Positions 1-62,175 of a DNA stretch of 62,175 nt are shown here, in pieces. The stretch lies in contig JAHJMO010000012.1 in assembly GCA_018821245.1 (NCBI GenBank), positions 1 through 62,175 of the forward strand. Direction: 5' to 3'. Under the pieces are notes generated by a model. The model saw only the letters and a program-made list of their open reading frames with translations. It was not told the origin of the DNA and ran no database searches. Source of the DNA: Patescibacteria group bacterium. GTDB taxonomy: Bacteria; Patescibacteriota; Microgenomatia; UBA10105; UBA927. The position numbers and the translations under genes were made by a program. Numbering within the stretch: position 1 is the first letter of the stretch; each line of letters opens with the position of its first letter.

Positions 1-23
1 ACGAAGATATACAACCTATACTG

Positions 24-141
24 ACTGCAAAGGGAAGTTTCGATCAGTCAATGGAAAAAGTGGGGTAGAACTCACCAAAAAACCAGAAGTCGATCTGCCG
101 CCCTTATTTTAACCCGTATCAACCGTTTTTGATACGCTACT
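24..141. repeat. Left arm of a perfect 118-bp inverted repeat (partner 62058-62175)
   Basis: The reverse complement of 62058-62175 equals 24-141 base for base. The right arm is cut by the window edge, so the true length is unknown. Confidence 0.9.
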
Positions 142-182
142 TACGCCCCGTGGCGGAGAAGGTAGATGGTCGTTGTCATGGA

Positions 183-749
183 TTATTCAACGTTAATCTG
201 GTGGTGCGCCGCGCACTTGGGCAGATAAAGCTCTGCTCCCGCCACCACTATTTCCTTCGTCCCGGCAATCGCCAGGCGTTCGGTATAGATAGCCGGCATA
301 TCGCACTCCGGTTGGGCGCAGCGGGCGACAAGACGCTGATGGACGTCAGCTATACTTTCTAAAAACGGTGTCGCCCCAAACGGCTCACGCCGAAAATTGT
401 AATTTAATCCCGCGGCCGTTACGTCAATCCCAACCCCAAGGATCCATGTAATAACCTCCCTGGTAGCTTCTCCCGGCAGAAATTGCACCTCATCAATAAT
501 GACGGCGGCAGGACCTTTCTGATTGACCAGCTCTCTCATCTCCCGGGGATTAGTCTCATCTATCAAAAAAGCCGGAGCTCTCCCGTTATCGTGACTGCAA
601 ATTTCACTGGTGGCCCCGTAACGGGTATCCAAGCGCGGCTTAATGACTATCACACGAATTCCCCAATCGAGGTATTCCTGATACCGTGCTACCAATACAT
701 TAGTTTTTCCGGAAAACATGCATCCGGTTACCAAAGTAAATTTACTCAT
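183..749 (-). CDS. tdk: Thymidine kinase
   Basis: 188-aa ORF with an N-terminal P-loop (GCMFSGKT) and C-terminal Cys/His pairs (CAQPEC ... PKCAAHH), as in TK1-type kinases. Its start overlaps the tmk stop. Confidence 0.85.
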   Translation of the reverse strand: MSKFTLVTGCMFSGKTNVLVARYQEYLDWGIRVIVIKPRLDTRYGATSEICSHDNGRAPAFLIDETNPREMRELVNQKGPAAVIIDEVQFLPGEATREVITWILGVGIDVTAAGLNYNFRREPFGATPFLESIADVHQRLVARCAQPECDMPAIYTERLAIAGTKEIVVAGAELYLPKCAAHHQINVE

Positions 750-1456
750 AATTCATGACGGTTTGGGTCAGGAATAATTTTTTTTCGCCTTAAAACCGAA
801 AGAATTTTCTGGTGGATTTCTTCTTTTGAAAGAATGATCCCGTTTTTCGTACAGTCGATTTTCACCCAATGCGGAAACCGTTTACATAAATCGAGGTAGA
901 TATGTTCAACTTCCTGCATTAATTGGGTATTCGATTCGTGAATATCTTTTTCTCGACCATTGCCCATGTATTTGCGTGAGGCCTTCTGTTCCAGAAGTTT
1001 CTGCGACACGGTATACGGCACATACAGAAAAATTACCAGATCTTCTTTGGGAATCCCGAAAGCCTTGTATTCCATTTCAAATGACCAGTCGATAAACCGT
1101 GCACGCGCGGACGGTGGAACTTTGGCCGCCTGGTAGGCAGCATTGGAACCCGCATAGCGGTTCGAGAAAATAACTTTCCCTTCTTCAAGCCAGTGCTCAA
1201 GATCCGGCTTTGCCTGCCAGCGGTCTGCCGCGTACGGAAACAGAAGCAACCACGGCGAAATATCGTTGACGGAACCGAATTCGCCTTTGAGAAACCGCCC
1301 GATCCATTTACCGAAAAATGTTTTGTAATACTGCGGAAAATCCAGCGTCTCAAACGGCAAATGGTGCAACTTGAAATAATCAACAAGGAGCGTCAACTGC
1401 GTCCTCTTCCCTGCCCCGTCCGTCCCTTCAATGACAACAAGTTTCCCTTTGTACAT
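746..1456 (-). CDS. tmk: Thymidylate (dTMP) kinase
   Basis: P-loop IEGTDGAGKRTQ directly after the internal ATG at 1456 (MYKGKLVV). The longer ORF reaching 1588 is probably an upstream extension. Confidence 0.8.
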   Translation of the reverse strand: MYKGKLVVIEGTDGAGKRTQLTLLVDYFKLHHLPFETLDFPQYYKTFFGKWIGRFLKGEFGSVNDISPWLLLFPYAADRWQAKPDLEHWLEEGKVIFSNRYAGSNAAYQAAKVPPSARARFIDWSFEMEYKAFGIPKEDLVIFLYVPYTVSQKLLEQKASRKYMGNGREKDIHESNTQLMQEVEHIYLDLCKRFPHWVKIDCTKNGIILSKEEIHQKILSVLRRKKIIPDPNRHEL

Positions 1457-1503
1457 AGTTATATCATTATTATACAGTGGAATCATCATTACACATATTC
1501 TTT

Positions 1504-2154
1504 TTATACCATCATACGAGCAACATCGTATACCGTAGGCAGGGTAACATCTACTATTGAACTTTTTGTATCGCTCCACACCAAACACGTATGCATGCCA
1601 AGCTTTTTCGCAGGAGCCAAATCTACTGCTTCTCTATCGCCGATCATCAGGTGTTCTTTCGGCGCAACATTTGTTATCTTCAAAATGTAGCGGAAGCCTT
1701 TGTCGCTGGGCTTGTTCACACCGACAGTTTCTGATGTAATGATTTCTTTAAAGATGCCCTGGGACAAACCCAACACGACCAGCGTTTCTTCTAATTTCTT
1801 CTTGACGCCGTTGGCCAGTATATAATGATCAAAACGATCAAGCTTCCGGAAAAGACTTACCAACCGTTTATCCTTCTTCACGAATTTCCGCCGGTCAAAA
1901 TACTCCTCCATTTCCAGAGCCGCTTCACTGGTGGTGATGTTACAAAGATACGCTACTGTCTCTGTAGCACTTGGAGTAACTATTTTATAGTATTTCTGAA
2001 ATTCGTAAACGGTCTTTTCCATCGACCAGCCGGTATGATTTATGATCGTACGATACTCGCTGGAGCGGACGGCGTCCCACAACGCCTGATTGGGTCGAAA
2101 AAAAGTCCCGTCAAAATCCCAAATGATCACCTTAATTCCTGTATGCTTCTTCAT
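1504..2154 (-). CDS. HAD-superfamily hydrolase (possible nucleotidase/phosphatase)
   Basis: HAD motif I (IIWDFDGTFF) and C-terminal MIGDREAVD. Confidence 0.7.
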   Translation of the reverse strand: MKKHTGIKVIIWDFDGTFFRPNQALWDAVRSSEYRTIINHTGWSMEKTVYEFQKYYKIVTPSATETVAYLCNITTSEAALEMEEYFDRRKFVKKDKRLVSLFRKLDRFDHYILANGVKKKLEETLVVLGLSQGIFKEIITSETVGVNKPSDKGFRYILKITNVAPKEHLMIGDREAVDLAPAKKLGMHTCLVWSDTKSSIVDVTLPTVYDVARMMV

Positions 2155-2196
2155 AATAGTATTGATCAGTCAATTTTGGCGATCTATTAACGTAAA

Positions 2197-2829
2197 TCAC
2201 CATCTATGCATCTTGAGGTATTTCTGAACATTGCACAATAACTCATTCTGTGCTTGCTTGCTTCGTACCACATTGAGCCCATCTGTCTTTATCGTCAACA
2301 CAGGAATTGTTTTGTTTTCCGTAAGCCACTTGTGATTAAGCATATCCAAAAGCTCCAGATAGCTTAATGGGATTTTCTGTTCATATCCCCGACCCCGCTT
2401 TCCTATGCGATCGGAAAGTACAGAAACGCTTGTTTCCAAAAAGATAATACAGTCGGGTTTGGGAAAATACGGCTCAAAAGATCGGTAAATGTTTTGGTAT
2501 AACCGCCACTCTGCGTCATCGATATTGCCCAACACATGCTGCGCTTTGGCGTACGAAAATGCGTCCTGCTGAATGGGTGTATCCTGCACAATACCTTTAT
2601 ATTTAGATTTCTGAGCGCGTGCAACTTCAAAAAGTTGCTGCGTTTTTTCCATCAGGAAAAACGTCTGAGAATGGAACGCCCAACGCTTCATGTCCTGGTA
2701 AAATCTGGGGAGGAAAGCGTTCTCTCCAAAATTCTCCTCAAGAAGCCGGAACCGCGTTTCTTTCGCAATAAGCCGCGCAACTGTAGTTTTCCCGCTTCCC
2801 ATGGTACCCATGACGGCAACGTACAACAT
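2197..2829 (-). CDS. Deoxynucleoside kinase family protein
   Basis: P-loop VMGTMGSGKTT after the ATG at 2829, then LLEENFGENAFLPRFY and a DR...GR lid-like segment typical of dAK/dCK/dGK kinases. Confidence 0.7.
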   Translation of the reverse strand: MLYVAVMGTMGSGKTTVARLIAKETRFRLLEENFGENAFLPRFYQDMKRWAFHSQTFFLMEKTQQLFEVARAQKSKYKGIVQDTPIQQDAFSYAKAQHVLGNIDDAEWRLYQNIYRSFEPYFPKPDCIIFLETSVSVLSDRIGKRGRGYEQKIPLSYLELLDMLNHKWLTENKTIPVLTIKTDGLNVVRSKQAQNELLCNVQKYLKMHRW

Positions 2830-2964
2830 TTTATTTTTTGATGTTTTCACAGTACCTCTTGTACCACTGATAGCCCGATTGTTCAAGAGCATAAAAATTC
2901 CAAAGCCTTGACAGGGGCAGCCGCACCGCCATACCATGAAAGAGCTGAATCTTTCATATACCAT

Positions 2965-4770
2965 ATGTGCGGAATTTTTGGATACGTCGGAAACAAAACG
3001 AACGCTGCGACTATTGTTTTTGAAGGACTGAAGCGCCTTGAATACCGAGGCTATGACAGCTGGGGAATTGCGGTGGTACCAACTGCAAGTGAAAAGTCAA
3101 AAGTGAAAAGTGAAAAGTTAATAAACACAATAGTTGTCAAAAAGAAGACAGGAAAAATCGGGAATGCTAATGTGAATGACATGCCTTCAAGCTCATTTGC
3201 TTTTGGCCATACCCGTTGGGCTACACACGGCGGCGTAACGCAGACAAACGCCCATCCACACCTGGATTGCACCGGACGGATAGCACTCATTCACAACGGC
3301 ATCTTTGAAAACTATGAAGGGATCAAAAAAACCTTGGTGAAGAAAGGTCACCGGTTTACCTCCGAAACAGATACGGAAGTGGCCGTACATCTGATAGAAG
3401 AATACAGGAAAACCATGGCACTCGCCAAAGCAGTGCAAAAGGCGTTCAACGACATGGCAGGTTTAAACGCCATCATCGTGATCGACTCCGATAGAAACCA
3501 GTTAATAGCCGCAAGAAATGGCTCTCCGCTCGTTATCGGATTCGGACATCAGGAAAATTTTTTGGCAAGTGACGCCGCTGCACTTCTGCCACACACCAAG
3601 CAGGTACACTTTTTGGAAGACGACGAAATGACAATCGTCGGACATAAAGGAATCATGATATTCGATGCCAAAACAGGCACAAAAATAGCGCCCAAAGTCC
3701 AAAAACTTACATGGAGCACGCGTCAAGCGGAAAAGGGAACATACCCATACTTCATGCTGAAAGAAATCCATGAACAGCCGGATATCATTGCTGATATATC
3801 AGAAACCATGATCTCTCCTGCCAAACGCATGACAGAAGTGATCAGGAAATCACAAGGTACGTATCTGGTGGGGTGCGGCACTGCGGGGTATGCATGTATG
3901 GCAGGAAGCTACTTGTTCTCCAAAGTTGCCAAACGGCATGTAAACTGGGCTGTGGGGAGCGAATTCGGATACCAACTTAATTTTTTGACGAAAAAAAGTC
4001 TGGTCATGGCGCTCTCCCAATCGGGCGAAACCATAGACATACTCGAATCGGTCAAGAAAGCCAAAAACAACGGCGCGAGTATTGTTGCATTAGTAAATGT
4101 ATTGGGCTCTTCGCTTTATAGAATGGCAGACCATAAAACGCTTATCGGTGCAGGACCAGAAAAAGCTGTTGCGTCCACCAAAGCGTTTACGGCAAAAATT
4201 GCATACCTGGTGCTTCTTGCGTATGGACTGGCCGGAAAAACAAAAGAAGGGCAAACGGTGTTGATGCATGCGGTGAGTTCCGGAAAAAAAGTGTTGTCAT
4301 CCCTGTCATTGGCTCGCATACAAAAGCTTGCATCGCGCTTAAAAAACACCGAACACATTTTTGTCGTCGGACGCGGAATTTCGTACCCTGCAAGCCTGGA
4401 AACAGCACTCAAGATTAAGGAAATATCCTATATCCATGCCGAAGGATTTGCCGCAGGAGAACTCAAACACGGAGTTATTGCGCTAGTAGAAAAAGACACG
4501 CCGTGCATCGTCTTTGCACCAAACGATGAAGCGTATGGGGCAAATCTCGCCGGAGCTATGGAAATGAAAGCCCGCGGTGGGTTTATCGTGGGCATTTCGC
4601 ATAAACCACACGAAGTGTTTGATTACTATATTCCGGTTGACGATGCTTGTGAAGCTACAATTATTCCAAATGTCATAGTTGGTCAACTCCTTGCCTACTA
4701 CCTGGCAATTGAAAAAGGCTTGGACCCTGATATGCCAAGGAACCTCGCCAAAAGCGTAACGGTAAAATGA
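2965..4770 (+). CDS. glmS: Glutamine--fructose-6-phosphate aminotransferase
   Basis: Starts MCGIFGY (Ntn Cys2), has two SIS domains and the C-terminal NLAKSVTVK. TGA stop. Confidence 0.95.
   Translation: MCGIFGYVGNKTNAATIVFEGLKRLEYRGYDSWGIAVVPTASEKSKVKSEKLINTIVVKKKTGKIGNANVNDMPSSSFAFGHTRWATHGGVTQTNAHPHLDCTGRIALIHNGIFENYEGIKKTLVKKGHRFTSETDTEVAVHLIEEYRKTMALAKAVQKAFNDMAGLNAIIVIDSDRNQLIAARNGSPLVIGFGHQENFLASDAAALLPHTKQVHFLEDDEMTIVGHKGIMIFDAKTGTKIAPKVQKLTWSTRQAEKGTYPYFMLKEIHEQPDIIADISETMISPAKRMTEVIRKSQGTYLVGCGTAGYACMAGSYLFSKVAKRHVNWAVGSEFGYQLNFLTKKSLVMALSQSGETIDILESVKKAKNNGASIVALVNVLGSSLYRMADHKTLIGAGPEKAVASTKAFTAKIAYLVLLAYGLAGKTKEGQTVLMHAVSSGKKVLSSLSLARIQKLASRLKNTEHIFVVGRGISYPASLETALKIKEISYIHAEGFAAGELKHGVIALVEKDTPCIVFAPNDEAYGANLAGAMEMKARGGFIVGISHKPHEVFDYYIPVDDACEATIIPNVIVGQLLAYYLAIEKGLDPDMPRNLAKSVTVK
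3088..3118. repeat. Heptad word repeat (AGTSAAA x4) inside glmS
   Basis: agtgaaa agtcaaa agtgaaa agtgaaa agt, encoding SEKSKVKSEK. This is the reverse complement of the TTTYGAC/TTTCACT word seen elsewhere. Confidence 0.85.
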
Positions 4771-4797
4771 CCTAGTTTGATCTATTGATTCCCGGTA

Positions 4798-6348
4798 TCA
4801 GGCACAAAAGAGTTCTTTATTCGCCGCCGGATCCTGGCTATACTTTTCCGGTACGCCACACCGTATATAATATTCCGCACGCTGAAGCTCGGCGCCAATA
4901 TATATCAGATGACTTGGCAAGACAAGGAAGTCGCCGATGTTAACCATCCCGATGTACAGTTCCATGGCGCTTTTACCGCGCCATTCTTTAAGGAGAAGCC
5001 CTCCATTGGGCGCATACAGCTTGACGACAATTTCATATTCTTTCTTTAAAGGTTTCTTGGCGTGGATAGGCGGCCTGCCTACGGGATTTCTCGCACCTGA
5101 TTCCTCTATCTCAATGACAATATTTCCCCGTAGATCATCTTCAAACATCTGCCGGCTTGTGTATCCTAATTCCTTCTCATAATTCTCTTTGGTGATTTTG
5201 CCGACCAGTTCATAATCGTCGCTATAGATATGGGCGCTATGGGTAATCATGACAAACGCGCCCATTGGGTAACCGGACTCGTCTGCGATCAATTTCTGGA
5301 GTTTGCGCAGGCTGAACACATTTCTCGGCCAGCCGTGCACCATATCCTGCGAACGGAAATGGGTCGTCATGAAAAGCTTTCCGTCTTGTATTGAACACAA
5401 AATTTGAGTGAGACACGGTGTGTCTCCTTTGTTCACAACCGACCAGTCTTCTTTTACATTTGCCGTAAACGCAACCATTTTTTTGCTAAACGGACGTTTT
5501 TTGATAAGATCGATAATCTGTTGAATTTGGTCAACACCGTCATGATCGCGCAGGCGCTGACCGTATGTATAAGCAATCCCAGGAATCTGTTTGGCGGAAA
5601 GGACCTGCGGATAATACGCATCTAAATCTTTCTGGGTAAACGGAAAATAGTGAGGCAAATATGGATGATCCGGATCTTCATTGTACACAACGGCCATCAC
5701 GTTGAGGAGCTCCTTCAGTTCGTTTTCCTGGGTATACCGTGTAGTTTTATTGCGGCCGTAGCGCATAATGTTATTAATGATCTTAAGCCAGGTTTGGGCG
5801 GCGGTAACACCATGAGTCCGGAAACCGATCTGCTCACTTGGGAAAGTAAACGGCTTAGGACGACTAGTGGGAAAAGTCTTCGGTTCAGTAAAAGATTTAG
5901 GCTTTTCCTGACTAAGTTGGGCCACGGTTTGCTGAAGATCAGTAACAGGTTTACCACGTAAATTTACTACCCGGATATTTTTCCGGAACAGATCGATATT
6001 GTTCCGACCAATTTCTTTCTCTATCTGACCTTTTTTCTCATCGCCGATAATAAAAAAGTCCTCGTCTGTCCCGTTTTCCATGAGCGCTAATAGGGCCTGG
6101 CCGCTCCGGGAAAGATCAGCGCCCCAAAGAACAATGTGACGGATATTGGGATTGGCGAAAATATTGCGTATCATCGCAGAAATCCCAGCCGAAGAGTACA
6201 AGTTGCCGATGGCGCAATAGTCAACATTCTTAAGAAGATCCGCGACTACCTGACGCTCTGTCCACATCACGGCCACCCCGACGGGGTTTTTCGGATCTTT
6301 AACTTGTAAAACCTGTTTATAGAGGATTGGCCAATCCATACTACTCAT
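4798..6348 (-). CDS. Thymidylate-synthase-like core with extra N- and C-terminal domains
   Basis: The central region has ThyA-type motifs (DTPCLTQI catalytic-Cys context, HFRSQDMVHGWPRN, HSAHIYSDD). The first ~150 aa resemble MtrA-like proteins (NPNIRHIVLWGAD). A ~110-aa C-terminal extension contains HLIYIGAELQRAE. Confidence 0.6.
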   Translation of the reverse strand: MSSMDWPILYKQVLQVKDPKNPVGVAVMWTERQVVADLLKNVDYCAIGNLYSSAGISAMIRNIFANPNIRHIVLWGADLSRSGQALLALMENGTDEDFFIIGDEKKGQIEKEIGRNNIDLFRKNIRVVNLRGKPVTDLQQTVAQLSQEKPKSFTEPKTFPTSRPKPFTFPSEQIGFRTHGVTAAQTWLKIINNIMRYGRNKTTRYTQENELKELLNVMAVVYNEDPDHPYLPHYFPFTQKDLDAYYPQVLSAKQIPGIAYTYGQRLRDHDGVDQIQQIIDLIKKRPFSKKMVAFTANVKEDWSVVNKGDTPCLTQILCSIQDGKLFMTTHFRSQDMVHGWPRNVFSLRKLQKLIADESGYPMGAFVMITHSAHIYSDDYELVGKITKENYEKELGYTSRQMFEDDLRGNIVIEIEESGARNPVGRPPIHAKKPLKKEYEIVVKLYAPNGGLLLKEWRGKSAMELYIGMVNIGDFLVLPSHLIYIGAELQRAEYYIRCGVPEKYSQDPAANKELFCA

Positions 6349-6914
6349 TTCTCCTCGGTGATTTTGCTGAGCTGGGCAGAAGTTTGGTGCAGGTATTTTG
6401 CTGACTTTTTTTTATCATACGGAACTTCTGCAGGAGAGCTTAATTCTTCAAAACTCATCGAACAAATCCTCATGCCGGGATAGAGTGCAACCGGCATTCT
6501 GCCCATGTTGCCAAGCTCCATGACCACAACTCCACGAAATCCGGGGTCGAAAATGGAAGCAGTAGAGTGCACCACGATCCCCAATCGCCCCAAACTCGAA
6601 CGGCCTTCCAGCCGGCCTAATAAATCTTCCGGCAATTCAATCGTTTCGACGGTCGTAGCCAATACAAAATCCCCAGGCTGCAGAATAAATGGCTCTCTAT
6701 CGTCAAGGATAATCTCCTTCATCATGTCTTGTGCAAATTTGGAATTCATGGGATCAATATACGCGACCTTACTGTGATTAAATACCCGAAAATTTCTGCC
6801 CAATCGAAGGTCAACTGAACAGGAACCGAGTTGGGTCTTGAGATTGAGAGCAGGTGTAAAATTGATTCTCTTGTTTCTGATTGCTTTTCGTATATCGCGG
6901 TCTGACAAAATCAT
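6345..6914 (-). CDS. dcd: dCTP deaminase
   Basis: Starts MILSDRDI at the ATG at 6914, followed by LEGRSSLGRLGI and the dUTPase-like fold signature. Confidence 0.85.
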   Translation of the reverse strand: MILSDRDIRKAIRNKRINFTPALNLKTQLGSCSVDLRLGRNFRVFNHSKVAYIDPMNSKFAQDMMKEIILDDREPFILQPGDFVLATTVETIELPEDLLGRLEGRSSLGRLGIVVHSTASIFDPGFRGVVVMELGNMGRMPVALYPGMRICSMSFEELSSPAEVPYDKKKSAKYLHQTSAQLSKITEEK

Positions 6915-6973
6915 GTGAAACAGTATAGGGGATTTACCATGAAAGGACAAGTTGCCAAGATGCTTGTTCCCTC

Positions 6974-7405
6974 TCACCATCCGAACTCAGAATAGATAAC
7001 GTTCTTTCTATAGTTATCAATCGCCGCGCGGATATATGGGACGGTATTCTTGGGCAATCGTGTCAGAGGAAACCACCTGACATTACTACATTTTTTAGGT
7101 TCCCTGTTGCGGATAGTTGCTCCCTGTGCTTGGACCGTGAAGAAAAAGTCCATGCGGATATCGCTCTCCTTTCGGTGCATGACATGTGCAAGCGTAAGAT
7201 CTTCCGGCTGAAGGTTAATCCCTATCTCCTCTTTCACTTCGCGGCATGTTGCCTTCTTCAACGATTCGTTATCTTCGACGTGACCGGCGGGCAGACTGTA
7301 TTTTCCGTCTTGATAACCAGTCTGAAACCTGCGCGACAAGAGTATCTTTTCTTTACGAATAAGCATCAAATATCCCGACGCAATCATAGTAAACCGTTTT
7401 TTCAT
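6974..7405 (-). CDS. NUDIX hydrolase
   Basis: Nudix box GHVEDNESLKKATCREVKEEIGI. Confidence 0.8.
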   Translation of the reverse strand: MKKRFTMIASGYLMLIRKEKILLSRRFQTGYQDGKYSLPAGHVEDNESLKKATCREVKEEIGINLQPEDLTLAHVMHRKESDIRMDFFFTVQAQGATIRNREPKKCSNVRWFPLTRLPKNTVPYIRAAIDNYRKNVIYSEFGW

Positions 7406-7512
7406 ACATTTTTGGTGTTCATACTCGCTTGAACTTCCCCTGCCATGGACAGCAACATAACGGTATTATACTATGTACCGAAGAGTTGTTCTTTTATTCA
7501 CACGCATCTTCT

Positions 7513-8124
7513 ATGCTGCAGGAAGTCATATTTGACGTCGAGACGCAAAAACTATTTAACGAAATTACCACTAACGATCCGGCGGATTTGGGTATATCGC
7601 TGGTAAGCGTCTACGTAAGGCAGATCAATGACAAGCAAGAAGAAATTGGCGGAACGATGTACAGCTTTTGGGACCATGAGCTTGCCGGCATGTGGCCCCT
7701 GTTTGAAGACGCCAAAAGAATTATCGGCTTCAACTCGCGTAAATTCGACGTTCCCGCGCTTTCTCCACGCGCGCCGAAAAACTTTAGCAGACTCCCCCAC
7801 TTTGACATCATGGAGTTTGTCCGAAGCGCGCTTGGATTCAGCTTGAGCCTCGATTCGCTTGTCCAGCACTCGCTTGGACGGGAGAAGACAGACGTAGGTA
7901 CCAACGCAGTCAAATATTGGAAAAGCCAGAATCCTCAACTGCTCCAAAAACTCAAAAACTACTGCGAGGCCGATGTCCTCCTGACCCGCGACTTGTATGA
8001 CTTCGGGGTAAAAAACAAATTTCTCAAATATCGGGATAAGTGGAATAATTTGCTCAATATTGAAGTTGATTTTTCTTATCCTAAAGAGGTCATAGACTCT
8101 ACAAGACAAATCGGTTTATTTTAA
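7513..8124 (+). CDS. DEDD-type 3'-5' exonuclease / RNase H-like fold protein
   Basis: Exo motifs VIFDVETQ, IGFNSRKFDVP and YCEADVLLTRDLY. The ATG at 7513 is preferred over the longer ORF. Confidence 0.6.
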   Translation: MLQEVIFDVETQKLFNEITTNDPADLGISLVSVYVRQINDKQEEIGGTMYSFWDHELAGMWPLFEDAKRIIGFNSRKFDVPALSPRAPKNFSRLPHFDIMEFVRSALGFSLSLDSLVQHSLGREKTDVGTNAVKYWKSQNPQLLQKLKNYCEADVLLTRDLYDFGVKNKFLKYRDKWNNLLNIEVDFSYPKEVIDSTRQIGLF

Positions 8125-9438
8125 ACGAATCGTTCTTCTCCCGACAACAGCTGCCGCGGCACCTACAGAGCCTGCATGATCTATATATGGGAACTGAAAA
8201 TCCTTGCCAGTTAAAATATTTGCTTGTGAGCACACACAATCTTTATATCCGGACATTTTCCAAAACACCGAACCCTCAATAGGCACAATGATTTGTTCGT
8301 CAGGAAATTCATCCGGAAACGTGCGAACAATTGTCGCAAGCTTGGCTCCGACGATTTGCGCCGAACGATTGCGTAAACGCATTGCCGCATCATAAAGTAT
8401 GCTCAATGCCTCTTCTGTAAAATCGCCATAGATGTATTCCGTAAGCTTCTCAATATTTCTATCAATAATATGCGAAACCACCTCTGCCGGAAGATTTTCT
8501 TCTCCAAACTCGGGTGTCTTGCGTACATGAATAACGTTTAGGTCTACAAGAGTCTCGATAACTGCTTCCAGTTGTGCGCCCAAATACATACCGGCAATTT
8601 GCTTTTCCGCGCGCTGAAGCCCCGGGTTAGCACTCTTTTTGTCAACTTTTTCAACAAACGGGTGTTGCGGTACGTGATGAAAGCCGCCACATTCAATATT
8701 GAATATTTTACCCTCTACCGACATGGCTAAGTTGTACCCCGTCCCTACAATCCCTCCAATTTTACTTGGTGTTGACAATAGCGCTGCCGGAGTATCGTTA
8801 AGAACTACCAACGAGTCTAACGTATCCATATGGTATACGCCTGAAGCACGCATATGCTCTATGAGGGCGCTCCCTACTGGTTTTGCGTCTATTCCGTCTA
8901 TATAAAACCCTTTCGGCAGACTTGCAGGAGACATAACGTCTACACCTAACGGAACATCAACAACACTTGCCGGAAAAGAATATATTATACCCAAAGCAGT
9001 AATCTGTTTTCGGGCAACAATATCGTTAACATGATGCAGCGCTTCGTGAAAAAATTCCTGAGGACTGTTAAAAACTCTTTTGCGAAGCTCCCCACGCATG
9101 CTCAATTCTTTATTGCTGGAAGGGTCGCGTAGAATTCTCGGCACACCATCGCTCCCAATGGTAACCCACGCGGCAAAAACATTTGTTCCACCTATCTCTA
9201 AAATGAGCGCTTCTTCGCCGACATGATAATGCCGAAGATTGTCGGACGATAAAGGAAACAGATGAGTGTCGATCATCTTGAGACTACCGGGGTTTGGCGG
9301 ATTTTGTAAGCCGCCTTGCAGTTCTTGTGCGAACAATTGAATTATTTGAGATGTTTCAGAAGTAGTAAGACCCCTAAATCCAACCGAATCAAAATACTGA
9401 ATGCATTTAGTAAAACGTTCTGTAGGTGTTTCTACCAT
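8116..9438 (-). CDS. Hexokinase-family sugar kinase (tentative)
   Basis: LILEIGGTNVF, LGIIYSFPA (compare hexokinase LGFTFSFP), GGIVGTGYNLA and IECGGF. Confidence 0.5.
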   Translation of the reverse strand: MVETPTERFTKCIQYFDSVGFRGLTTSETSQIIQLFAQELQGGLQNPPNPGSLKMIDTHLFPLSSDNLRHYHVGEEALILEIGGTNVFAAWVTIGSDGVPRILRDPSSNKELSMRGELRKRVFNSPQEFFHEALHHVNDIVARKQITALGIIYSFPASVVDVPLGVDVMSPASLPKGFYIDGIDAKPVGSALIEHMRASGVYHMDTLDSLVVLNDTPAALLSTPSKIGGIVGTGYNLAMSVEGKIFNIECGGFHHVPQHPFVEKVDKKSANPGLQRAEKQIAGMYLGAQLEAVIETLVDLNVIHVRKTPEFGEENLPAEVVSHIIDRNIEKLTEYIYGDFTEEALSILYDAAMRLRNRSAQIVGAKLATIVRTFPDEFPDEQIIVPIEGSVFWKMSGYKDCVCSQANILTGKDFQFPYIDHAGSVGAAAAVVGRRTIRLK

Positions 9439-9510
9439 ACTAGATGGGCAATATGCGATTATACGGCCAACGGGGTTTTTGTCAACTTCAGCATTTCTAT
9501 CCGCGGTAGC

Positions 9511-10191
9511 TCACTTTTTGGAATTTGTAAGCTCACGCAGTGCATCGCCGGCTATCCAGCGGGCAGACCGGGAATCAAGCTTTTGAATCTCTTTTGCGCA
9601 AATAATAGCTTGCTTTCGGAGAAACGCATTCCTTTTCCCTATCTGCCGAAGGGCCCAGTTAACGGCTTTTTTGACAAAATTCCGCTCGTCCTGCGACTCC
9701 GCTTTGATAGAGGGAAAAAACTGGCTGAACCGGCTGTCCTCGGCCTTTTTGTCATGCCAGGAAAGACAAGCCATAAGAGCAAAGCCTGACCGCTTTTCGA
9801 ACTCCGGAGATCGCGCAGTCCATTCTATTGCCTTGTCAAGCGCAAAAGGGGTCTTATCAAATAAATTCATGCATACTTGGTCGCAAATATCCCAGCTGTC
9901 GAAATCGCGTATCCAGGCATCCATTTGTTTCTCCGTAACCAAAAGGGGTTCATCTACCATGCCGGCAAGAATACGCGCCTCGTGGAGTTCTGTTTGCCAC
10001 AATTCTTTGGCCAATTCATGCCGCTCCTTTGTACCTTTACTATCCTTCCTGATGCGCTTTGTTAACGCGCGAAGCGCAGGGATACTCACACCTAAGGTGT
10101 TTTTCGCGTTTATGCCGAAACGGGCCATGCCCGCGACGTTTTTGGGGTTTGCCTGTGAACGCAACTCAGCTAAAATGTCGGGCACTTTCAT
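9511..10191 (-). CDS. DNA alkylation repair protein (AlkD-like HEAT repeat)
   Basis: N-terminal ...NPKNVAGMARFGINAKNTLGVSIPALRAL... is typical of the family. Confidence 0.7.
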   Translation of the reverse strand: MKVPDILAELRSQANPKNVAGMARFGINAKNTLGVSIPALRALTKRIRKDSKGTKERHELAKELWQTELHEARILAGMVDEPLLVTEKQMDAWIRDFDSWDICDQVCMNLFDKTPFALDKAIEWTARSPEFEKRSGFALMACLSWHDKKAEDSRFSQFFPSIKAESQDERNFVKKAVNWALRQIGKRNAFLRKQAIICAKEIQKLDSRSARWIAGDALRELTNSKK

Positions 10192-10484
10192 TCTTGTGAC
10201 GCAGGTGATTGTTCGCGCTCGCTCCAGTATTTGTCCGCTTCTTCTTCCATCTCATGGAGGCGGGTGTAATAATCCGGAAATTCGTTGAGGTGAGCCAAGG
10301 CAATTTTGCCGGTCAAAAACGAATCATCCCCTGTTACATTGGTGTTGGCATCTACAAACCCATGCTCAAGCTCCACATCCATCCCCATTCTGAACTGCTC
10401 CACATCAAACTTGGTCCAATCAATACCCAACTTCTCTCCGATATTCTTTGCCTCATCGGCAGTAAAATTTTTTTTGATTGACAT
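10188..10484 (-). CDS. Small conserved protein (DUF5661-like, tentative)
   Basis: 98-aa ORF with a MGMDVELEHG motif. Its stop overlaps the start of the upstream gene. Confidence 0.4.
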   Translation of the reverse strand: MSIKKNFTADEAKNIGEKLGIDWTKFDVEQFRMGMDVELEHGFVDANTNVTGDDSFLTGKIALAHLNEFPDYYTRLHEMEEEADKYWSEREQSPASQE

Positions 10485-10535
10485 AATATACCTCCTTTAT
10501 CCACTCTCATTTTTTTATCCACCAAGGACTAATTG

Positions 10536-10607
10536 TGGGTCGCCTAAGAATCGAACTTAGCGCCTCTTTCTTATCAGGAAAGCGTTCTACCACTGAACTA
10601 GCGACCC
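10536..10607 (-). tRNA. tRNA-Ile (anticodon GAT)
   Basis: Cloverleaf read by hand: acceptor GGGTCGC/GCGACCC, anticodon loop CTGATAA, T arm CTAAG-TTCGATT-CTTAG. Confidence 0.9.
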
Positions 10608-10876
10608 GACACCACTTTTCTGCTTTCTTTTACTTTATCTCTCAACACCTCTCTGCCATATCCGGTTTTATAAAATAATTCTTGTTTTAATGCATCACCT
10701 TTTGATGTATACGCTTCGTAATATATAAGTATGTATTGTCTGTTTTTCTGTGTATAGACTCCTCCTTTACCATGATTGTGATCTCGAACTCTTGTTTTTA
10801 GATCTCCCGTACTTCCGAATACATATAAGCGTTCCCGCCTATCCGGCGGATCGCCGATGAGGCGACTACCACTGAG
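10598..10876 (-). pseudogene. N-terminally truncated GIY-YIG nuclease (UPF0213-like) remnant
   Basis: Open frame ...RLYVFGSTGDLKTRVRDHNHGKGGVYTQKNRQYILIYYEAYTSKGDALKQELFYKTGYGREVL... The first GIY strand and any ATG/GTG/TTG start are missing, an in-frame TGA lies at 10877-10879, and the TAG stop lies inside tRNA-Ile. Confidence 0.6.
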
Positions 10877-10892
10877 TCAATCACCAGACGTA

Positions 10893-10928
10893 AATTATCC
10901 AATTATCAAATTATCCAATCCACCAATC
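10893..10928. repeat. Word repeat (aattatccaatt / ttatcaaatt family)
   Basis: aattatccaattatcaaattatccaatccaccaatc. The same words occur at 17901-17975. Confidence 0.7.
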
Positions 10929-10935
10929 TATCTTG

Positions 10936-11024
10936 AGGCTCGGGAGGGAGTTGAACCCTCGTATAGTGGTTTTGTCCCGCAGAACGAGATCCTGCTTTGC
11001 AGGACAGACCGCCGCGTTACCTCC
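10936..11024 (-). pseudogene. 5'-truncated tRNA-Cys-like copy with a 30-nt insertion in the anticodon loop
   Basis: Aligns to tRNA-Cys from the D loop (GAGGTAACGCGGCGGTCTG) to the 3' end plus the shared flank TCAAGA. tcctgcaaagcaggatctcgttctgcggga interrupts CTG|CAAA. There is no 5' acceptor strand to pair with CCGAGCC. Confidence 0.5.
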
Positions 11025-11035
11025 CTCATCTCTTG

Positions 11036-11107
11036 AGGTGCGGAGGGGAATCGAACCCCTGTATAGCGGTTTTGCAGACCGCCGCGTTACCTCTTCGCCA
11101 CCGCACC
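11036..11107 (-). tRNA. tRNA-Cys (anticodon GCA)
   Basis: Acceptor GGTGCGG/CCGCACC, anticodon stem-loop GCGGT-CTGCAAA-ACCGC, T arm AGGGG-TTCGATT-CCCCT. Confidence 0.85.
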
Positions 11108-13426
11108 GCCAGCATATTTTACCATAAAAACCCACAAGGCTACGCATACAATGCTGATAATAAGCCCCAACCGAACAGAAAAGGGTTCGTAGGAAAAGAC
11201 AACTTCATGCTCTCCTTGGGGCACAACAACAGCCCGGAAGGTGTAGTTGGCCCGATAGATTGGCGAATCTTTACCATCAACGCGGGCAATCCAACCCGGA
11301 TACCACGTGTCTGTGAGCACGAGTATCGCCGGTGCACTAGTCTGAACACGTGTCACAACGGATTGCTCTTGGTACGCAATGGCAAGAATGCGTGCGTTTG
11401 CATCAGGGATAATTTCCTCTGTTGGCTGCATTTCGAGAAGAACGGTCGAGCGCGGATCAAACGACGGGTCAAATAATCGATCAACTTGCGCACGGGCATC
11501 ACGGACGACCTCAGCGCTGCTGACCACATACATACGGGGCAGAGCCGAAGGGCGCGTTGTAATGTACCACGTTGCGTCTTGCCACGCCGGTTCGACACCT
11601 GCCGGCACGGGTAGCTCATCCTTGCGAAACAGCAGATGAGAAACACTGACAAGATCCAAAAGCCTTATTCGGCGATCAGCTGTATCGGCACTTGGGGTAG
11701 CATCATGCACAATAAGAATATCGCTTCGCGTAATACCGTTTTGGCTGTCACCGGTATTTGCAAAACTTACCAACTCTGCATACCGACGCACGTGCAAAGG
11801 ATCAAAATATTCCGGGCTTGAAAGATGATACGCGGCCGCAAGGTTTGTCCTGATTTGCGCCTTGCCAATGGCAAAAAACCGTTGATCTCTTGTCAACGAC
11901 TGCAGAGCGGTAAGCACGGGTGCATTCGGAAAGATCATCTCTTTTGGAGAAAACGGTAAAAATTTATTCGCGTTATACCAACCCACAACAAAAACGAGGA
12001 TGAGTGGTATCCAAAGACGGCTCTTGTGTCTCATGACGCTACTTATAAGGAAAAACAGACCAAAACTGGCAACCTCTATGAACGTATTCCGTACGCTCAC
12101 GAGGCGGCACTGTGGAACCGATGCACTCGGACACGGCCATTTGAGAAGATATGCCAGTATGGTCACGATAATGACAATGCCAAACACGGTAAGGAAACCA
12201 ATAAGCGGGGCTGACATGTGCACGGACGATTTTTTCTTTTCCCAACGGTCAAACCCTATACCAGCAAGAACGGCAATTGAAAACGTGGTGAGGACAAATA
12301 TCCGGGAAGGCACATCCGCCGAGAGAACCGGGAGAGGAAGCAGATAAAAAAGACGCGCACCAAACCATTGAAGAGTCGCAAGGACAAAAATTCCTGCAAG
12401 AATTGCAAAAAATGCAATTACTCCACACCTCCTCCCTTTGCCAAACGCCAGAAGGGTAAAAAATACCGGGATAGTGCCAACGTAGGCAATCGTCTCTGTA
12501 TAATCATGCGGCCCAAAGTAGTTGTAGGTAGCCTGATTCCCAAAGTAGTTAGGGATAAGAATCGTCACAAGGTGAGAAAAAGGCAGGAGGAAACGATCAA
12601 AAATAAATTGGCTTGTGTGTCTCCCTATTGTAGAAAGAGTAAATAATTCAAAACTGGGAACGAGTTGCACTGCCGCCATACCAACGCCGAGCGCAGATAG
12701 CATGCCCAGACGAACGACCTGAACCATAGATAGCCTAACGAGTGCATACAACGCAAATACCCCAAGCACATAGACAATCATGTGCGGTTGTCCGGAAAGA
12801 AAGAGGAGAAAAACAATAGGGGGAGTTGCCCACACGGCCCGATGGGCGGGTCGTTCCCGAAGCAGTTCAACAATACCAAGAAGCAGCGGCAGTCCTGAAA
12901 GGATATATAAAAATTCTCCATATTCCATCCGCACCACAGAAAACCCTGAAAGGAGAAGAATGATAGATGCAAACAGCGAAGCCCGCGGTGATAAACGCAA
13001 TATCCTCCCATACCAATACATACTTATTCCTAAGACAACAGGTTGTAATAGTATGTACAGTGACCAAGCAGTTGGCGGAGGAAAAAACAAAAAAAAGAAT
13101 CCAAATGGAGTCAAATATCCGGGGTGCATGATTGCCAGAAGAGGCGTACCCACAGCATTGTACGGATTCCAAAGGGGAAGTTTCCCTTGTTTCATAAGAT
13201 CAGAAGCGAGCACTCGTAAGGGATACAAATGCCGGAACGCATCATCCACGACCGGCTTATGAGCAATCGTGGGGGTTTCGCCTGAAGCAGTCATGGATTT
13301 CCATGGCTCATACCATGCAACCATGTAGCTTGCCGGCATGGGAATATACCCTCTGCGAAAAAATGGAAAGAATACGAGGAACGTTAGAAAAAGTAAGAAA
13401 ATAATTCCTTTATGCCGGTGATTCAT
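11087..13426 (-). CDS. Large polytopic membrane protein (YfhO-like glycosyltransferase, tentative)
   Basis: 779 aa with many TM segments in the first ~500 aa and a soluble C-terminal domain. The last 21 nt overlap tRNA-Cys. Confidence 0.55.
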   Translation of the reverse strand: MNHRHKGIIFLLFLTFLVFFPFFRRGYIPMPASYMVAWYEPWKSMTASGETPTIAHKPVVDDAFRHLYPLRVLASDLMKQGKLPLWNPYNAVGTPLLAIMHPGYLTPFGFFFLFFPPPTAWSLYILLQPVVLGISMYWYGRILRLSPRASLFASIILLLSGFSVVRMEYGEFLYILSGLPLLLGIVELLRERPAHRAVWATPPIVFLLFLSGQPHMIVYVLGVFALYALVRLSMVQVVRLGMLSALGVGMAAVQLVPSFELFTLSTIGRHTSQFIFDRFLLPFSHLVTILIPNYFGNQATYNYFGPHDYTETIAYVGTIPVFFTLLAFGKGRRCGVIAFFAILAGIFVLATLQWFGARLFYLLPLPVLSADVPSRIFVLTTFSIAVLAGIGFDRWEKKKSSVHMSAPLIGFLTVFGIVIIVTILAYLLKWPCPSASVPQCRLVSVRNTFIEVASFGLFFLISSVMRHKSRLWIPLILVFVVGWYNANKFLPFSPKEMIFPNAPVLTALQSLTRDQRFFAIGKAQIRTNLAAAYHLSSPEYFDPLHVRRYAELVSFANTGDSQNGITRSDILIVHDATPSADTADRRIRLLDLVSVSHLLFRKDELPVPAGVEPAWQDATWYITTRPSALPRMYVVSSAEVVRDARAQVDRLFDPSFDPRSTVLLEMQPTEEIIPDANARILAIAYQEQSVVTRVQTSAPAILVLTDTWYPGWIARVDGKDSPIYRANYTFRAVVVPQGEHEVVFSYEPFSVRLGLIISIVCVALWVFMVKYAGGAVAKR

Positions 13427-13772
13427 GTCTTGGGGCTATTGTAACGGATACAATAACTCCCCTCAATGGAGGGGGTTTAAGACCTCGATCCACTGCAACT
13501 TCCTTTGCAGCTTTTCAGTATTATTCATACCCGCTGCAAAGAGCGTTTGCTGGTGGATTTCGGCGAAGACGCCTCAACAACCGAATGGTGACAGGAAAAA
13601 TATTGAGAGTGTCATACTCCGCTTTGTTCTATGTGTACACCACATGTGCGGTTCTGCTCGTGTATGACTTGGTCCCGCTCTCATGCGGGACGATAATCAG
13701 CCCTATCTTGAATGCCCTGCTCCGATGAAATCGGAGTGTACATTCTCGATAGTACCGACTTTTTTTAAATAG

Positions 13773-15387
<1,615 letters not shown>

Positions 15388-15560
15388 GAATTAACGTAAG
15401 ACATTACTGCTTACATTAATTTAAATTCCTATCACCATTCGATTGTTAAGGAGCGAGGCTAAATGAGGCCATCCTCCTCCGCTCAAATTCGCCTTCCGCC
15501 AGCTGGCGGACTAGACGAATATTCGCTTCGGACGGATTGATCTCTGCTAAACGCATAAAT

Positions 15561-15589
15561 ATGAATTTATTTGTTAAGCAGAGAGTCAA
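15561..15589 (-). promoter_or_regulatory. Possible 16S promoter (TTGACT-17-ATTCAT)
   Basis: -35 TTGACT (plus-strand agtcaa, 15584-15589), then a 17-nt spacer and a weak -10 ATTCAT (15561-15566), about 170 nt upstream of the mature 5' end. Confidence 0.3.
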
Positions 15590-15612
15590 AAAAGCCCCGC
15601 CATTGGCGGGGT
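15586..15612 (-). terminator. Rho-independent terminator after the trmH-like gene
   Basis: The minus strand reads CCCCGCC-AAT-GGCGGGG followed by CTTTTTT. Confidence 0.7.
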
Positions 15613-15771
15613 TCATACCCATTCTTCAATGGCGTTGCCTCTAGTCACTCATTGCTTTCGTATTATATGGGAGTCTTTGAACACAGTCAATACCCAGTAA
15701 CTGTATTCATTATTTCCAAAATCTCCTATCAATTTATAGCGGCAAGTGGTCAGGATGCTCATATGCCACCT

Positions 15772-16314
15772 CTATTGTTCGTTATCAACCGTTCTCATAA
15801 CTTCATAAAGTACTATCCCCAAAGATACCATCACGTTCAAGCTCTTGTTTATACCCCACATCGGCAATTCAATAATGGCGTCTGCCATATCAAGCACATC
15901 TTTGGACACTCCCTCGCTCTCGTGCCCTACCACCAGCGCCAACGGAAATTCAAACTTGGCTTTGTAAAACGGAACGCTTCTCTTGTCTTGTTCTACGGCA
16001 ATAATTTTGACTTTTGACTTTTGACTTTTGACTTGCGCGATTGCCTCAATCGCGCTTGTTGCGTATTCCCAATCTACCCATTGCCATGTATTCACCGATG
16101 CTTTTTTGATTTTATGGTTTGGCGGAGTCAGCGTCTGTCCGCAAAGATAAACCTTCTCTGCCGCCACAGCGTCTGCCAGACGAAATATTGCGCCCACGTT
16201 ATACGTATCCAAAACATTATCAAGAATGACGTAGATTGAATTTTTCTTGAACGTTTTTTTGACCTCAAAATCCGGCTCTGTGATACGCAACTGTTTAGCG
16301 TTCAATTTAATCAT
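15772..16314 (-). CDS. SpoU/TrmH-family RNA 2'-O-methyltransferase
   Basis: NVGAIFRLADA, LVVGHESEGVS and IELPMWGINKSLNVMVSLGIVLYE (SPOUT knot motifs). Confidence 0.75.
   Translation of the reverse strand: MIKLNAKQLRITEPDFEVKKTFKKNSIYVILDNVLDTYNVGAIFRLADAVAAEKVYLCGQTLTPPNHKIKKASVNTWQWVDWEYATSAIEAIAQVKSQKSKVKIIAVEQDKRSVPFYKAKFEFPLALVVGHESEGVSKDVLDMADAIIELPMWGINKSLNVMVSLGIVLYEVMRTVDNEQ
16005..16035. repeat. Heptad word repeat (TTTTGAC x4) inside the trmH-like gene
   Basis: ttttgac ttttgac ttttgac ttttgac ttg, encoding VKSQKSKVK on the minus strand. Confidence 0.85.
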
Positions 16315-16378
16315 GAGCCTTATTATAACAGCTCATTGGGATCTGTTTGACGATCACGTTATTTGTTATGATAACCGC

Positions 16379-17149
16379 ATGAACTTCCTACATGCCCTCG
16401 TATTATCCGCAATCGAAGGCATCGCAGAATTTTTGCCAGTTTCTTCGACCGGACACCTCATCCTCGCTTCTAAAATTCTTGCGATCAAAACTGACGAATT
16501 CAGTAAAAGCTTCGACATTATCATTCAGCTCGGCGCGATATTGTCGATTGTGATGTTGTATTTTCAATATGTTTGGAAACATCCCAAGGTGATGAAACCC
16601 GTGCTCATTGCGTTTATTCCAACTGGAGTTATCGGATTGATTCTTTATAAATTTATTAAAACGTATTTACTTGATAACCCAACCATCGTCGTTGTGAGCT
16701 TAATTCTCGGCGGTATCGGACTGATTGTTTTAGAAAAATTTTATACAGGCAAGAAAACTTACTTCAAACTGGAAAATATTAGTGTTCAACATGCAATATT
16801 AATCGGACTGGGACAATCTCTTTCTATTATCCCCGGAATCTCGCGCGCTGGTGCAACAATCGCAAGCGGCATGCTTTTGGGATTAAGCCGTAAAGATTCC
16901 ATAGAATTTTCTTTTCTTTTGGCTGTACCGACCATGACTGCCGCCACAGGATTGGATCTGGTCAAAAACATTCACTCATTTACAACAACCGATCTACAGC
17001 TTTTGCTGGTTGGTTTTATAGGAGCATGGATTACGGCTCTCGTTGTGGTAAAAACCTTTCTCAAATACGTGCGGACCAAATCGCTTATCCCTTTCGGCAT
17101 TTATCGCATCGCTGCCGCTTTAGCGTTTTGGCTGTTGGTGAAAAGCTGA
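16379..17149 (+). CDS. uppP: Undecaprenyl-diphosphate phosphatase
   Basis: Starts MNFLHALVLSAIEGIAEFLPVSSTGHL (ATG at 16379), with SRAGATI and FSFLLAVP motifs. Confidence 0.9.
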   Translation: MNFLHALVLSAIEGIAEFLPVSSTGHLILASKILAIKTDEFSKSFDIIIQLGAILSIVMLYFQYVWKHPKVMKPVLIAFIPTGVIGLILYKFIKTYLLDNPTIVVVSLILGGIGLIVLEKFYTGKKTYFKLENISVQHAILIGLGQSLSIIPGISRAGATIASGMLLGLSRKDSIEFSFLLAVPTMTAATGLDLVKNIHSFTTTDLQLLLVGFIGAWITALVVVKTFLKYVRTKSLIPFGIYRIAAALAFWLLVKS

Positions 17150-17663
17150 ATAATTGCAAGGCCCCAAACCCTATACCCCAACCCAACAATGCCCCAACAA
17201 TAATGTCCATAGGATAATGGACGCCCAAATAGATTCTGGAGAGTGCAATCAAAGCCGCTAACAGATAAAACCAGGTTTTCCATTTCGGCTCCTGGGCCGA
17301 TAACACCATCGCCATGGCAAACGCTAATGTCGCATGTCCGGAAGGGAATGAATAATCATACAATGCGGGCTGTACGATGATGGCTCCGGTTGAAAGTGAA
17401 GGCCGTAAACGCTCAACAAAAGGCTTAAGGATCACATTTGTCAACAAACCGCTAGTTAACGCTGCGGTCAAAAGCGGCGCAAAAAACCAGTGACTTTTAC
17501 GTTCTTCCCGCACAAAAAGCCATACGCCAAATAACAGCCATAATAACGTGGTGCTTCCATACACACCTGATAACGTCATAGCTATGGCATCGGTAAATGG
17601 TGTATGAGGAAGGTGGTTTATCATCAAAAAGAGGCGGTGATCCAGCGCCAGGAAAAACGTCAT
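17085..17663 (-). CDS. PAP2-family lipid phosphatase
   Basis: KPFVERLRP, PSGHA and SRIYLGVHYPMDIIVG. Confidence 0.8.
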   Translation of the reverse strand: MTFFLALDHRLFLMINHLPHTPFTDAIAMTLSGVYGSTTLLWLLFGVWLFVREERKSHWFFAPLLTAALTSGLLTNVILKPFVERLRPSLSTGAIIVQPALYDYSFPSGHATLAFAMAMVLSAQEPKWKTWFYLLAALIALSRIYLGVHYPMDIIVGALLGWGIGFGALQLFSFSPTAKTLKRQRCDKCRKG

Positions 17664-17682
17664 AGTTTTATACTACCCCATT

Positions 17683-17889
17683 CTATTGTGTTGGGGTCGC
17701 CGGCGGGGTTGCCGAAAACTTTTGCGCCTCTGGTGTCGGCGTCAAAAAGATAATCCGAATCGCCCCATCATCAGGAACCGGAGAAAGAATCTTTTTACCG
17801 GATATCATGCTACCCACGAATATAATAACCAACAGCAAAAACCCTCCGGCAATTGCTATGGTAGCTATTTTTTTCCGTCGATCATCCAT
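17683..17889 (-). CDS. Small membrane-anchored hypothetical protein
   Basis: Starts at the ATG at 17889 (MDDRRKKIATIAIAGGFLLLVIIFVG...). One TM, then a Pro/Thr-rich tail. Confidence 0.4.
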   Translation of the reverse strand: MDDRRKKIATIAIAGGFLLLVIIFVGSMISGKKILSPVPDDGAIRIIFLTPTPEAQKFSATPPATPTQ

Positions 17890-17900
17890 ACTCCTATAAT

Positions 17901-17975
17901 AATTGTCCAATTGCAAATTGTCCAATTGCAAATTGATAATTTGATAATTCGCAATTCGAGAATTGGATAATTTAT
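17901..17975. repeat. Intergenic word-repeat tract
   Basis: aattgtccaattgcaaattgtccaattgcaaattgataatttgataattcgcaattcgagaattggataattta. Confidence 0.8.
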
Positions 17976-20044
17976 TTGATGTCTTCCTTCTTCCACGCAG
18001 CAAAATCGCATTTCGGCCAAGAGCTGCAGCCGTAGAAATGCTTTCCGCGCTTCGTCTTTTTTACCACAATATCGCTATTACATCGCGGGCACTTTTTGTC
18101 TATTTTTTCCAAAATCTGCCGCTTGTATGTACATTTTGGAAATGCACTACAGGCGATAAATTTCCCATATCTGCCCATGCGGATAACCAAAAGGCTGCCA
18201 CATGTAGGGCATGGTTCTTCGAGCGATGTTTCTTCGATTTTCACTTTTTCTGCTTCTTGATATGTAGACTCCAGCATGTTTGCGAACGGACCGTAGAATT
18301 CCCGAATTACCGGAACCCATTGCGCTTCACCTGCGGCGATCGCGTCAAGCTGGTCTTCCATCTTAGCGGTAAACGGAAAATCTAAAATATTAGGAAAGTA
18401 CCGCACGAGAAAATCGGTCACAGCGTTTCCTAATTCCGTGGGAACGAGCCGTTTCTCCTGACGTACGACATACTGTCTGTCCTGGATGGTGGAGATGATT
18501 GGGGCGTAGGTAGAAGGCCGACCTATGCCCCTTTCCTCAAGGGTTTTTACAAGACTCGCCTCCGAATACCTCGGAGGAGGATTCGTAGAATGTTGCGAGG
18601 GTACTGCCGAAGCAAGCGTCAGGGTTTCACCCACGGCAACCTGCGGCAACTCTACTTCCCCGTTTTCCCCGCCTGCTTGCCTCGCGTCGAAGCGGGCCGG
18701 CGAGACAGGCCTACCGGTAATTTTCAGAAATCCGTCAAATTTGATGACTGACCCCTGCACGGCAAATTGATACTCGTTGCTGCTTGTGATCGTAATGGTC
18801 GTTGAATCAAAGACCGCCTCGGCAGCTTGGCTGGCAACTGCCCGCTTCCAGATAAGTTCATAAAGCCGGATATGATCACGATTGAGTTCAGTATTGTTAC
18901 TGGTTAATTGTTGTCCGCCAGCTGGTGGATTAATTGTTAAATCAGTAGGCCTTATGGCTTCGTGGGCTTCCTGCGCGACTTTGGATTTAGTTTTGAATCT
19001 CCGGGGTTTGTATGACAGATACCGTTTACCGAATTCCTTATGAATATAATTTCGTGCTTCGATTAAAAATTTTTCTGCTAAATTAAAGCTGTCCGTGCGG
19101 TGGTACGTAATCAAGCCCTCTTCGTATAGCTTTTGCGCCAGCTGCATAGTTTTTTTTGCAGAGAAATAGAATCTGCGGCCAGCCTCCTGCTGGAGCGTAC
19201 TTGTGGTAAAAGGAGGGGCAGGATACCGGCGAATTTCCTTTTTATCTACCGCACTCACTGTAAAAGGGGGTCGAAGATCTTTGATTATGTCGATTGCTGA
19301 TTGCTGATTGCTGATTGCTGAAGAAGTAGTAGTATATTTGCCATCGAAAAGATCATAGGAGAGGGTCTGCTCGTATTTGACACCGTCTTTGGAAACCAGT
19401 TGAGCGGAAATAATCTGATCATGTTTGATATGTTGATTCCCGGTATCAGGCGTGGTTTTACAAAGAAAATATCCTTCAATAGTCCAATATTCCTGACTTT
19501 GGAATTTGGCAATTTCCCGCTCCCGTTCAACGATGAGGCGTACTGTTACCGACTGCACCCTGCCCGCCGACAGCCACCTTTTTGAAAGCTTTTGCCAAAG
19601 GAGTGGTGATAATTTATACCCTACCAACCTGTCAAGCACGCGTCGGGCCTGTTGAGCATCAACGAGCTGCATGTCGATCTCTCGTGGATTAGCCAACGCT
19701 TCTTTAATGGCAGATTCGGTAATTTCATGGAAAACGATTCGCTTCCCTTCACACTTAAGAAGTTCCGAAACATGCCAGGCGATTGCTTCTCCTTCGCGAT
19801 CAGGATCGGTGGCTAATATGATACTCTTGGCTTTTTTTGCCATCTCTTTCAGTTCTGTTACCCGCTTCTGTTTGACCTTCGGAATAACATACGAAGGCGC
19901 AAAATCGTGATCAATATCCACGCCCAATGCAGCCTTGGGCAAATCCCGGATATGACCCATGGAAGCTTCAACCCTATAGTCTTTACCTAAAAAACGAGTT
20001 AAGGTGCGGGCTTTTGTAGGCGATTCGACGATAATAAGTTGCAT
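17972..20044 (-). CDS. topA: DNA topoisomerase I
   Basis: N-terminal MQLIIVESPTKA... (TOPRIM), active-site region ITYHRTDS, and C-terminal Zn-ribbon Cys pairs. Confidence 0.95.
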   Translation of the reverse strand: MQLIIVESPTKARTLTRFLGKDYRVEASMGHIRDLPKAALGVDIDHDFAPSYVIPKVKQKRVTELKEMAKKAKSIILATDPDREGEAIAWHVSELLKCEGKRIVFHEITESAIKEALANPREIDMQLVDAQQARRVLDRLVGYKLSPLLWQKLSKRWLSAGRVQSVTVRLIVEREREIAKFQSQEYWTIEGYFLCKTTPDTGNQHIKHDQIISAQLVSKDGVKYEQTLSYDLFDGKYTTTSSAISNQQSAIDIIKDLRPPFTVSAVDKKEIRRYPAPPFTTSTLQQEAGRRFYFSAKKTMQLAQKLYEEGLITYHRTDSFNLAEKFLIEARNYIHKEFGKRYLSYKPRRFKTKSKVAQEAHEAIRPTDLTINPPAGGQQLTSNNTELNRDHIRLYELIWKRAVASQAAEAVFDSTTITITSSNEYQFAVQGSVIKFDGFLKITGRPVSPARFDARQAGGENGEVELPQVAVGETLTLASAVPSQHSTNPPPRYSEASLVKTLEERGIGRPSTYAPIISTIQDRQYVVRQEKRLVPTELGNAVTDFLVRYFPNILDFPFTAKMEDQLDAIAAGEAQWVPVIREFYGPFANMLESTYQEAEKVKIEETSLEEPCPTCGSLLVIRMGRYGKFIACSAFPKCTYKRQILEKIDKKCPRCNSDIVVKKTKRGKHFYGCSSWPKCDFAAWKKEDIK

Positions 20045-20142
20045 AGTAATAATCGATGCTAATATACGAATTAATACTAATAATACAAATTAAAAACAGT
20101 TTCTATTAGTATAATTCGCATGCATTCGTATACTTGCGTCGC

Positions 20143-21249
20143 TTACGCAAGTCCATACACCTTCTCTCCATAATCTTTAATTACCCCCTTCATTTCTAAA
20201 ACCGTAAGAGTAGCGGCTGTCTCACTAATTGTCAAGTGTATCTCCCGTACAATTTCGTCAATATGCTTACGTTCTCTTAACAGACAGTCCAGTATTTTTT
20301 GTTCTTCCTTTGTTTCTCCCCTCGTTCTTGCTAAACAACTGGCCTTACCGGACTTGCTTGAATTGCTTATTCCCAATTCCTCCAGAATATCTTCAACATT
20401 CTCAACTAGTTTAGCACCTTGTTTAATGAGTTTAGCCGGCCCTCGACTATAACTACTCGTAATCGGTCCCGGCACGGCAAATACTTCCCTTCCCTGCTCA
20501 GCCGCGTTTCGGGCGGTGATCAAGGCCCCGCTGTCATCTGCTCCTTCTGTAACTAATACCCCTAAACTTAAACCGCTGATAATCCTGTTGCGCGCCGGAA
20601 ATAACCCCTTGGTTGGCCGGAGTCCCAATGGCATCTCGGAAACTATTGCGCCCCCGCCTCCCTCTCCGATTGTCCGATACAATCTAGCATTACTTGGCGG
20701 AGCAATAATGTCAATACCGCAACCCAAGACTGCTATCGTTTTTCCTCCTGCGTCCAGTGCCGCCTGGTGCGCTACTGCATCCACTCCGTACGCCATGCCG
20801 GAAACAATGGTAAATCCGTACGCAACCAGATCGCTTACTATTTTTTGAGTGACTTCTACTCCGTACCGACTGACTTTCCGGGTACCAACAACCGCAATAG
20901 TTTTATCCAGATTTAACGGTTTATCGGTCCTTCGCCCTTTGACATAAAGTAAAAACGGAGCATCGCTAGTTTCTTTAAGCAACTTGGGATATTTAGGATC
21001 AGATAAAAGAAGAACTGCTACATGCAGCTTTTCTAATTGTTGAAGATAATCATTAAGTTGAAAAGTTTTGCGAAAATGGTCAAACTCCTCGGATAATTTT
21101 TCGCCAAGCCTGATCTTTTTGAGTTCAGTCAACGGCGCTTCCCAAGCAGCTTTGGCACTTCCGAAATAATCATATAGGAGTTTAAATCGTACCGGCCCAA
21201 TCCCCGGAAACACACTAAACCCCACCCAATATTTCCGCTCTTCATCCAT
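20143..21249 (-). CDS. dprA: DNA processing protein DprA
   Basis: Rossmann core VSGMAYGVDAVAHQAAL, GCGIDIIAPP, FPARNRIISGLS and a C-terminal winged-helix tail. ATG at 21249; the ORF track extends to a TTG at 21267. Confidence 0.85.
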   Translation of the reverse strand: MDEERKYWVGFSVFPGIGPVRFKLLYDYFGSAKAAWEAPLTELKKIRLGEKLSEEFDHFRKTFQLNDYLQQLEKLHVAVLLLSDPKYPKLLKETSDAPFLLYVKGRRTDKPLNLDKTIAVVGTRKVSRYGVEVTQKIVSDLVAYGFTIVSGMAYGVDAVAHQAALDAGGKTIAVLGCGIDIIAPPSNARLYRTIGEGGGGAIVSEMPLGLRPTKGLFPARNRIISGLSLGVLVTEGADDSGALITARNAAEQGREVFAVPGPITSSYSRGPAKLIKQGAKLVENVEDILEELGISNSSKSGKASCLARTRGETKEEQKILDCLLRERKHIDEIVREIHLTISETAATLTVLEMKGVIKDYGEKVYGLA

Positions 21250-21467
21250 AAGATCATGCCACAACAAGATTATGCCGTATTTCTTCGCTTTTTGAAAGAA
21301 TACCTCGCAACCTTGCAGGGCCTGGCCTTTAAAGGTTGCTATTTACAGGTGGATCAACTCTTGCAACTTGCAATGCTCTTCATGCAAGGATTTATACCAT
21401 TTACAATACTACTTGTATAGAAAAACAGGGGGGACAAGGGTTAAACATTCTGTTGTCTTATGTGGGT

Positions 21468-22628
21468 TCAGGTGTCGCCTTCGATCATCAGGGTAAATAT
21501 TGTGGCAGCGCGGACAAACCATGATCTGGGCCTATGTGCTTCAACAGCGCCGGCGATGAACGGAAACCATTTGGCAATGACCCCAAGCTCAGCTTTAGGA
21601 TAAACCTGTATCCATTGGATAAGGATTTTCCGTATTTTTTCTTCGCCTTCCGGAGATGTCTGGGCGATCATATTTGTCAGTATACGATCCATGTGGGGAG
21701 GAGCAACCAATCCGTCGTCGGCAAATTCGCGATAGACCTCTCTTGATAGGCCCAAAATATCCATATCTGTCAAAAACTTACACTGATCACTCTGGGAGAG
21801 TGATGCCCATTTTTCTTCCGCAAGAAGCCAAATTTCCTCCAAAAATTCTTGCGGAATCTGACTTCTCTGATCCTCACGCTTCTGACGATAAAGTGCCATA
21901 CCCTGAACACGCAAGACCCAGGAAAGAGTGCTTTGGGTAAGCGGAAGATTTCCGTCAGGAGCTCTACGGATAACTTCCCACAGTTTTGGAGACACCCACG
22001 GATCGCCGGATACCAAGGTGGGCCTTTCACAATAGAGAGCCTCCAGGATATTTGTCCCGCTATTGGCATAATTGCCCATTGCGGCGGAAACGAGTTCTTT
22101 TGGAGCTTTCGTGAGGATGTTGACGCGATCATAATAGCTACTTAACCAGCTATCGGCACACCTACTGATAGCAAGATTGACAGCGGTTTCCCATGGGAAA
22201 TCCGCTCGCGCTGTAAGATCAGGTCGCCGTGCTGCCAGAAAGCCAAAAAGCATGAGATTTTTTTCGAGAATTTCCTCCCGGTTACGCTTTTCCAGTACCT
22301 TATCCGCACGGGTGATGACTTCCTGGACATGTCGGAGACCAACAGAATCCTGCTGTGTACGTTTTCGTGGGATTTTTTGTGTTTCCGAATACGGAAGATT
22401 ACAAAGCATCGCTTCTAGGCCTAAATACAGAAACCGTGAAACACACGGATAGGCATCTTCTCTGAGCTCGCCAAGTTTTTTTTCGACAACTGAGGCAGAT
22501 ATGGTTAATCCCGGATCAATTACAGCAATAAGAGATGCGTCATTATCATGAAATTCACGACCCAAAAGGATATGACTGACGAGCCCCTCTTGCTGCTGTC
22601 GACTGAACTCAACACCTATTTTTGGCAT
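21468..22628 (-). CDS. Hypothetical protein (386 aa)
   Basis: Long ORF with no motif I can name. Confidence 0.5.
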   Translation of the reverse strand: MPKIGVEFSRQQQEGLVSHILLGREFHDNDASLIAVIDPGLTISASVVEKKLGELREDAYPCVSRFLYLGLEAMLCNLPYSETQKIPRKRTQQDSVGLRHVQEVITRADKVLEKRNREEILEKNLMLFGFLAARRPDLTARADFPWETAVNLAISRCADSWLSSYYDRVNILTKAPKELVSAAMGNYANSGTNILEALYCERPTLVSGDPWVSPKLWEVIRRAPDGNLPLTQSTLSWVLRVQGMALYRQKREDQRSQIPQEFLEEIWLLAEEKWASLSQSDQCKFLTDMDILGLSREVYREFADDGLVAPPHMDRILTNMIAQTSPEGEEKIRKILIQWIQVYPKAELGVIAKWFPFIAGAVEAHRPRSWFVRAATIFTLMIEGDT

Positions 22629-22681
22629 AGAGAAGAGAGCAGGAAGGCAGTAACAGGATTATAGCGAAAGATAGTCCTATG

Positions 22682-23845
22682 TCAAGACTCGACTAACGAC
22701 CTGTACAGGCTGGCAAGGGTTTTACCCGAAGATGACAGGCTGAATACTTCACTCGCTCTCAAACGAGCCGCATCTCCAAATCGCAGCCGCATATCTTTAT
22801 TATCTATCAGCTTCTCAACTTCCCGAGCGAATGATGCCGGGGTCTTGGTGTGTACCAACACGCCGGAAACGCCATCTTCTATGACATCCGCAAGGGAGGG
22901 CGTGGCGAGGGCAACGACCGGCAAACCCGATGCCATCGCCTCGACATACACCCGGCCGAAAGTTTCGGTTTGAGAAGCATATACGAACACATCGGCCGCG
23001 TGATAGTAATCTTGTATGATATCGTACGATTTGGGAGCCATAATCTTCACTTTTTCCTCTAAATGTTTTTCTTGAGCTATCTGTCGCAAAAAATTCTCCC
23101 TCGGCCCGTCCCCGATAAAACAAAGCCGGAGATTGTCGTTTTTTTTGGAAAGATACGAAAACATAGATAAAAGAAAGTCAACGTTTTTTTCTTTGGCAAT
23201 TCTGCCAACGGATAAAAGAAGTGTTTCGTTATCTTTAATTTCCAGTTCTTTTCTAACGCGTATTCTGCCGCCTTTAGAAAATCGCTCTGTGTCTATGCCA
23301 ATCGGTACGACATGTATGGGCACCGTTACGCCCTTTTGTATAAGCTCCGTTTTGAGATTCGGAAGCGACACGGTAACGCATGAACATGTATTCATGAGCT
23401 TCGTAATGCTCCGCTCTACATACTTTTCTATCCAGCGACCCGGTATAAAAGGAAGGTATGTTTTTACGTATTCACTGTGCATGGTGTGGTAAGTAAATAC
23501 AACCGGAATATTGCGCTTCTTCGCCAGGCGCACCGCAAGACTGCCTATGTAATACGGGTGATGAGCGTGAATAATATTTATTTTTCGCTTTGTAAGTTCG
23601 TCCGGAAGCAGTTGTTCCGCAAAAAGCGGAATGGTTATGCCAAATTTTTTGTATAGGGATATTGACGGATATTCAAAAACATCAGTCGCATTCAGAGGCT
23701 TCATATAATCGCGCTTGGGAACAAAAACTGTTTGAGAAATTCCGAATTTACGAAGCTCTTTTTGCCAATCGGAAATCGTAAGAATCACCCCGTTAATAAT
23801 AGGCAAATAGTAATAAGTAAAAACACCGACATGAACAGGAGTCAT
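22682..23845 (-). CDS. GT4-family glycosyltransferase
   Basis: GT-B architecture. The C-terminal half has ...FVYASQTETFGRVYVEAMASGLPVVA... (the E-x7-E region). Confidence 0.8.
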   Translation of the reverse strand: MTPVHVGVFTYYYLPIINGVILTISDWQKELRKFGISQTVFVPKRDYMKPLNATDVFEYPSISLYKKFGITIPLFAEQLLPDELTKRKINIIHAHHPYYIGSLAVRLAKKRNIPVVFTYHTMHSEYVKTYLPFIPGRWIEKYVERSITKLMNTCSCVTVSLPNLKTELIQKGVTVPIHVVPIGIDTERFSKGGRIRVRKELEIKDNETLLLSVGRIAKEKNVDFLLSMFSYLSKKNDNLRLCFIGDGPRENFLRQIAQEKHLEEKVKIMAPKSYDIIQDYYHAADVFVYASQTETFGRVYVEAMASGLPVVALATPSLADVIEDGVSGVLVHTKTPASFAREVEKLIDNKDMRLRFGDAARLRASEVFSLSSSGKTLASLYRSLVES

Positions 23846-23883
23846 ACTATCTTTATGATAATATCACGTATTATCATAGCAGA

Positions 23884-25866
23884 TTACCTCGAAAACCATT
23901 CTTCCAAAATTTTTTTGGCAACCGGTGCCGCCACATTACTACCCTCACCAGCGCCTTCAACCAGTACGGTAACGGAAATTTCCGGCTCGCCGCTTATGGT
24001 ATCTGTGGGGAGCGTACCATCGCGAAAATCAAGGCCAGGCCTCGGAAGGGGCGCGAAGACGGTAAACCATGCATGGGTGCGAGTCTGCCCTTGTCCTGAG
24101 GCAGTCGTTGGGCCAAACTCAGCAGTGCCGGTTTTACAGGCTACGGGAATTCGCAACTTGTCATCCCCAGCTCCGACCGGGGATCCCGTTGGATCAACAG
24201 AAGACTGGATTCCCGCCTTCGCGGGAATTACAGAAAACCCAAATAGTGGCCATCCGGTCCCGCCCGATTCACAGGCTTTTTTCATGCCCTCGGTAACAAG
24301 CTCGATCGTCTCTTTTTTAATGCCTAAATCTTTGCATTCACTTTTGACTTTTCCAGCCAGAGGCTGGTCCGCCTTTGAAGGAGACTTTTCCAGCCAGAGG
24401 CTGGTCCGCCTTTGAAGGAGACTTTTGACTTTCTCTATCGTTGGTCTACATAACTTTCCTTCGTTAGCAATTACGTTTGTCCATGCATTCATCTGAAGAG
24501 GCGTCGTCAAAAGGTATCCTTGTCCGATAGAAACATGGTAAGTATCGCCCAAATACCATTCGTTGTTTCTTTTTTCCAAGTCTTCTTTCGTGTCAAACCT
24601 TTGATTTTTCCAAGCAGGATCTGGCATAAGCCCGCTTGCTTCTCCGGCAAGCTCTATCCCCAGGGGCTTTCCTATCCCCAATCTCTCGGCCCAAGCCGCC
24701 AACTTGGTGATCCCGAGCCATTCTCCTGTTTTGTAAAAAAATATGTCATTGCTGCGCTGTAGAGCTTTTATGATATCTACTGTTCCATCTGTTTTGCCGT
24801 ATTGCAAAAAATACCAATTCGGAAACGTAAACTGACCTATCGAAATCACCCCTTCATCCTCCACGGTGGTATTGGGCCCAACTGCGCCTTCTTCCAAAGC
24901 AGAGAGAGCAGTCACGATTTTAAAGACTGAACCGGGCGGATACACACCGCCTATGGCTCGGTTAAATAACGGTCTCTTTTGATCATCTTGCAACAACTGA
25001 TACTCCTCCCTGCTCATCCACGAGGAGAACGCGTCCGGCGAAAAAGAAGGCGATGAATACATCGCAAGTATCTCACCCGTTGCCGGTTTAGACACAACAA
25101 CCGCACCGCTTTCCCCTTGCGGAAAAGCCTCGGCCGCTACCCTGACAAGCCCTGCGTCCAAGGACAGCGTCACATCTTCGCCCGGTACTTCTTCTTGCCT
25201 GCCAAGTGTGCGCAAAATATTCACCGAGGCGTCTACTTCTACGAGTTCCTTGCCGTCGCGCCCCCGCAGCCGCTCTTCAAACACCGCTTCTGCCCCAGTC
25301 CTGCCCACACGGTCTCCCGACTTGTATTGCCGAAGAGAATAATAGTCCTCACGCAGCTCTTCGGCGGTCAACTCTCCCGTATACCCCACTACATGGGAAA
25401 GCGCAGAACCATATAAATACGTGCGCAGCCAATCAACCTCCAGATAATTCCCCTGCGGCAATCCTTTTTTTAAGAGTGCCTCTCCTTCCGCACCTGTTAA
25501 ACGTAATGTGCATGCAGTAATATCACCTTCCCCCTGAATACCGCCTTCACACGGTTTGATGAGCCGGTAACTGGCTGTGTTGGCCACTAATGGTTTGCCG
25601 GTGCGATCGCGAAGTATGCCGCGCGGTGCGTGACGGATAAGCTCACGAGTCCTATTGCTATCGGCAAGCTGCCGAAGTTCATGTCCCTGAATGACGGTAA
25701 GACGGAAGAGGCGCAAGACGAGTATCAGTATCGCAACAAAAAAGAGTGTTGCAAACAAAAGAGTCCTTCCGGTGCCCACCCACCAAACAGGGTCGTCTTT
25801 CGTAATGCGGTTCTTTGCTTTTCTCTCTATGATGATGGTATCTGAAAATGCGCTCCCGAGTTTCAT
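23884..25866 (-). CDS. mrdA: Penicillin-binding protein 2 (transpeptidase)
   Basis: N-terminal TM, SxxK (PPGSVFKIV), SxN (RSNDIFF) and KTG (ACKTGTAEF). Carries two repeat-derived in-frame inserts. Confidence 0.85.
   Translation of the reverse strand: MKLGSAFSDTIIIERKAKNRITKDDPVWWVGTGRTLLFATLFFVAILILVLRLFRLTVIQGHELRQLADSNRTRELIRHAPRGILRDRTGKPLVANTASYRLIKPCEGGIQGEGDITACTLRLTGAEGEALLKKGLPQGNYLEVDWLRTYLYGSALSHVVGYTGELTAEELREDYYSLRQYKSGDRVGRTGAEAVFEERLRGRDGKELVEVDASVNILRTLGRQEEVPGEDVTLSLDAGLVRVAAEAFPQGESGAVVVSKPATGEILAMYSSPSFSPDAFSSWMSREEYQLLQDDQKRPLFNRAIGGVYPPGSVFKIVTALSALEEGAVGPNTTVEDEGVISIGQFTFPNWYFLQYGKTDGTVDIIKALQRSNDIFFYKTGEWLGITKLAAWAERLGIGKPLGIELAGEASGLMPDPAWKNQRFDTKEDLEKRNNEWYLGDTYHVSIGQGYLLTTPLQMNAWTNVIANEGKLCRPTIEKVKSLLQRRTSLWLEKSPSKADQPLAGKVKSECKDLGIKKETIELVTEGMKKACESGGTGWPLFGFSVIPAKAGIQSSVDPTGSPVGAGDDKLRIPVACKTGTAEFGPTTASGQGQTRTHAWFTVFAPLPRPGLDFRDGTLPTDTISGEPEISVTVLVEGAGEGSNVAAPVAKKILEEWFSR
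24209..24228. repeat. GC hairpin attcccgc-cttc-gcgggaat inside mrdA
   Basis: 8-bp stem encoding ...VIPAKAGIQ..., placed just before the KTG motif. Confidence 0.85.
24346..24419. repeat. Tandem 37-bp repeat x2 inside mrdA
   Basis: The unit gacttttccagccagaggctggtccgcctttgaagga occurs at 24346 and 24383. It is flanked by ttttgac words on both sides. Confidence 0.9.
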
Positions 25867-25868
25867 AC

Positions 25869-26468
25869 TTAAATGAATATAGAACGAACAATAATTTCAA
25901 ATATAAGCGAATACATACCACCTGCAATAACCTGATGCACCGTGTGGCGCCTATCTGCTACTCTCGCCCAGGCAACCAGAGGGACGGCGAAGTACAATAG
26001 CCAAAAGCGCCAACCGAACCATTGGATGATCGAAAAGATGGCGAGCGTCAGTACACCAACGTGTCCGGATATTTTCCACCGCGCGGTAATGGCAAAAAAT
26101 CCCATAAACCATACAAAAAACATAAAAAACAACCTGATGAAGAACGCATTGGCGAACATATATATTATGACAACGTAGACAGATAAAATAACTGCAAGCA
26201 CAGTAAGGGCTTTCATTCTTTGCCGGCGATCGCTTATGTCCCAATCCTTCACACGTTTTTTCCGTATGGCCCATATCAATAATCCTGCCGTAAAGGCAAA
26301 CATGACGGCTACCATAGCCGACAGAGATACCATCTGAAGCGTATCAGCAGAAGCTTTGACAATAGCGATAATGCTCAAACAAAACAAAACCGGGAATGGG
26401 TGTGACAACCGTGAGATGAATTTTGCCAGAGACATACTATGTTGTATGCGCTTACTTGTTTCCCGCAC
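25869..26468 (-). CDS. Polytopic membrane protein, PAP2-like (tentative)
   Basis: About 6 TM segments. ISGHVG and ARVADRRHTVHQVIAG resemble PAP2 motifs C2/C3. Start is the GTG at 26468 or the ATG at 26435. Confidence 0.45.
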   Translation of the reverse strand: MRETSKRIQHSMSLAKFISRLSHPFPVLFCLSIIAIVKASADTLQMVSLSAMVAVMFAFTAGLLIWAIRKKRVKDWDISDRRQRMKALTVLAVILSVYVVIIYMFANAFFIRLFFMFFVWFMGFFAITARWKISGHVGVLTLAIFSIIQWFGWRFWLLYFAVPLVAWARVADRRHTVHQVIAGGMYSLIFEIIVRSIFI

Positions 26469-26471
26469 CTT

Positions 26472-27527
26472 TTATGCTTTTCGTGCCGCGACTTTGACTT
26501 TCCGCAAAAGCTCTGCATCATCCAAAAGCTTCCCGCATCCGCGGACAACAGCCGTCTGCGGGTCATCCGTAATCCAAACGGGCATCTTAAGCTCCGTGGC
26601 AATTAATTTGTCAATGCCCAGAAGCTTGGATCCTCCTCCCGCCAATACGATGCCATGCTCCATAATGTCGCTGATAAGCTCGGGCGGCGTTTCTTCGACA
26701 GTTTCCGCAACGGCTTCTATAATCTGATGAACGATTCCGGCAAGCGCTTCCCGAATTTCTGCCTCATTGACGCGAATAGACTTGGGTAAGCCGGTTTCGA
26801 TATCGCGGCCGCGGACCACCGCCTGCCTGTCGCTTTTATCCACAGGGTACGCAGAGCCCACAGTCAACTTAACATCCTCTGCTGTCGGCTGACCGATCAA
26901 GAGGGAGTACTTAAGCCGGATGAAATTAACGATCGCCTCATCCATTTCATCTCCGGCAATTCTTATACTCCGGTTAACTACAATTCCGCCAAGTGAAAGC
27001 ACGGCGATCTCACAGGTTCCTCCACCAATATCGCACACAAAACTTCCCCGGCTCTCCTGTATTGGCAGTCCTGCGCCGATAGCCGCAGCCATAGGCTCTT
27101 CTATGAGAATCGCGTGCCGTGCGCCCGCCATGATAGCCGCCTCCTGCACGGCTCTCCTTTCCACCTCCGTCACGCCCGACGGAATTCCTATGACTACTTT
27201 GGGCCTCGGGATTCTTGGCAATCCGGGTCTTTTGGGCTCTTGGTGAACCAACTGTATATAGTGCGTAAGCATAGCGGCTGTCGCGTCAAAGTCGGCAATC
27301 ACACCGTCTTTGAGTGGCCGGAGCGCTTCAATGGTTTGGGGGGTTTTACCAAGCATTTTCTTCGCCTCGCGACCTATGGCGATCACCTGCTTACTTCTCC
27401 GGTGCCGGGCAACTACCGAAGGCTCCCTGATCATAATGCCTTTGCCGCGCACAAACACCAGGGTGTTGGCAGTACCCAGATCAATCCCCAAGTCATGAGA
27501 AAGCAAACTGTATATCCAGTCAAGCAT
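26472..27527 (-). CDS. mreB: Rod-shape determining protein MreB
   Basis: DLGIDLGTANTLV, actin-like ATPase motifs and DIGGGTCEIAV. ATG at 27527. Confidence 0.95.
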   Translation of the reverse strand: MLDWIYSLLSHDLGIDLGTANTLVFVRGKGIMIREPSVVARHRRSKQVIAIGREAKKMLGKTPQTIEALRPLKDGVIADFDATAAMLTHYIQLVHQEPKRPGLPRIPRPKVVIGIPSGVTEVERRAVQEAAIMAGARHAILIEEPMAAAIGAGLPIQESRGSFVCDIGGGTCEIAVLSLGGIVVNRSIRIAGDEMDEAIVNFIRLKYSLLIGQPTAEDVKLTVGSAYPVDKSDRQAVVRGRDIETGLPKSIRVNEAEIREALAGIVHQIIEAVAETVEETPPELISDIMEHGIVLAGGGSKLLGIDKLIATELKMPVWITDDPQTAVVRGCGKLLDDAELLRKVKVAARKA

Positions 27528-27586
27528 GCCCAAACAATTTTAACACAAGAGGTTGCCAAAGGGCAGTATAATATACACGAGGGAGG

Positions 27587-28085
27587 TTGGACATTCGTAT
27601 GGATCTCCTTGAACAAGACAGCCTGTACGCTCCATGCATCCAAGCCGACATCTTTGTTGCAGGCGAAGTTAGACAGAGAAATATTGCGGACCTTTCATTG
27701 GATACTGCCCGTCAGCCTAGGCGCGGCGAGATCATTATTGGTCGCGATACCAACGAACAAACCACGCGCGCCTGGCCGTTTCGCGCTAGCCGTCACGAAG
27801 CACCGTCGGTCGTCTTTGATTATAATCAGGCAAAACGCGTGATTGATCCCGCATTTGAGGCAAGAAGCTTTGCGGGTACAGCCATGCATGAAACGCACAA
27901 CGCGGGCGCACTGGCAGGTAGGCCAAGACAACGATCCTGTCCTGGGACCCATGCGCCAAGTAGCCCTTGGCGGCAACAGAACCTCAATTCAACAGGAGTT
28001 TGAACAAGCGCAGAGAGAAGCAGAAGAAAGAGCGACAAAACCTCACACTGTGTATGCAGTCGGCGAGGACGGCGTTGAGTGGTAG
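27587..28085 (+). pseudogene. Frameshifted, N-terminally shortened paralogue of the 32379-32990 gene
   Basis: Two overlapping frames (27587-28003 and 27843-28085) together align to the intact 203-aa copy. One extra base near 27895-27905 shifts the frame. Confidence 0.6.
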
Positions 28086-28097
28086 ACACCACCATGA

Positions 28098-28361
28098 TCA
28101 TTCTTCTTCAGGCAACGCAGCGAGGCGTTGCCAAGCTTCCTGTATCCCGGGCACGCGTTCCTTGACCATCTGTAAAATGTCGTCAAAATTTTGATCCGGT
28201 TGACCATCGTGTGTAAAATGAACAATCGCGTAAATTAACCACGGCTCCGCTTCAAAAAAAACCCGCTGATCTTCTGGTGAAAGTTCTTTCAGGAGCCTCC
28301 GTGCCTTTTTCATATCTTGTAATAGTTCTGGTCGTAGCATAGGCGCAAACTCATCTGACAA
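28098..28361 (-). CDS. Hypothetical 87-aa protein (absent from the duplicate copy)
   Basis: ORF with a TTG start (ATG at 28340 is possible). In copy B only its two ends remain (33000-33018). Confidence 0.35.
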   Translation of the reverse strand: MSDEFAPMLRPELLQDMKKARRLLKELSPEDQRVFFEAEPWLIYAIVHFTHDGQPDQNFDDILQMVKERVPGIQEAWQRLAALPEEE

Positions 28362-28402
28362 TTGACTTTCGTCATATTCTTATCCTATCATTATACTGCT
28401 TT

Positions 28403-28427
28403 AGCTTGTATACACAAGCTTTTTTTG
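28403..28427 (+). terminator. Hairpin plus T-tract (terminator or 5'-UTR hairpin)
   Basis: agcttgt-atac-acaagct followed by tttttt. A weaker homologue lies in copy B at about 33061-33083. Confidence 0.5.
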
Positions 28428-28600
28428 GCTCTTTTACAAACTCTCGAGGGCGAAAAGAAGGAATGGAAATACAGCATAACTCAAAACACAACAATGGAGC
28501 AAAAAATGGACATTCACCTCCCATCCTACCGTGGGAAACGAATATTGCCTTACGTGGGATTGCAATCGTTTCTAGAACCTAGAACTCACGATTATTTTCA

Positions 28601-28635
28601 TAAATTGACTACGCGGCCGCTTGTTCATTTTACAA
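28601..28635. repeat. NotI-centred element, copy A
   Basis: taaattgactacgcggccgct tgttcattttacaag. The first 21 nt are identical to 32188-32208. Confidence 0.8.
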
Positions 28636-29413
28636 GAAAAAATTGATAAATATGATGAGCATCCTCCCCCATCCACCATGATGGAAGAAGTTCAAACGGA
28701 AGTTGCGGGTCGTCGCGGAGAATCGACTCATACAATACAACACTTTGAAACACGGAGATACTTTTTTGTTTTCCTATGAGTAGAAAATCCTCGTACTGCT
28801 TATTGATGTCGTCAAGACAATAAATTCTTACCATCACCTCGCTGAGCGTTTCATCACCAATCATCCCGTACTTATCCAGTTTTGAAACGAGTATTGCTCC
28901 CTCCACATGGTGCTTTGTTGCAAAGTCGTTTACCAAATCTTGCGGCGCGTGCGGAGTCATCCATACGCTCGCCTGCAATTTCGCACACCCAATTTTAACA
29001 AGATACTGCCGGAATTGGTCACGCACAGTCTTTGAAGATTCCGGAATGTCGTATGAAATAATGTAAACATACCCGTCCCATGGCCGTGTCTTTTTGTACG
29101 TCGGTAAAAATTCGCTTAGTCGCTCCCGTCCTAATTTCGTAATCGATAGCTCAACTTCTGTCCGTTTCCGTCGTTTTGCAATAAGATGTTGTTTTTGAAG
29201 CTGATGCAAAAGTTGCTGAAAATGTTCATAATTGCAATCGCGAAGCGCTTCATCTGCTTCACGGAACATCTCATAGACTCCCCGTGATGTACGTGATTTT
29301 CCAATACTTGCACCGACCAAATACAACCACCACAGAAGTCCGTTGACTGCCGTTTTTGCAAGACCATTGGTTGCTTCAGCTATGTTGTTCTTAATAGATT
29401 GATTTTTTCTCAT
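28625..29413 (-). CDS. PaaX-C-terminal-like / Cas2-fold-like protein (paralogue A)
   Basis: WDGYVYIISYDIPESSKTVRDQFRQYLVKIGCAKLQASVWMTP. About 50% identical by eye to 33754-34539. Confidence 0.55.
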   Translation of the reverse strand: MRKNQSIKNNIAEATNGLAKTAVNGLLWWLYLVGASIGKSRTSRGVYEMFREADEALRDCNYEHFQQLLHQLQKQHLIAKRRKRTEVELSITKLGRERLSEFLPTYKKTRPWDGYVYIISYDIPESSKTVRDQFRQYLVKIGCAKLQASVWMTPHAPQDLVNDFATKHHVEGAILVSKLDKYGMIGDETLSEVMVRIYCLDDINKQYEDFLLIGKQKSISVFQSVVLYESILRDDPQLPFELLPSWWMGEDAHHIYQFFLVK

Positions 29414-29414
29414 G

Positions 29415-29454
29415 CTTGTATTTTACTATAGCGGCCGCTTGTCTAAAATACAAG
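29415..29454. repeat. NotI-centred palindromic element, copy B
   Basis: cttgtatttta-c-tatagcggccgcttgtc-taaaatacaag: 11-bp inverted arms around GCGGCCGC, in the divergent promoter region. Confidence 0.8.
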
Positions 29455-29497
29455 AATAGAAAATGTGGTGCGATACAGTATAATACGATACAGTACT

Positions 29498-30292
29498 ATG
29501 CATGCCCTACTAGATTTGAAAGATGTTCCACAACTCGCTGATCTTCCGAACCCTCCCGGACAACTTTTTTTCATCGGAAAACCGCACAAACAATTATTTC
29601 AAAATTGCGTTTCCATCGTCGGATCGCGTCAAATAACGGAATACGGAAAACGCGTGATAGAACTGCTCGTTCCGAAACTCGTCTTTGAGAAAAAAGTTAT
29701 TATCTCGGGATTTATGCGCGGCGTCGATCAATATGCACACCGGGCGTGTGTAGAAAATGGCGGAAAAACCATTGCGGTTTTGGGTTGGGGCATCGACACC
29801 ATCCTTTCTCCGGAAGATAAAAAATTAGCAGATGATATTGTTTCTCACGGCGGTATTCTTCTGTCAGAGTGGCAGACACAACGATCGACTCTCTGGACGT
29901 TTCCTGTCCGAAATAGAATTGTCGCAGCCTTGGCACAGGAAGTGTATATCATTGAAGCAGGACTGAAGAGCGGATCGCTCATTACTGCTAATTGGGCAAT
30001 AAAGCTGAAACGAAAACTGTTTGCCGTTCCGGGCTCCGTAACGAGCCGTGTCTCAGAAGGAACAAATATGTTAATTGCAAATGGCCTTGCAAAAATGTGG
30101 TGTGGCATACAACAACCTACACAAAAATCTTCAGACGATCCCATTCTCCACGCCCTTGAACAAGAACCATTAACGATTAATCAACTATCTCGAAACCTCA
30201 ACAAACCAATTGCAGAACTTGGCGCTTCCCTATCACTACTACTTTTATCCGGACAATTAGTTGAACGCGACGGTGTATACTATAAAAAATAA
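29498..30292 (+). CDS. Short DprA-family paralogue
   Basis: SGFMRGVDQYAHRACV, GWGIDTILSP, FPVRNRIVAALA and a winged-helix-like tail. ATG at 29498. Confidence 0.7.
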   Translation: MHALLDLKDVPQLADLPNPPGQLFFIGKPHKQLFQNCVSIVGSRQITEYGKRVIELLVPKLVFEKKVIISGFMRGVDQYAHRACVENGGKTIAVLGWGIDTILSPEDKKLADDIVSHGGILLSEWQTQRSTLWTFPVRNRIVAALAQEVYIIEAGLKSGSLITANWAIKLKRKLFAVPGSVTSRVSEGTNMLIANGLAKMWCGIQQPTQKSSDDPILHALEQEPLTINQLSRNLNKPIAELGASLSLLLLSGQLVERDGVYYKK

Positions 30293-30293
30293 C

Positions 30294-31832
30294 ATGCTGA
30301 CCAAAATCCGATCTACTGCCAATATAGGACTAACGACTATTCCCATTGATGTTGAAGTGGATGTGGCAACTGCCGGATTCCCTGGATTTACGATAGTCGG
30401 GCTTGCCAGTAAAGCAGTTGAAGAAGCTCGTGAACGGGTAAAAACAGCTATCATTAATTCCGGTTTTGATTTTCCTCCCAAAAAAATAACCGTCAACCTC
30501 GCTCCAGCGGATATCCCAAAAGACGGAGCTGCATACGATCTTCCTATTGCTGTTGGAATTCTTATTGCAAGCGAACAATTACCGGACGAGATCGTATTTG
30601 ATCTTAAAAAACAATTTTTTTACGGAGAACTGTCACTTGATGGAACACTCCGGCCAACACGCGGGGTACTCCTTCTTGCATTATTTGCAAAAAACATCAC
30701 CGGATCACAACTATTTGTCCCGGAGGCGTCAGCAAATGAAGCATCTGTTATCAATATTCCTGTCTATCCCATACCAACGCTCCACCGACTCATCCAGCAT
30801 TTCGTGAAAACAAAACCAATTGATACCCTTTCGTATCTTCCCATAAAAGACGCGTTGGATAGCGAACCGCCGGAGTTTGACCTTTCGGAAATTGCCGGAC
30901 AAGAGCAAGCAAAACGGGCCATCATTATTGCGGCATCAGGCGGACACAACATGCTTATGTTCGGACCGCCCGGAACCGGAAAAACAATGCTCGCCCGCGC
31001 ACTTCCCGGAATTTTGCCGCCACTCACCGAACAGGAAGCGCTTGAGGTAACGCGCATCTATTCCATTTCCGGACTCCTTCCTCCCGGTGCGTCACTTGTG
31101 ACCAAACGGCCGTTCCGTGCACCCCATCACGGCGTATCAACAGTAGGCCTTATCGGCGGCGGCAGTAATCCCATGCCCGGAGAAGTCAGTCTTGCACATC
31201 TGGGCGTGTTATTCTTGGACGAAATGCCGGAATTTCCGCGAAGCGCACTTGAAAGTTTGCGCCAGCCCATGGAAGACGGCACGGTTGAAATAGTACGCGT
31301 TGCCGGCCATGTCCGCTATCCGGCAAGTTTTACTCTCTTATCAGCGATCAATCCCTGCCCGTGCGGGTATCTCGGTCACCCAAAACGAACGTGCACCTGC
31401 AGCGAGCGGCAGATCGCACGATACCGTCACCGGATTTCCGGGCCGATCCTTGACAGGATCGATCTTCATGTTTCCGTATCTGTTATTGCAGTCGATAAAC
31501 TTTCACAGTCACTTAAAAACAATCCCAATGCTATCACGTCATGTCAGGCAAAAAAAATGGTCATGGACGCGCGCGAAGTTCAAACAAAACGCTTTGCCAA
31601 CACGAAAATCTACACCAACTCCCAAATGAAAAATAAAGACGTTAAGCGATTTTGCATCCTTACGCCGGAATCTGAAAATATATTAAAACTCGCCTCAGAA
31701 ACCTACAATTTTTCCGCTCGATCCTACATCCGTATGATTAAAGTGGCAAGAACGATTGCAGACCTTGACCATAAAAAGGATATTCTCCCCATACACGTTG
31801 CCGAGGCCCTGCAATACAAACAGATGGTATGA
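30294..31832 (+). CDS. comM: YifB/ComM Mg-chelatase-like AAA+ ATPase
   Basis: Lon-protease-like N domain, Walker A (FGPPGTGKTMLA), LFLDEMPEF, and the Cys cluster CPCGYLGHPKRTCTC. Confidence 0.9.
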   Translation: MLTKIRSTANIGLTTIPIDVEVDVATAGFPGFTIVGLASKAVEEARERVKTAIINSGFDFPPKKITVNLAPADIPKDGAAYDLPIAVGILIASEQLPDEIVFDLKKQFFYGELSLDGTLRPTRGVLLLALFAKNITGSQLFVPEASANEASVINIPVYPIPTLHRLIQHFVKTKPIDTLSYLPIKDALDSEPPEFDLSEIAGQEQAKRAIIIAASGGHNMLMFGPPGTGKTMLARALPGILPPLTEQEALEVTRIYSISGLLPPGASLVTKRPFRAPHHGVSTVGLIGGGSNPMPGEVSLAHLGVLFLDEMPEFPRSALESLRQPMEDGTVEIVRVAGHVRYPASFTLLSAINPCPCGYLGHPKRTCTCSERQIARYRHRISGPILDRIDLHVSVSVIAVDKLSQSLKNNPNAITSCQAKKMVMDAREVQTKRFANTKIYTNSQMKNKDVKRFCILTPESENILKLASETYNFSARSYIRMIKVARTIADLDHKKDILPIHVAEALQYKQMV

Positions 31833-32182
31833 AAAAGTGGAATTCTGTCACAGGAAAACACGGAGAAGATATTGCCGTGGAAACGCTCAAAAATAAAGGC
31901 TACGCTATCCTTGAACGGAATTGGAAAAACAAGTTTGGAGAGATTGATATCATTGCAAAAAAAGATGATATTGTGGTCTTTGTCGAAGTGAAAACAAAAA
32001 TAGGAGAATTGTATGGGTTGCCGGAGGAAATGGTGGGAAAAGGGAAACTGCAAAAAGTGAGAAACATGGCAACGGTCTATTTACATGGCACAGATGTCCC
32101 CTGCAGAATTGACGTTGTTGCCGTTGTACTAACAAACGAAGGCTCCGTCACCCGCCTCACCCACTACGAAAACGTATACTAA
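31829..32182 (+). CDS. yraN: YraN-family (UPF0102) endonuclease-like protein
   Basis: GEDIAVETLKNKGYAILERNWKNKFGEIDIIAKK..VVFVEVKT. The start overlaps the comM stop. Confidence 0.8.
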   Translation: MKKWNSVTGKHGEDIAVETLKNKGYAILERNWKNKFGEIDIIAKKDDIVVFVEVKTKIGELYGLPEEMVGKGKLQKVRNMATVYLHGTDVPCRIDVVAVVLTNEGSVTRLTHYENVY

Positions 32183-32187
32183 ATCCG

Positions 32188-32223
32188 TAAATTGACTACG
32201 CGGCCGCTATGGTAATTTACAAG
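32188..32223. repeat. NotI-centred element, copy C
   Basis: taaattgactacgcggccgct atggtaatttacaag. Confidence 0.8.
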
Positions 32224-32378
32224 TTTGATTTATATTATTTCACCATTTAAAGGCCGTTGGCTTGGTTTCCCCAATAACTCTTTGGGGATTTACTAATAGA
32301 ATATCCAGTCAAGCATGCCCAAACAATGTTAACACAAGAGGTTGCCAAAATGCAGTATAATAAATATTGCGGATAAGT

Positions 32379-32990
32379 ATGAGGCCACTACAAAAAGAAA
32401 CAATCTATCCCCCGTATGATCCTCGTGATCAGACGCTTGCATATGACGAGCAAGGCCAGCCGGTATTTGGTGCCGAACTCGTCGAACCGGAACCCGCAAT
32501 GGACGCTGTAGACCCTGCAACGTCCGTGGAAGTCTTCAAGTGTGTACAATCCGATATATTGGTGACAGGTGCGGTAAGAGAAAAAAATATTGCAGATACT
32601 TCATTAGATACTGCCACGCAACCGCGGCGCGGCGAGATCATTATTGGCCGCGATACCAACGAACAAACCACGCACGCCCGGCCTTTTCGCGCCAGAAAGC
32701 ACGAAGTGCCGTCAGTCATCTTTGATTACAATCAGGCAAAACGTGCTCTCGATCCGGCTTTTGAGGCAAGAAGTTTTGCGGGAACCGCCCTGCATGAAGC
32801 GCACACACGGGCGCACTGGAATGTAAGTCAAGACTGCGATCCTGTCCTGGGACCCATGCGCCAGGTAGTCCTCGGCGGCAACAGAACCTCAATTCAACAG
32901 GAATTTGAACAAGCGCTGGCAGAAACGGAAAAAAAGGCAAAAAAACCTCAAACTGTGTATGCGATCGGGGAAGACGGCGTTGAGTGGTAG
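32379..32990 (+). CDS. Hypothetical 203-aa protein (intact copy of the duplicated gene)
   Basis: The ATG lies 19 nt after a TATAAT (32355-32360). Conserved core QPRRGEIIIGRDTNEQTT...FDYNQAKRALDPAFEARSFAGTA. No motif I can name. Confidence 0.6.
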   Translation: MRPLQKETIYPPYDPRDQTLAYDEQGQPVFGAELVEPEPAMDAVDPATSVEVFKCVQSDILVTGAVREKNIADTSLDTATQPRRGEIIIGRDTNEQTTHARPFRARKHEVPSVIFDYNQAKRALDPAFEARSFAGTALHEAHTRAHWNVSQDCDPVLGPMRQVVLGGNRTSIQQEFEQALAETEKKAKKPQTVYAIGEDGVEW

Positions 32991-33020
32991 GCGCTTCCTG
33001 CGCACAAGCTCATCTGGTAA

Positions 33021-33049
33021 TTGACTTCGTCATGTTCTTATCCTATGAT
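33021..33049 (+). promoter_or_regulatory. Promoter-like TTGACT-17-TATGAT
   Basis: -35 at 33021-33026 and -10 at 33044-33049. The duplicate is at 28362-28391. It would give a ~130-nt hairpin-rich leader before the ATG at 33180. Confidence 0.4.
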
Positions 33050-33179
33050 TATACTGCTTTGGCTTGTGTATACAAGCTTTCTGGCTCTTTTACAAAACTC
33101 CCGAGGGCGAAAAGAAGGAATCGAACCATCGATTACTTCTTTCCGCCCTTAGCCGCCAAAAACAGCCAATGGAGAAAAA

Positions 33180-33422
33180 ATGGACATTCAGCAACATCCC
33201 CTGGTTTCACATTTGCAAGTAGAATTAACTACCGGATTCTGGGCATCGGTAGGAATCCCCGAACTGTTGATCACCCAAGCGGGCAGACTTTCAATCGCCG
33301 AAGAATTACGATCGGCAGACCTTGCCCAGTGGGACGATGACCTACGCTATGGTCGAGTACTCAAAGCCAAAGCAGGTCTTTGGGATATGATTCGGGCTGA
33401 ATCTGAAATGACAGCTTGCTAA
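33180..33422 (+). CDS. Hypothetical 80-aa protein
   Basis: ORF MDIQQHPLVSHLQ... Copy A keeps only the first few codons (28506-28516) before diverging. Confidence 0.4.
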   Translation: MDIQQHPLVSHLQVELTTGFWASVGIPELLITQAGRLSIAEELRSADLAQWDDDLRYGRVLKAKAGLWDMIRAESEMTAC

Positions 33423-33753
33423 CCTTCAACGGCTAAAGGCGGATGGCAGACGGGATACCCACGCGTGGTCTCGTCTGACCAAAAATTCCGAAGACGGTAA
33501 GTCTTCGTTATCACAGGGTCCCGCAATTTTTTTTTGCGGAAAGGGAGTGGATATAAAGGCAGAGCAAGGTCTTATTGGAATTGTCCATCGGACAATAATC
33601 GCCCAATATATACCTTCCTCCCCCTTTTCCACTCCCGACCCTGCAATTCTCCCTCTCTCACAATTCTCTACATCCTGCGCTATTCTCCATGTCTCGCTAT
33701 TCCCTCTCATTCCCTCTTCTCCATAGTATGAATATACACCCACGACCGTATCT

Positions 33754-34539
33754 TCATATCCTAACTATAGATTGATACATCTCATGTGCCTTCTCCCCAA
33801 GCCAACCATTTGGTAATAGAGAAAAAGGTAATTGCGGATCATCACGTAATATCAATTTGTACATAACAGCCAGCTGAAATAGCGTTCGCCTCTTTTTCAC
33901 TGCTTCATCTATAAATTCTTGGTAACGCCGATTTAATGCATCTAGCTTGTATACGCGTACCAGAAGATTGATAAAATTCCTATCCCCCAGTGTTCCCTCT
34001 TTGTCCAATTTTGAAACTAACACTGTGCCGGTTATATGATGATCCTGCATAAATTCATCAAGGATCCCTTGAGGGTTATACGAAGTCAACCATACGCTTT
34101 CCTGCAATAATCCACAGCCGATGCGGCGTAAATATTCCCGTAACAGATCTCTGCTGTTGCGCGTTTTTTCCGGGATATCGTAAGAAATCAAGTATATATA
34201 CCCATCCCACTGTCGCTTCTTTTGATATGACGGCAACAAACTACCTAAGCGCTTCTTTCCCGCCTCCGTAATTTCGATATCGAGCAAAGTTTTTTTCTGC
34301 TTTTGCACAATGAACTTTTGTTTCCGAAGTGTGACGAGAACCTGTTTGAAGGTTTCGTAATGAAACTCCTCCAAAGCTTTATCTGCTTCCCGAAACATGC
34401 GATAAGCACCAGCGCTCGTTGGCGACTTCCCAATGCTTGCGCCAACCAGATACATCCACCATAGCACGCCATTGACCGCACTTCTCACTAACCCTTCTGT
34501 GGCCAGATTTACCAATATTCTTGCGTCTGAATTTGTCAT
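33754..34539 (-). CDS. PaaX-C-terminal-like / Cas2-fold-like protein (paralogue B)
   Basis: WDGYIYLISYDIPEKTRNSRDLLREYLRRIGCGLLQESVWLTS. Confidence 0.55.
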   Translation of the reverse strand: MTNSDARILVNLATEGLVRSAVNGVLWWMYLVGASIGKSPTSAGAYRMFREADKALEEFHYETFKQVLVTLRKQKFIVQKQKKTLLDIEITEAGKKRLGSLLPSYQKKRQWDGYIYLISYDIPEKTRNSRDLLREYLRRIGCGLLQESVWLTSYNPQGILDEFMQDHHITGTVLVSKLDKEGTLGDRNFINLLVRVYKLDALNRRYQEFIDEAVKKRRTLFQLAVMYKLILRDDPQLPFSLLPNGWLGEKAHEMYQSIVRI

Positions 34540-34735
34540 AATATATATAAGGGCAAAATGTATAGTTAAGTTTTTTACCCACGATCGTGGATATGTATTC
34601 TAACTATATAGTACATGATAGTACATGTATTGGAAAGCGGGTTCAAAAATGGGTATAAAGAACACCACTCTCCGCTATCGCTGCAGGTGGGGAATTTCGC
34701 TAAGGCTTAAAATTAACCTTCCATGTTAAATACGT

Positions 34736-35260
34736 TCACAAATTTGCGCGCAGTGCTTCCGAATCCGGAAAGCGTTCCGCAAGCTCATGGATATCCCTGA
34801 CTGACAACTTCTGCATGACTTCTCTATCGGGGAATACCGGAACAGGCTTTTCTGTGTGTGATAGCTTGAGGGCGTCAAACTGTAATTGTCTTAAGTCTTT
34901 TACACTTATCTGCCCATCAGGTATTGGCGGAAACTCTACTTCGCAGCCTGCAGCGCAAGGACAATCCGTACAATGGATAGGTTGATTGAGTAAATTGTAG
35001 ATCGGTCCTAAATTAGCTGATCCGACAATACAATGGGTATCAGGCGCTTCTGGGTTAACACTTGTAATAAACACGTCATCCGGTCCCGTACGATGGATAA
35101 TTAACTCTCGCCCATCAACAGGACAATTAATTGTCCTTTGGCTATATACCTCTTGCTCTGCTGACATATGTTGTGAATTATAGCAAGTCCGGGCGGGATA
35201 ATCACATTTGAGGTTATCAAAATCAAAATATGAATAGACAAAAAGAGCGTGTTCTGGCAA
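34736..35260 (-). CDS. Cys-rich hypothetical protein (174 aa)
   Basis: ORF with a TTG start (next ATG at codon 32). Contains the cluster HCTDCPCAAGC. No named motif. Confidence 0.4.
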   Translation of the reverse strand: MPEHALFVYSYFDFDNLKCDYPARTCYNSQHMSAEQEVYSQRTINCPVDGRELIIHRTGPDDVFITSVNPEAPDTHCIVGSANLGPIYNLLNQPIHCTDCPCAAGCEVEFPPIPDGQISVKDLRQLQFDALKLSHTEKPVPVFPDREVMQKLSVRDIHELAERFPDSEALRANL

Positions 35261-35525
35261 TATATTTATAATATGAAGCCACCAGAAATAAAAAGAGATT
35301 ATAGTGATAATGAAGCCCGCTTTAAAGCGAGCGTGTCAATAACCTGGGGACCCGATATAATCCTTGATTTAACAAATAGATCATCCCCCAATGCCCAACG
35401 ACTGGCACGATTAAGAGATGAGAGATTAAATGGTGACAGATTATACACGTTAAGAAAACAAAGATTAGTGGTATAAGATATAGAGGTTCAGCTCAAATAT
35501 TAACGTGTTAACCAGATAATATGAA

Positions 35526-36461
35526 TTAACGAACCTGAAATTCGTTAATCCATTTGACGTAATCCGGTTTATCTAGTCCATTTGCTGAGGCCAATAAATC
35601 GCTCAGGTTTAAATGAAATCTCGATACTAACGTATCTACCGTATCCACCACCTCCAGAAATGGTATCCCGCTAGCTAAGGACAATTCTACACCTGCCCCT
35701 GCTACCGCCTGCCACATCAAGGTAGAAGATTGTGCCGCCGATCGCATGTAAACCCCAAACAACTGTTCTGCACCGTTTCCCTGTTCTGTTTGAGCAAGCC
35801 TACACCAATCCAACGCTGCTATTACTATTTCAGAAACATACTTTTTTCCATTACCATATTTTGTAATGAATAAATTTAATAATGCAAACAGCCTGTTTCC
35901 GTTTAGATCGTCTTTTATACTGTATATCTTACGATAATATTGGACCTCGTCTGGAGTCAGAAAAGTTACTTTCGGTGGTTTCTCCCAAAACCCGTCAGTC
36001 TCTTTCTCTTGCTTTTGTAAATCTATGTTTTCTTTCAGAAGGTACAACAGTTTACCACCTGCTTCTTTTCCGTTGCTGGTCAACCATTCCCCAATTACCC
36101 CGTTAATTACTTCTACATTGTCTTTCCCCTCCATTGCTAAAACTGCCGCCTTCCTTGAGAGCCGATCCAGAAAAAAACTCCCGGCGGCAACGTACATTCG
36201 ACTGGCTTCTGCGGGACTATGAGCTAACGTAGAGACGTAAGATTCATCTCCGTTTAAAAATCGCTCCATCAAGCTTCTTTTGATAAGAACATGACCTAGC
36301 TCAAGTGTATTACATCCGACTTGTGCACTTTCCAGATAATCAATCATGTCATTCAATAGCGGTAGCGCCGCCAAACCATCCGGCGTGGAGCACCCAGCAA
36401 AATTATAATGCCCTCTGTAGCCAGATTGCTGCAAAAAGTCTCTTGTTTCCATTAAACCCAT
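35526..36461 (-). CDS. Hypothetical protein (311 aa)
   Basis: ATG-initiated long ORF with its own upstream AT-rich region. No named motif. Confidence 0.55.
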   Translation of the reverse strand: MGLMETRDFLQQSGYRGHYNFAGCSTPDGLAALPLLNDMIDYLESAQVGCNTLELGHVLIKRSLMERFLNGDESYVSTLAHSPAEASRMYVAAGSFFLDRLSRKAAVLAMEGKDNVEVINGVIGEWLTSNGKEAGGKLLYLLKENIDLQKQEKETDGFWEKPPKVTFLTPDEVQYYRKIYSIKDDLNGNRLFALLNLFITKYGNGKKYVSEIVIAALDWCRLAQTEQGNGAEQLFGVYMRSAAQSSTLMWQAVAGAGVELSLASGIPFLEVVDTVDTLVSRFHLNLSDLLASANGLDKPDYVKWINEFQVR

Positions 36462-36581
36462 ATATCAGATATTAATTTATAGAAATAGCTAAGAACACAA
36501 TATTTTATATCTTATAGTCTATCACAAAAGGATATAATTTGCAAAGACTAAAGGCTCTTCCTGAATGCAAACTGGCAGGCT

Positions 36582-37769
36582 CTAGCCAAATATAGACTGC
36601 TCATCCGGAAGAGGACTAAATAAACGCCGGGAATCCTGTTGTAGTGCAGCGATTGCCGCCTGAAGCGCTCCCCGCTGCCCTGTCTGAATTCTCGAAAGAG
36701 CCATCCTCTGGGCATTAAGTCGTTCAATAATTGCCGCCACAGCTAAATCGTATAATCCCATAGCGCTGACGCGTATCCCTGTCAACCCCATATTGGCAAT
36801 CTCTGCTTGTTGAGCCAGTACGGTATGGATCATCTGTCTGGCGTTTACCAGAGACGGTGCGGCGCCGGTGATAAATTTAATCTGTCCGGTTCCGACAAGC
36901 AGATCCGGCAATACATCGTCCTGCACCCGCAACGCGTCAACGAGTTGACGCAAAATATCAGCGCTTGCAATGGATTGGCGGATTTCCTCTCCAATGTCAA
37001 GGCTGCCTATCGGCCTATTTGCCAAAGCATTTAGTCCTGCATCAATCGTGCTTTGGCTAGACATAAACACATTCCCCTGCCATAAAACATCCTGCAATAC
37101 CGATTCTATTTGTGCTAATTGCTCCTCGCCCTGACCCTGACTGCGCGCAAGAAGTTCTCGTATGGTTGCCTCCATTTGGCCGGCGCCGTAACCGGCCACC
37201 TCGGCCCAAAAATCAAGATATTCTAGAGCGGGCCGGTTGGCAGCAAGAACGTACCAAACCGGGTGTCCTTCTTCCGGATGACCAATGACTAACAGATTAT
37301 CCCGCACATCTTCTACCATCTGATTGAAGCGCTTCGCGTCTTTTCGTGACAGACCTTCATCCGCTTCCCAAGGCCGCCACGTGTGATCCAGCGCAGCCGG
37401 TAGAATGCCGGGGTGATCGCGAAGCCATGCCAAATCAATCCTGCCCAGCGCCTGGGCAAAATCATGCAGGGCACCTACGGCATAAATTTGCGCCTCCCCG
37501 TGGCTGCTTGCTTGAGCAATTACATAAGAAAGATAATTTTGCGCCTGCGCGTCCGGTTCCCAGCCCTGTTGTGGTATTAGAGGCAAATCTAAATCAGAAT
37601 CTAAAGACCGGATAAGATTATCTGCTCCATTACCTAAAGCATCTGTGACCGGAACCATGGCCTCCATTATCTTGCCTGCTGCCACATCCGGGGAAAGATC
37701 TGATAAACTTTCGTTTTCTTTTGGTCCTGGTGGTTGCATAGTAAAATTCTTCACTTCATTGCATGGCAA
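36582..37769 (-). CDS. Orphan operon gene 4 (395 aa; start TTG 37769 or ATG 37739)
   Basis: Long ORF abutting or overlapping the upstream gene. No named motif. Confidence 0.6.
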   Translation of the reverse strand: MPCNEVKNFTMQPPGPKENESLSDLSPDVAAGKIMEAMVPVTDALGNGADNLIRSLDSDLDLPLIPQQGWEPDAQAQNYLSYVIAQASSHGEAQIYAVGALHDFAQALGRIDLAWLRDHPGILPAALDHTWRPWEADEGLSRKDAKRFNQMVEDVRDNLLVIGHPEEGHPVWYVLAANRPALEYLDFWAEVAGYGAGQMEATIRELLARSQGQGEEQLAQIESVLQDVLWQGNVFMSSQSTIDAGLNALANRPIGSLDIGEEIRQSIASADILRQLVDALRVQDDVLPDLLVGTGQIKFITGAAPSLVNARQMIHTVLAQQAEIANMGLTGIRVSAMGLYDLAVAAIIERLNAQRMALSRIQTGQRGALQAAIAALQQDSRRLFSPLPDEQSIFG

Positions 37770-39075
37770 AATATCCCGATGAGTGAATAAATCGGTTAAC
37801 CTGGTCCCAGGAAATACTGGATAATGTGTTTACGCCTCTGCGCTGGGTTTCGAGCCCCAAAAACGCATGCCGGGCGCCAAATCCTATCGCCGCCATAGCT
37901 TCGGGAGATAAAATAATTTCTTTACCACGCTTTGCTTCTTCCATCTGCACCACTACCAGATGATTAAATGTGCTTCTTAATAATTCCTGAAGCAACCGCG
38001 CCTCTTCCAATCGGACTGCGACTGATTGTTGTAAACGCCCTGAAAGTCGAGCCAAACCCTGCCTATCGTCACGGGCAAGCCTGCCTTCCTGAAGCATCTT
38101 TTGCGTCAAAGCTGCGACCATCGCGTCGGACATCTTATCTGTTCCCATCCGAACTACCGCCCTCTGAGCACGATTATAATCTTCAATCGTTTTGGCCATA
38201 AAACAGGAAACTGGAGCGCCATCAGCGACATCCACCTGAATAAGTATCGGATCAACAACCGCTGCAGCTGCGGCGACATGGGCTGCTCCCGCGGCAATAT
38301 GCGCCGCTATGGCTGCCGCTCCTCCACCCAACCCCGCAATAAGACCACCTAAAACGGCCCTCCCGCGACTGGTCTTCGCAGATGGATCCGGATCTTTTCC
38401 ATGATCCGCCGCGAAAGGAGGCGAAAAAACAACCGCTGAATCTCTTGTCGGAACTGCCATAACCGGCGTCAACGTAACCCTCGCCCAGCCGTCTTCAAAG
38501 ACAACAGCGCCCTCTTGCCCCCGATGGATCGGCTGGATAGTAAACCGGTCCTGCGGAAGATTAAGGAGTTTACTTACCCCCCGTCTATCTACCCGTGCAG
38601 TCTTGCGGCCCGGAAGATCCTCGCCGATTAACAAAAATTCTGTTTGTGATTCCGGCTCTTCCTCTCCAAGCTCCGCGCCGGCACCGAAAACTTCATCTGT
38701 TTCTCTTCCTTCCCGATCCAATAAATAGTCTACCTGTGCTACTAATCTATCCCGCAGGGAATCTGCATCTGATTCTGGTAGTCTTGATGCCTGGATTTCA
38801 ATTTCAGGAAACTCTGCCTCTATAAGTCGAGGTACAGGTAAATTGTGAGCTGGCAAAGACGGTTCGTATAAACGAATTTGACCGAGGGTATCTTCCGCCG
38901 CATTATCCGGTAATAAAGGAGTGCCGTTGATCAAAATATTTCCTCCTCCCTCCCATAAGGCATCAGCAACCCCCCGAGGGGAATTCAATTGACCCAATAA
39001 CAAAGCCCAGACTGCACTAGACCAACCGGTTTCCTGCGCTGCTTCCCTTTTATTCCTTTCTCTGTAATCATTCAT
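37756..39075 (-). CDS. Orphan operon gene 3 (439 aa) with a Gly/Ala/His hydrophobic tract
   Basis: ATG preceded by AAGGAG. Contains GGLIAGLGGGAAAIAAHIAAGAAHVAAAAAVV. Confidence 0.65.
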   Translation of the reverse strand: MNDYRERNKREAAQETGWSSAVWALLLGQLNSPRGVADALWEGGGNILINGTPLLPDNAAEDTLGQIRLYEPSLPAHNLPVPRLIEAEFPEIEIQASRLPESDADSLRDRLVAQVDYLLDREGRETDEVFGAGAELGEEEPESQTEFLLIGEDLPGRKTARVDRRGVSKLLNLPQDRFTIQPIHRGQEGAVVFEDGWARVTLTPVMAVPTRDSAVVFSPPFAADHGKDPDPSAKTSRGRAVLGGLIAGLGGGAAAIAAHIAAGAAHVAAAAAVVDPILIQVDVADGAPVSCFMAKTIEDYNRAQRAVVRMGTDKMSDAMVAALTQKMLQEGRLARDDRQGLARLSGRLQQSVAVRLEEARLLQELLRSTFNHLVVVQMEEAKRGKEIILSPEAMAAIGFGARHAFLGLETQRRGVNTLSSISWDQVNRFIHSSGYFAMQ

Positions 39076-39084
39076 ATTCTCCTT

Positions 39085-40335
39085 TCATTGAGCAGGCTCC
39101 TGAGCTTCAATAAATCTCCCTACCGGCCGGTCCGTCGAAAGAAACTGTGCCGCCGGACAAAAATAATTTTCTTCTGCAAAGCGTACCAGAGCGGCAGGCA
39201 TACCTGTCATTGGAAAAAGCGCCATTCCAAAGGCTAATTGATTAGAGACGCGGGGCAATCGAGCTTCCTGCAATACGGCATAATTGCCCCAGACAATTTT
39301 TCCGGCCGCCCCGCATACTTCCTGCACGTTATCACGGAAATGTTTGTCAGCCCGGATAGCAGCCTGCTGAACTTCCCAGCCGATAGTCTGATTTCCGTTC
39401 CACCCCAATTCACGAAGCCGTACGCTTCGTTTTATGTCGCTTGCGCTCATCAAGACCAAAAGGTCAACCGGCTGCCCCAATTGCCATCTCCGTGTCAGTT
39501 CAGCCAACGTCACATTGACTGATTCTATTTGTTTGTCTTGAAAGATTGTGTAACGGCCATCCTGATGCCGTGTTTGAACCTGTCGGCTGGCAACAACCTG
39601 CTCTCTTTCAGTCTGAACTGTATGCTCCAATAAATCCGGACCGGAAAAAAAATCCGGCCGGAAATCACGCTCCAAACCAAGCATTGTTTCAAATACTGAT
39701 TGGAATAACCGACGGTAATCATCCGCTGCACCAGGAATATCCGCGAGGCCGGCAGGAAACATAACCGGCGGATCAAGCACGCGGCGTTCACTGAGTATGT
39801 GATCCCGGGCAACCATATGCGTCGTTCTAAGTGTTTTTTCTCCCACCGGCATCATGGCGGGTATACGGACAGTTAAGGCGCTGGGCAAATCCGGAACAAC
39901 GACGACATTCGTAATTTTTAACCGAGGCATCGTCCCCAATCGCATCGTTTCAGACAACTGAGCAACCCTATAGCGGTCACCGGAATAGGATGATACGCCG
40001 TACTGAAGTTGCGCCCTTTTTAAATCCGGGTCTAAAGCGCGCTCCTGACTCTGCACAGGAGCAGATTCTCCCTGCGTCCACGCCTCCCATAATTGCGAAG
40101 CTGACTGATCCACCAAATCCCTGTATGCACCCGAACACGTAAGCCAGTTTATTGTGCTAGCGGCAAGCTGTTCACCGCGCTGTCCAGCCAAATTTCTACA
40201 ATAGAGATTACCTTTCCTCCACTCAAAAAATGGCGAAGAAAACAAAAATTCCAACAACTCTCCAGAGCGATCTTCTTTCGGAACAACTGCCGGTCTTTCT
40301 GTTTCTATTCTTGCTGATTGAATTTGCATTCTCAT
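39085..40335 (-). CDS. Orphan operon gene 2 (416 aa)
   Basis: ATG preceded by an AGGAG that lies inside the tail of gene 1. No named motif. Confidence 0.65.
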   Translation of the reverse strand: MRMQIQSARIETERPAVVPKEDRSGELLEFLFSSPFFEWRKGNLYCRNLAGQRGEQLAASTINWLTCSGAYRDLVDQSASQLWEAWTQGESAPVQSQERALDPDLKRAQLQYGVSSYSGDRYRVAQLSETMRLGTMPRLKITNVVVVPDLPSALTVRIPAMMPVGEKTLRTTHMVARDHILSERRVLDPPVMFPAGLADIPGAADDYRRLFQSVFETMLGLERDFRPDFFSGPDLLEHTVQTEREQVVASRQVQTRHQDGRYTIFQDKQIESVNVTLAELTRRWQLGQPVDLLVLMSASDIKRSVRLRELGWNGNQTIGWEVQQAAIRADKHFRDNVQEVCGAAGKIVWGNYAVLQEARLPRVSNQLAFGMALFPMTGMPAALVRFAEENYFCPAAQFLSTDRPVGRFIEAQEPAQ

Positions 40336-40338
40336 ACT

Positions 40339-41208
40339 TTATCTCCTGTTCCGGGTATAACTGGTTCGTTCAACTCTTGTTCTCCGATTTTGCTCCTGCA
40401 ACTTCGCGCCGCGGCTTAACCTATGGCCTGCAACTGCCAACGCCTCCAAACCGCCTCTTGTTAAAACCGCTACACCGACCCCTATACCGATAGGGATTAG
40501 CGCAATTGCGCCGTAATAAATCCAGTCTGCTTCTGTCACTTTATGCTTCGGCCGGGGAGTGCTTTCGGCGGTCTGAACCGTAGCTTGTGCAATTACCGTC
40601 GATTCCGGGGTTAGCGTCGCTTCCGGCGTTGCTGTAACGACAATGACGATAGGCGTCGGCGGTTCTTCCCGGGTTGAAGTTGCCTGTGCTTGTATGGTTG
40701 ATTCCGGCACAACAACGGCCTCTATCTGCAAACCATTGACAGTAATCCCGTTAACGACAACTGTTGAATCCAGCCTGCTCGCCCAGACGTGCACCGCGTC
40801 GTCACGTTCACCACCGGACACACAGGCCCAACCGTCAAATCCGCTATCTCCGCCGATGTAGCCGGGAAGCTGGCGGTTGAAATGCATCCAGATTGCTTGC
40901 TGTAGTGCATCTACTGCCTGCGCGCCGAGCATACCCTGAAGCCACAGAATCATATTGCCTTTTGTATCTGCCAAAATCGGGTCTGTGCCCTCTGCCGCAC
41001 AATCTTTTAGACGGCCTTGATACGGGTCATCGTCGTTGCAGTCGCACATCGGCGGATTGCCGGGCGGCGGAGAATCTGCATCTCTTACGCCAAATCGTTC
41101 GTATTGCGACGCCGGAATCTTCCAGACTTCTGCCGGCTGAGAGCGCGCGGCAAGATCACGGGCAATACCCGGATCGAATATTGGTTGACTGTTCATTTCT
41201 ATTAACAT
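40339..41208 (-). CDS. Orphan operon gene 1 (289 aa), single-pass membrane protein
   Basis: Cys-containing N-terminal domain, Thr/Pro-rich linker, a TM segment (WIYYGAIALIPIGIGVGVAVL) and a basic tail. Confidence 0.6.
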   Translation of the reverse strand: MLIEMNSQPIFDPGIARDLAARSQPAEVWKIPASQYERFGVRDADSPPPGNPPMCDCNDDDPYQGRLKDCAAEGTDPILADTKGNMILWLQGMLGAQAVDALQQAIWMHFNRQLPGYIGGDSGFDGWACVSGGERDDAVHVWASRLDSTVVVNGITVNGLQIEAVVVPESTIQAQATSTREEPPTPIVIVVTATPEATLTPESTVIAQATVQTAESTPRPKHKVTEADWIYYGAIALIPIGIGVGVAVLTRGGLEALAVAGHRLSRGAKLQEQNRRTRVERTSYTRNRR

Positions 41209-41239
41209 GATTCTGACGCGATAAACCTAAAGTTTCGAC

Positions 41240-41268
41240 ATTATAGGTTAAATTTACGCATCTGTCAA
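41240..41268 (-). promoter_or_regulatory. Consensus sigma70-type promoter TTGACA-17-TATAAT
   Basis: The minus strand has TTGACA (41268-41263), a 17-nt spacer and TATAAT (41245-41240), 31 nt upstream of the ATG at 41208. Confidence 0.7.
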
Positions 41269-41324
41269 TTTATATCGCGTGCTAATATTCTTTTTTTCTA
41301 TTTTTTGATAAATAAATTCTGACC

Positions 41325-41552
41325 TTAGCGTTTAGCTAACTCCTCTATCACCCACAGCGCTAACCCGCCACCGCCACAAGTTAATGTCGCAATACCATAA
41401 ACGATCAACATCGCGCGGTTTGGTGTAACGCCCATTTTGTCCCCTACCGTATCCCATAGAATTCCTTCATGAACATCAGCATTTAATATTGGTCCTATTT
41501 TTGGAATTCCTTCTGTAACCCTACTTAATTTTTCCGATGGACTACCTGCCAT
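41325..41552 (-). CDS. Small C-terminally anchored membrane protein (75 aa)
   Basis: AGGAGG lies 8 nt before the ATG at 41552. Has a C-terminal TM segment (LIVYGIATLTCGGGGLALWVI). Confidence 0.45.
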   Translation of the reverse strand: MAGSPSEKLSRVTEGIPKIGPILNADVHEGILWDTVGDKMGVTPNRAMLIVYGIATLTCGGGGLALWVIEELAKR

Positions 41553-41737
41553 AAATCTCACCTCCTAACAAAAAATACTAAATTTCTATATATATTTAAA
41601 TTCTAAATTTACAGTTATCGATTAACAATCTGATTGTTATTTAATGATTAACTGATCACCGTCAATTGACGAATTGCGCAAACTGCTCTAGTTTTTCAAA
41701 GTGCAATTCTTTCTTATTTTTTAACCTACAACCTACA

Positions 41738-41797
41738 ACTTACCACTTACAACCAATAATTATTCTTTTTTTTGTTTTTGTTTTTTTAACTAACAAC
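41738..41797. repeat. 60-bp direct repeat, copy 1 (identical to 42541-42600)
   Basis: acttaccacttacaaccaataattattcttttttttgtttttgtttttttaactaacaac. Confidence 0.9.
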
Positions 41798-41807
41798 TTA
41801 CCACTTA

Positions 41808-41837
41808 TCCCGCAAAGCGGGATCCCGCTTTGCGGGA
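41808..41837. repeat. 30-bp perfect palindrome (double hairpin)
   Basis: tcccgcaaagcggga tcccgctttgcggga. Flanked by cttacaac-type words. Confidence 0.9.
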
Positions 41838-41866
41838 CAACTTACAACTTACAACTCTTTTCTCCC

Positions 41867-41895
41867 TTGACAACCATCTATACATTGTCTATACT
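41867..41895 (+). promoter_or_regulatory. Promoter TTGACA-17-TATACT for the RelB-like gene (leaderless geometry)
   Basis: -35 at 41867-41872 and -10 at 41890-41895. The ATG at 41904 is only 8 nt after the -10. Confidence 0.65.
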
Positions 41896-41903
41896 TTATA
41901 TAT

Positions 41904-42182
41904 ATGACTACTTCACTTATTACCGTCCGCACCGATACCAAGCTCAAAGAAAAAGCGATGAATATTGCAAATTCTCTCGGCTTTTCTCTAAGCTCGCTGG
42001 TCAACGCTTATCTTCGTCATTTCGTCAAAACCAAAACCGTGCATTTTGAGGAATCCTACGAACCAACCCCGTACCTTAAGCGTTTAATAGCGCAGGCGCG
42101 AAAAGAACACGAGGAAGGTAAGTCTATTTCGTTCTCCAACCCGCAAGATGCTATCAGCTTTTTGGATACTGTGATAAAATAA
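41904..42182 (+). CDS. RelB/DinJ-family antitoxin
   Basis: N-terminal ribbon-helix-helix pattern ITVRTDTKLKEKAMNIANSLGFSLSSLVNAYL. Confidence 0.8.
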   Translation: MTTSLITVRTDTKLKEKAMNIANSLGFSLSSLVNAYLRHFVKTKTVHFEESYEPTPYLKRLIAQARKEHEEGKSISFSNPQDAISFLDTVIK

Positions 42183-42188
42183 AAAATA

Positions 42189-42458
42189 ATGCGGATTGAT
42201 TATTCACGGCCTTTTCTTAAACAGCTTAGGAAAACTCCTGTTGAGGTACGAAAGGTTTTTCAATCCCGGCTCGATCTCTTTGTTTCTAATCCACATCACC
42301 CTCTTCTTAGAAATCATAAGCTTACCGGCAAGTACCAAGGTTGCCGGAGCATCAACATCACCGGCGACTGGCGTGCCATCTATGAAGAACGTGACGAACT
42401 GTTCGAGCCATATATCCTGTTTCTTACCCTCGGCACCCACAACCAGCTCTACCGATAA
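42189..42458 (+). CDS. RelE/YafQ (ParE/RelE superfamily) toxin
   Basis: 89 aa; ...HKLTGKYQGCRSINITGDWRAIYEE...LTLGTHNQLY. Lies 6 nt after the antitoxin. Confidence 0.8.
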   Translation: MRIDYSRPFLKQLRKTPVEVRKVFQSRLDLFVSNPHHPLLRNHKLTGKYQGCRSINITGDWRAIYEERDELFEPYILFLTLGTHNQLYR

Positions 42459-42510
42459 ATGCATATATAATTTTTTAACGTGCAATTTAATTTCTTTGTT
42501 TTCCAACTTA

Positions 42511-42538
42511 TCCTGCAAAGCGGGATCCCGCTGCGGGA
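42511..42538. repeat. Degenerate copy of the double-hairpin palindrome
   Basis: tcctgcaaagcgggatcccgctgcggga. Confidence 0.8.
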
Positions 42539-42540
42539 CA

Positions 42541-42600
42541 ACTTACCACTTACAACCAATAATTATTCTTTTTTTTGTTTTTGTTTTTTTAACTAACAAC
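42541..42600. repeat. 60-bp direct repeat, copy 2
   Basis: Identical to 41738-41797. Confidence 0.9.
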
Positions 42601-42859
42601 CTACAACTTACAACTATTCTCCCGCTCCTTTCCGCCAACAATCCGCCTTTGTGTCATCCCCGACTTGATCGGGAATCCACGTTTTCTTCCGAACGTATTC
42701 TTGGTAAAAAAGAGCTTCTTTATGAGTACATTGTTGTTTTTTGGCAAGATGCCAAAATTGCAAACAACAAGGTATCCACCCTCATAAAGAATTTCTCCAG
42801 TAATGATTACAAGGTTGTCCGCCTTGGGCAGACATCGCCTTGCTGCGATGAATGAGTGT

Positions 42860-44383
42860 TTATGCGACAGCGACACATGCGAGGCGGAGAATAACCACCA
42901 AGATGGTCCCCAACGCAACGCCGTCCCAGGCAGTATATTCGAAAACCCTCTGAACAACTTGAGATAGAGGATTCTCGCCTGTGGCTCTAGTCGCAAGCCT
43001 CTCGCCTGTGCGACGCAGGATCATTGCAGTCAGGATAGATGCTGCAACTGCAACGATTAGGGACAGAGCAGGTTGGAGCTTAATACTCGCCAAATAGAAA
43101 GCCACGACAACAATGACTGCTGAAATTATGGCTTCCCACCGGAGATCGCCATCCACCGGAGCAACGATATCAATGATGTAGTTGACAATGGCAACCACCA
43201 GTATGGTGTAAATAAGCAGGGTGAATTTAATCAGCTCGCCCTGCTTGGCGAGGATCGCTGCAGACAAATCCTGAATCGCATACAGCGGTTGGGAGGGTAC
43301 GTTGAAGGCCACCTGCATAGCCCCCATATTACCAAAAATGGCCGCTCCCAATGCTAGCAGTCCGAAGTATACCCCCAAACTGCTCGTGTCGCGATTTCCC
43401 GTCAGAGCCTTGACCGTGACGACGGCGATGATGACAAAGCTCACTAGGATGGCCACGCCGCGCTGATCCATTCCAAATAACGTGATGTTGAAGGCCATTA
43501 TGGGGGCCCACATCACCAAGTAATTGGCAGTCGCTCCAACGATCGCAAACACCGCATCGCCTATCTGCAACCGCTCCTTTCCGTCGAGATATCCAAGTAA
43601 TGGAATACTCAAGGCAGCTAGAACGAGCAGAATTTGGGTTGGACCATACCAATCCGCGCTCTTAAGGTCTACCGTTTCAGCCTCGGTGACTATAAATTTG
43701 GGCGGTTCCGCGGCTTCTGGCTGTTCGGCGGATGGAGACTCGGCCTGCGGCTGGACTGGCGACTCGGAAGTCGGACCTCCAACGATCGACTCCCATGCGA
43801 ATAACCCACCGGCCAGCAGGACAGTGACCACAGACGCTCCGACGATCACCCATGTCTGCCAGCGGAATTTCCCGCGGCGACGAGGTGATGTTGAAACGGG
43901 CCGGGCGGTGGAACGACGTGAGGGCTCAGGTCCTAGGCGAGTGTAGCGCGGTGCGGGACGCCAAGTGCCGGGCCGAGCAGCGGTGTGCGTATCGGGCTTG
44001 ACGGGCACGGCGGATGCCCTTCGTCCATCATCGGGGGGCGGGGGGGCTTCGGGCTCGCTGGGTGAAAACCTGCTGGCGCGCCGCTGACGAAGCTCGTCGG
44101 CCATGCTGGGGCGATTCGTCACGGTGACGGGCGTCGCTGACTCGGCGGCGGGTTGCGCACGGTGAGTCGGCGTTCCAAGGTTGTTCAAAATATCGTCAAC
44201 CTTTTTACCCCTGTTATGCAACACGAGAGCCATTCTCGCCAAAATGATTTGATGCTGGCGATCTCTCGTGCCCGCCAATTCCAAGATTTTTTTAGAGACT
44301 TCCAGCGCCCTCTCGTCAAAAGCCTCCTCTAGTTGATCGAGGAAGGCCTGGGGCGCCTGCCATCCATTAATTTGGATAGTCAT
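42860..44383 (-). CDS. Hypothetical polytopic membrane protein (507 aa)
   Basis: AGGAGG SD. Soluble N domain, very GC-rich Pro/Arg-rich linker, then about 8 TM segments. Confidence 0.6.
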   Translation of the reverse strand: MTIQINGWQAPQAFLDQLEEAFDERALEVSKKILELAGTRDRQHQIILARMALVLHNRGKKVDDILNNLGTPTHRAQPAAESATPVTVTNRPSMADELRQRRASRFSPSEPEAPPPPDDGRRASAVPVKPDTHTAARPGTWRPAPRYTRLGPEPSRRSTARPVSTSPRRRGKFRWQTWVIVGASVVTVLLAGGLFAWESIVGGPTSESPVQPQAESPSAEQPEAAEPPKFIVTEAETVDLKSADWYGPTQILLVLAALSIPLLGYLDGKERLQIGDAVFAIVGATANYLVMWAPIMAFNITLFGMDQRGVAILVSFVIIAVVTVKALTGNRDTSSLGVYFGLLALGAAIFGNMGAMQVAFNVPSQPLYAIQDLSAAILAKQGELIKFTLLIYTILVVAIVNYIIDIVAPVDGDLRWEAIISAVIVVVAFYLASIKLQPALSLIVAVAASILTAMILRRTGERLATRATGENPLSQVVQRVFEYTAWDGVALGTILVVILRLACVAVA

Positions 44384-44387
44384 TTCT

Positions 44388-44642
44388 TTACTCCTCCTGT
44401 TCTACCCACGGAACAGGTTCTGAACTAGAAACCCGGATTATGGGCATGCTTTGTTGGGCTGCGATCACATCGATGAGCTTCAATGAAACTTCGATGGGCT
44501 GTGATAGGGGCTGCAATGATCTTCTTTGAATCCGGGCAGCAATTTGATTTGGCAAGGAAGTTCGCCTTCTCCCTTTTTTGACAGCCTCGCAGGCGGTGGA
44601 TGTCCGCTTGGCTGGAATTTTATCGTTTTTGATGGAGCTCAA
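44388..44642 (-). CDS. Small basic hypothetical protein (84 aa)
   Basis: TTG start. Its stop is 4 nt before the next ATG. Weak evidence. Confidence 0.35.
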   Translation of the reverse strand: MSSIKNDKIPAKRTSTACEAVKKGRRRTSLPNQIAARIQRRSLQPLSQPIEVSLKLIDVIAAQQSMPIIRVSSSEPVPWVEQEE

Positions 44643-44697
44643 ATAACCAACATAATCTTGCTTCTTAAATACATGCTATACTACAATATCAATAGAC

Positions 44698-44991
44698 ATG
44701 AGCATTCAAACCATTATCACCTCACTTACACCGTATCATCCGCAAAAGATCATCCTTTTTGGTTCGCGCGTGCGCGGCGCCGCCGACTCTTCAAGCGATT
44801 ATGATATAGCAATTATTAAAGATACCGATGAACCTTATCATGATCGCGTAATTGCGGCGCGCAGACTCATACGCTCAACCACGCCGATTGACCTTTTTGT
44901 GTTTACAAGCAAAGAACTGAAAGAAAAAAAACTTACCAATCCGTTGGTTGCCGAGATCGTTTCATCCGGAAAGGTTGTCTATGAATCGTAA
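44698..44991 (+). CDS. Nucleotidyltransferase-domain protein (MNT-type antitoxin)
   Basis: ILFGSRVRGAADSSSDYDIAI (GS-x9-12-D-x-D). Confidence 0.8.
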   Translation: MSIQTIITSLTPYHPQKIILFGSRVRGAADSSSDYDIAIIKDTDEPYHDRVIAARRLIRSTTPIDLFVFTSKELKEKKLTNPLVAEIVSSGKVVYES

Positions 44992-45367
44992 AGTAATTGC
45001 CGCAAATTGGCTTGCGAAAGCCGCTGACGATCTTCGCTGGTGCCAAGCAAGCATCAGCGGAAATGTCTGGCACGGCGCTTGTTTTTCGGCACAGCAAGCG
45101 GCTGAAAAAGCACTCAAAGCGTTTCTTTATTCTCAGGGCAAACAACTACATAAAATCCATGATCTTTCAGCACTGCTAGAACAGTGCCGCACGATTGACA
45201 CATCGTTTGAAACTATCAGAGAACGCATACTGCCGCTTATCGATTACTACTTACAAACTCGCTACCCTGATATGGGTGATTTTATTGACTATACTAAGGA
45301 AAAAGCGCAACGCGCGCATGACGATGCTCGGATGATTGTCAACTTTGTTTCTTCACGGATCAAATAA
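44981..45367 (+). CDS. HEPN-domain protein (toxin partner of MNT)
   Basis: The ATG at 44981 overlaps the MNT stop. Contains AEKALKAFL, KIHDL and YLQTRYPD. Confidence 0.8.
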   Translation: MNRKVIAANWLAKAADDLRWCQASISGNVWHGACFSAQQAAEKALKAFLYSQGKQLHKIHDLSALLEQCRTIDTSFETIRERILPLIDYYLQTRYPDMGDFIDYTKEKAQRAHDDARMIVNFVSSRIK

Positions 45368-45507
45368 TTCTTTTCTGTTAGCTCTTTGAGCTCCATCAAT
45401 ATAACTTACAACTTACAACCTGTACTTCCAGTTTTTTTTCATCATACTAGAGTATTTTAAAGAGCTATAATTGCAGGCGTTGTGAAATTAGCGCTTTTGC
45501 CAACTTA

Positions 45508-45537
45508 TCCCGCAAAGCGGGATCTGGCTCTGCCAGA
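45508..45537. repeat. Variant double-hairpin element
   Basis: tcccgcaaagcggga tctggctctgccaga, preceded by ccaacttat and followed by caacctacaac. The word aacttacaacttacaacc lies at 45403-45420. Confidence 0.8.
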
Positions 45538-45650
45538 CAACCTACAACTATTTCGGCATGTGGAATGCCCGTTTTCCGGTGTCTATAAAAACACCAGAAG
45601 CTTACGCTTAAATAAAGTTAAACGCAAACTTCCGGCGCAGGCTTTTTTAT

Positions 45651-46580
45651 TTATTCCGTCCACCATTTGCCTCCTCTTTTGGAAGCATTGCCTATTGCCT
45701 CTCTAACCTGCATGCCGTATATGTCATCCGAATCAATATGTCCGTGAAGAACTTGGCTTTTAACACCATAAAATGTACTCCGACCACGTTTGCCTTCAAC
45801 TATAACCGTCTGGAAACTCTGCTCCGGCATCTGTACGATCACCGGCGGCTCGCGCTGAAATTCAGCATGCACAGTACTTGGTCCTCTTTCAAAAGACACC
45901 TCTTCTCCTTCTCTGCTCCGAGCGCCCCACCGGAATCCTCCATCATGTTGGGTAATTTTCCCGCTGGTAATCGTCGGATCTAAATACATCGCGTTCAAAG
46001 CCTGAAAAAGCGCCGCCAGCTGCGACCTCTGTTCGGCCACAACCAGAAGCGACTGGGCAAAGCCAGCCCGCAGCGCGAGATGCGCCTCGTCATCCGGCAT
46101 GCCGAGATACTGCATTATTTCCAAAATCTTCCTTCTATCGAAATGGGTATCCTCATACGCAAACGGCATAAGCCCGTCCTGCGTCCGGTGGTTTAAGCGC
46201 ATAAGCATAATGTATAATTGTTTATCTTCGGGACTTATATGCGGCTGAATAGCCAACCGGTCGCGGCCAACCGGAATTGCCGGGGCAATCGGCATGAGGG
46301 TTTCAACTTCCGGCGGCAGTACCTCTGAGTCAGTAACAATCGGCGCCCCCGCGACCATATCACCATCCGGCTGATCGACGTTGACCAGACTTCGTGGCGG
46401 AACAAGAATTTGGGGGTTCGCTGTAGGATTTTGAACAAATCTGTCCGGATCGATATTCTTCAAATGATCAATCGGCGCAAGAATCCGCCGAACGAAATCG
46501 GCAATCTCTCTATCTGACGGCGGCCCTTCTTTAAATACCATAATGTATGATAAACTGGGCAGATGGCTTAATATGGGCAA
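45651..46580 (-). CDS. Hypothetical protein (309 aa; start TTG 46580 or ATG 46541)
   Basis: Long ORF 17 nt downstream of the 760-aa gene. No named motif. Confidence 0.5.
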   Translation of the reverse strand: MPILSHLPSLSYIMVFKEGPPSDREIADFVRRILAPIDHLKNIDPDRFVQNPTANPQILVPPRSLVNVDQPDGDMVAGAPIVTDSEVLPPEVETLMPIAPAIPVGRDRLAIQPHISPEDKQLYIMLMRLNHRTQDGLMPFAYEDTHFDRRKILEIMQYLGMPDDEAHLALRAGFAQSLLVVAEQRSQLAALFQALNAMYLDPTITSGKITQHDGGFRWGARSREGEEVSFERGPSTVHAEFQREPPVIVQMPEQSFQTVIVEGKRGRSTFYGVKSQVLHGHIDSDDIYGMQVREAIGNASKRGGKWWTE

Positions 46581-46597
46581 GGAACGCTATTATACTC

Positions 46598-48880
46598 CTA
46601 TAGGTCAACATTTCCCAACATTTTCATCCAGACGCTTGCCGCCTCCCGCGCTTTGCCCAACTTTTCCCAAACAATCAGCTCATCCCAATAGCAGGTTCCG
46701 ACAGTGTGCAAAGCAAAAAGTTCATCGGGAGCCACTTTCATCGCCAGAAACACCTGTGTTTTTTCCCCCTCTTTTTTGGTGATAAACTTCGGCTGGCACC
46801 GTTCTTTAATGCCGCCAACCAACCCGTCTAATTCCGGAAATATCTTCATGGGATTTCTTTGCAATACCAACTGCATGGCCTCCAAATATTTTTGGATATC
46901 GGAATCAGAAGCGAAATCCGCGTCTGCTGCCAAGGTGCTGGGCAGTTCAATCACAAGCCCTATTCCGTCGCCCGCCGGGTCGTAAAACAAAACAATCGGA
47001 AATTGCCGTTCAATACCGTTAAACGCTACCCCCGCCTGTACTTTCTCAAATACTCCAGCTCCGCCCGCGTCGATCCGTATCCCGCCCTGGGGAATATCAA
47101 AACGGAAATCCGGAGCCCATAGATTCTCCCCGAACGTTTGCGCCAGCCACGGCTGGGTAACCGGAGAGGTCGCACGCATCCGGCGCGCGTCTTCTTCCAG
47201 CTCCCGACCGAAGTAATGATAAAACTGTTCCAAACACCCGGCCATCTTTTTGGCAATTTTATTTACAGCGCGTACTTTATCACCTGATATCCAATCGTTA
47301 ACGATAATTTCGTCGGTAACGATTTCCCCGCTTTCGCTATCCACCTCTACCGCCGTAAAAAATATTCCCTGCTGCCCGCCACGCATGTCTACTCCGCGGT
47401 CTTGCGGGACGATCCGAAGCATGCGATTTCCCCGTCGGGCGATGATATCGCTTCGCTGGTGGCCCTGCCGACTGCAAAAAGCATCCCAAAGTTTGGCAAT
47501 AGTTTCTGTGTCCAGCTTACCAAGCTCCGGCAGTTCAATCATGGGGCCAAAATGAGCGCCGGCTCGTACTTTCCACAATCCATCTTTTGCAGCGGGATCG
47601 TCTTCGGCAGCCAAAGTCATGCTCATCCAGCGAGAGGTGTCTTCTCCTATTGATAATGTAAGCAAATCCATGCCATCATCCAGCTTGTCTGCGGTAGATA
47701 GTTCTCCAAAAGATCCGGACAGCAAAATCCGGTATGTTTGAAAATTATTAAGCAACCCGATGCGCATCGCCATCTGCAGACGCGTAAAGTTCTCCGTGAG
47801 CATTTCCCGCGAGGATGAGAGAAAATCCACGGCCTTGTCAAAATAATCATACACTCTGACCCCGCCGGGCAGAGGCTCGCCATTCTCATCTGTTTCCGCT
47901 ATCCGCAGGCGCATGTCACCTCCGCCGTTATCCGCCCCCCGGCCGGCAAACACGATTGCCAGTTTCCGGCCGCGTTTGGCGCGGACCTGATCTACCCGGA
48001 ACTGCCCTGATAATTCCAACTGTCTGTTAACCTCCTGCCACCAGTTGTTCAATTCGTCTATGGGAAGATATGCCAAATCACTCCGCGAAAAGGCTTGAGG
48101 CAATAGTATCTGGGCATCGCAAACGAGAGATCCCTGCCGCTCTTCCAAATTCAGTGTCATCTTCCGAACACCGCCTGCCTCAACTGCTTCTTCCCAAACG
48201 AGAATGTCGCCAAAATCATCCGTCTCTTTTTGTACGTTTTGATTTTCAAGCATTGCCAAAAGCGCGTATGTTTCCGGCGCTCTCACCGAACCGACCTGGA
48301 CTAAATCAGCTAATCGCTCTGCCGCCTGCACGATTTGCTCCCGTAAAACCGGGTAGAAACTCTCCGGCTGTCTAAAGTACAGTGCCGGGCAAAAAGACGC
48401 ACTGCTTTCTCTCACCGCCAAAAAATATTTCTCGGGGGAAGGAGGTGTCGCTGTCTTGCCGCGGGCTAAAGCAAGATCCAGGATTTTGGCTGCACCCGTC
48501 TCCAATCTGTCGGCCCGTCTATACCCAAGTTCACGCTCCAGCGTTTGATTAAACGTATGCCACAGCGCGTTTAGCTTGGCAACCGGTAATTCCAGCAGAG
48601 AGCTCTCCGCCATGATCTGGCTCGCGTCCAACCGCATACCTGCCCGCTCTGCCCCTGTTACTTCTTCCATACTGATTGTCGTTCGCAAAGTACGGCCAAT
48701 CTGCCGGTCGCCAACCGTCATACTGATTGTTTCCTGCAGGATGTCCCTGTCTCCTTTTGCCCAACATCCGACTGCTTCTCCGCCACTCAATAAGCCGTTT
48801 AGGATTGCCCTCGTGAGTTCGTATTGCGGCTGAACCGAAGCGTCTTGTTCCCGTTTTTCTATTTCCCTTGTAATTGTCAT
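46598..48880 (-). CDS. Large hypothetical protein (760 aa) built from 3 internal repeats of ~190 aa
   Basis: Recurrent block LELPVAKLNALWHTF...GYRRADRLETGAAKILDLAL / YLPIDELNNWWQEV...GQFRVDQVRAKRGRKLAIVF / ELPELGKLDTETIAKLWDAF...GHQRSDIIARRGNRMLRIV. Confidence 0.65.
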   Translation of the reverse strand: MTITREIEKREQDASVQPQYELTRAILNGLLSGGEAVGCWAKGDRDILQETISMTVGDRQIGRTLRTTISMEEVTGAERAGMRLDASQIMAESSLLELPVAKLNALWHTFNQTLERELGYRRADRLETGAAKILDLALARGKTATPPSPEKYFLAVRESSASFCPALYFRQPESFYPVLREQIVQAAERLADLVQVGSVRAPETYALLAMLENQNVQKETDDFGDILVWEEAVEAGGVRKMTLNLEERQGSLVCDAQILLPQAFSRSDLAYLPIDELNNWWQEVNRQLELSGQFRVDQVRAKRGRKLAIVFAGRGADNGGGDMRLRIAETDENGEPLPGGVRVYDYFDKAVDFLSSSREMLTENFTRLQMAMRIGLLNNFQTYRILLSGSFGELSTADKLDDGMDLLTLSIGEDTSRWMSMTLAAEDDPAAKDGLWKVRAGAHFGPMIELPELGKLDTETIAKLWDAFCSRQGHQRSDIIARRGNRMLRIVPQDRGVDMRGGQQGIFFTAVEVDSESGEIVTDEIIVNDWISGDKVRAVNKIAKKMAGCLEQFYHYFGRELEEDARRMRATSPVTQPWLAQTFGENLWAPDFRFDIPQGGIRIDAGGAGVFEKVQAGVAFNGIERQFPIVLFYDPAGDGIGLVIELPSTLAADADFASDSDIQKYLEAMQLVLQRNPMKIFPELDGLVGGIKERCQPKFITKKEGEKTQVFLAMKVAPDELFALHTVGTCYWDELIVWEKLGKAREAASVWMKMLGNVDL

Positions 48881-48888
48881 GACTTATA

Positions 48889-48917
48889 ATATTACTCAAA
48901 ATCTACTATTTTATCAA
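48889..48917 (-). promoter_or_regulatory. Promoter TTGATA-17-TAATAT (leaderless geometry) for the 760-aa gene
   Basis: The minus strand has TTGATA (48917-48912), a 17-nt spacer and TAATAT (48894-48889), with the ATG 8 nt downstream. Confidence 0.55.
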
Positions 48918-49093
48918 GTTATATCGGTTATATCAGGAATATTTCTTTACAATAAATTTGCCTTATATGATATAATATGGGATATTTTTCAAGCCTTGGA
49001 CATTTCGCGTCTCAAGCGTTTGAAATATATGCTCTTTAATAAAACGGTTAGGAAAAATATGGGGTGGTTCTATGTCCTCCTTTTAAAACCTTT

Positions 49094-49143
49094 GTCACTC
49101 CGACACGGAAATAAATGGCCATTTGTTTCCGGCTTGGAGTGAC
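49094..49143 (+). promoter_or_regulatory. Long nested hairpin in the 5' leader of the 49191 gene
   Basis: Outer arms gtcactcc / ggagtgac enclose ggaa.aaatggccattt.ttcc. Confidence 0.5.
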
Positions 49144-49190
49144 AAAATCAACAAAAATAATCAAAATCCAAAAAATTCAAGGAGGACCTT

Positions 49191-49877
49191 ATGTCCACAC
49201 TACATTTCCCCCCAAACCGAAAGACCGGCAATTTGCTGACCCGGGTTCCCATTAGCCGGGGGCTTGCCTGGGGAATAATCATCCTCTGCGCGCTGGTGGC
49301 CTTTGAGATTTTCAATTTCAGCACAACACAGTTTGCCCTGCTGGACGTGTTTGGCAATTTGTCCTTTGCCGGAATGCGTTGGGCGACAATCCTTGCGATT
49401 GCGTTCTGCGGGATTGATTTTGCCGGTATTGCCCGCCTGTTCACCCCCCAACAGGGTCGGGACGAACCGGCCGAGGTCTGGTACCTTTTCGGAGCCTGGC
49501 TATTGGCCGCTGGGATGAACGCCTGCCTGACTTGGTGGGGCGTATCGGTGGCCATGGCGCAGCGGGAGACCGCTTCGCAGATGTTATCTGCAAGCGTAAT
49601 CTCGCCAGCAACCTTGAAGTTTGTGCCTGTTTTCGTGGCGATCATGGTCTGGCTGATCCGCGTCCTGATCATCGGCACCTTCTCGATTGCCGGTGAGAGC
49701 CTGTTTAGTTCGGCAGGTGATCGCGTCCGCTCGCAGGTTCGCCCGGCTCCCCAGCCCGTCGCTTCGTCGCTGCGCCCGCGGCCAGCCGTCAATCCGATCA
49801 CATCGGCCTACCGGCCAGCACAGAATGTCGCCCGGCCCACGGATGATAACGCCCCTTTCGGGGACCACCCTTCCTAA
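49191..49877 (+). CDS. Hypothetical 4-TM membrane protein with a Pro-rich tail
   Basis: AAGGAGG lies 6 nt before the ATG. Four hydrophobic helices. GC-rich. Confidence 0.65.
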   Translation: MSTLHFPPNRKTGNLLTRVPISRGLAWGIIILCALVAFEIFNFSTTQFALLDVFGNLSFAGMRWATILAIAFCGIDFAGIARLFTPQQGRDEPAEVWYLFGAWLLAAGMNACLTWWGVSVAMAQRETASQMLSASVISPATLKFVPVFVAIMVWLIRVLIIGTFSIAGESLFSSAGDRVRSQVRPAPQPVASSLRPRPAVNPITSAYRPAQNVARPTDDNAPFGDHPS

Positions 49878-49883
49878 CCGTCC

Positions 49884-49952
49884 GGTGAGGCATGCATGGT
49901 TGTCTGCCTGGCAGACGACGTCACTCCCCATGCATGCCTCACCCCAGTTTTT
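49884..49952 (+). terminator. Strong rho-independent terminator
   Basis: 16-bp arms ggtgaggcatgcatgg / ccatgcatgcctcacc with an inner hairpin gtctgcc-tg-ggcagac, then ccagttttt. Confidence 0.7.
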
Positions 49953-49994
49953 CCCGCTCACACCTATTCTGACTTTTTGGTATACTACGGGCAT

Positions 49995-50327
49995 ATGATC
50001 TCCACTCATCCTCCGGCATCTCTCCAAGGCTCGCTGTGGTCAGTGAAAGTTCAACAGTTGGATATTCAAAAAGACAAATGGTATATCATTCATCAACTCC
50101 TTAACTATGGAACCATAAAGGAACTCCAATGGTTATTCGCGACCTATTCAAAAAAAGAAATTGTTGCCACATTCGTTGAGCAACCTGCAAAAATGTACTT
50201 CAAGCAAACATATGTATTTGTAAAAAATTATCTCTTATCACTTTCTCAAATCGACTTAGATACAGACGCCTATGTCACATCTATTTCTGGACCAGTTCGA
50301 CAGCGCACGGCAAGCAGTATTTCCTAA
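49995..50327 (+). CDS. Putative antitoxin partner of the AbiEii-like gene (110 aa)
   Basis: The ATG at 49995 lies 8 nt after a TGgTATACT extended -10. Overlaps the downstream toxin gene. Confidence 0.5.
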   Translation: MISTHPPASLQGSLWSVKVQQLDIQKDKWYIIHQLLNYGTIKELQWLFATYSKKEIVATFVEQPAKMYFKQTYVFVKNYLLSLSQIDLDTDAYVTSISGPVRQRTASSIS

Positions 50328-50919
50328 ACTTGCTGCGTTTGCCCCAACCTTTACGCTTGCCGGCGGTACGGCAATCATGCTCCAAATTGGTCATCGGCAA
50401 TCATACGATTTTGATTGTTTTTGCTTAGAACCGCTGACAGATACCATACGGAAAAAAATGATGACACTCTTTGGCAAAGATACAACAATACGATTTGACA
50501 CTCCTGATGTCTTTTCCGTAATCACTCCAGAGTTGGTCGAGGTTACACTCGTTTCTTATCCGTATCCGCCTCTTAGACCGACAATCCCAACACGCTCTAT
50601 CTCTCTTTTTCACATGGATGATCTTATTGCAAGCAAAGCGCACACACTTGGTCGCCGGAATGCATGGCGGGATTATGTAGATTTATTTTTCGTCATCAAA
50701 TGGAATCTCTATACGATACAATCGATCATAACGCTAGCCGAACAAAAGTACAGTAATGAGTTTAACGCACGACTATTTTTAGGACAATTGACCTATTTCG
50801 ATGATATCAAAATCATGGAAACAACGTTTCTCAAAGAATCGTATACTCCAAACGAAATCCAAACAGTTCTTAGTGACGCCGTACAAATCTATTTAAAACA
50901 AATCATTCCACGGTCATAA
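50272..50919 (+). CDS. AbiEii/AbiGii-family nucleotidyltransferase toxin (DUF1814-like)
   Basis: FTLAGGTAIMLQIGHRQSYDFDCF and the rest of the family pattern. Confidence 0.75.
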   Translation: MSHLFLDQFDSARQAVFPKLAAFAPTFTLAGGTAIMLQIGHRQSYDFDCFCLEPLTDTIRKKMMTLFGKDTTIRFDTPDVFSVITPELVEVTLVSYPYPPLRPTIPTRSISLFHMDDLIASKAHTLGRRNAWRDYVDLFFVIKWNLYTIQSIITLAEQKYSNEFNARLFLGQLTYFDDIKIMETTFLKESYTPNEIQTVLSDAVQIYLKQIIPRS

Positions 50920-50928
50920 TTATTTTCT

Positions 50929-53220
50929 ATGAACCGCATATCCCATATCGCCGACCGCATCATCCGCACGAGTTTTCTTCTTCTTGTGTTTATTATTCCC
51001 CTTCTTTTTACCCCATGGAACTATGAGCTTTTCGAGTTCAATAAGATGATTGCTGTCTATGCGCTGACAGCGGTGATAGCGGCGGCCTGGCTGGTAAAAA
51101 GCATCGCGCAAGGTGAATTAAAAATCGCCAAAACCCCGCTGGATATACCTCTTGCGCTATTCGTCTGTTCGCAGCTGTTGAGTTCTCTATTCTCAATCGA
51201 CCCGCATGTTTCGTGGTTTGGATATTACTCAAGGTTTAACGGAGGGATGTGGTCGGTCATTACCTACGTTACTTTGTTTTACGCCTTTGTTACGAATTTC
51301 AGTATCTTTTCCAATCAATCATCCCGAACGCATGAATTGGGAATTATGAATCATGAATTAGGAAAAAAGAATAAAAAAAATCTCGCTTCCCCACCATTCA
51401 CTATTCACCATTCACTATTCACCATCCTTAAGGTCATTCTTGCCGCCGCTTCCATTGTGGCCCTCTACGGCGTTGCTGAACGCTTAGGGATAGACAAACA
51501 CCTCTGGGTGCAGGATGTCCAAAACCGCGTGTTTTCGACTCTCGGCCAGCCCAATTGGCTGGCGGCGTACCTCGTCGCATTACTGCCACTATCGTTTGCA
51601 GTAATGCTACCAATGACCAATGATAAATGGCCAATGCTAAATACAAAAAAAATTAAGGGGTTACTATTTATCATTTATCATTTATCATTTAGCATTCTTT
51701 TTTTTCTTGTCCTTCTGTTTACACGCTCCCGCTCTGGACTAGCAGGATTTTTAATCGCCGATCTCGTGTTTTGGGGACTGGTATTCGCCTTAAGACCAGG
51801 CCTTAAGGAATTTCAAGGCCTGGCCTTGATAAAACCGGCCGCAATCCTTCACCTCGTCTTTGCCATTATTGTTTTTGTGAACGGCACGGGGACGCCGTCA
51901 CTTGATAAATACATCACCTTCAGCGGCTGGAAAAATCTTGCACGGTCTGCTGCCACAAGTCGTCAGTCGTCAGAAAAAGCAGAAGCGACACCTTCGGCGG
52001 TAGCGGGGCCGGCACTGGAAGTCGGCGGAACCGAGTCCGGAACGATCAGAAAGTACGTTTGGCAGGGAGCAATCAACGCCTGGAAAGGCTCCCCCAAAGC
52101 CCTCCTCATTGGCACCGGTACGGAAACGTTTGCCTGGGCATTCTTCCAATACCGACCCCGCGAACACAACCTCACAAGTGAATGGGATTTTCTATATAAC
52201 AAAGCGCACAACGAGTACCTCAATTATCTGGCGACAACGGGGATATTAGGGCTCGGAAGCTACCTGCTGTTTATTTGGACATTTATTGTGTGGTTTGCAA
52301 AAAAAGTTCATGGTTCAAAGTCAAATGACTTATCTATGAACTATGAACTAATACCTATTAACTTGGCTTTGTTTGCCGGCTGGGTCTCCATCCTTGTCAC
52401 AAACTTCTTTGGTTTCTCGGTCGTCGTAACGCAGGTATTCCTGTTTCTTTTTCCGGCTATAATCATTGCGTCAATACTTCAAAGCACCAGAGCATCAAAA
52501 GACAATCCGGCATATGTTTTTAAACTCTCGTATCATCATGAAAAGGCAACAAAATTAGCCGTATTCGCCGTCTTCATTGCGCTTGCAGGAATACTACTGC
52601 TTCTCGCCAAATGGTGGTACGCAGACACATTGTATGCCACAGGACACCGCCTGTCGCAGGCAAACATGTACGAAAAAGCTGAAGCCCTGCTGACCGGCGC
52701 CATCGCACAGCATCCTTCTGAACCGTTATACTATGATGAGCTTGGCACCGTACGCGCGTCTCTGGCGGCGCGCGCTTGGGATATGCAAAACGCTACCAAA
52801 GCAGCAACTCTTGCCAAACAAAGCTTAGAAGAAAGCGATACGGCCCTACGCACGTCGCCTCATAACGTAAACTTCTGGAAAACTAGGACAAAAATTTATT
52901 ACACACTCGCTACGCTCGACCCACACCTCGGCGACGCCGCAGTAGAAGCACTTATGCGCGCACGAGAGCTCTCTCCCAATGACCCGAAAATCCTTTATAA
53001 TCTCGCGATCCTCTATGGCAGACTGGAAGACAATGACCGCGCTATCGCCCTGTTGACAGAAGCTGTCGATCTCAAACCCAACTACCGCGATGCCTACTGG
53101 GCGCTGTCCCTTTTCTATAACGAGACTAAACAACCGGATAAGGCTAAAACGATACTTTCAGACTATCTTTCCGTGGTTGATCCTAACGATATAGAATTTA
53201 AAACTAAACTATCTCAATAA
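50929..53220 (+). CDS. O-antigen-ligase-like polytopic membrane protein with C-terminal TPR repeats
   Basis: More than 10 TM segments, a Wzy_C-like loop (AHNEYLNYLATTG) and C-terminal TPR units. Contains word-repeat inserts. Confidence 0.65.
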   Translation: MNRISHIADRIIRTSFLLLVFIIPLLFTPWNYELFEFNKMIAVYALTAVIAAAWLVKSIAQGELKIAKTPLDIPLALFVCSQLLSSLFSIDPHVSWFGYYSRFNGGMWSVITYVTLFYAFVTNFSIFSNQSSRTHELGIMNHELGKKNKKNLASPPFTIHHSLFTILKVILAAASIVALYGVAERLGIDKHLWVQDVQNRVFSTLGQPNWLAAYLVALLPLSFAVMLPMTNDKWPMLNTKKIKGLLFIIYHLSFSILFFLVLLFTRSRSGLAGFLIADLVFWGLVFALRPGLKEFQGLALIKPAAILHLVFAIIVFVNGTGTPSLDKYITFSGWKNLARSAATSRQSSEKAEATPSAVAGPALEVGGTESGTIRKYVWQGAINAWKGSPKALLIGTGTETFAWAFFQYRPREHNLTSEWDFLYNKAHNEYLNYLATTGILGLGSYLLFIWTFIVWFAKKVHGSKSNDLSMNYELIPINLALFAGWVSILVTNFFGFSVVVTQVFLFLFPAIIIASILQSTRASKDNPAYVFKLSYHHEKATKLAVFAVFIALAGILLLLAKWWYADTLYATGHRLSQANMYEKAEALLTGAIAQHPSEPLYYDELGTVRASLAARAWDMQNATKAATLAKQSLEESDTALRTSPHNVNFWKTRTKIYYTLATLDPHLGDAAVEALMRARELSPNDPKILYNLAILYGRLEDNDRAIALLTEAVDLKPNYRDAYWALSLFYNETKQPDKAKTILSDYLSVVDPNDIEFKTKLSQ
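51331..51425. repeat. Word repeats inside the O-antigen-ligase-like gene
   Basis: catgaattgggaattatgaatcatgaatta... and (ccattcactattca)x2, encoding HELGIMNHELG...FTIHHSLFTI. Another tract lies at 51607-51697 (tcatttatcatttatcatttagcatt). Confidence 0.8.
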
Positions 53221-53236
53221 TTGTTATATTGTTAAT

Positions 53237-53797
53237 ATGGACATCGTTTCTGTCCCTAACCAAGCTCTCACGACTCCCGCCCAAGCCGTCAAAAGTTTTG
53301 ATAAACGGCTCGTTAAACTTATTGACTGGATGAAGCGGACGCTCATTGCCGCGAAAAATCCCCGTGGCGTCGGCTTGGCTGCACCGCAAATCGGTGAGCT
53401 GTACCGAATATTTATAACGAGACCCGCTGAAAAGAGCAAAATCCGGATATTTATCAATCCGGAAATAATCAAAAAATCAGACGACGTAACCGATGGCCTG
53501 CCTGCGCAGACAGGTGTTCCCGAGCGCGAAAACTGGCTGGAAGGCTGTCTTTCCATACCCAAAATCTGGGGCCGCGTCAAACGCGCTGCTTCTGTAACCC
53601 TGCGCTACCGGGATGAAACAGGCAAACAGCATGAGGAAGAATTTACCGGTTTTCTGGCGACGATTATCCAGCACGAAACAGATCACGTCAACGGCGTTCT
53701 CTTCACCAAGCGTGTCTTGGAGCGAAAAGGAAAACTGTATCAGCCGGTTGTCACCGACGATGGCAAAGAGATCTTAGAGGAAATACAATTAAAGTGA
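53237..53797 (+). CDS. def: Peptide deformylase
   Basis: GVGLAAPQIG, EGCLSIP and QHETDH. Confidence 0.9.
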   Translation: MDIVSVPNQALTTPAQAVKSFDKRLVKLIDWMKRTLIAAKNPRGVGLAAPQIGELYRIFITRPAEKSKIRIFINPEIIKKSDDVTDGLPAQTGVPERENWLEGCLSIPKIWGRVKRAASVTLRYRDETGKQHEEEFTGFLATIIQHETDHVNGVLFTKRVLERKGKLYQPVVTDDGKEILEEIQLK

Positions 53798-53823
53798 TAG
53801 ATCACCATATTCCTGAGGCTAAA

Positions 53824-53863
53824 ATGTAAAATTTAACATGCGGCCGCATGTCTAAAAGTACAT
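53824..53863. repeat. NotI-centred palindromic element, copy D
   Basis: atgtaaaatttaacatgcggccgcatgtctaaaagtacat, with the 16-bp perfect core acatgcggccgcatgt. Lies between def and fmt. Confidence 0.8.
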
Positions 53864-53869
53864 AATTTT

Positions 53870-54868
53870 ATGAATCTGAAAATTATTTTTTTTGGCTCAA
53901 CAAGCGATTCTGTTTTAATTTTAGAAAAATTGTTTAACTTTCGACTTCCGCCTGCCTTCCGGCGAGGCAGGACTTTCGACTTTCGACTCATTTCCGTCGT
54001 CACCCAGCCCCCTCGACCGGTCGGAAGGAATCGCGTTCTGACGCCTACACCGGTTGAAGACTGGGCACGAAAGCAACGGGTCACAGTTTTGAGCTTTCCA
54101 AGCAGCCCCCAAAAGCCATGGCTTTATGAAAACGAAGAAACAGTCATCGAGACGCTTGCGCCAATCAAGGCTGATCTTTTGATTTCTGCCTGTTACGGAC
54201 AAAAGATTCCTATTGCCGTCATCAACAAAGCCTGCTTTGGCGGCCTTAACGTCCACCCGTCCATCCTCCCGCGCTGGCGAGGTGCTGACCCGGTACCGTG
54301 GGCGATTCTGACAGACGACAGGCAAATCGGCGTCACTATCGTCCGGTTGTCAACAAAATTTGATCAAGGAGTGATATTTGCGCAGGAAAAACTCAATATA
54401 ACGGAAGAAGATACTACTGACCAGCTTCGCTCCAAACTCTTTACCATGGGCGCAGATTTACTGCGAAAAAACTTGCCTGATATTCTCTGCGGCAAACTCA
54501 AAGGATCGCCGCAAAAAACAGAAGGTACTGCGCCATACGCCAGACGCCTGACGCGCGATGACGGATTTGAGCCATGGGGCATCATCCAAAAAACGTACGC
54601 TGATCCAACTGAAGCGGCGCGCATATACCGCAAATTCCGCGCATTCTCCCCTTGGCCGGGAGTGTGGACTGAAATAGAAACAAGGGACAAGAGACAAGGG
54701 ACAGGTAAAACAAAAAAGCGTTTGAAAATTATATCTTGCCACTTACAACCTACAACTAATAACCTACAACTAGACCTCGTCCAGCTTGAGGGCAAAAAAC
54801 CCACATCTTTTCGTCAATTCTCTACCGCTTATCTTCCCAACGACGACATTCCCAACAATACCCCTTGA
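53870..54868 (+). CDS. fmt: Methionyl-tRNA formyltransferase
   Basis: KIIFFGS, VVTQPPRPVGR, NVHPSILPRWRGADPV, and a C-terminal domain ending ...VQLEGKKP. Carries repeat-derived inserts. Confidence 0.9.
   Translation: MNLKIIFFGSTSDSVLILEKLFNFRLPPAFRRGRTFDFRLISVVTQPPRPVGRNRVLTPTPVEDWARKQRVTVLSFPSSPQKPWLYENEETVIETLAPIKADLLISACYGQKIPIAVINKACFGGLNVHPSILPRWRGADPVPWAILTDDRQIGVTIVRLSTKFDQGVIFAQEKLNITEEDTTDQLRSKLFTMGADLLRKNLPDILCGKLKGSPQKTEGTAPYARRLTRDDGFEPWGIIQKTYADPTEAARIYRKFRAFSPWPGVWTEIETRDKRQGTGKTKKRLKIISCHLQPTTNNLQLDLVQLEGKKPTSFRQFSTAYLPNDDIPNNTP
53938..53989. repeat. Word-flanked GC hairpin inside fmt
   Basis: ctttcgac-ttccg-cctgcc-ttccggcga-ggcagg-a-ctttcgac-tttcgac, encoding NFRLPPAFRRGRTFDFRL. 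Confidence 0.85.
54741..54770. repeat. cttacaac-type word tract inside fmt
   Basis: acttacaacctacaactaataacctacaac, encoding HLQPTTNNLQL. Same word family as 41715-41860. Confidence 0.85.
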
Positions 54869-54915
54869 CAGACCTATTTATTTTCGGATACGCTCATGTA
54901 TAAGGAGGAGATAGT

Positions 54916-55203
54916 ATGGCAAAACGAAAAGTCTTACACGCAAAAACAACAAGTAGATACGATTTATCCTCCTGGAACTTTATCATTTTTCTCACGCTTG
55001 CGTTTATCCTTATGGTTGTCGTGCTGACGCAAATGCGCAACACATCTCTGAGCCTTCAAAGCCGGGCAGGCCTTGCATGCCCGCAAATCGATAAGCTCCC
55101 GAGGGCCGAAGACTGCGGCAGCGGATGGGTGTTTAAGCGCGATACAAACGGATGTCCGACGTTCTTTTGTGAACCGACTCCAACGGTAAAAACGAAGAAA
55201 TAA
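54916..55203 (+). CDS. Small membrane-anchored Cys-containing protein (95 aa)
   Basis: GGAGG SD, one TM segment and 4 Cys in the exported part. Confidence 0.45.
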   Translation: MAKRKVLHAKTTSRYDLSSWNFIIFLTLAFILMVVVLTQMRNTSLSLQSRAGLACPQIDKLPRAEDCGSGWVFKRDTNGCPTFFCEPTPTVKTKK

Positions 55204-55216
55204 TTCCAAACTCTAC

Positions 55217-55462
55217 TTAAGAAGGAGCTACGACGACTTTTTTTCGAAGATCGAATTTTGCCCTCTTGATACACTTCGTGCACGCCCGGACACGCCGCAG
55301 GACTCCCTCTGCTGATATCGTCACCGCGTGAAGATTGGGCTTAAATGTACGCAGAGTCACCGGAGCACGCCTTTTCCACTGACCTCCTGCTACTCCAGAG
55401 TGATGGGTGTGCTGCCTCCCGCTCCTTGTTTTTTTATCGCAAAGCTCACAACGATATGCCAT
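55217..55462 (-). CDS. rpmB: Ribosomal protein L28
   Basis: MAYRCELCDKKTRSGRQHTHH...RTFKPNLH (ATG at 55462). Confidence 0.85.
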   Translation of the reverse strand: MAYRCELCDKKTRSGRQHTHHSGVAGGQWKRRAPVTLRTFKPNLHAVTISAEGVLRRVRACTKCIKRAKFDLRKKVVVAPS

Positions 55463-55498
55463 AAACAAAAATGCTAAATGAATAAACTGCCCTCTATT

Positions 55499-55527
55499 TG
55501 GCATTTGTCATTTATCATTTGGCATTG
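55499..55527. repeat. Word repeat upstream of rpmB
   Basis: tggcatttgtcatttatcatttggcattg. Same word as 51667-51697. Confidence 0.8.
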
Positions 55528-55546
55528 ATGTTCTATACTATACCAT

Positions 55547-56218
55547 ATGATTGCTCTTCTGTTCAATATTATCGCTTTCATTATCGCGATCACCGTACAC
55601 GAATTTGCCCATGCATATGTTTCTGACAGATTAGGTGATCCAACGGCACGACTCATGGGGAGGCTAACGCTCAACCCCAAACATCACATCGATACATTGG
55701 GCACGATTATTATTCCACTATTTCTGGCTTTATCAGGGTCAAACTTCATCATAGGCTGGGCCAAACCTGTTCCTTTTGACCCGTATAACCTACGGAACCC
55801 CCGTCGCGATTCGGCACTCATTTCCCTTGCAGGTCCGGCAAGCAACCTCATCGTGGCATTCGCTTGCTCACTGGTTCTGCAGGCTATATTCCACTTTCGA
55901 TTGCCAGTGGTCTCACAATCGTTTTTGGGGTTGACGACCTACGTACTGTCCCTGCTCCTCAATCCTGTCATCATCATAAACGTCGTTCTGGCAATTTTTA
56001 ACTTAATCCCAATCCACCCTTTAGACGGATTCAAAATCGTGGGTGGAATATTACCGCACGAATACGCGAAGCAGTGGTATGAACTGGAGCGTTACGGCAT
56101 GATCTTCCTGATCTTTATGATCTTTCCACTCTTCGGGACATCACCCATCAACAATCTTATCTCTCCTGTTATCAATGCGCTTTTGAACATCCTGCTGCCG
56201 GCCGTACCGTTTATTTAG
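55547..56218 (+). CDS. M50-family (site-2 protease-like) zinc metalloprotease
   Basis: HEFAHAY and NLIPIHPLDG motifs. Polytopic. Confidence 0.8.
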   Translation: MIALLFNIIAFIIAITVHEFAHAYVSDRLGDPTARLMGRLTLNPKHHIDTLGTIIIPLFLALSGSNFIIGWAKPVPFDPYNLRNPRRDSALISLAGPASNLIVAFACSLVLQAIFHFRLPVVSQSFLGLTTYVLSLLLNPVIIINVVLAIFNLIPIHPLDGFKIVGGILPHEYAKQWYELERYGMIFLIFMIFPLFGTSPINNLISPVINALLNILLPAVPFI

Positions 56219-56516
56219 AATCCGGCAGACGCTTGACAACCGACAAAAAGTATTTTAGGCTTATTATGCCCGTGTGGAATTGAAGACTATTTTCCTCCAC
56301 AGAATCTTAACATTATGAGGTATCTCCCGAGATTTCGGGGGAAACAGGATCAGGTTCAGATGACTCGTGGGTCAGCTGACCATCCATCCGATTGATAGAA
56401 ATCGGGGAAAATACTTCAATCCGCCGGGCGAAATGATTTTTTTGTCTTCCTATTGAGGACTTCGTCGGTTTCCTATTCTCCGAAGCTTTTGATACAATTG
56501 CAATAATTGTTCTTTT

Positions 56517-56587
56517 GCCTCCCTAGCTCAATGGCAGAGCGACGGTTTTGTAAACCGCTGACAACAGTTCGATTCTGTTGGGAGGCT
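56517..56587 (+). tRNA. tRNA-Thr (anticodon TGT)
   Basis: Acceptor GCCTCCC/GGGAGGC, anticodon loop TTTGTAA, T arm AACAG-TTCGATT-CTGTT. Confidence 0.85.
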
Positions 56588-56596
56588 CCGAAGCTA

Positions 56597-56923
56597 TTAT
56601 TCTTTCCTTCTCTCAAGCACAAACCGCGTAAACGGTGTATCTTTCAAAAACGTCTCCACCAGCGATACCGGCGCGCCCTCTTCTATCTCATACGTCACTC
56701 TACTGCCTTGCTTGACCCGTTTCGCCCATCCTGCGATAGTCATCTTTTTGAGATGATGCACGATAAGGCTTGCCGACAAATCAAGCTGAATAGATAAATC
56801 CCTTACTTCCTGCGGGTCATGCGCCAAAAAATATAAGATCGCCAACCGATGGGGGTGCGCAACCGCGCGAAGTCTTTGAGCAAAAAGCGAGGATTTATCC
56901 CGAAGGCGTTTTCCGATAAGCAT
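56597..56923 (-). CDS. ArsR-family transcriptional regulator
   Basis: AVAHPHRLAILYFLAHDPQEVRDLS... (winged HTH). Confidence 0.75.
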   Translation of the reverse strand: MLIGKRLRDKSSLFAQRLRAVAHPHRLAILYFLAHDPQEVRDLSIQLDLSASLIVHHLKKMTIAGWAKRVKQGSRVTYEIEEGAPVSLVETFLKDTPFTRFVLERRKE

Positions 56924-56945
56924 GAGACTATTGTATCATGCGATT

Positions 56946-57033
56946 TGGTGCCGAGGCCAGGATTTGCACCTGGGTAGGCCTGTCGGCCGTCAGTTTTACA
57001 GACTGATGCATTTGACTACTCTGCCACCTCGGC
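56946..57033 (-). tRNA. tRNA-Tyr (anticodon GTA), long variable arm, encoded CCA
   Basis: Acceptor GCCGAGG/CCTCGGC, anticodon loop CTGTAAA, variable arm CGGCCGACAGGCC, 3' ACCA. Confidence 0.85.
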
Positions 57034-57160
57034 TTGTTGCTACCATTCCCTACCGCTATCCCCCATTATAACGAAAAACCGCAAGCAAAACCAACATTAA
57101 GAAAAACATAAATATTGCCTCTTGCATAATCAAAAAAAAATGTTTATATTAATAATTGTT

Positions 57161-57673
57161 ATGGAAAACGAAGCGCAACAGCAAAATGCAGGAACAGATA
57201 AAACCATGTCTTATGTAATTGGCGGTGTGGTATTGCTAGCCATTGTGGGAGGAGCATATTTCTTCAGACAGAAGCCGGCACCAGCCAATCCAGCTCCTCA
57301 AACCATAACAGTTGTTGCCACTCCCACACCTACACTCGGGCCTATCACGGGACTGGCGTGCGACACACAGTATTACAACCCGGTAATTGGATTCAATAAG
57401 TATTACCTGTCTGTAGAAGGTGGAGATGTTTCGACGGCAAAAACCGTAGACTGCGTTTTTGCTGCGCGCATAGGCGACAATGTCATTGCTACAGCCAGTA
57501 TCTCAAGTCCATTAACCAATCAACCACAACGAGGGGGCTCAACATTCAGATGCACAACAGAAGCACTACCCATGGAGCCCAATATGCCGACAACCGTGGA
57601 CGTAGTCCTGACAGATGACCTGAAAGCAAGCTCGAGCTGCAGTGCCACATTCGTGTTTACCCCGCAGATCTAA
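57161..57673 (+). CDS. Hypothetical membrane-anchored or secreted protein
   Basis: The ATG lies 10 nt after TTGCAT-17-TATATT (57122-57150). One TM segment (VIGGVVLLAIVGGAYFF). Confidence 0.45.
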   Translation: MENEAQQQNAGTDKTMSYVIGGVVLLAIVGGAYFFRQKPAPANPAPQTITVVATPTPTLGPITGLACDTQYYNPVIGFNKYYLSVEGGDVSTAKTVDCVFAARIGDNVIATASISSPLTNQPQRGGSTFRCTTEALPMEPNMPTTVDVVLTDDLKASSSCSATFVFTPQI

Positions 57674-57815
57674 AAGACTGATCTCTGGCTGATCTTATCC
57701 TCAACAGTCAACAATGCTGCTTTTGTAATCTATTTATTTTTATCCTGATGAACAGGGCTTGATGTGCGGGGTAAATTCCATGGTACAATACGAGTAATAT
57801 ACCGCGTAACAAAGT

Positions 57816-57887
57816 GCCCGGATGGCTCAGTGGTAGAGCGACTTCTTGGTAAGAAGTAGGTCGCGAGTCCGATTCTCGCTCCGGGCT
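57816..57887 (+). tRNA. tRNA-Thr (anticodon GGT)
   Basis: Acceptor GCCCGGA/TCCGGGC, anticodon loop TTGGTAA, T arm GCGAG-TCCGATT-CTCGC. Confidence 0.85.
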
Positions 57888-57922
57888 CAAAAAGTTTTAT
57901 ATAAGCATTTCTTACCATAACC

Positions 57923-57954
57923 ATCGTATTAACATGTTAACATGTTAATACGAT
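57923..57954. repeat. 32-bp perfect palindrome
   Basis: atcgtattaacatgttaacatgttaatacgat equals its own reverse complement. Confidence 0.9.
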
Positions 57955-58018
57955 ATTCATCGAAACAATCCAATTTGGCCTCTTGACAGCAACGCAAAAT
58001 CTTCTTTAGTAAGTACAT

Positions 58019-58405
58019 ATGCTGAATTCCCCTAACAAAAACGAAGACGATATGTATGGTCAGGAGCTGATCCTGAATTTATACGATTGTGATCTACAGA
58101 AGATTTCCTCGGGAGCGGAAATCAAAAAATTTGTCGTTACTCTCTGCGATACCGTCATAAAGATGAAACGCTACGGCAAGGCTCTTATCCCGCATTTTGG
58201 ACATGATCATCCTCTCGCCTCCGGCTATTCTCTCGTTCAGCTTATCGAAACAAGCTCGGTAACGGCGCATTTTTCCGAACACAAGCGAAGCGTCTACCTC
58301 AATGTCTTTTCCTGCGCATGGTTTGACCCGAAAAAAACCTCTGCGTTTTGCAAAAAATTCTTCGGCGCCAAGCGCGTGGAATCGCACTTCATGAAAAGAG
58401 AGTAA
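58019..58405 (+). CDS. speD: S-adenosylmethionine decarboxylase proenzyme (small bacterial/archaeal type)
   Basis: YGQELILNLYDCD and the self-cleavage context LIETSSVTAHFSEH. Confidence 0.75.
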   Translation: MLNSPNKNEDDMYGQELILNLYDCDLQKISSGAEIKKFVVTLCDTVIKMKRYGKALIPHFGHDHPLASGYSLVQLIETSSVTAHFSEHKRSVYLNVFSCAWFDPKKTSAFCKKFFGAKRVESHFMKRE

Positions 58406-58429
58406 ACAAACATCTAGCTTCTCACGTTT

Positions 58430-59293
58430 TTACCGCGACAATTCTACCGCTGCCCAAACCATGACGGCGGTGACACCGAAACGTACAGCGTAAACTTTTA
58501 ATGGATGCTTTTCTAATAACTCCGGCGCAACCAGCGAAAAGATAAACGCAAAAACCATCGGAAGCGGCAGTGAGATGATCGCGGTAGTGATGGAAACATT
58601 TACGGCATTCGCTTTAATTGTAGCAAGCCAGGCGATAGTCGAAAAAACTGCTGTAACTATGACGCCGGAATATTTTTGTGGTTTAAGTTTTTTAATATCA
58701 CGCCAGAAAAGCGGAACCGTAAATAAAAGAAAAAATTGCGATAATACCGCACTCCAAAGCGACACTTCCCAATAACCGTCGGTGATTTGGACATACTTAA
58801 AGGCCGCGGCTAAAATCGCGGAAATGACGATGGAGATGATTGCGAGCGCTATGTTTTTGGAAAAAAATGTCCGCCAATTAAACCGCTCATCCAGACTTAC
58901 GAATATCCCGGCTACAATGATCACAAAAGCATAAATCCACTGCGTGGTATTTAATTTTTCTCCTAAAAAAACAATTCCAAGAAAAATAGCGACTACAGTC
59001 TTCAGGTTATAAAGAGGAGCCAGCACCGAGACGTCCAGCGCATACATAGCCAGCACATACAGAACTCCGTTGAGCGCGCCAACGATAGCCACCGCAATCA
59101 TATTCTGCCAGCTGTTGGGAAATCCTACACCTTGAGATAGAGCCAGCGGAATGATGATTAAGGTTCCGATAAACGACCAAACAAAGGTTAGCAGCCACGG
59201 ATTGGTAATCTGGTGTTTGCTGGTCAGTTTGCTGATGATACCGGAAAAACCATAAAAAATGACTGCGATCCAAGCATAAACGTAAAACGGCAT
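58430..59293 (-). CDS. EamA/DMT-family transporter
   Basis: 10 TM segments in two EamA-like halves. ATG at 59293; the ORF track extends to a GTG at 59311. Confidence 0.75.
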   Translation of the reverse strand: MPFYVYAWIAVIFYGFSGIISKLTSKHQITNPWLLTFVWSFIGTLIIIPLALSQGVGFPNSWQNMIAVAIVGALNGVLYVLAMYALDVSVLAPLYNLKTVVAIFLGIVFLGEKLNTTQWIYAFVIIVAGIFVSLDERFNWRTFFSKNIALAIISIVISAILAAAFKYVQITDGYWEVSLWSAVLSQFFLLFTVPLFWRDIKKLKPQKYSGVIVTAVFSTIAWLATIKANAVNVSITTAIISLPLPMVFAFIFSLVAPELLEKHPLKVYAVRFGVTAVMVWAAVELSR

Positions 59294-59339
59294 AAAAGCA
59301 TTATACCGCACCAGGCACTTTTTGAGTTATGATAGAAAC

Positions 59340-60224
59340 ATGAATTTGCTCACGCTTTTGGCTGGAATTGTTTTTGCTGTAGAAGCAACTGTGCTTTCAC
59401 CGCTGGCTTCCGACTGGCAACCCCTGGAACAAATAGTGAATTTACCAACTACTACTTTTGGACAAATTACTTCGCTTTTACCGGAACCCGAAGTATTGGG
59501 AGAGCAAACTTCCTTGTCAAATAACGCAGCACCTACTCCCACATCTAAACCCGTCAGGACAACCAGACAAAAAAGCTACACGATCGCTCTTTTGGGCGAC
59601 TCGATGATCGACACGTTAGGAAAGGACGCGGCCAATTTAGCAGGCAGGCTAAACAGTGTCTATCCCAGAACCGATTTCACTATACAGAATTATGGTGTCG
59701 GAGGCACGAACATAGATTATGGACTGGCGCGCGTCACCGGCGACTATGATTATGTAGACTCCCATATCCCTGCACTTGCTTCACAAAGCCCCGATGTTGT
59801 TGTTATTGAATCGTTTGGCTACAATCCGTTTGTACAATCCGACGACTATCTTACCCGCCACTGGCTGGCGCTCGCTCACGTCATCGACGCTTTACGTTTA
59901 CACATTCCGGGTGTCAAGCTGGTTATCGCAGCAACGATTGCACCCAATGCAGAGGTTTTTGGCGATGGCGTACTCAATTGGACTAGTGAGCAAAAGCACC
60001 AAAAAGTCGCAACAATCAAAGAATATTTAAAAAACGCAGTTAAATTTGCCCGTAGTCAAAAACTACCATTGGCAGACGCATATCATGCAAGTCTGGGTAG
60101 TAACGGCAATGGAAAATTAATGTATATCAACCCCGGCGATCATATCCACTATTCCGAAGCAGGAATGGCCTTGATGGCACAAAAGATTGCGGAAACAATC
60201 GCAGCCAATCGACTGCTTGAATAG
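59340..60224 (+). CDS. SGNH/GDSL-family hydrolase
   Basis: Block I IALLGDSMIDTLG, block III GGTN, block V DHIHYS. Confidence 0.7.
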   Translation: MNLLTLLAGIVFAVEATVLSPLASDWQPLEQIVNLPTTTFGQITSLLPEPEVLGEQTSLSNNAAPTPTSKPVRTTRQKSYTIALLGDSMIDTLGKDAANLAGRLNSVYPRTDFTIQNYGVGGTNIDYGLARVTGDYDYVDSHIPALASQSPDVVVIESFGYNPFVQSDDYLTRHWLALAHVIDALRLHIPGVKLVIAATIAPNAEVFGDGVLNWTSEQKHQKVATIKEYLKNAVKFARSQKLPLADAYHASLGSNGNGKLMYINPGDHIHYSEAGMALMAQKIAETIAANRLLE

Positions 60225-60298
60225 CCTCTTGGCGGAGCCGGTTAGATAAGATATAATCTCAATATTCAAGTGAAGCTTAGTAGCTTAGTAAATATACT

Positions 60299-60472
60299 AT
60301 GGCAAAAAAAGAACAACGATTACTGCTTGCGCTCGTATGCACGGTTTGTAAGCGCCAAAATTACATTACGAGCCGCAATAAAATAAATACCGAAGAGAAG
60401 CTGAAGCTGCGCAAGTATTGCCGCCTTTGCAAAAAACACACCGAACACAAGGAGTCAAGCAAACTGGACTAG
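60299..60472 (+). CDS. rpmG: Ribosomal protein L33 (57 aa; not in the ORF track)
   Basis: Hand translation: MAKKEQRLLLALVCTVCKRQNYITSRNKINTEEKLKLRKYCRLCKKHTEHKESSKLD. Confidence 0.85.
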   Translation: MAKKEQRLLLALVCTVCKRQNYITSRNKINTEEKLKLRKYCRLCKKHTEHKESSKLD

Positions 60473-60474
60473 TC

Positions 60475-60978
60475 ATGCACCGCAATACCTATCTTCTCGT
60501 TTTACTTTTGGCTGTAGTGGCTGCTTTAGTCGTCGGAGTTAACCTGGGCCGCAACTATTCCAATCAATTAACAATTAACAATCAGCAATCAACAAGCCAA
60601 CCAACGATCTCTCCCCGACCACCTAAGCTTTTGGAGTATAGCAATCAGTATTGCGGAATTTCTCTAACATATCCGGATTCTCTGCAAAAATTGGAAGCCA
60701 CAGCGGGAGCGATATTTACTGACACAGTTAACGCTACAGAATCGGTGGCTTTAGTGTGTCAAAAAAACATTCCGCGGCCGTCATTGCCAGCTGACCAGAT
60801 TGAGACCGTACAAATCGGCTCCGTCGCCGCTAAACTTTATCATGATTCTGACCCCAAAGATGGAACTCCAATAGAAGAATTTGTTTTTTCTCATCCCACT
60901 ATTCACCTAGACATTTTTCTCGCAGGTTTCGGCGAAACATTTAATGCGATCATCAAATCAATCCAAATTCTTCCGTAA
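60475..60978 (+). CDS. Hypothetical membrane-anchored protein
   Basis: The ATG at 60475 lies 2 nt after the rpmG stop. One TM segment, then a word-repeat-encoded segment (60561-60597, NQLTINNQQSTSQ). Confidence 0.45.
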   Translation: MHRNTYLLVLLLAVVAALVVGVNLGRNYSNQLTINNQQSTSQPTISPRPPKLLEYSNQYCGISLTYPDSLQKLEATAGAIFTDTVNATESVALVCQKNIPRPSLPADQIETVQIGSVAAKLYHDSDPKDGTPIEEFVFSHPTIHLDIFLAGFGETFNAIIKSIQILP

Positions 60979-61061
60979 AATCCTACTTTGAAAATCATAG
61001 CTAAATCTAAAACCAATGCTTTGAGAAACTTAGGTGCGACTATAACGGTTTATGCCAAAAC

Positions 61062-61730
61062 TTAGCTCAGATGGAAATGGGTTTTTAAAAAAATATCATC
61101 TTCAACCTTTTCTACTAACAAATATTTTACTGTAAAAGCTACTCCATATAATTCACGTAAAAATTCCACCTCATCAAAGCAAGCATACGGCGAAATATAC
61201 ACGCTCTCTTGTAATGGATATAGCTCTAGCTGACATAGTCTTTTACGAAATAAGTCTCTGACTTTTTTGTATTTATTAGGAATATCAAAAATTACTAACC
61301 TCCACTTTTTGTCCCACCTTTCCGATGGTTTTAATCTCATCATATCTAATTTGTAAGTTATGGCTTTAATCATCCCTTTTTTGAGAATCTTAACCGTCAC
61401 TGTACCATCAATATTTTTTTTAACTTTAACAAAATGCTGTTTATTGAGCTGTCTGAATAACTGTTTCATCTGCCAATCCAACGGTGATTCCAAATTAATC
61501 CCCGGATGCATGAACTCAATTCCCCTTTTCTCGGATTCAAACAAAAAAATTAATCCGTCGGCACCTGCTTTGGCTAGTTTAAAAAGTGTTTGTTTGACAG
61601 ATGGAAAATATCTACCAGAGGTAACCTCAGAAGGATTATTTACAAAAAGAGATACTGCCTTTTCCCATTGAATATTGGCATAAGGACCAGATGAAGATTT
61701 CGGCCTTACTGAGTAGCGATTTTTAACCAT
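61062..61730 (-). CDS. PaaX-C-terminal-like / Cas2-fold-like protein (paralogue C, divergent)
   Basis: WDKKWRLVIFDIPNKYKKVRDLFRKRLCQLELYPLQESVYISP. Confidence 0.5.
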   Translation of the reverse strand: MVKNRYSVRPKSSSGPYANIQWEKAVSLFVNNPSEVTSGRYFPSVKQTLFKLAKAGADGLIFLFESEKRGIEFMHPGINLESPLDWQMKQLFRQLNKQHFVKVKKNIDGTVTVKILKKGMIKAITYKLDMMRLKPSERWDKKWRLVIFDIPNKYKKVRDLFRKRLCQLELYPLQESVYISPYACFDEVEFLRELYGVAFTVKYLLVEKVEDDIFLKTHFHLS

Positions 61731-61976
61731 AAGTCTACTTGACTACCAATATAGTTTACTTATTCATTAAAATCAAGCTCGAGCTGAAATTTAATGAATG
61801 ACTGGATAATAATAACAATTGGACTACAAGACGATAATTACTTGGTAGGCATTGAAGCTCCGGGAGCTGACCGCGTCCGTCCGTAGCCTTATGCAGAGGA
61901 GGAAAGCCCTCGCCTACCTGCCGTCGGGACAGGATTTTCGCTTTCTTGGAAGAGAACTGCTAAAATAGGCATAAGT

Positions 61977-62047
61977 AGGGCCATAGTTCAATGGTAGAAT
62001 AAAGGTCTCCAAAACCTTTGACGGAGGTTCGACTCCTCCTGGCCCTG
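61977..62047 (+). tRNA. tRNA-Trp (anticodon CCA)
   Basis: Acceptor AGGGCCA/TGGCCCT, anticodon loop CTCCAAA, T arm GGAGG-TTCGACT-CCTCC. Confidence 0.9.
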
Positions 62048-62057
62048 CTCTTGCGGG

Positions 62058-62175
62058 AGTAGCGTATCAAAAACGGTTGATACGGGTTAAAATAAGGGCG
62101 GCAGATCGACTTCTGGTTTTTTGGTGAGTTCTACCCCACTTTTTCCATTGACTGATCGAAACTTCCCTTTGCAGT
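62058..62175. repeat. Right arm of the perfect 118-bp inverted repeat (partner 24-141)
   Basis: See the left arm. Starts 10 nt after tRNA-Trp and runs to the last base of the window. Confidence 0.9.

What the first reader, a model, noticed from the sequence alone, without database searches (positions are those of the whole stretch)
34736..50919. 16-kb mosaic accessory island: orphan gene blocks alternating with three toxin-antitoxin modules
The order along the window is as follows:
- orphan genes (34736-41552, minus strand)
- RelB/RelE (41904-42458)
- an 84-aa plus 507-aa membrane pair (42860-44642, minus strand)
- MNT/HEPN (44698-45367)
- a 309-aa plus 760-aa pair (45651-48880, minus strand)
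- a 4-TM protein (49191-49877)
- an AbiEii-type pair (49995-50919)

The orphan blocks are visibly more GC-rich than the flanking housekeeping DNA. An extreme example is 43/60 G+C at 43921-43980. The TA modules and spacers are AT-rich and full of word repeats.

Clustering of TA and abortive-infection-type modules with unknown genes is the classic signature of defence islands. That is established knowledge from guilt-by-association studies. No integrase, transposase or phage structural gene is visible.
Basis: partly seen in the sequence, partly recalled or inferred. Interest (0 to 1): 0.65.

Follow-up and report, generated by a model that had tools for sequence, protein, structure and literature searches.

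The report
Accessory island at mreB–Wzy hotspot
In this tiny Gottesmanbacteria (CPR) genome, 23 kb of accessory DNA fills a gap between two core operons that are direct neighbours in most relatives; it holds a rare set of unknown-function genes with mobile toxin-antitoxin cassettes in the spacers between them, and nothing shows that the unknown genes are phage-defence genes.

Summary
Gene order and coordinates are right. Pfam confirms the three pairs (RelB/YafQ, MNT/HEPN, DUF6922/AbiEii). Twelve ORFs match nothing in Pfam, NCBIfam, PADLOC or PHROGs. Orphan blocks are GC-rich (95th-99.7th percentile) and spacers AT-rich.

- In 48 of 80 Gottesmanbacteria/Microgenomates loci, mreB and a Wzy_C-TPR gene are divergent neighbours 49 bp to 8.6 kb apart. 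Here 23.4 kb separates them. The island is therefore 27534-50928, larger than reported.
- The orphans are not a random mosaic. One other lineage (Logan SRR22388093) carries them in the same order at the same hotspot, at 39-76% aa identity, under purifying selection.
- They are otherwise absent: 0 of 80 family species and 0 of 400 class genomes.
- Their amino-acid usage is atypical (Fisher p = 2.5e-8).
- Some have unsaturated synonymous divergence while core genes are saturated, which points to exchange between lineages.
- The TA cassettes are the variable part. They are bracketed by ACAACYT heptad arrays, replaced by other small genes in the sister lineage, and sit elsewhere in the hotspot in other genomes.

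No orphan matches a known defence family, enzymatic motif, phage protein or solved structure. AlphaFold2 models failed. "Defence island" remains guilt by association.

The parts
26472..27533 (-). mreB, the left core flank of the hotspot (first gene of the mreB, 199-aa, PBP2 operon)
   Evidence: Pfam MreB_Mbl, 445 bits. It is the divergent neighbour of the Wzy_C-TPR gene in 13 of 15 and 48 of 80 relatives' loci.
27512..28516 (.). Copy A of a roughly 1-kb direct duplication. It includes the first bases of mreB and its upstream region.
   Evidence: the repeat finder families D1, D2, D6 and D9-D11. blastn gives 83-95% identity to copy B.
28625..29413 (-). PaaX-like protein (262 aa) with a Cas2-like middle domain
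   Evidence: Pfam PaaX_M and PaaX_C. Weak PADLOC Cas2 hits.
29465..32182 (+). dprA2, comM and yraN (UPF0102) cassette, one module of the island
   Evidence: Pfam DNA_processg_A, Mg_chelatase/ChlI and UPF0102. The same cassette lies in the hotspot of L099 at 77%, 88% and 68% aa identity, although Wzy is only 49% identical there.
32301..33190 (.). Copy B of the duplication, carrying a 5' fragment of mreB
   Evidence: Copies A and B bracket PaaX262, dprA2, comM and yraN.
33754..34539 (-). Second PaaX-like protein (261 aa)
   Evidence: Pfam PaaX_M and PaaX_C.
34736..35260 (-). Orphan o174, Cys-containing with a CxxC motif
   Evidence: No family hit. It shows 25% identity to a 133-aa ORF of L052 that lies at a different position, and the CxxC is shared.
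35526..36461 (-). Orphan o311
   Evidence: No family hit. Its ortholog in L052 is 41% identical and collinear. A 41-nt upstream element (36504-36544) is 95% conserved.
36582..41208 (-). Four-gene orphan operon in the order o289 (40339-41208, 1 TM and a Thr/Pro-rich linker), o416 (39085-40335), o439 (37756-39075, Gly/Ala-rich hydrophobic segment), o395 (36582-37769). Gaps between genes are 3 and 9 nt, and the last two genes overlap by 14 nt.
   Evidence: ORF spacing. Orthologs in L052 at 44%, 39%, 58% and 76% identity in the same order. pN/pS is 0.33-0.58, and pS is 0.39-0.47 for o395 and o439 against 0.78-0.81 for core genes. Amino-acid usage is at the 0.1-2nd percentile for FYMINK content. 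o439 occurs in 1 of 401 class genomes, and o416 finds only itself among 5.8 billion clusters in a word-indexed search. TM segments.
41240..41268 (-). Consensus sigma-70-type promoter (TTGACA, 17 nt, TATAAT; 12 of 12) in front of o289
   Evidence: The segment 41194-41274 is 89% identical in L052.
41275..42697 (.). Variable segment replaced in the sister lineage. It contains o78 (41325-41561, doubtful gene), heptad arrays and a palindrome (41721-41852), relB (41904-42182,+), yafQ (42189-42458,+), and a second palindrome with heptads (42506-42614).
   Evidence: Nucleotide anchors on both sides are conserved in L052, but the interior is replaced there by a sub-threshold HicB-like gene plus 50-aa and 133-aa ORFs. 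73-nt direct repeats at 41735-41807 and 42538-42610 are 97% identical. Heptad statistics. Pfam RelB and YafQ. An 11-of-12 promoter lies at 41867-41895.
42860..44383 (-). Orphan o507: a soluble N-terminal domain, a Pro/Arg-rich GC-rich linker, and a C-terminal domain with at least 7 TM segments
   Evidence: Homolog P0006 in L052 is 72% identical over residues 167-505. A distant homolog (30%) lies in the hotspot of L066. About 160 nt after the stop codon (42698-42859) is also conserved.
44388..44642 (-). The '84-aa ORF', more likely a conserved 5' leader of o507 than a gene
   Evidence: The DNA is 79% identical in L052, but the reading frame is broken there by frameshifts.
44629..45549 (+). MNT/HEPN cassette: MNT (44698-44991), HEPN (44948-45367), a flanking 27-nt inverted repeat (44629-44655 and 45373-45399), heptads (45401-45423) and a palindrome copy (45503-45549)
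   Evidence: Pfam. Repeats. MNT has the GSx10DxD motif; HEPN has no Rx4-6H. In L050/L052 this spacer holds a 23S_rRNA_IVP-family gene instead.
45651..48880 (-). o760 (46598-48880; internal repeats of about 165 aa) followed by o309 (45651-46580), ending at a strong terminator-like hairpin (45591-45638)
   Evidence: Internal repeat z = 10.4 for units 1 and 2 and z = 3.9 for units 2 and 3. The o760 family has only 3 members among 1.84 billion representatives. P0001 is 68% identical with dN/dS 0.23. P0004 is 27% identical and again lies near a Wzy_C-TPR gene. The family is in 0 of 80 family species. o309 has no ortholog found and does not follow o760 in L002. Terminator.
49191..49877 (+). Orphan o228, a membrane protein with 3 to 4 TM segments and the highest GC (59.5%, GC3 69%)
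   Evidence: Its ortholog in L002 is 66% identical with dN/dS 0.13 and equally high GC3.
49896..50919 (+). DUF6922 and AbiEii pair (genes overlap by 56 nt), ending 9 nt before the Wzy_C-TPR start codon
   Evidence: Pfam. Weak PADLOC AbiEii hits. The same pair occupies the same position in L002 (56% and 51% identity), L089 (62%, 52%) and L099 (73%, 80%, although Wzy there is only 49%). Five weak AbiEii paralogs lie elsewhere in the genome.
50929..53220 (+). Wzy_C (O-antigen-ligase-like) plus TPR gene, the right core flank, followed by def and fmt
   Evidence: Pfam. Present in 40 of 41 family genomes.

Best explanation
The reported segment is the larger part of a 23.4-kb accessory island (window 27534-50928). 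The island has accumulated in one recombination hotspot: the divergent intergenic region between the cell-wall elongation operon (mreB, a 199-aa gene, PBP2) and the Wzy_C-TPR, def, fmt operon of a Candidatus Gottesmanbacteria genome (CPR, 1.08 Mb). It is built of independently distributed modules.

1. A PaaX-like gene plus a dprA2, comM, yraN cassette, bracketed by a 1-kb direct duplication of the mreB-proximal DNA.
2. A backbone of about ten lineage-restricted genes with no known domain: o311 and o174; the translationally coupled o289-o416-o439-o395 operon behind a consensus promoter; o507 with a conserved leader; o760 with o309; and o228.
3. Three small TA cassettes (RelB/YafQ, MNT/HEPN, DUF6922/AbiEii) lodged in the AT-rich spacers between backbone operons.

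Shown:
- The hotspot exists, and the true borders are mreB and Wzy.
- The backbone is collinear in one other lineage and under purifying selection.
- Its amino-acid usage is atypical, and several of its genes have sub-saturated synonymous divergence.
- The small genes in the spacers differ between the two lineages.
- The same TA families occupy other positions of the same hotspot in other genomes.

Inferred:
- The backbone came long ago from a GC-richer donor.
- It has since been passed between Gottesmanbacteria lineages by DNA uptake and homologous recombination through the conserved flanks. No integrase is needed. The 1-kb duplication is the footprint expected of a Campbell-type single crossover.
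- The TA cassettes are selfish add-ons that insert or swap at ACAACYT heptad-array junctions. They probably stabilise the island against deletion, and the AbiE-type pair may also act in abortive infection.
- The backbone most likely encodes a non-enzymatic, membrane-associated protein assembly of the cell envelope, because 4 of its roughly 10 proteins have TM or hydrophobic segments. It is less likely to be an immune system.
For: Hotspot:
- tblastn of the window's proteins on 15 family loci shows mreB and Wzy divergent-adjacent with gaps of 67 bp to 7.4 kb, and at least 13.8 kb in one.
- In 80 further loci, 48 have mreB 49 bp to 8.6 kb upstream of Wzy, and the tightest gaps are in the most distant genomes.
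- Cargo differs between genera and is mostly Pfam-less.

Backbone:
- L002 and L052 (Logan SRR22388093) are collinear with the window and abut mreB and Wzy.
- dN/dS is 0.13-0.38.
- pS is 0.39-0.62 for o395, o439, o760 and o507, against 0.78-0.81 for mreB, PBP2 and GT4.
- K/(K+R) is below 0.30 in 7 of 10 orphans against 29 of 779 other genes, p = 2.5e-8.
- The families are absent from 80 family species and 400 class genomes, and o760 has 3 members among 1.84 billion representatives.

TA mobility:
- Conserved nucleotide anchors flank a swapped interior.
- Heptad arrays give 12 hits against 0.05 expected, only at cassette flanks and inside fmt. The same arrays sit beside other TA-like cassettes on C17/C33 and at the relative's contig ends.
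- RelB/YafQ plus HicA lie next to Wzy in L120, and a HEPN gene in L054.
- AbiEii is 80% identical in L099 where Wzy is 49%.

Recombination footprint: the duplication 27512-28516 / 32301-33190.

No mobility gene, tRNA or Rfam element lies at the borders.

Not an assembly artefact: an independent assembly (L004) is 100% identical over 8.9 kb, and the proteins are seen on 4 contigs up to 76 kb.
Against: - Only one sister lineage with readable DNA is available, so 'conserved backbone, variable TA' rests on a two-genome comparison plus scattered third-party loci.
- Low pS could partly reflect constraints on synonymous sites and not recent exchange.
- The GC-richer donor is hypothetical; no donor homolog was found anywhere.
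- Heptad arrays also occur inside coding genes (lepA, fmt), so they are a general repeat vocabulary and need not be cassette-specific recombination sites.
- Relatives do carry an IS200-type Y1 transposase (L052) and an rve integrase (P0004 contig) in the hotspot, so transposase-mediated events cannot be excluded.
- The function of the backbone is unsupported by any homology or usable structure model (pLDDT 44 and 33).
Confidence: 0.6

Rival explanations
1. It is a functional defence island. The orphan operons are new anti-phage systems that co-localise with TA/Abi modules.
For: Three TA/Abi-type modules lie within 9 kb. AbiEii and the candidate family PDC-S09 are recognised by PADLOC. The hotspot has variable cargo. 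The orphans evolve fairly fast, with dN/dS 0.2-0.4. They are patchily distributed.
Against: No orphan hits any of 5027 PADLOC models. None has a conserved NTPase, nuclease, protease or other catalytic motif in both lineages. Such motifs are found in nearly all known defence systems (my background knowledge). The TA cassettes are independently mobile, and the sister lineage has different small genes next to the same orphans, so the association is positional and not with specific partners. TA modules accumulate in any permissive intergenic site, including between PBP2 and GT4 in L052. The HEPN protein lacks Rx4-6H.
Confidence: 0.15
2. It is a vertically inherited, clade-specific core region. The orphan backbone arose in, or was acquired once by, the ancestor of a small Gottesmanbacteria clade and has not moved since. 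It only looks like an island because other genera lack it.
For: The backbone is collinear and sits at the same place next to the same core genes in the sister lineage. Amino-acid identities (39-76%) fall in the range of core genes (44-82%). GC3 of the four-gene operon is ordinary, so it is ameliorated.
Against: pS of o395, o439 and o760 (0.39-0.53) is far below the saturated core genes (0.78-0.81), and pS varies along the operon. The o760 and o507 families appear singly in other lineages' hotspots without the rest of the backbone. Cargo and core identities are discordant in L099. Amino-acid usage is atypical.
Confidence: 0.15
3. It is the remnant of an integrated mobile element (a CPR prophage, or an integrative or conjugative element). 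Its structural genes are too divergent to recognise, and the TA modules are its addiction systems.
For: The composition is foreign. The location is a hotspot. Relatives' hotspot cargo includes SLT and DPBB lytic transglycosylases, a Y1 transposase and an rve integrase. All genes of the backbone are unknown.
Against: No PHROGs hit for any orphan. No tblastn hit in 50,697 phage records. No relative in IMG/VR. There is no terminase-like Walker A motif or any integrase in the window. No att-like direct repeats lie at the outer borders. The genes are kept under purifying selection in two lineages.
Confidence: 0.08

Closest known systems
Chromosomal hotspots of horizontal gene transfer flanked by core genes (concept of Oliveira, Touchon and Rocha 2017, from memory), and genomic islands reported in Patescibacteria (PMC12455944)
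   Same: A single interval between two conserved core genes accumulates different accessory cargo in different lineages. Many such hotspots lack integrases and are thought to be filled by homologous recombination through the flanks. Patescibacteria are reported to carry hundreds of genomic islands, making up as much as 13% of genome length.
   Different: This specific mreB | Wzy_C-TPR hotspot in Gottesmanbacteria was not found described in my two literature searches. Nearly all of its cargo consists of protein families with no homolog outside two or three lineages.
Defence islands (guilt-by-association concept; Makarova 2011 and Doron 2018, from memory)
   Same: TA and Abi-type modules cluster with unknown genes in a variable region.
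   Different: Only one recognised Abi-type toxin is present, and no RM, CRISPR or other established system. The unknown genes lack enzymatic domains. They are more conserved in position than the TA modules beside them.
TA cassettes in chromosomal integron arrays, such as Vibrio superintegrons, where TA genes stabilise cassette arrays (from memory)
   Same: Small promoter-bearing TA cassettes are bracketed by short repeats or palindromes, are interspersed among unknown genes, and differ between related genomes. A stabilising, anti-deletion role is plausible.
   Different: No integron integrase is present. The bracketing repeats are ACAACYT heptad arrays plus a GC hairpin, not attC sites, although this was not tested with an attC model. 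The unknown genes are large operons and not promoterless cassettes.
AbiE (AbiEi/AbiEii type IV TA and abortive infection), MNT-HEPN pairs, and RelB/RelE-YafQ type II TA
   Same: Toxin domains score above the Pfam cut-offs. The two-gene architecture is as expected: the smaller upstream gene (the presumed antitoxin) comes first and the genes are tightly coupled or overlapping.
   Different: The AbiEii partner is a DUF6922 protein, not a recognised AbiEi. The HEPN protein lacks the Rx4-6H motif and belongs to PF05168, not the HepT/DUF86 type.

Membership tests
Genomic island at a core-flanked insertion hotspot | The flanking core genes are adjacent in related genomes | tested here: met
   mreB and Wzy_C-TPR are divergent neighbours in 13 of 15 and 48 of 80 relatives' loci, with gaps of 49 bp to 8.6 kb against 23.4 kb here.
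Genomic island at a core-flanked insertion hotspot | Cargo is patchily distributed among relatives | tested here: met
   o760 occurs in 0 of 80 family species and o439 in 0 of 400 class genomes. Different cargo fills each genus's gap. Modules are shared discordantly with L099, L089, L120 and L066.
Genomic island at a core-flanked insertion hotspot | Composition is atypical relative to the host genome | tested here: met
   GC is at the 95th-99.7th percentile for orphan blocks, while tetranucleotide deviation is only at the 85th-97th. Amino-acid usage is extreme, Fisher p = 2.5e-8. GC3 of the four-gene operon is ordinary, and mreB is equally GC-rich.
Genomic island at a core-flanked insertion hotspot | Mobility genes, or a tRNA or att site, at the borders | tested here: not met
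   No integrase or transposase domain, no tRNA and no Rfam element lies in 26-52 kb. There is only an internal 1-kb duplication. Relatives have Y1_Tnp and rve genes in the hotspot.
Defence island | At least two established defence systems are clustered | tested here: inconclusive
   PADLOC gives weak AbiEii hits (best E = 1e-6) and the candidate family PDC-S09 for the MNT, and nothing for RelB, YafQ or HEPN.
Defence island | The neighbouring unknown genes belong to known or candidate defence families, or carry typical effector or sensor domains | tested here: not met
   No PADLOC hit at E <= 0.1 for 10 orphans. No conserved Walker A, nuclease or protease motif. No Pfam hit for the orphans or their orthologs.
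Defence island | Anti-phage activity | not testable with these tools
   This needs phage challenge of a laboratory host expressing the genes.
RelB/RelE-YafQ type II TA | Antitoxin and toxin domains above the curated cut-offs, antitoxin gene first, tightly linked | tested here: met
   RelB scores 28.3 against 22.4 and YafQ_toxin 38.5 against 30. The genes are 6 nt apart. An 11-of-12 promoter lies directly upstream.
MNT/HEPN TA | Minimal nucleotidyltransferase with a GSx(n)DxD motif | tested here: met
   Polbeta 43.7 bits. GSRVRGAADSSSDYD at residue 22.
MNT/HEPN TA | HEPN RNase motif Rx4-6H | tested here: not met
   The HEPN domain scores 90.5 bits, but no Rx4-6H motif is present in the 139-aa protein.
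AbiE (type IV TA / abortive infection) | AbiEii (DUF1814) nucleotidyltransferase toxin | tested here: met
   PF08843 scores 44.7 bits against 22.5. A GG...DxD stretch lies at residue 31.
AbiE (type IV TA / abortive infection) | AbiEi antitoxin / transcriptional regulator encoded upstream | tested here: not met
   The upstream overlapping gene hits only DUF6922 (42.4 bits) and no AbiEi family.
Integron or CALIN cassette array | attC sites and/or an IntI integrase | not tested
   No integrase domain is present in the window. The flanking repeats were not compared with an attC model, and Rfam at gathering thresholds found nothing.
Prophage or integrative element | Recognisable capsid, portal, terminase, integrase or relaxase genes | tested here: not met
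   PHROGs gave none, phage tblastn none and IMG/VR none.

The most novel reading that the evidence does not exclude
The Pfam-less backbone (the o289-o416-o439-o395 operon, o507, o760/o309, o228, o311/o174) is one coherent, previously undescribed membrane-associated multi-protein system. It would be either a new kind of immunity or an episymbiont envelope or host-contact apparatus. It travels between Gottesmanbacteria lineages as a unit through the mreB/Wzy hotspot. The ACAACYT heptad arrays are the recombination sites of a new, integrase-independent cassette-exchange mechanism for TA genes.
Probability: 0.2. Interest if true: 0.75.

Novelty: new member of a known kind. Interest (0 to 1): 0.42.

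Why it matters
CPR/Patescibacteria genomes are tiny and thought to be streamlined, yet this one devotes about 2% of its DNA to one hotspot. That hotspot is filled with genes that have no relatives outside two or three uncultured lineages.

The analysis yields three things:
- A concrete, comparable locus for studying how accessory DNA enters and turns over in CPR bacteria without integrases: the hotspot between mreB and Wzy_C-TPR across Gottesmanbacteria.
- A short list of about ten conserved, selected protein families of unknown function that are candidates for envelope or host-interaction roles.
- An example of TA cassettes that are exchanged at short heptad-repeat junctions.

It also cautions against reading 'TA genes next to orphans' as a defence island. 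Here the TA genes are the transient part and the orphans the stable part.

Tried and rejected
Homology searches for the orphans, all negative:
- Pfam, NCBIfam, PADLOC and PHROGs, including the orthologs from the sister lineage.
- PDB sequence and profile searches for o439, o760 and o416. The only hit was a chance match at E = 0.85.
- tblastn against 50,697 phage records.
- IMG/VR scans, two JGI metagenome scans and a GTDB genome scan for o760.

Structure: AlphaFold2 with shallow alignments gave mean pLDDT 43.7 for o760 and 33.0 for o416. I ran no fold search because such models give meaningless matches.

Remote homology between the window's orphans and the Pfam-less cargo in other genera's hotspots: phmmer, pair-profile hmmsearch and hhalign found only a marginal o309 to L039 315-aa similarity (24% identity, pairwise E = 0.001). 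I do not rely on it.

Paralogs of the orphans in the same genome: none.

DNA of the P0004 contig (JGI 3300075153) could not be fetched.

Ideas considered and rejected:
- GC content alone marks recent transfer. Rejected because GC3 of the operon is ordinary, the orthologs share the bias, and mreB is equally GC-rich.
- Assembly chimera. Rejected because an independent assembly is identical and both flanks are syntenic with relatives.
- The GC hairpin CCCGCAAAGCGGG is cassette-specific. Rejected because it has 19 copies genome-wide and looks like a terminator.

Full report
WHAT WAS CHECKED

The window is contig C14 of a 1.08-Mb genome that is 97% complete and split into 33 contigs. Record titles of the closest relatives place it in Candidatus Gottesmanbacteria (Microgenomates, CPR/Patescibacteria).

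Pfam confirms the three two-gene modules above the curated cut-offs:
- RelB and YafQ_toxin at 41904-42458.
- Minimal nucleotidyltransferase and HEPN at 44698-45367.
- DUF6922 and AbiEii at 49896-50919.

The other twelve ORFs (174, 311, 395, 439, 416, 289, 78, 507, 84, 309, 760 and 228 aa) have no significant match in Pfam, NCBIfam, PADLOC or PHROGs.

The flanks are housekeeping genes. On the left are dprA, a GT4 glycosyltransferase, PBP2, a 199-aa gene and mreB. On the right are a Wzy_C (O-antigen-ligase-like) plus TPR protein, def, fmt and an M50 peptidase.

COMPOSITION

The genome is 45.4% GC with a 1-kb SD of 3.9%.
- The reported segment is 48.1% GC, the 97th percentile of 16-kb windows.
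- The orphan blocks are 51-59.5% GC, the 95th-99.7th percentile of 2-kb windows.
- Tetranucleotide deviation is only at the 85th-97th percentile.
- The '43 of 60' example is exact and in the top 0.1% of 60-mers.
- Spacers are 29-40% GC.

- For the four-gene operon the excess GC is in codon positions 1 and 2. GC3 is at the 26th-45th percentile for o395, o439 and o416, and only o289 is higher, at the 78th.
- o507, o228 and o760 do have high GC3. Their orthologs in another lineage share it, and the neighbouring core gene mreB is equally GC-rich (53.6% GC, GC3 at the 95th percentile).

The stronger signal is amino-acid usage. The orphans are Gly/Ala/Arg/Pro-rich and poor in Lys and other AT-codon residues. 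Seven of the ten orphans of at least 150 aa have K/(K+R) below 0.30, against 29 of 779 other long ORFs in the genome (Fisher p = 2.5e-8).

THE REGION IS AN INSERTION HOTSPOT, AND THE ISLAND IS LARGER THAN REPORTED

The Wzy_C-TPR gene is a core gene of the family, present in 40 of 41 genomes. I fetched its surroundings in 15 family relatives and laid the window's proteins on them.
- In 13 relatives mreB and Wzy_C-TPR are divergent neighbours separated by 67 bp to 7.4 kb.
- In one relative the gap is at least 13.8 kb.
- In one relative mreB is not within 14 kb.

Eighty further loci give the same picture.
- 48 have mreB 49 bp to 8.6 kb upstream of Wzy.
- 10 have more than 10 kb without mreB.
- 21 are cut by contig ends, and in one mreB lies elsewhere.
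- The tightest gaps (about 50-200 bp) are in the most distant genomes, so direct adjacency is probably ancestral.

In the window, 23.4 kb separates the two genes. The accessory region is therefore 27534-50928. Besides the reported genes it contains two PaaX-like genes and a dprA2, comM, yraN (UPF0102) cassette.

That cassette is bracketed by a 1-kb direct duplication, 27512-28516 and 32301-33190, at 83-95% identity. The duplication includes the first bases of mreB. This is the footprint expected if a circular DNA carrying mreB-proximal homology integrated by a single crossover. That reading is an inference.

There is no integrase, transposase, tRNA or Rfam element anywhere in 26-52 kb.

THE ORPHANS ARE REAL, RARE AND A CONSERVED BACKBONE

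The orphans have no paralogs in the genome. Their distribution is very narrow.
- An exhaustive HMMER profile search of 1.84 billion representative proteins found three members of the o760 family: P0001 (68% identical), a truncated or frameshifted copy of o760 itself (P0003), and P0004 (27% identical).
- The o760 family is in none of the other 80 species (35 genera) of the family.
- o439 is in none of 400 genomes (294 genera) sampled across the class.
- In a word-indexed search of 5.8 billion clusters, o416 found only itself. That search missed its 39%-identical ortholog in L052.

P0001 and the o507 homolog P0006 both come from one Logan sample, SRR22388093. That organism's contigs are collinear with the window.
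- L002 reads o760 (67%), o228 (66%), DUF6922 (56%), AbiEii (51%), Wzy_C-TPR (58%).
- L052 reads leader/o507 (72%), a variable segment, o289 (44%), o416 (39%), o439 (58%), o395 (76%), extra genes, o311 (41%), a 268-aa gene, a Y1 transposase, then mreB (82%), PBP2 (57%), GT4 (44%) and dprA (65%).

The same orphan set therefore sits in the same order at the same hotspot in a second lineage that is roughly as diverged as other genera of the family. The genes are under purifying selection: dN/dS is 0.13 for o228, 0.21-0.25 for o507, o760 and o395, and 0.38 for o439.

It shows that the orphan blocks are not a random mosaic.

THE BACKBONE HAS NEVERTHELESS MOVED

Several observations show movement.
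- Synonymous differences are saturated for the core genes mreB, PBP2 and GT4 (pS 0.78-0.81). They are clearly unsaturated for o395 (0.39), o439 (0.47), o760 (0.53) and o507 (0.62). The adjacent o416 (0.73) and o311 (0.78) are near saturation. The simplest reading is that parts of the backbone were exchanged between the two lineages after they split, with breakpoints inside the operon.
- P0004 lies on a 132-kb JGI contig 7.7 kb from a Wzy_C-TPR gene in the same relative orientation. It is surrounded by other Pfam-less genes, an SLT lytic transglycosylase and an rve-family gene.
- A 30%-identical o507 homolog lies in the hotspot of L066.
- L099's hotspot reads mreB | dprA2, comM, yraN, two ORFs, DUF6922, AbiEii | Wzy. 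That is the window's arrangement without the backbone. Its cargo is 68-88% identical to the window, while PBP2, Wzy and fmt are only 61%, 49% and 42% identical.

The island is thus modular, and the modules have separate histories.

THE TA CASSETTES ARE THE VARIABLE ELEMENT

A nucleotide alignment of the window against L052 shows conserved anchors on both sides of a replaced interior.
- One anchor is the 3' end of o507 plus about 160 nt. The other is the o289 promoter region at 89% identity.
- In the window the interior is 41275-42697 and holds RelB/YafQ with all its repeats and the doubtful o78.
- In L052 the interior is 2147-3899 and holds a sub-threshold HicB-like gene and two other small ORFs.

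Other spacers differ as well.
- The spacer holding MNT/HEPN in the window holds a 23S_rRNA_IVP-family gene in L050/L052.
- L052 has extra small genes between o395 and o311.
- L052 has a Phd/PIN pair between PBP2 and GT4.

Other Gottesmanbacteria carry the same TA families at other positions of the hotspot.
- L120 has HicA plus RelB/YafQ immediately upstream of Wzy.
- L054 has a HEPN gene there.
- L089, L099 and L100 carry the DUF6922/AbiEii pair; in L089 and L099 it directly abuts Wzy, and in L100 it is inverted about 1.5 kb upstream.

Repeats bracket the window's cassettes.
- RelB/YafQ is bracketed by 73-nt direct repeats (97% identical) and a GC palindrome.
- MNT/HEPN is bracketed by a 27-nt inverted repeat.
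- ACAACYT heptad arrays occur 12 times in the window against 0.05 expected. They lie only at both flanks of RelB/YafQ, just after HEPN, and inside fmt.
- Elsewhere in the genome the arrays sit between other NTase-type TA-like cassettes (C17/C33). They also occur inside lepA and another ORF.
- The sister lineage's contigs end in the same arrays.
- The GC hairpin is a genome-wide terminator-like motif with 19 copies.

I infer, without proof, that these short repeats are the junctions at which small cassettes are gained and swapped.

FAMILY MEMBERSHIP OF THE TA MODULES

- RelB/YafQ meets the domain and architecture criteria.
- The MNT has the GSx10DxD motif, but the HEPN protein (PF05168) has no Rx4-6H motif. 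RNase activity is therefore doubtful, and it is not a HepT/DUF86-type toxin.
- AbiEii is a clear domain hit, but its partner is a DUF6922 protein and not a recognised AbiEi.
- PADLOC recognises only AbiEii (weakly) and the candidate family PDC-S09 for the MNT.

WHAT THE BACKBONE DOES

This remains unknown. What can be said is limited.
- The four-gene operon sits behind a 12-of-12 consensus promoter. Its genes are 3 and 9 nt apart, and the last two overlap by 14 nt. This suggests co-translated partners.
- o289 has a Thr/Pro-rich linker, one TM helix and a basic tail. o439 has a Gly/Ala-rich hydrophobic segment. o507 has at least 7 TM segments after a Pro/Arg-rich linker. o228 has 3 to 4.
- The soluble members are acidic, lack signal peptides, and share no catalytic motif across lineages.
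- o760 contains internal repeats of about 165 aa (z = 10.4 for units 1 and 2, z = 3.9 for units 2 and 3).
- The 84-aa ORF is not conserved as a reading frame although its DNA is 79% identical. It is better read as a leader of o507.
- PDB sequence searches, phage tblastn and IMG/VR found nothing.
- AlphaFold2 models were unusable, at pLDDT 43.7 and 33.0.

My best guess is a non-enzymatic, membrane-associated assembly of the cell envelope. I rank a new immune system second and a degraded mobile element third.

VERDICT

'Accessory island' is supported, but with different borders and a different internal logic: a stable orphan backbone that is exchanged between lineages, with transient TA cassettes in its spacers. 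'Defence island' remains guilt by association and is, if anything, weakened.

Genomic islands are already documented in Patescibacteria (PMC12455944), and core-flanked hotspots with TA cassettes are a known kind. I therefore file this as a new member of a known kind, of moderate interest. What is new and usable is the hotspot itself, the list of selected orphan families, and the heptad-flanked cassettes.

Noticed in passing
window 44388-44642 (-): The 84-aa ORF upstream of o507 is 79% identical at DNA level in the sister lineage, but its frame is broken there by frameshifts. It is probably a conserved 5' leader or regulatory RNA and not a protein.
   Followed up: partly
window 42698-42859: About 160 nt downstream of the o507 stop codon is conserved in L052. 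On the + strand both lineages can encode the peptide FWQDAxIANNKVSTLIKNFSSN. This may be a small convergent gene or a 3' element.
   Followed up: no
window 36504-36544: A 41-nt element upstream of o311 is 95% identical in L052, where it instead precedes an extra 248-aa gene inserted before o311.
   Followed up: no
window 54738-54767 (fmt); genome C10:5089-5167 (lepA); C13:46811-46836: The same ACAACYT heptad arrays that flank the TA cassettes also occur in frame inside housekeeping genes (fmt, lepA, a 995-aa ORF). The repeat vocabulary appears to invade coding sequence.
   Followed up: partly
genome C17:7900-11120 and C33:1-42590: A second cluster of TA-like cassettes lies beside a single 13,941-aa ORF. 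It comprises an AbiEii-like gene, a further ORF (248 aa) that resembles a nucleotidyltransferase by eye (no family search run), and an MNT plus HEPN/DUF86-like pair, separated by heptad arrays. The end of contig C17 and the start of C33 share the same sequence and probably join.
   Followed up: no
P0003 (variant of window 46598-48880): A 326-aa protein in the public collection is identical to o760 up to about residue 317 and then frameshifted. It is either a frameshift allele in another sample or an assembly error.
   Followed up: no
window 27512-28516 and 32301-33190: A 1-kb direct duplication (83-95% identical) includes the 5' end of mreB and brackets PaaX262, dprA2, comM and yraN. In L099 the same cassette lies directly next to mreB without the duplication.
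   Followed up: partly
L052:17220-17888: The sister lineage has a Phd/PIN (VapBC-type) pair inserted between PBP2 and the GT4 gene, inside the otherwise conserved cell-wall operon.
   Followed up: no
L039, L046 and the P0004 contig (hotspots of other genera): Other genera's hotspot cargo also consists of runs of Pfam-less genes of similar sizes, and includes lytic transglycosylases (DPBB, SLT) and, in L040, a DsbD/thioredoxin protein. This hints that envelope-related accessory genes collect here.
   Followed up: partly
record titles of L056-L133: Many MAG records that are clearly Gottesmanbacteria/Microgenomates by gene content and synteny are titled 'uncultured Gammaproteobacteria' or 'Bathyarchaeia archaeon' in the public records.
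   Followed up: no

Follow-up and report, generated by a model that had tools for sequence, protein, structure and literature searches.

A candidate four-gene operon of orphan protein families at a conserved chromosomal position in uncultured small-genome bacteria

Orphan operons are common in uncultured small-genome bacteria. The locus described here consists of four genes (g1 to g4) in a 62,175-nt stretch of DNA from a Patescibacteria group bacterium (the whole stretch is referred to here as the window), and the operon is known from three related uncultured bacteria, including one with a complete syntenic contig (L003) and one with a partial contig (L002). Like generic hypothetical-protein operons of such organisms, g1 to g4 are unannotated orphans found in few metagenome-derived genomes, but the regulatory anatomy is unusually clear (a conserved promoter of perfect consensus plus a separate, 37-nt element) and the evolution is modular, with a g3-g4 core and variable g1 and g2.

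Several better-described systems share parts of this architecture. Kiwa and the PADLOC "PDC" candidates, which are membrane-anchored antiphage systems made of proteins whose fold is not known, are small operons with at least one membrane protein (predicted in the present case) and no recognizable enzyme; a location adjoining toxin-antitoxin modules is a further point of likeness. In contrast to these systems, g1 to g4 matched no PADLOC model, occupy a conserved chromosomal position, and are not known to confer protection. Gram-positive sortase substrates, like g1, contain a Thr/Pro-rich stretch, a hydrophobic helix, and a positively charged tail. However, upon direct reading neither g1 nor its L003 orthologue contained an N-terminal signal peptide or an LPXTG-type motif, neither Pfam nor NCBIfam gave a match, and the g1 tail is approximately 40 aa long, compared to 5 to 10 aa in sortase substrates. 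Pore-forming colicin domains and glycine-zipper toxins resemble g3 in having a Gly/Ala-rich tract with GxxxG spacing between soluble domains. The g3 tract differs in that it is central rather than near the C terminus, is marginally hydrophobic (Kyte-Doolittle [KD] score, 1.56 to 1.83), contains Lys and Glu in L002, and has no sequence match to the Colicin family of Pfam or to PDB entries.

Gene order, expression signals, and genomic setting

The four tightly packed minus-strand ORFs proposed by an earlier sequence-only reading were recovered at the same coordinates and with the same lengths (289, 416, 439, and 395 aa) (Table 1). In the window, g1 and g2 are separated by 3 nt and g2 and g3 by 9 nt, as proposed, but this spacing was absent from the relatives, in which the gaps are 15, 41, and 17 nt (L003) and 59 and 17 nt (L002). 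Read from a TTG at position 37769, g4 shares 14 nt with the end of g3; read from the ATG at position 37739, it begins 16 nt after g3. The 395-aa form starts at the TTG; the ATG, which the sequence-only reading had listed as an alternative (385 aa), is the correct start, because an in-frame TAG lies just upstream of the equivalent ATG in both relatives, because the N termini of the relatives align from that Met, and because the copy in most database sources, including NCBI, is 385 aa long.

Table 1. Features of the operon and its downstream companions (positions within the window)
Feature	Position	Strand	Remarks
Sigma-70-type promoter, TTGACA-17 nt-TATAAT	41240..41268	-	12/12 consensus
Leader, 31 nt	41209..41239	-	No Shine-Dalgarno box; near-invariant between genomes
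g1	40339..41208	-	289 aa (285 aa from Met5); 48% identical to L003 g1
g2	39085..40335	-	416 aa; soluble; fastest-evolving member; AGGAG 7 nt upstream
g3	37756..39075	-	439 aa; 59 to 68% identical to relatives
g4	36582..37739	-	385 aa; acidic; most conserved member, 71 to 77% identical to relatives
Conserved promoter/operator-like element TTGCAAATnATATCCTTTTGTGATAGACTATAAGAT (TTGCAA-17 nt-TAGACT with TGn)	36509..36544	-	Putative
g5	35526..36461	-	311 aa (308 aa if read from Met4); orphan companion, conserved and preceded by a separate promoter element
g6	34736..35167	-	Small orphan with Cys residues; 143 aa when read from Met32 of a 174-aa ORF (start from gene caller)

Both proposed ribosome-binding sites were present, with AGGAG located within the final codons of g1 and AAGGAG located directly after the g2 TGA, ahead of g3. 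The Shine-Dalgarno context of g3, TAAAGGAG(A/G)AAT-ATG, was kept in all three genomes. No Shine-Dalgarno box precedes g4, which starts 16 to 17 nt past the g3 TGA in each of the three. Terminator-like sites within the cassette were no more frequent than in shuffled sequences. With four genes on the same strand, short gaps, a single conserved upstream promoter, and an order kept in all loci, g1 to g4 is, as predicted from these features, a genuine operon.

The promoter described 31 nt before the g1 ATG was confirmed and is the sole perfect TTGACA-17-TATAAT sequence in the 62-kb window (0.01 expected from shuffles). Both hexamers are kept in L003, with a spacer of 18 nt. Between the -35 hexamer and the g1 ATG, the window and L003 differ in approximately 6 alignment columns, one of which is a 1-nt gap; between the same two genomes, divergence at four-fold sites is 0.67 to 0.75 in mreB and pbp2, whose synonymous sites are saturated. 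Conservation of the promoter and leader is, on this comparison, far above the neutral expectation. The predicted fold of the leader RNA was not significant (z = 0.72), and the leader had no Rfam match. We infer that transcription from the g1 promoter is strong and largely constitutive.

The 37-nt promoter/operator-like element downstream of g4 was found in four copies across the three genomes (one of them in the window) that are identical save for one position, each preceding g5 or an inserted accessory gene by approximately 25 to 60 nt. The two downstream ORFs noted earlier (311 and 174 aa) were both present. Homologues of g5 lie downstream of g4 in L002 (31 to 33% identity) and L003 (41 to 42%). 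The smaller g6 is a conserved but loosely associated companion, with weak homology (27% over 100 aa; pairwise E = 5e-6) to a 133-aa gene that directly precedes the g1 promoter in L003. A 75- to 78-aa ORF (g0) upstream of g1 carries AGGAGG, in agreement with the strong Shine-Dalgarno sequence ascribed to it, but it has no counterpart in L003 and is not conserved.

G+C content is raised in g1 to g4 (50 to 54%, versus roughly 45 to 47% over most of the window), as had been noted from hand counts, but it is not distinctive, being equally high at 24 to 28 kb and 42 to 50 kb. The excess falls mostly at first codon positions (GC1 > GC3 > GC2 in g2 to g4, with GC1 also raised in g1) and therefore reflects amino acid composition.

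The flanks of the operon are the same in the window and in L003, including a 507-aa membrane protein (72% identity over the C-terminal 357 aa), MreB (82%), and PBP2 (57 to 70%). Genes near the operon in the window include RelB/YafQ and MNT/HEPN modules and PaaX/Cas2-like genes; the corresponding stretch in L003 carries HicB, PIN/PhD, and an IS200-like gene, and an IS30 element directly follows the g2 homologue on a further contig, P0004. As judged from these contigs, the locus is passed on vertically at one unchanging place in the chromosome and is limited to one narrow lineage.

Sequence families and evolution of the four genes

No family could be assigned to any of the proteins by profile searches, in agreement with the failure to recognize enzyme motifs or families by eye. 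Compared to Pfam-A and NCBIfam, g1 to g6 had no match above curated cut-offs (best E values, 0.03 to 0.24), and homologues from L002, L003, and P0004 had nothing better than E = 0.088 in Pfam. PADLOC-DB 2.0 returned no matches for g0 to g6 or their homologues, the sole line being for an inserted 248-aa gene of L003 (E = 0.017). PHROGs returned weak lines (E = 0.2 to 0.35) and a low-complexity Thr/Pro match (E = 0.008), and the best E value against the PDB was 0.18 (phmmer and hmmsearch). Searches of g3 and g4 with tblastn gave zero matches in 50,697 phage records and 72,556 plasmids, 2.9 million viral contigs scanned with g2, g3, g4, and g5 contained no relative, and scans of GTDB representatives found no relatives of the cassette. 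A full HMMER scan of 1.84 billion representatives recovered only these loci and one g2 homologue (37% identical; P0004). Members in public databases carry no informative name, the sole name shown being "hypothetical protein" (JGI). By these searches, g1 to g4 are true orphans representing novel sequence families. AlphaFold2 models of g2 and g4 (pLDDT, 30.8 and 35.3) were too low in confidence for fold comparison. At these pLDDT values, a distant relationship to some known fold, even that of an enzyme, is conceivable, and the newness of the families is provisional.

Orthologues in the same order were sought elsewhere and were found in full in L003 (279, 406, 431, and 382 aa) and in part in L002, whose contig retains the C terminus of g2 followed by g3 (434 aa) and g4 (385 aa). 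Whole-gene dN/dS values were 0.20 to 0.48 in all pairs and, together with the codon-position G+C pattern, answer the question of coding signal raised earlier: g1 to g4 are, on sequence grounds, real genes under purifying selection. Chance open frames in G+C-richer DNA, a reading for which the lack of homologues in curated libraries could be cited, were rejected given same-order orthologues and dN/dS of 0.2 to 0.5; codon-position G+C, the Shine-Dalgarno boxes, and the conserved promoter also fit coding genes, and the probability left to this reading is close to nil. Gene order, selection, the promoter, and the null searches thus support the earlier proposal of an operon-like unit of real genes without a known family.

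The four genes have diverged to different degrees. Amino acid identities between the window and L003 were 48% for g1, 38% for g2, 59% for g3, and 77% for g4. Divergence at four-fold sites was 0.36 to 0.40 for g3 and g4, 0.53 to 0.61 for g1 and g2, and 0.67 to 0.75 for housekeeping genes. Judged by these values, g3 and g4 form a conserved core in which synonymous divergence is unusually low, and g1 and g2 evolve fast. The low synonymous divergence of g3 and g4 could reflect mRNA constraint as an alternative to gene exchange.

As described from sequence, the N-terminal domain of g1 (dN/dS, 0.25 between the window and L003), in which 4 Cys residues are conserved, is followed by a Thr/Pro-rich linker, a single transmembrane helix, and a basic tail of 40 aa. 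The helix (approximately residues 229 to 250; KD, 2.0) is robust in both genomes (KD19 maxima of 2.03 and 2.54 for the window and L003, respectively). The predicted topology is awkward in that the positive-inside rule places the 228-aa N-terminal domain outside, yet there is no signal peptide. The conserved part of g2 (dN/dS, 0.20) is its C-terminal 100 aa; g2 is 35 to 37% identical to the P0004 homologue, and the L002 C terminus shares 78% identity with L003 g2, compared to just 41% with g2 of the window.

The Gly/Ala/His tract named earlier in g3, GGLIAGLGGGAAAIAAHIAAGAAHVAAAAAVV, was present in the window protein. This hydrophobic tract (approximately residues 240 to 274) lies between a variable N-terminal half and a strongly conserved C-terminal domain; omega was 0.35 to 1.9 over alignment columns 1 to 180 and approximately 0.2 at the C terminus, and the motif AGLGG-A-A-AAHI was invariant. 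In g4, omega was 0.03 to 0.6, Asp and Glu outnumber Lys and Arg (50 versus 27), and the AlphaFold2 secondary structure was all alpha, at a pLDDT of 35 (low confidence). No export signals were predicted in g2, g3, or g4, and no transmembrane helix was predicted in g2 or g4. The description of the system as membrane associated is therefore borne out by prediction for g1, marginal for g3, and without support from g2 and g4.

Interpretation of the locus

The preferred reading, to which we give about an even chance, is that this operon, kept at a fixed position in one lineage, encodes four novel families that would form a stoichiometric, nonenzymatic complex at the cytoplasmic membrane. Translation of g1 to g4 would be coupled, and the four products would therefore be made in fixed ratios, with g4 synthesis probably dependent on termination-reinitiation after g3. 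The assembly would be anchored at the membrane by g1, g3 and g4 would form the core pair, with g3 perhaps dipping into the bilayer via its Gly/Ala helix, and g1 and g2 would be the fast-evolving, exchangeable part. High expression of such a membrane-tethered complex is the best reading, and a link to conflict is possible. The conserved core with divergent partners, the low synonymous divergence of g3 and g4, and the nearby toxin-antitoxin modules and insertion sequences suggest that the complex would act at an interface with phage, host, or neighbor (in conflict or at the cell surface) rather than in metabolism or information processing; the conflict role is a possibility based on neighborhood and on the evolutionary pattern in three genomes. 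An extended form of this proposal, which we consider quite unlikely, is a new-fold, membrane-tethered apparatus for phage defense or symbiont-host contact, with an exchanged g3-g4 effector core, diversifying g1-g2 specificity subunits, and g5 and adjacent inserted genes driven separately by the 37-nt element.

Other explanations draw on much of the same evidence. New antiphage defense or abortive infection, in which g1 and g2 would sense infection, the Gly/Ala "glycine-zipper" helix of g3 would enter the membrane and depolarize it, and g4 would restrain g3, is unlikely. The very patchy distribution of the cassette, its variable surroundings (RelB/YafQ, MNT/HEPN, and PaaX/Cas2-like genes in the window; HicB, PIN/PhD, IS200-like, and IS30 genes in relatives), the fast evolution of g1 and g2 alongside a conserved g3-g4 core with signs of exchange, and the invariant g3 motif are consistent with it. 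However, PADLOC models matched no member or homologue, domains typical of sensors or effectors (nuclease, ATPase, NTase, and others) were not found, and the g3 tract is marginally hydrophobic and charged in L002. The locus also occupies the same chromosomal place although MreB is just 82% identical, unlike typical strain-variable defense cargo, and a toxic effector would not usually be expected behind a promoter of perfect consensus.

That same promoter, very strong and conserved, together with stoichiometric coupling, suggests abundant structural subunits and could instead point to a lineage-specific structural or scaffolding part of the envelope (an MreB-PBP2 accessory or a surface or attachment structure) with no conflict role. 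The Thr/Pro-rich linker of g1 is of the wall-spanning kind, the conserved membrane protein of 507 aa found upstream in both genomes is polytopic, and mreB, pbp2, and a GT4 gene lie within approximately 5 to 10 kb in the window, in L003, and on the P0004 contig, but the operon may be near mreB by coincidence, as variable genes spanning several kilobases separate the two. We regard this explanation as rather improbable, given that none of the other genomes searched, among them those of other relatives with mreB, contains the family, that g1 and g2 are highly divergent in amino acid sequence, and that g2, g3, and g4 lack export signals. Descent from an integrated mobile element or virus, as its remnant or cargo, is very unlikely; in this view the genes could, for example, encode structural or entry proteins of an undescribed virus of the lineage, with g1 as a membrane-anchored, spike-like protein. 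The Thr/Pro stalk and C-terminal anchor of g1, g3-g4 synonymous divergence below that of the host backbone, G+C above that of the immediate flanks, and nearby insertion-sequence and toxin-antitoxin genes fit such an origin, but PHROGs gave no notable match, the phage, plasmid, and viral-contig searches were empty, no integrase, terminase, or capsid gene and no att-like flanking repeats were found around 34.7 to 41.3 kb, and the chromosomal position is unchanged in divergent genomes.

The present value of the locus is that of a well-documented candidate, not a discovery, with no pointer yet to a specific activity. Experimental handles are offered by the perfect conserved promoter, the putative 37-nt regulatory element, and the conserved g3-g4 pair. 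If the products do form a functional membrane-tethered complex, it would comprise at least four protein families without relatives among approximately 15 billion predicted proteins outside one lineage and would show how uncultured bacteria with small genomes invent and maintain lineage-specific machinery.

Layout and coding status of the g1-g4 cassette

The ORF table contained the four consecutive minus-strand ORFs proposed in the sequence-only reading (g1 to g4), with the proposed spacing of 3 nt, 9 nt, and then either a 14-nt overlap (g4 from TTG) or a 16-nt gap (g4 from the ATG at 37739). AGGAG was confirmed within the final codons of g1, 7 nt 5' of the g2 ATG, as was AAGGAG directly after the g2 TGA. 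The ORFs g1, g2, and g3 lie in a common reading frame. The tight packing held for the window, but the 3- and 9-nt gaps were specific to it, with gaps of 15 to 59 nt in relatives. Relatives were found on L003 (Logan SRR22388093), a contig on which the g1-g4 order is kept (279, 406, 431, and 382 aa), and on L002 (JGI 3300038466), which begins inside g2 and continues through g3 (434 aa) and g4 (385 aa). Alignment fixed the g4 start at ATG 37739: in both relatives an in-frame TAG closely precedes the corresponding ATG, and most database sources, including NCBI, list g4 at 385 aa. The g3 Shine-Dalgarno context, TAAAGGAG(A/G)AAT-ATG, was identical in all three genomes. No Shine-Dalgarno box preceded g4 in any of the three, and its start always lay 16 to 17 nt past the g3 TGA across a conserved spacer, an arrangement that fits putative coupling of g4 to g3 through termination-reinitiation.

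Amino acid identities to the window were 48% (g1), 38% (g2), 59 to 68% (g3), and 71 to 77% (g4), and all whole-gene pairs had dN/dS ratios of 0.20 to 0.48 (Nei-Gojobori). Codon-position G+C content followed GC1 > GC3 > GC2 in g2 to g4, and GC1 was also raised in g1. Judged by the homologous cassettes, dN/dS ratios, and coding G+C pattern, g1 to g4 are real, selectively maintained genes; the first two lines of evidence excluded a reading as chance ORFs. The raised G+C content claimed earlier was present (50 to 54% in g1 to g4), but comparable values occurred at 24 to 28 kb and 42 to 50 kb. The excess lay mostly at first codon positions and therefore reflects amino acid composition, with no mark of foreign origin.

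Coordinates of the cassette and of other features in the window
Feature	Position	Strand	Description
g1	40339-41208	-	289 aa
g2	39085-40335	-	416 aa
g3	37756-39075	-	439 aa
g4	36582-37769	-	395 aa from TTG; start revised to ATG 37739
Second conserved element, TTGCAAATnATATCCTTTTGTGATAGACTATAAGAT	36544-36509	-	Four copies in three genomes
16S rRNA gene	13773-15388	-	Full-length, bacterial; 1616 nt
DprA paralogue	20143-21267	-	34% identical to second DprA
Second DprA paralogue	within 29465-31832	+	Its end overlapped by ComM/Mg-chelatase-like ATPase
Segmental duplication	27512-29413; 32301-34539		~2 kb; blocks 76-95% identical; flanks dprA-comM
PaaX-like pair	28625-29413; 33754-34539		53% identical
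Third PaaX-like gene	61062-61730		
36-nt motif	28601-28636; 29419-29454; 32188-32223		Three copies
Long hairpin	33532-33648		~115 nt; conserved block 33482-33649
RelB-type antitoxin and YafQ/ParE-type toxin pair, first gene	41904-42182	+	
YafQ/ParE-type toxin	42189-42458	+	
Direct repeats	41735-41807; 42538-42610		73 nt; 97% identical; bracket RelB/YafQ
REP-like elements	41803-41849; 42506-42552; 45503-45549		(ACAACTTAC)n runs, then palindrome CCCGCAAAGCGGGATCCCGCTTTGCGGG
507-aa polytopic membrane protein	42860-44642	-	Pro/Arg-rich N-terminal region; entry includes 84-aa gene just upstream
Nucleotidyltransferase and HEPN genes	44698-45367	+	Pol-beta type (97 aa), overlapping HEPN-domain protein (139 aa)
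Two large orphan genes	45651-48880	-	309 and 760 aa; G+C 51-52%; no Pfam match

Rarity and predicted features of the proteins

A word-indexed search of 5.8 billion protein clusters returned only g2 itself, and the g4 profile matched exactly three clusters in the same collection (window, L002, and L003). When g2, g3, and most of g4 were concatenated into a single query, an exhaustive HMMER search of 1.84 billion cluster representatives recovered five proteins in total: g2 itself, homologues of g3 (68%) and g4 (74%), a distant g2 homologue on another contig (P0004; 37%; 132-kb contig of JGI 3300075153), and a g2 C-terminal fragment. No relatives were detected in GTDB (185,579 species, each represented by one genome; g2 and g4-profile scans), in JGI metagenome contigs (g3 profile and a 22-nt core of the conserved element), in 2.9 million viral contigs (g2, g3, g4, and g5 scans), or, by tblastn of g3 and g4, in 50,697 phage records and 72,556 plasmids. 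The window's own proteins occurred on four contigs that were assemblies of one population, and apparent variants of g1 and g5 (a 311-aa ORF downstream of g4) were different start-codon calls only.

Neither the window proteins nor their homologues had a credible match in Pfam-A, NCBIfam, PADLOC, PHROGs, or PDB (sequence and profile searches), in agreement with the earlier reading, which found no nameable motif in the four products. No paralogues of g1 to g6 (g6 being a small Cys-containing ORF downstream of g4) were found elsewhere in the window, and the four families g1 to g4 were not paralogues of one another; for g2, g3, and g4, hhalign of their profiles showed this directly. AlphaFold2 models were unusable (pLDDT 30.8 for g2 alone; pLDDT 35.3 for g4, modeled from a three-sequence alignment and predicted all helical), and any fold-search matches to them would be meaningless. 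With fold-level tests having failed, the g1-g4 proteins are provisionally placed in no known family by every comparison run.

The proposed make-up of g1 was borne out: four conserved Cys residues mark the N-terminal domain, which is followed by a conserved Thr/Pro-rich linker, one strong hydrophobic helix (Kyte-Doolittle hydrophobicity of 2.0 to 2.5 across the two orthologues), and a basic tail of 40 aa. The positive-inside rule would predict an extracellular location for the large N-terminal domain, although g1 has no signal peptide. NlpC/P60-like DC..HV and transglutaminase-like GWAC motifs in g1 were considered and dropped, as L003 does not conserve the His and there was no Pfam match. The Gly/Ala/His tract noted in g3 was present, with an invariant AGLGG-A-A-AAHI core, but was only marginally hydrophobic (1.56 to 1.83); it was shorter in relatives and contained Lys and Glu in L002. 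Hydrophobic segments were absent from g2 and g4, and g4 was strongly acidic (50 Asp+Glu versus 27 Lys+Arg). The description of the system as membrane associated is thus firm for only one of the four proteins, g1, with g3 marginal.

Promoters and genomic setting

The perfect TTGACA-17 nt-TATAAT promoter reported at 41268-41240 was the sole perfect match to the promoter consensus across the 62-kb window (0.01 expected by chance; dinucleotide-preserving shuffles). Together with a 31-nt leader lacking a Shine-Dalgarno sequence, it was almost identical between the window and L003, genomes in which 0.67 to 0.75 of four-fold degenerate sites in mreB/pbp2 differ (essentially saturated). The leader showed no significant RNA fold and no Rfam match. 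The second conserved element, invariant save at one position among its copies in the window, L002, and L003, can be read as a putative TTGCAA-17 nt-TAGACT promoter with an extended-10 TGn. Every copy lay approximately 25 to 60 nt 5' of a gene, either g5 or an accessory gene inserted between it and g4 (468 aa in L002 and 248 aa in L003). On this basis g5 is a conserved companion that would be driven by a promoter of its own, outside the g1-g4 transcript. The 75-aa ORF just upstream of g1 (g0), also pointed out in the sequence-only reading, had no counterpart in L003. A small Cys protein resembling g6 was present in L003 too, but upstream of g1.

Synteny with L003 extended upstream to the 507-aa polytopic membrane protein and 84-aa gene and downstream to mreB, a 190- to 200-aa gene, pbp2, and a GT4 gene. 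P0004 likewise lay approximately 5 kb from mreB-pbp2, with a 360-aa gene before it and an IS30-type transposase directly after it. The spaces flanking the cassette were variable, containing RelB/YafQ flanked by direct repeats, MNT/HEPN, and PaaX-like proteins in the window and HicB, PhD/PIN, and an IS200-like gene in L003.

Several other observations concern these surroundings. The 507- and 84-aa genes had no family match and are placed equivalently in L003 (72% identity over the C-terminal 357 aa of the larger protein); they may have a functional connection with the cassette. The RelB/YafQ module lies precisely in the interval that separates the 507-aa gene from g0/g1, a spot at which L003 has different toxin-antitoxin-like genes. 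REP-like intergenic elements recur beside toxin-antitoxin modules, and a related L003 copy (135-242) was 82% identical to window positions 45507-45400. The overlapping nucleotidyltransferase and HEPN genes look like an MNT/HEPN toxin-antitoxin pair. Genes of 313 and 757 aa, close in length to the two large window orphans, are listed near the g2 homologue on the P0004 contig. A 191-aa orphan convergent to g4 in L002 (2896-3471, minus strand) was absent from the window and split into 105- and 95-aa ORFs in L003 (8868-9436, minus strand), where it is probably a frameshifted pseudogene.

Farther away, the segmental duplication included small orphan genes, a 62-mer resembling a promoter, and the PaaX-like pair, whose middle domain is Cas2-like. 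Natural-transformation genes (the two dprA paralogues and comM) lay near the variable region. The 36-nt motif, which contains GCGGCCGC (TAAATTGACTACGCGGCCGCTTG...TTTACAAG), occurred at the ends of a PaaX-like gene and of the dprA-comM block and may be a shared operator or terminator. The conserved block around the long hairpin was 82% identical to L003 13102-13267, which lies next to a Y1 transposase gene of the IS200/IS605 type; the hairpin may represent a transposon end or palindrome-associated element, and Rfam gave only spurious miRNA-precursor-like scores. The 16S rRNA gene probably contains insertions, given its length relative to the 1533-position model. No 23S gene was found on its expected side within the window, where a YfhO-family gene and tRNA-Cys/tRNA-Ile were located.

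Modular evolution and candidate functions

Divergence at four-fold sites between the window and L003 was 0.61 in g2, 0.53 in g1, 0.40 in g3, and 0.36 in g4, and the nucleotide match extended from the g2-g3 spacer to the g4 stop. The C-terminus of L002 g2 was 78% identical to that of L003 and 41% identical to that of the window. Values of dN/dS were 0.35 to 1.9 in the N-terminal half of g3 and approximately 0.03 to 0.3 in its C-terminal third and most of g4. The simplest reading of these comparisons is that g3-g4 would be a conserved core pair, moved or recombined between lineages later than the genome split and combined with fast-evolving g1-g2. Alternatively, the low g3-g4 divergence may reflect constraint on synonymous sites rather than exchange.

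Hypothetical operons restricted to one lineage are common among uncultured bacteria with small genomes, and the locus as yet opens no long-standing question. Rival functions were ranked in order. The first is a new defense or abortive-infection system in which g3, with its marginally hydrophobic tract, would be a membrane-disrupting effector. An abundant envelope scaffold tied to the nearby elongation genes ranks second, and cargo of a mobile element of an undescribed kind ranks third. The best-supported interpretation is that the operon encodes four putatively novel proteins, at least one of them membrane anchored and none with a recognizable catalytic signature. A strongly transcribed, translationally coupled operon of this kind would deliver the four proteins in fixed proportions. 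Because of the modular evolution and island-like surroundings, we favor a role for g1 to g4 as a membrane-tethered complex that may act at a conflict or cell-surface interface.
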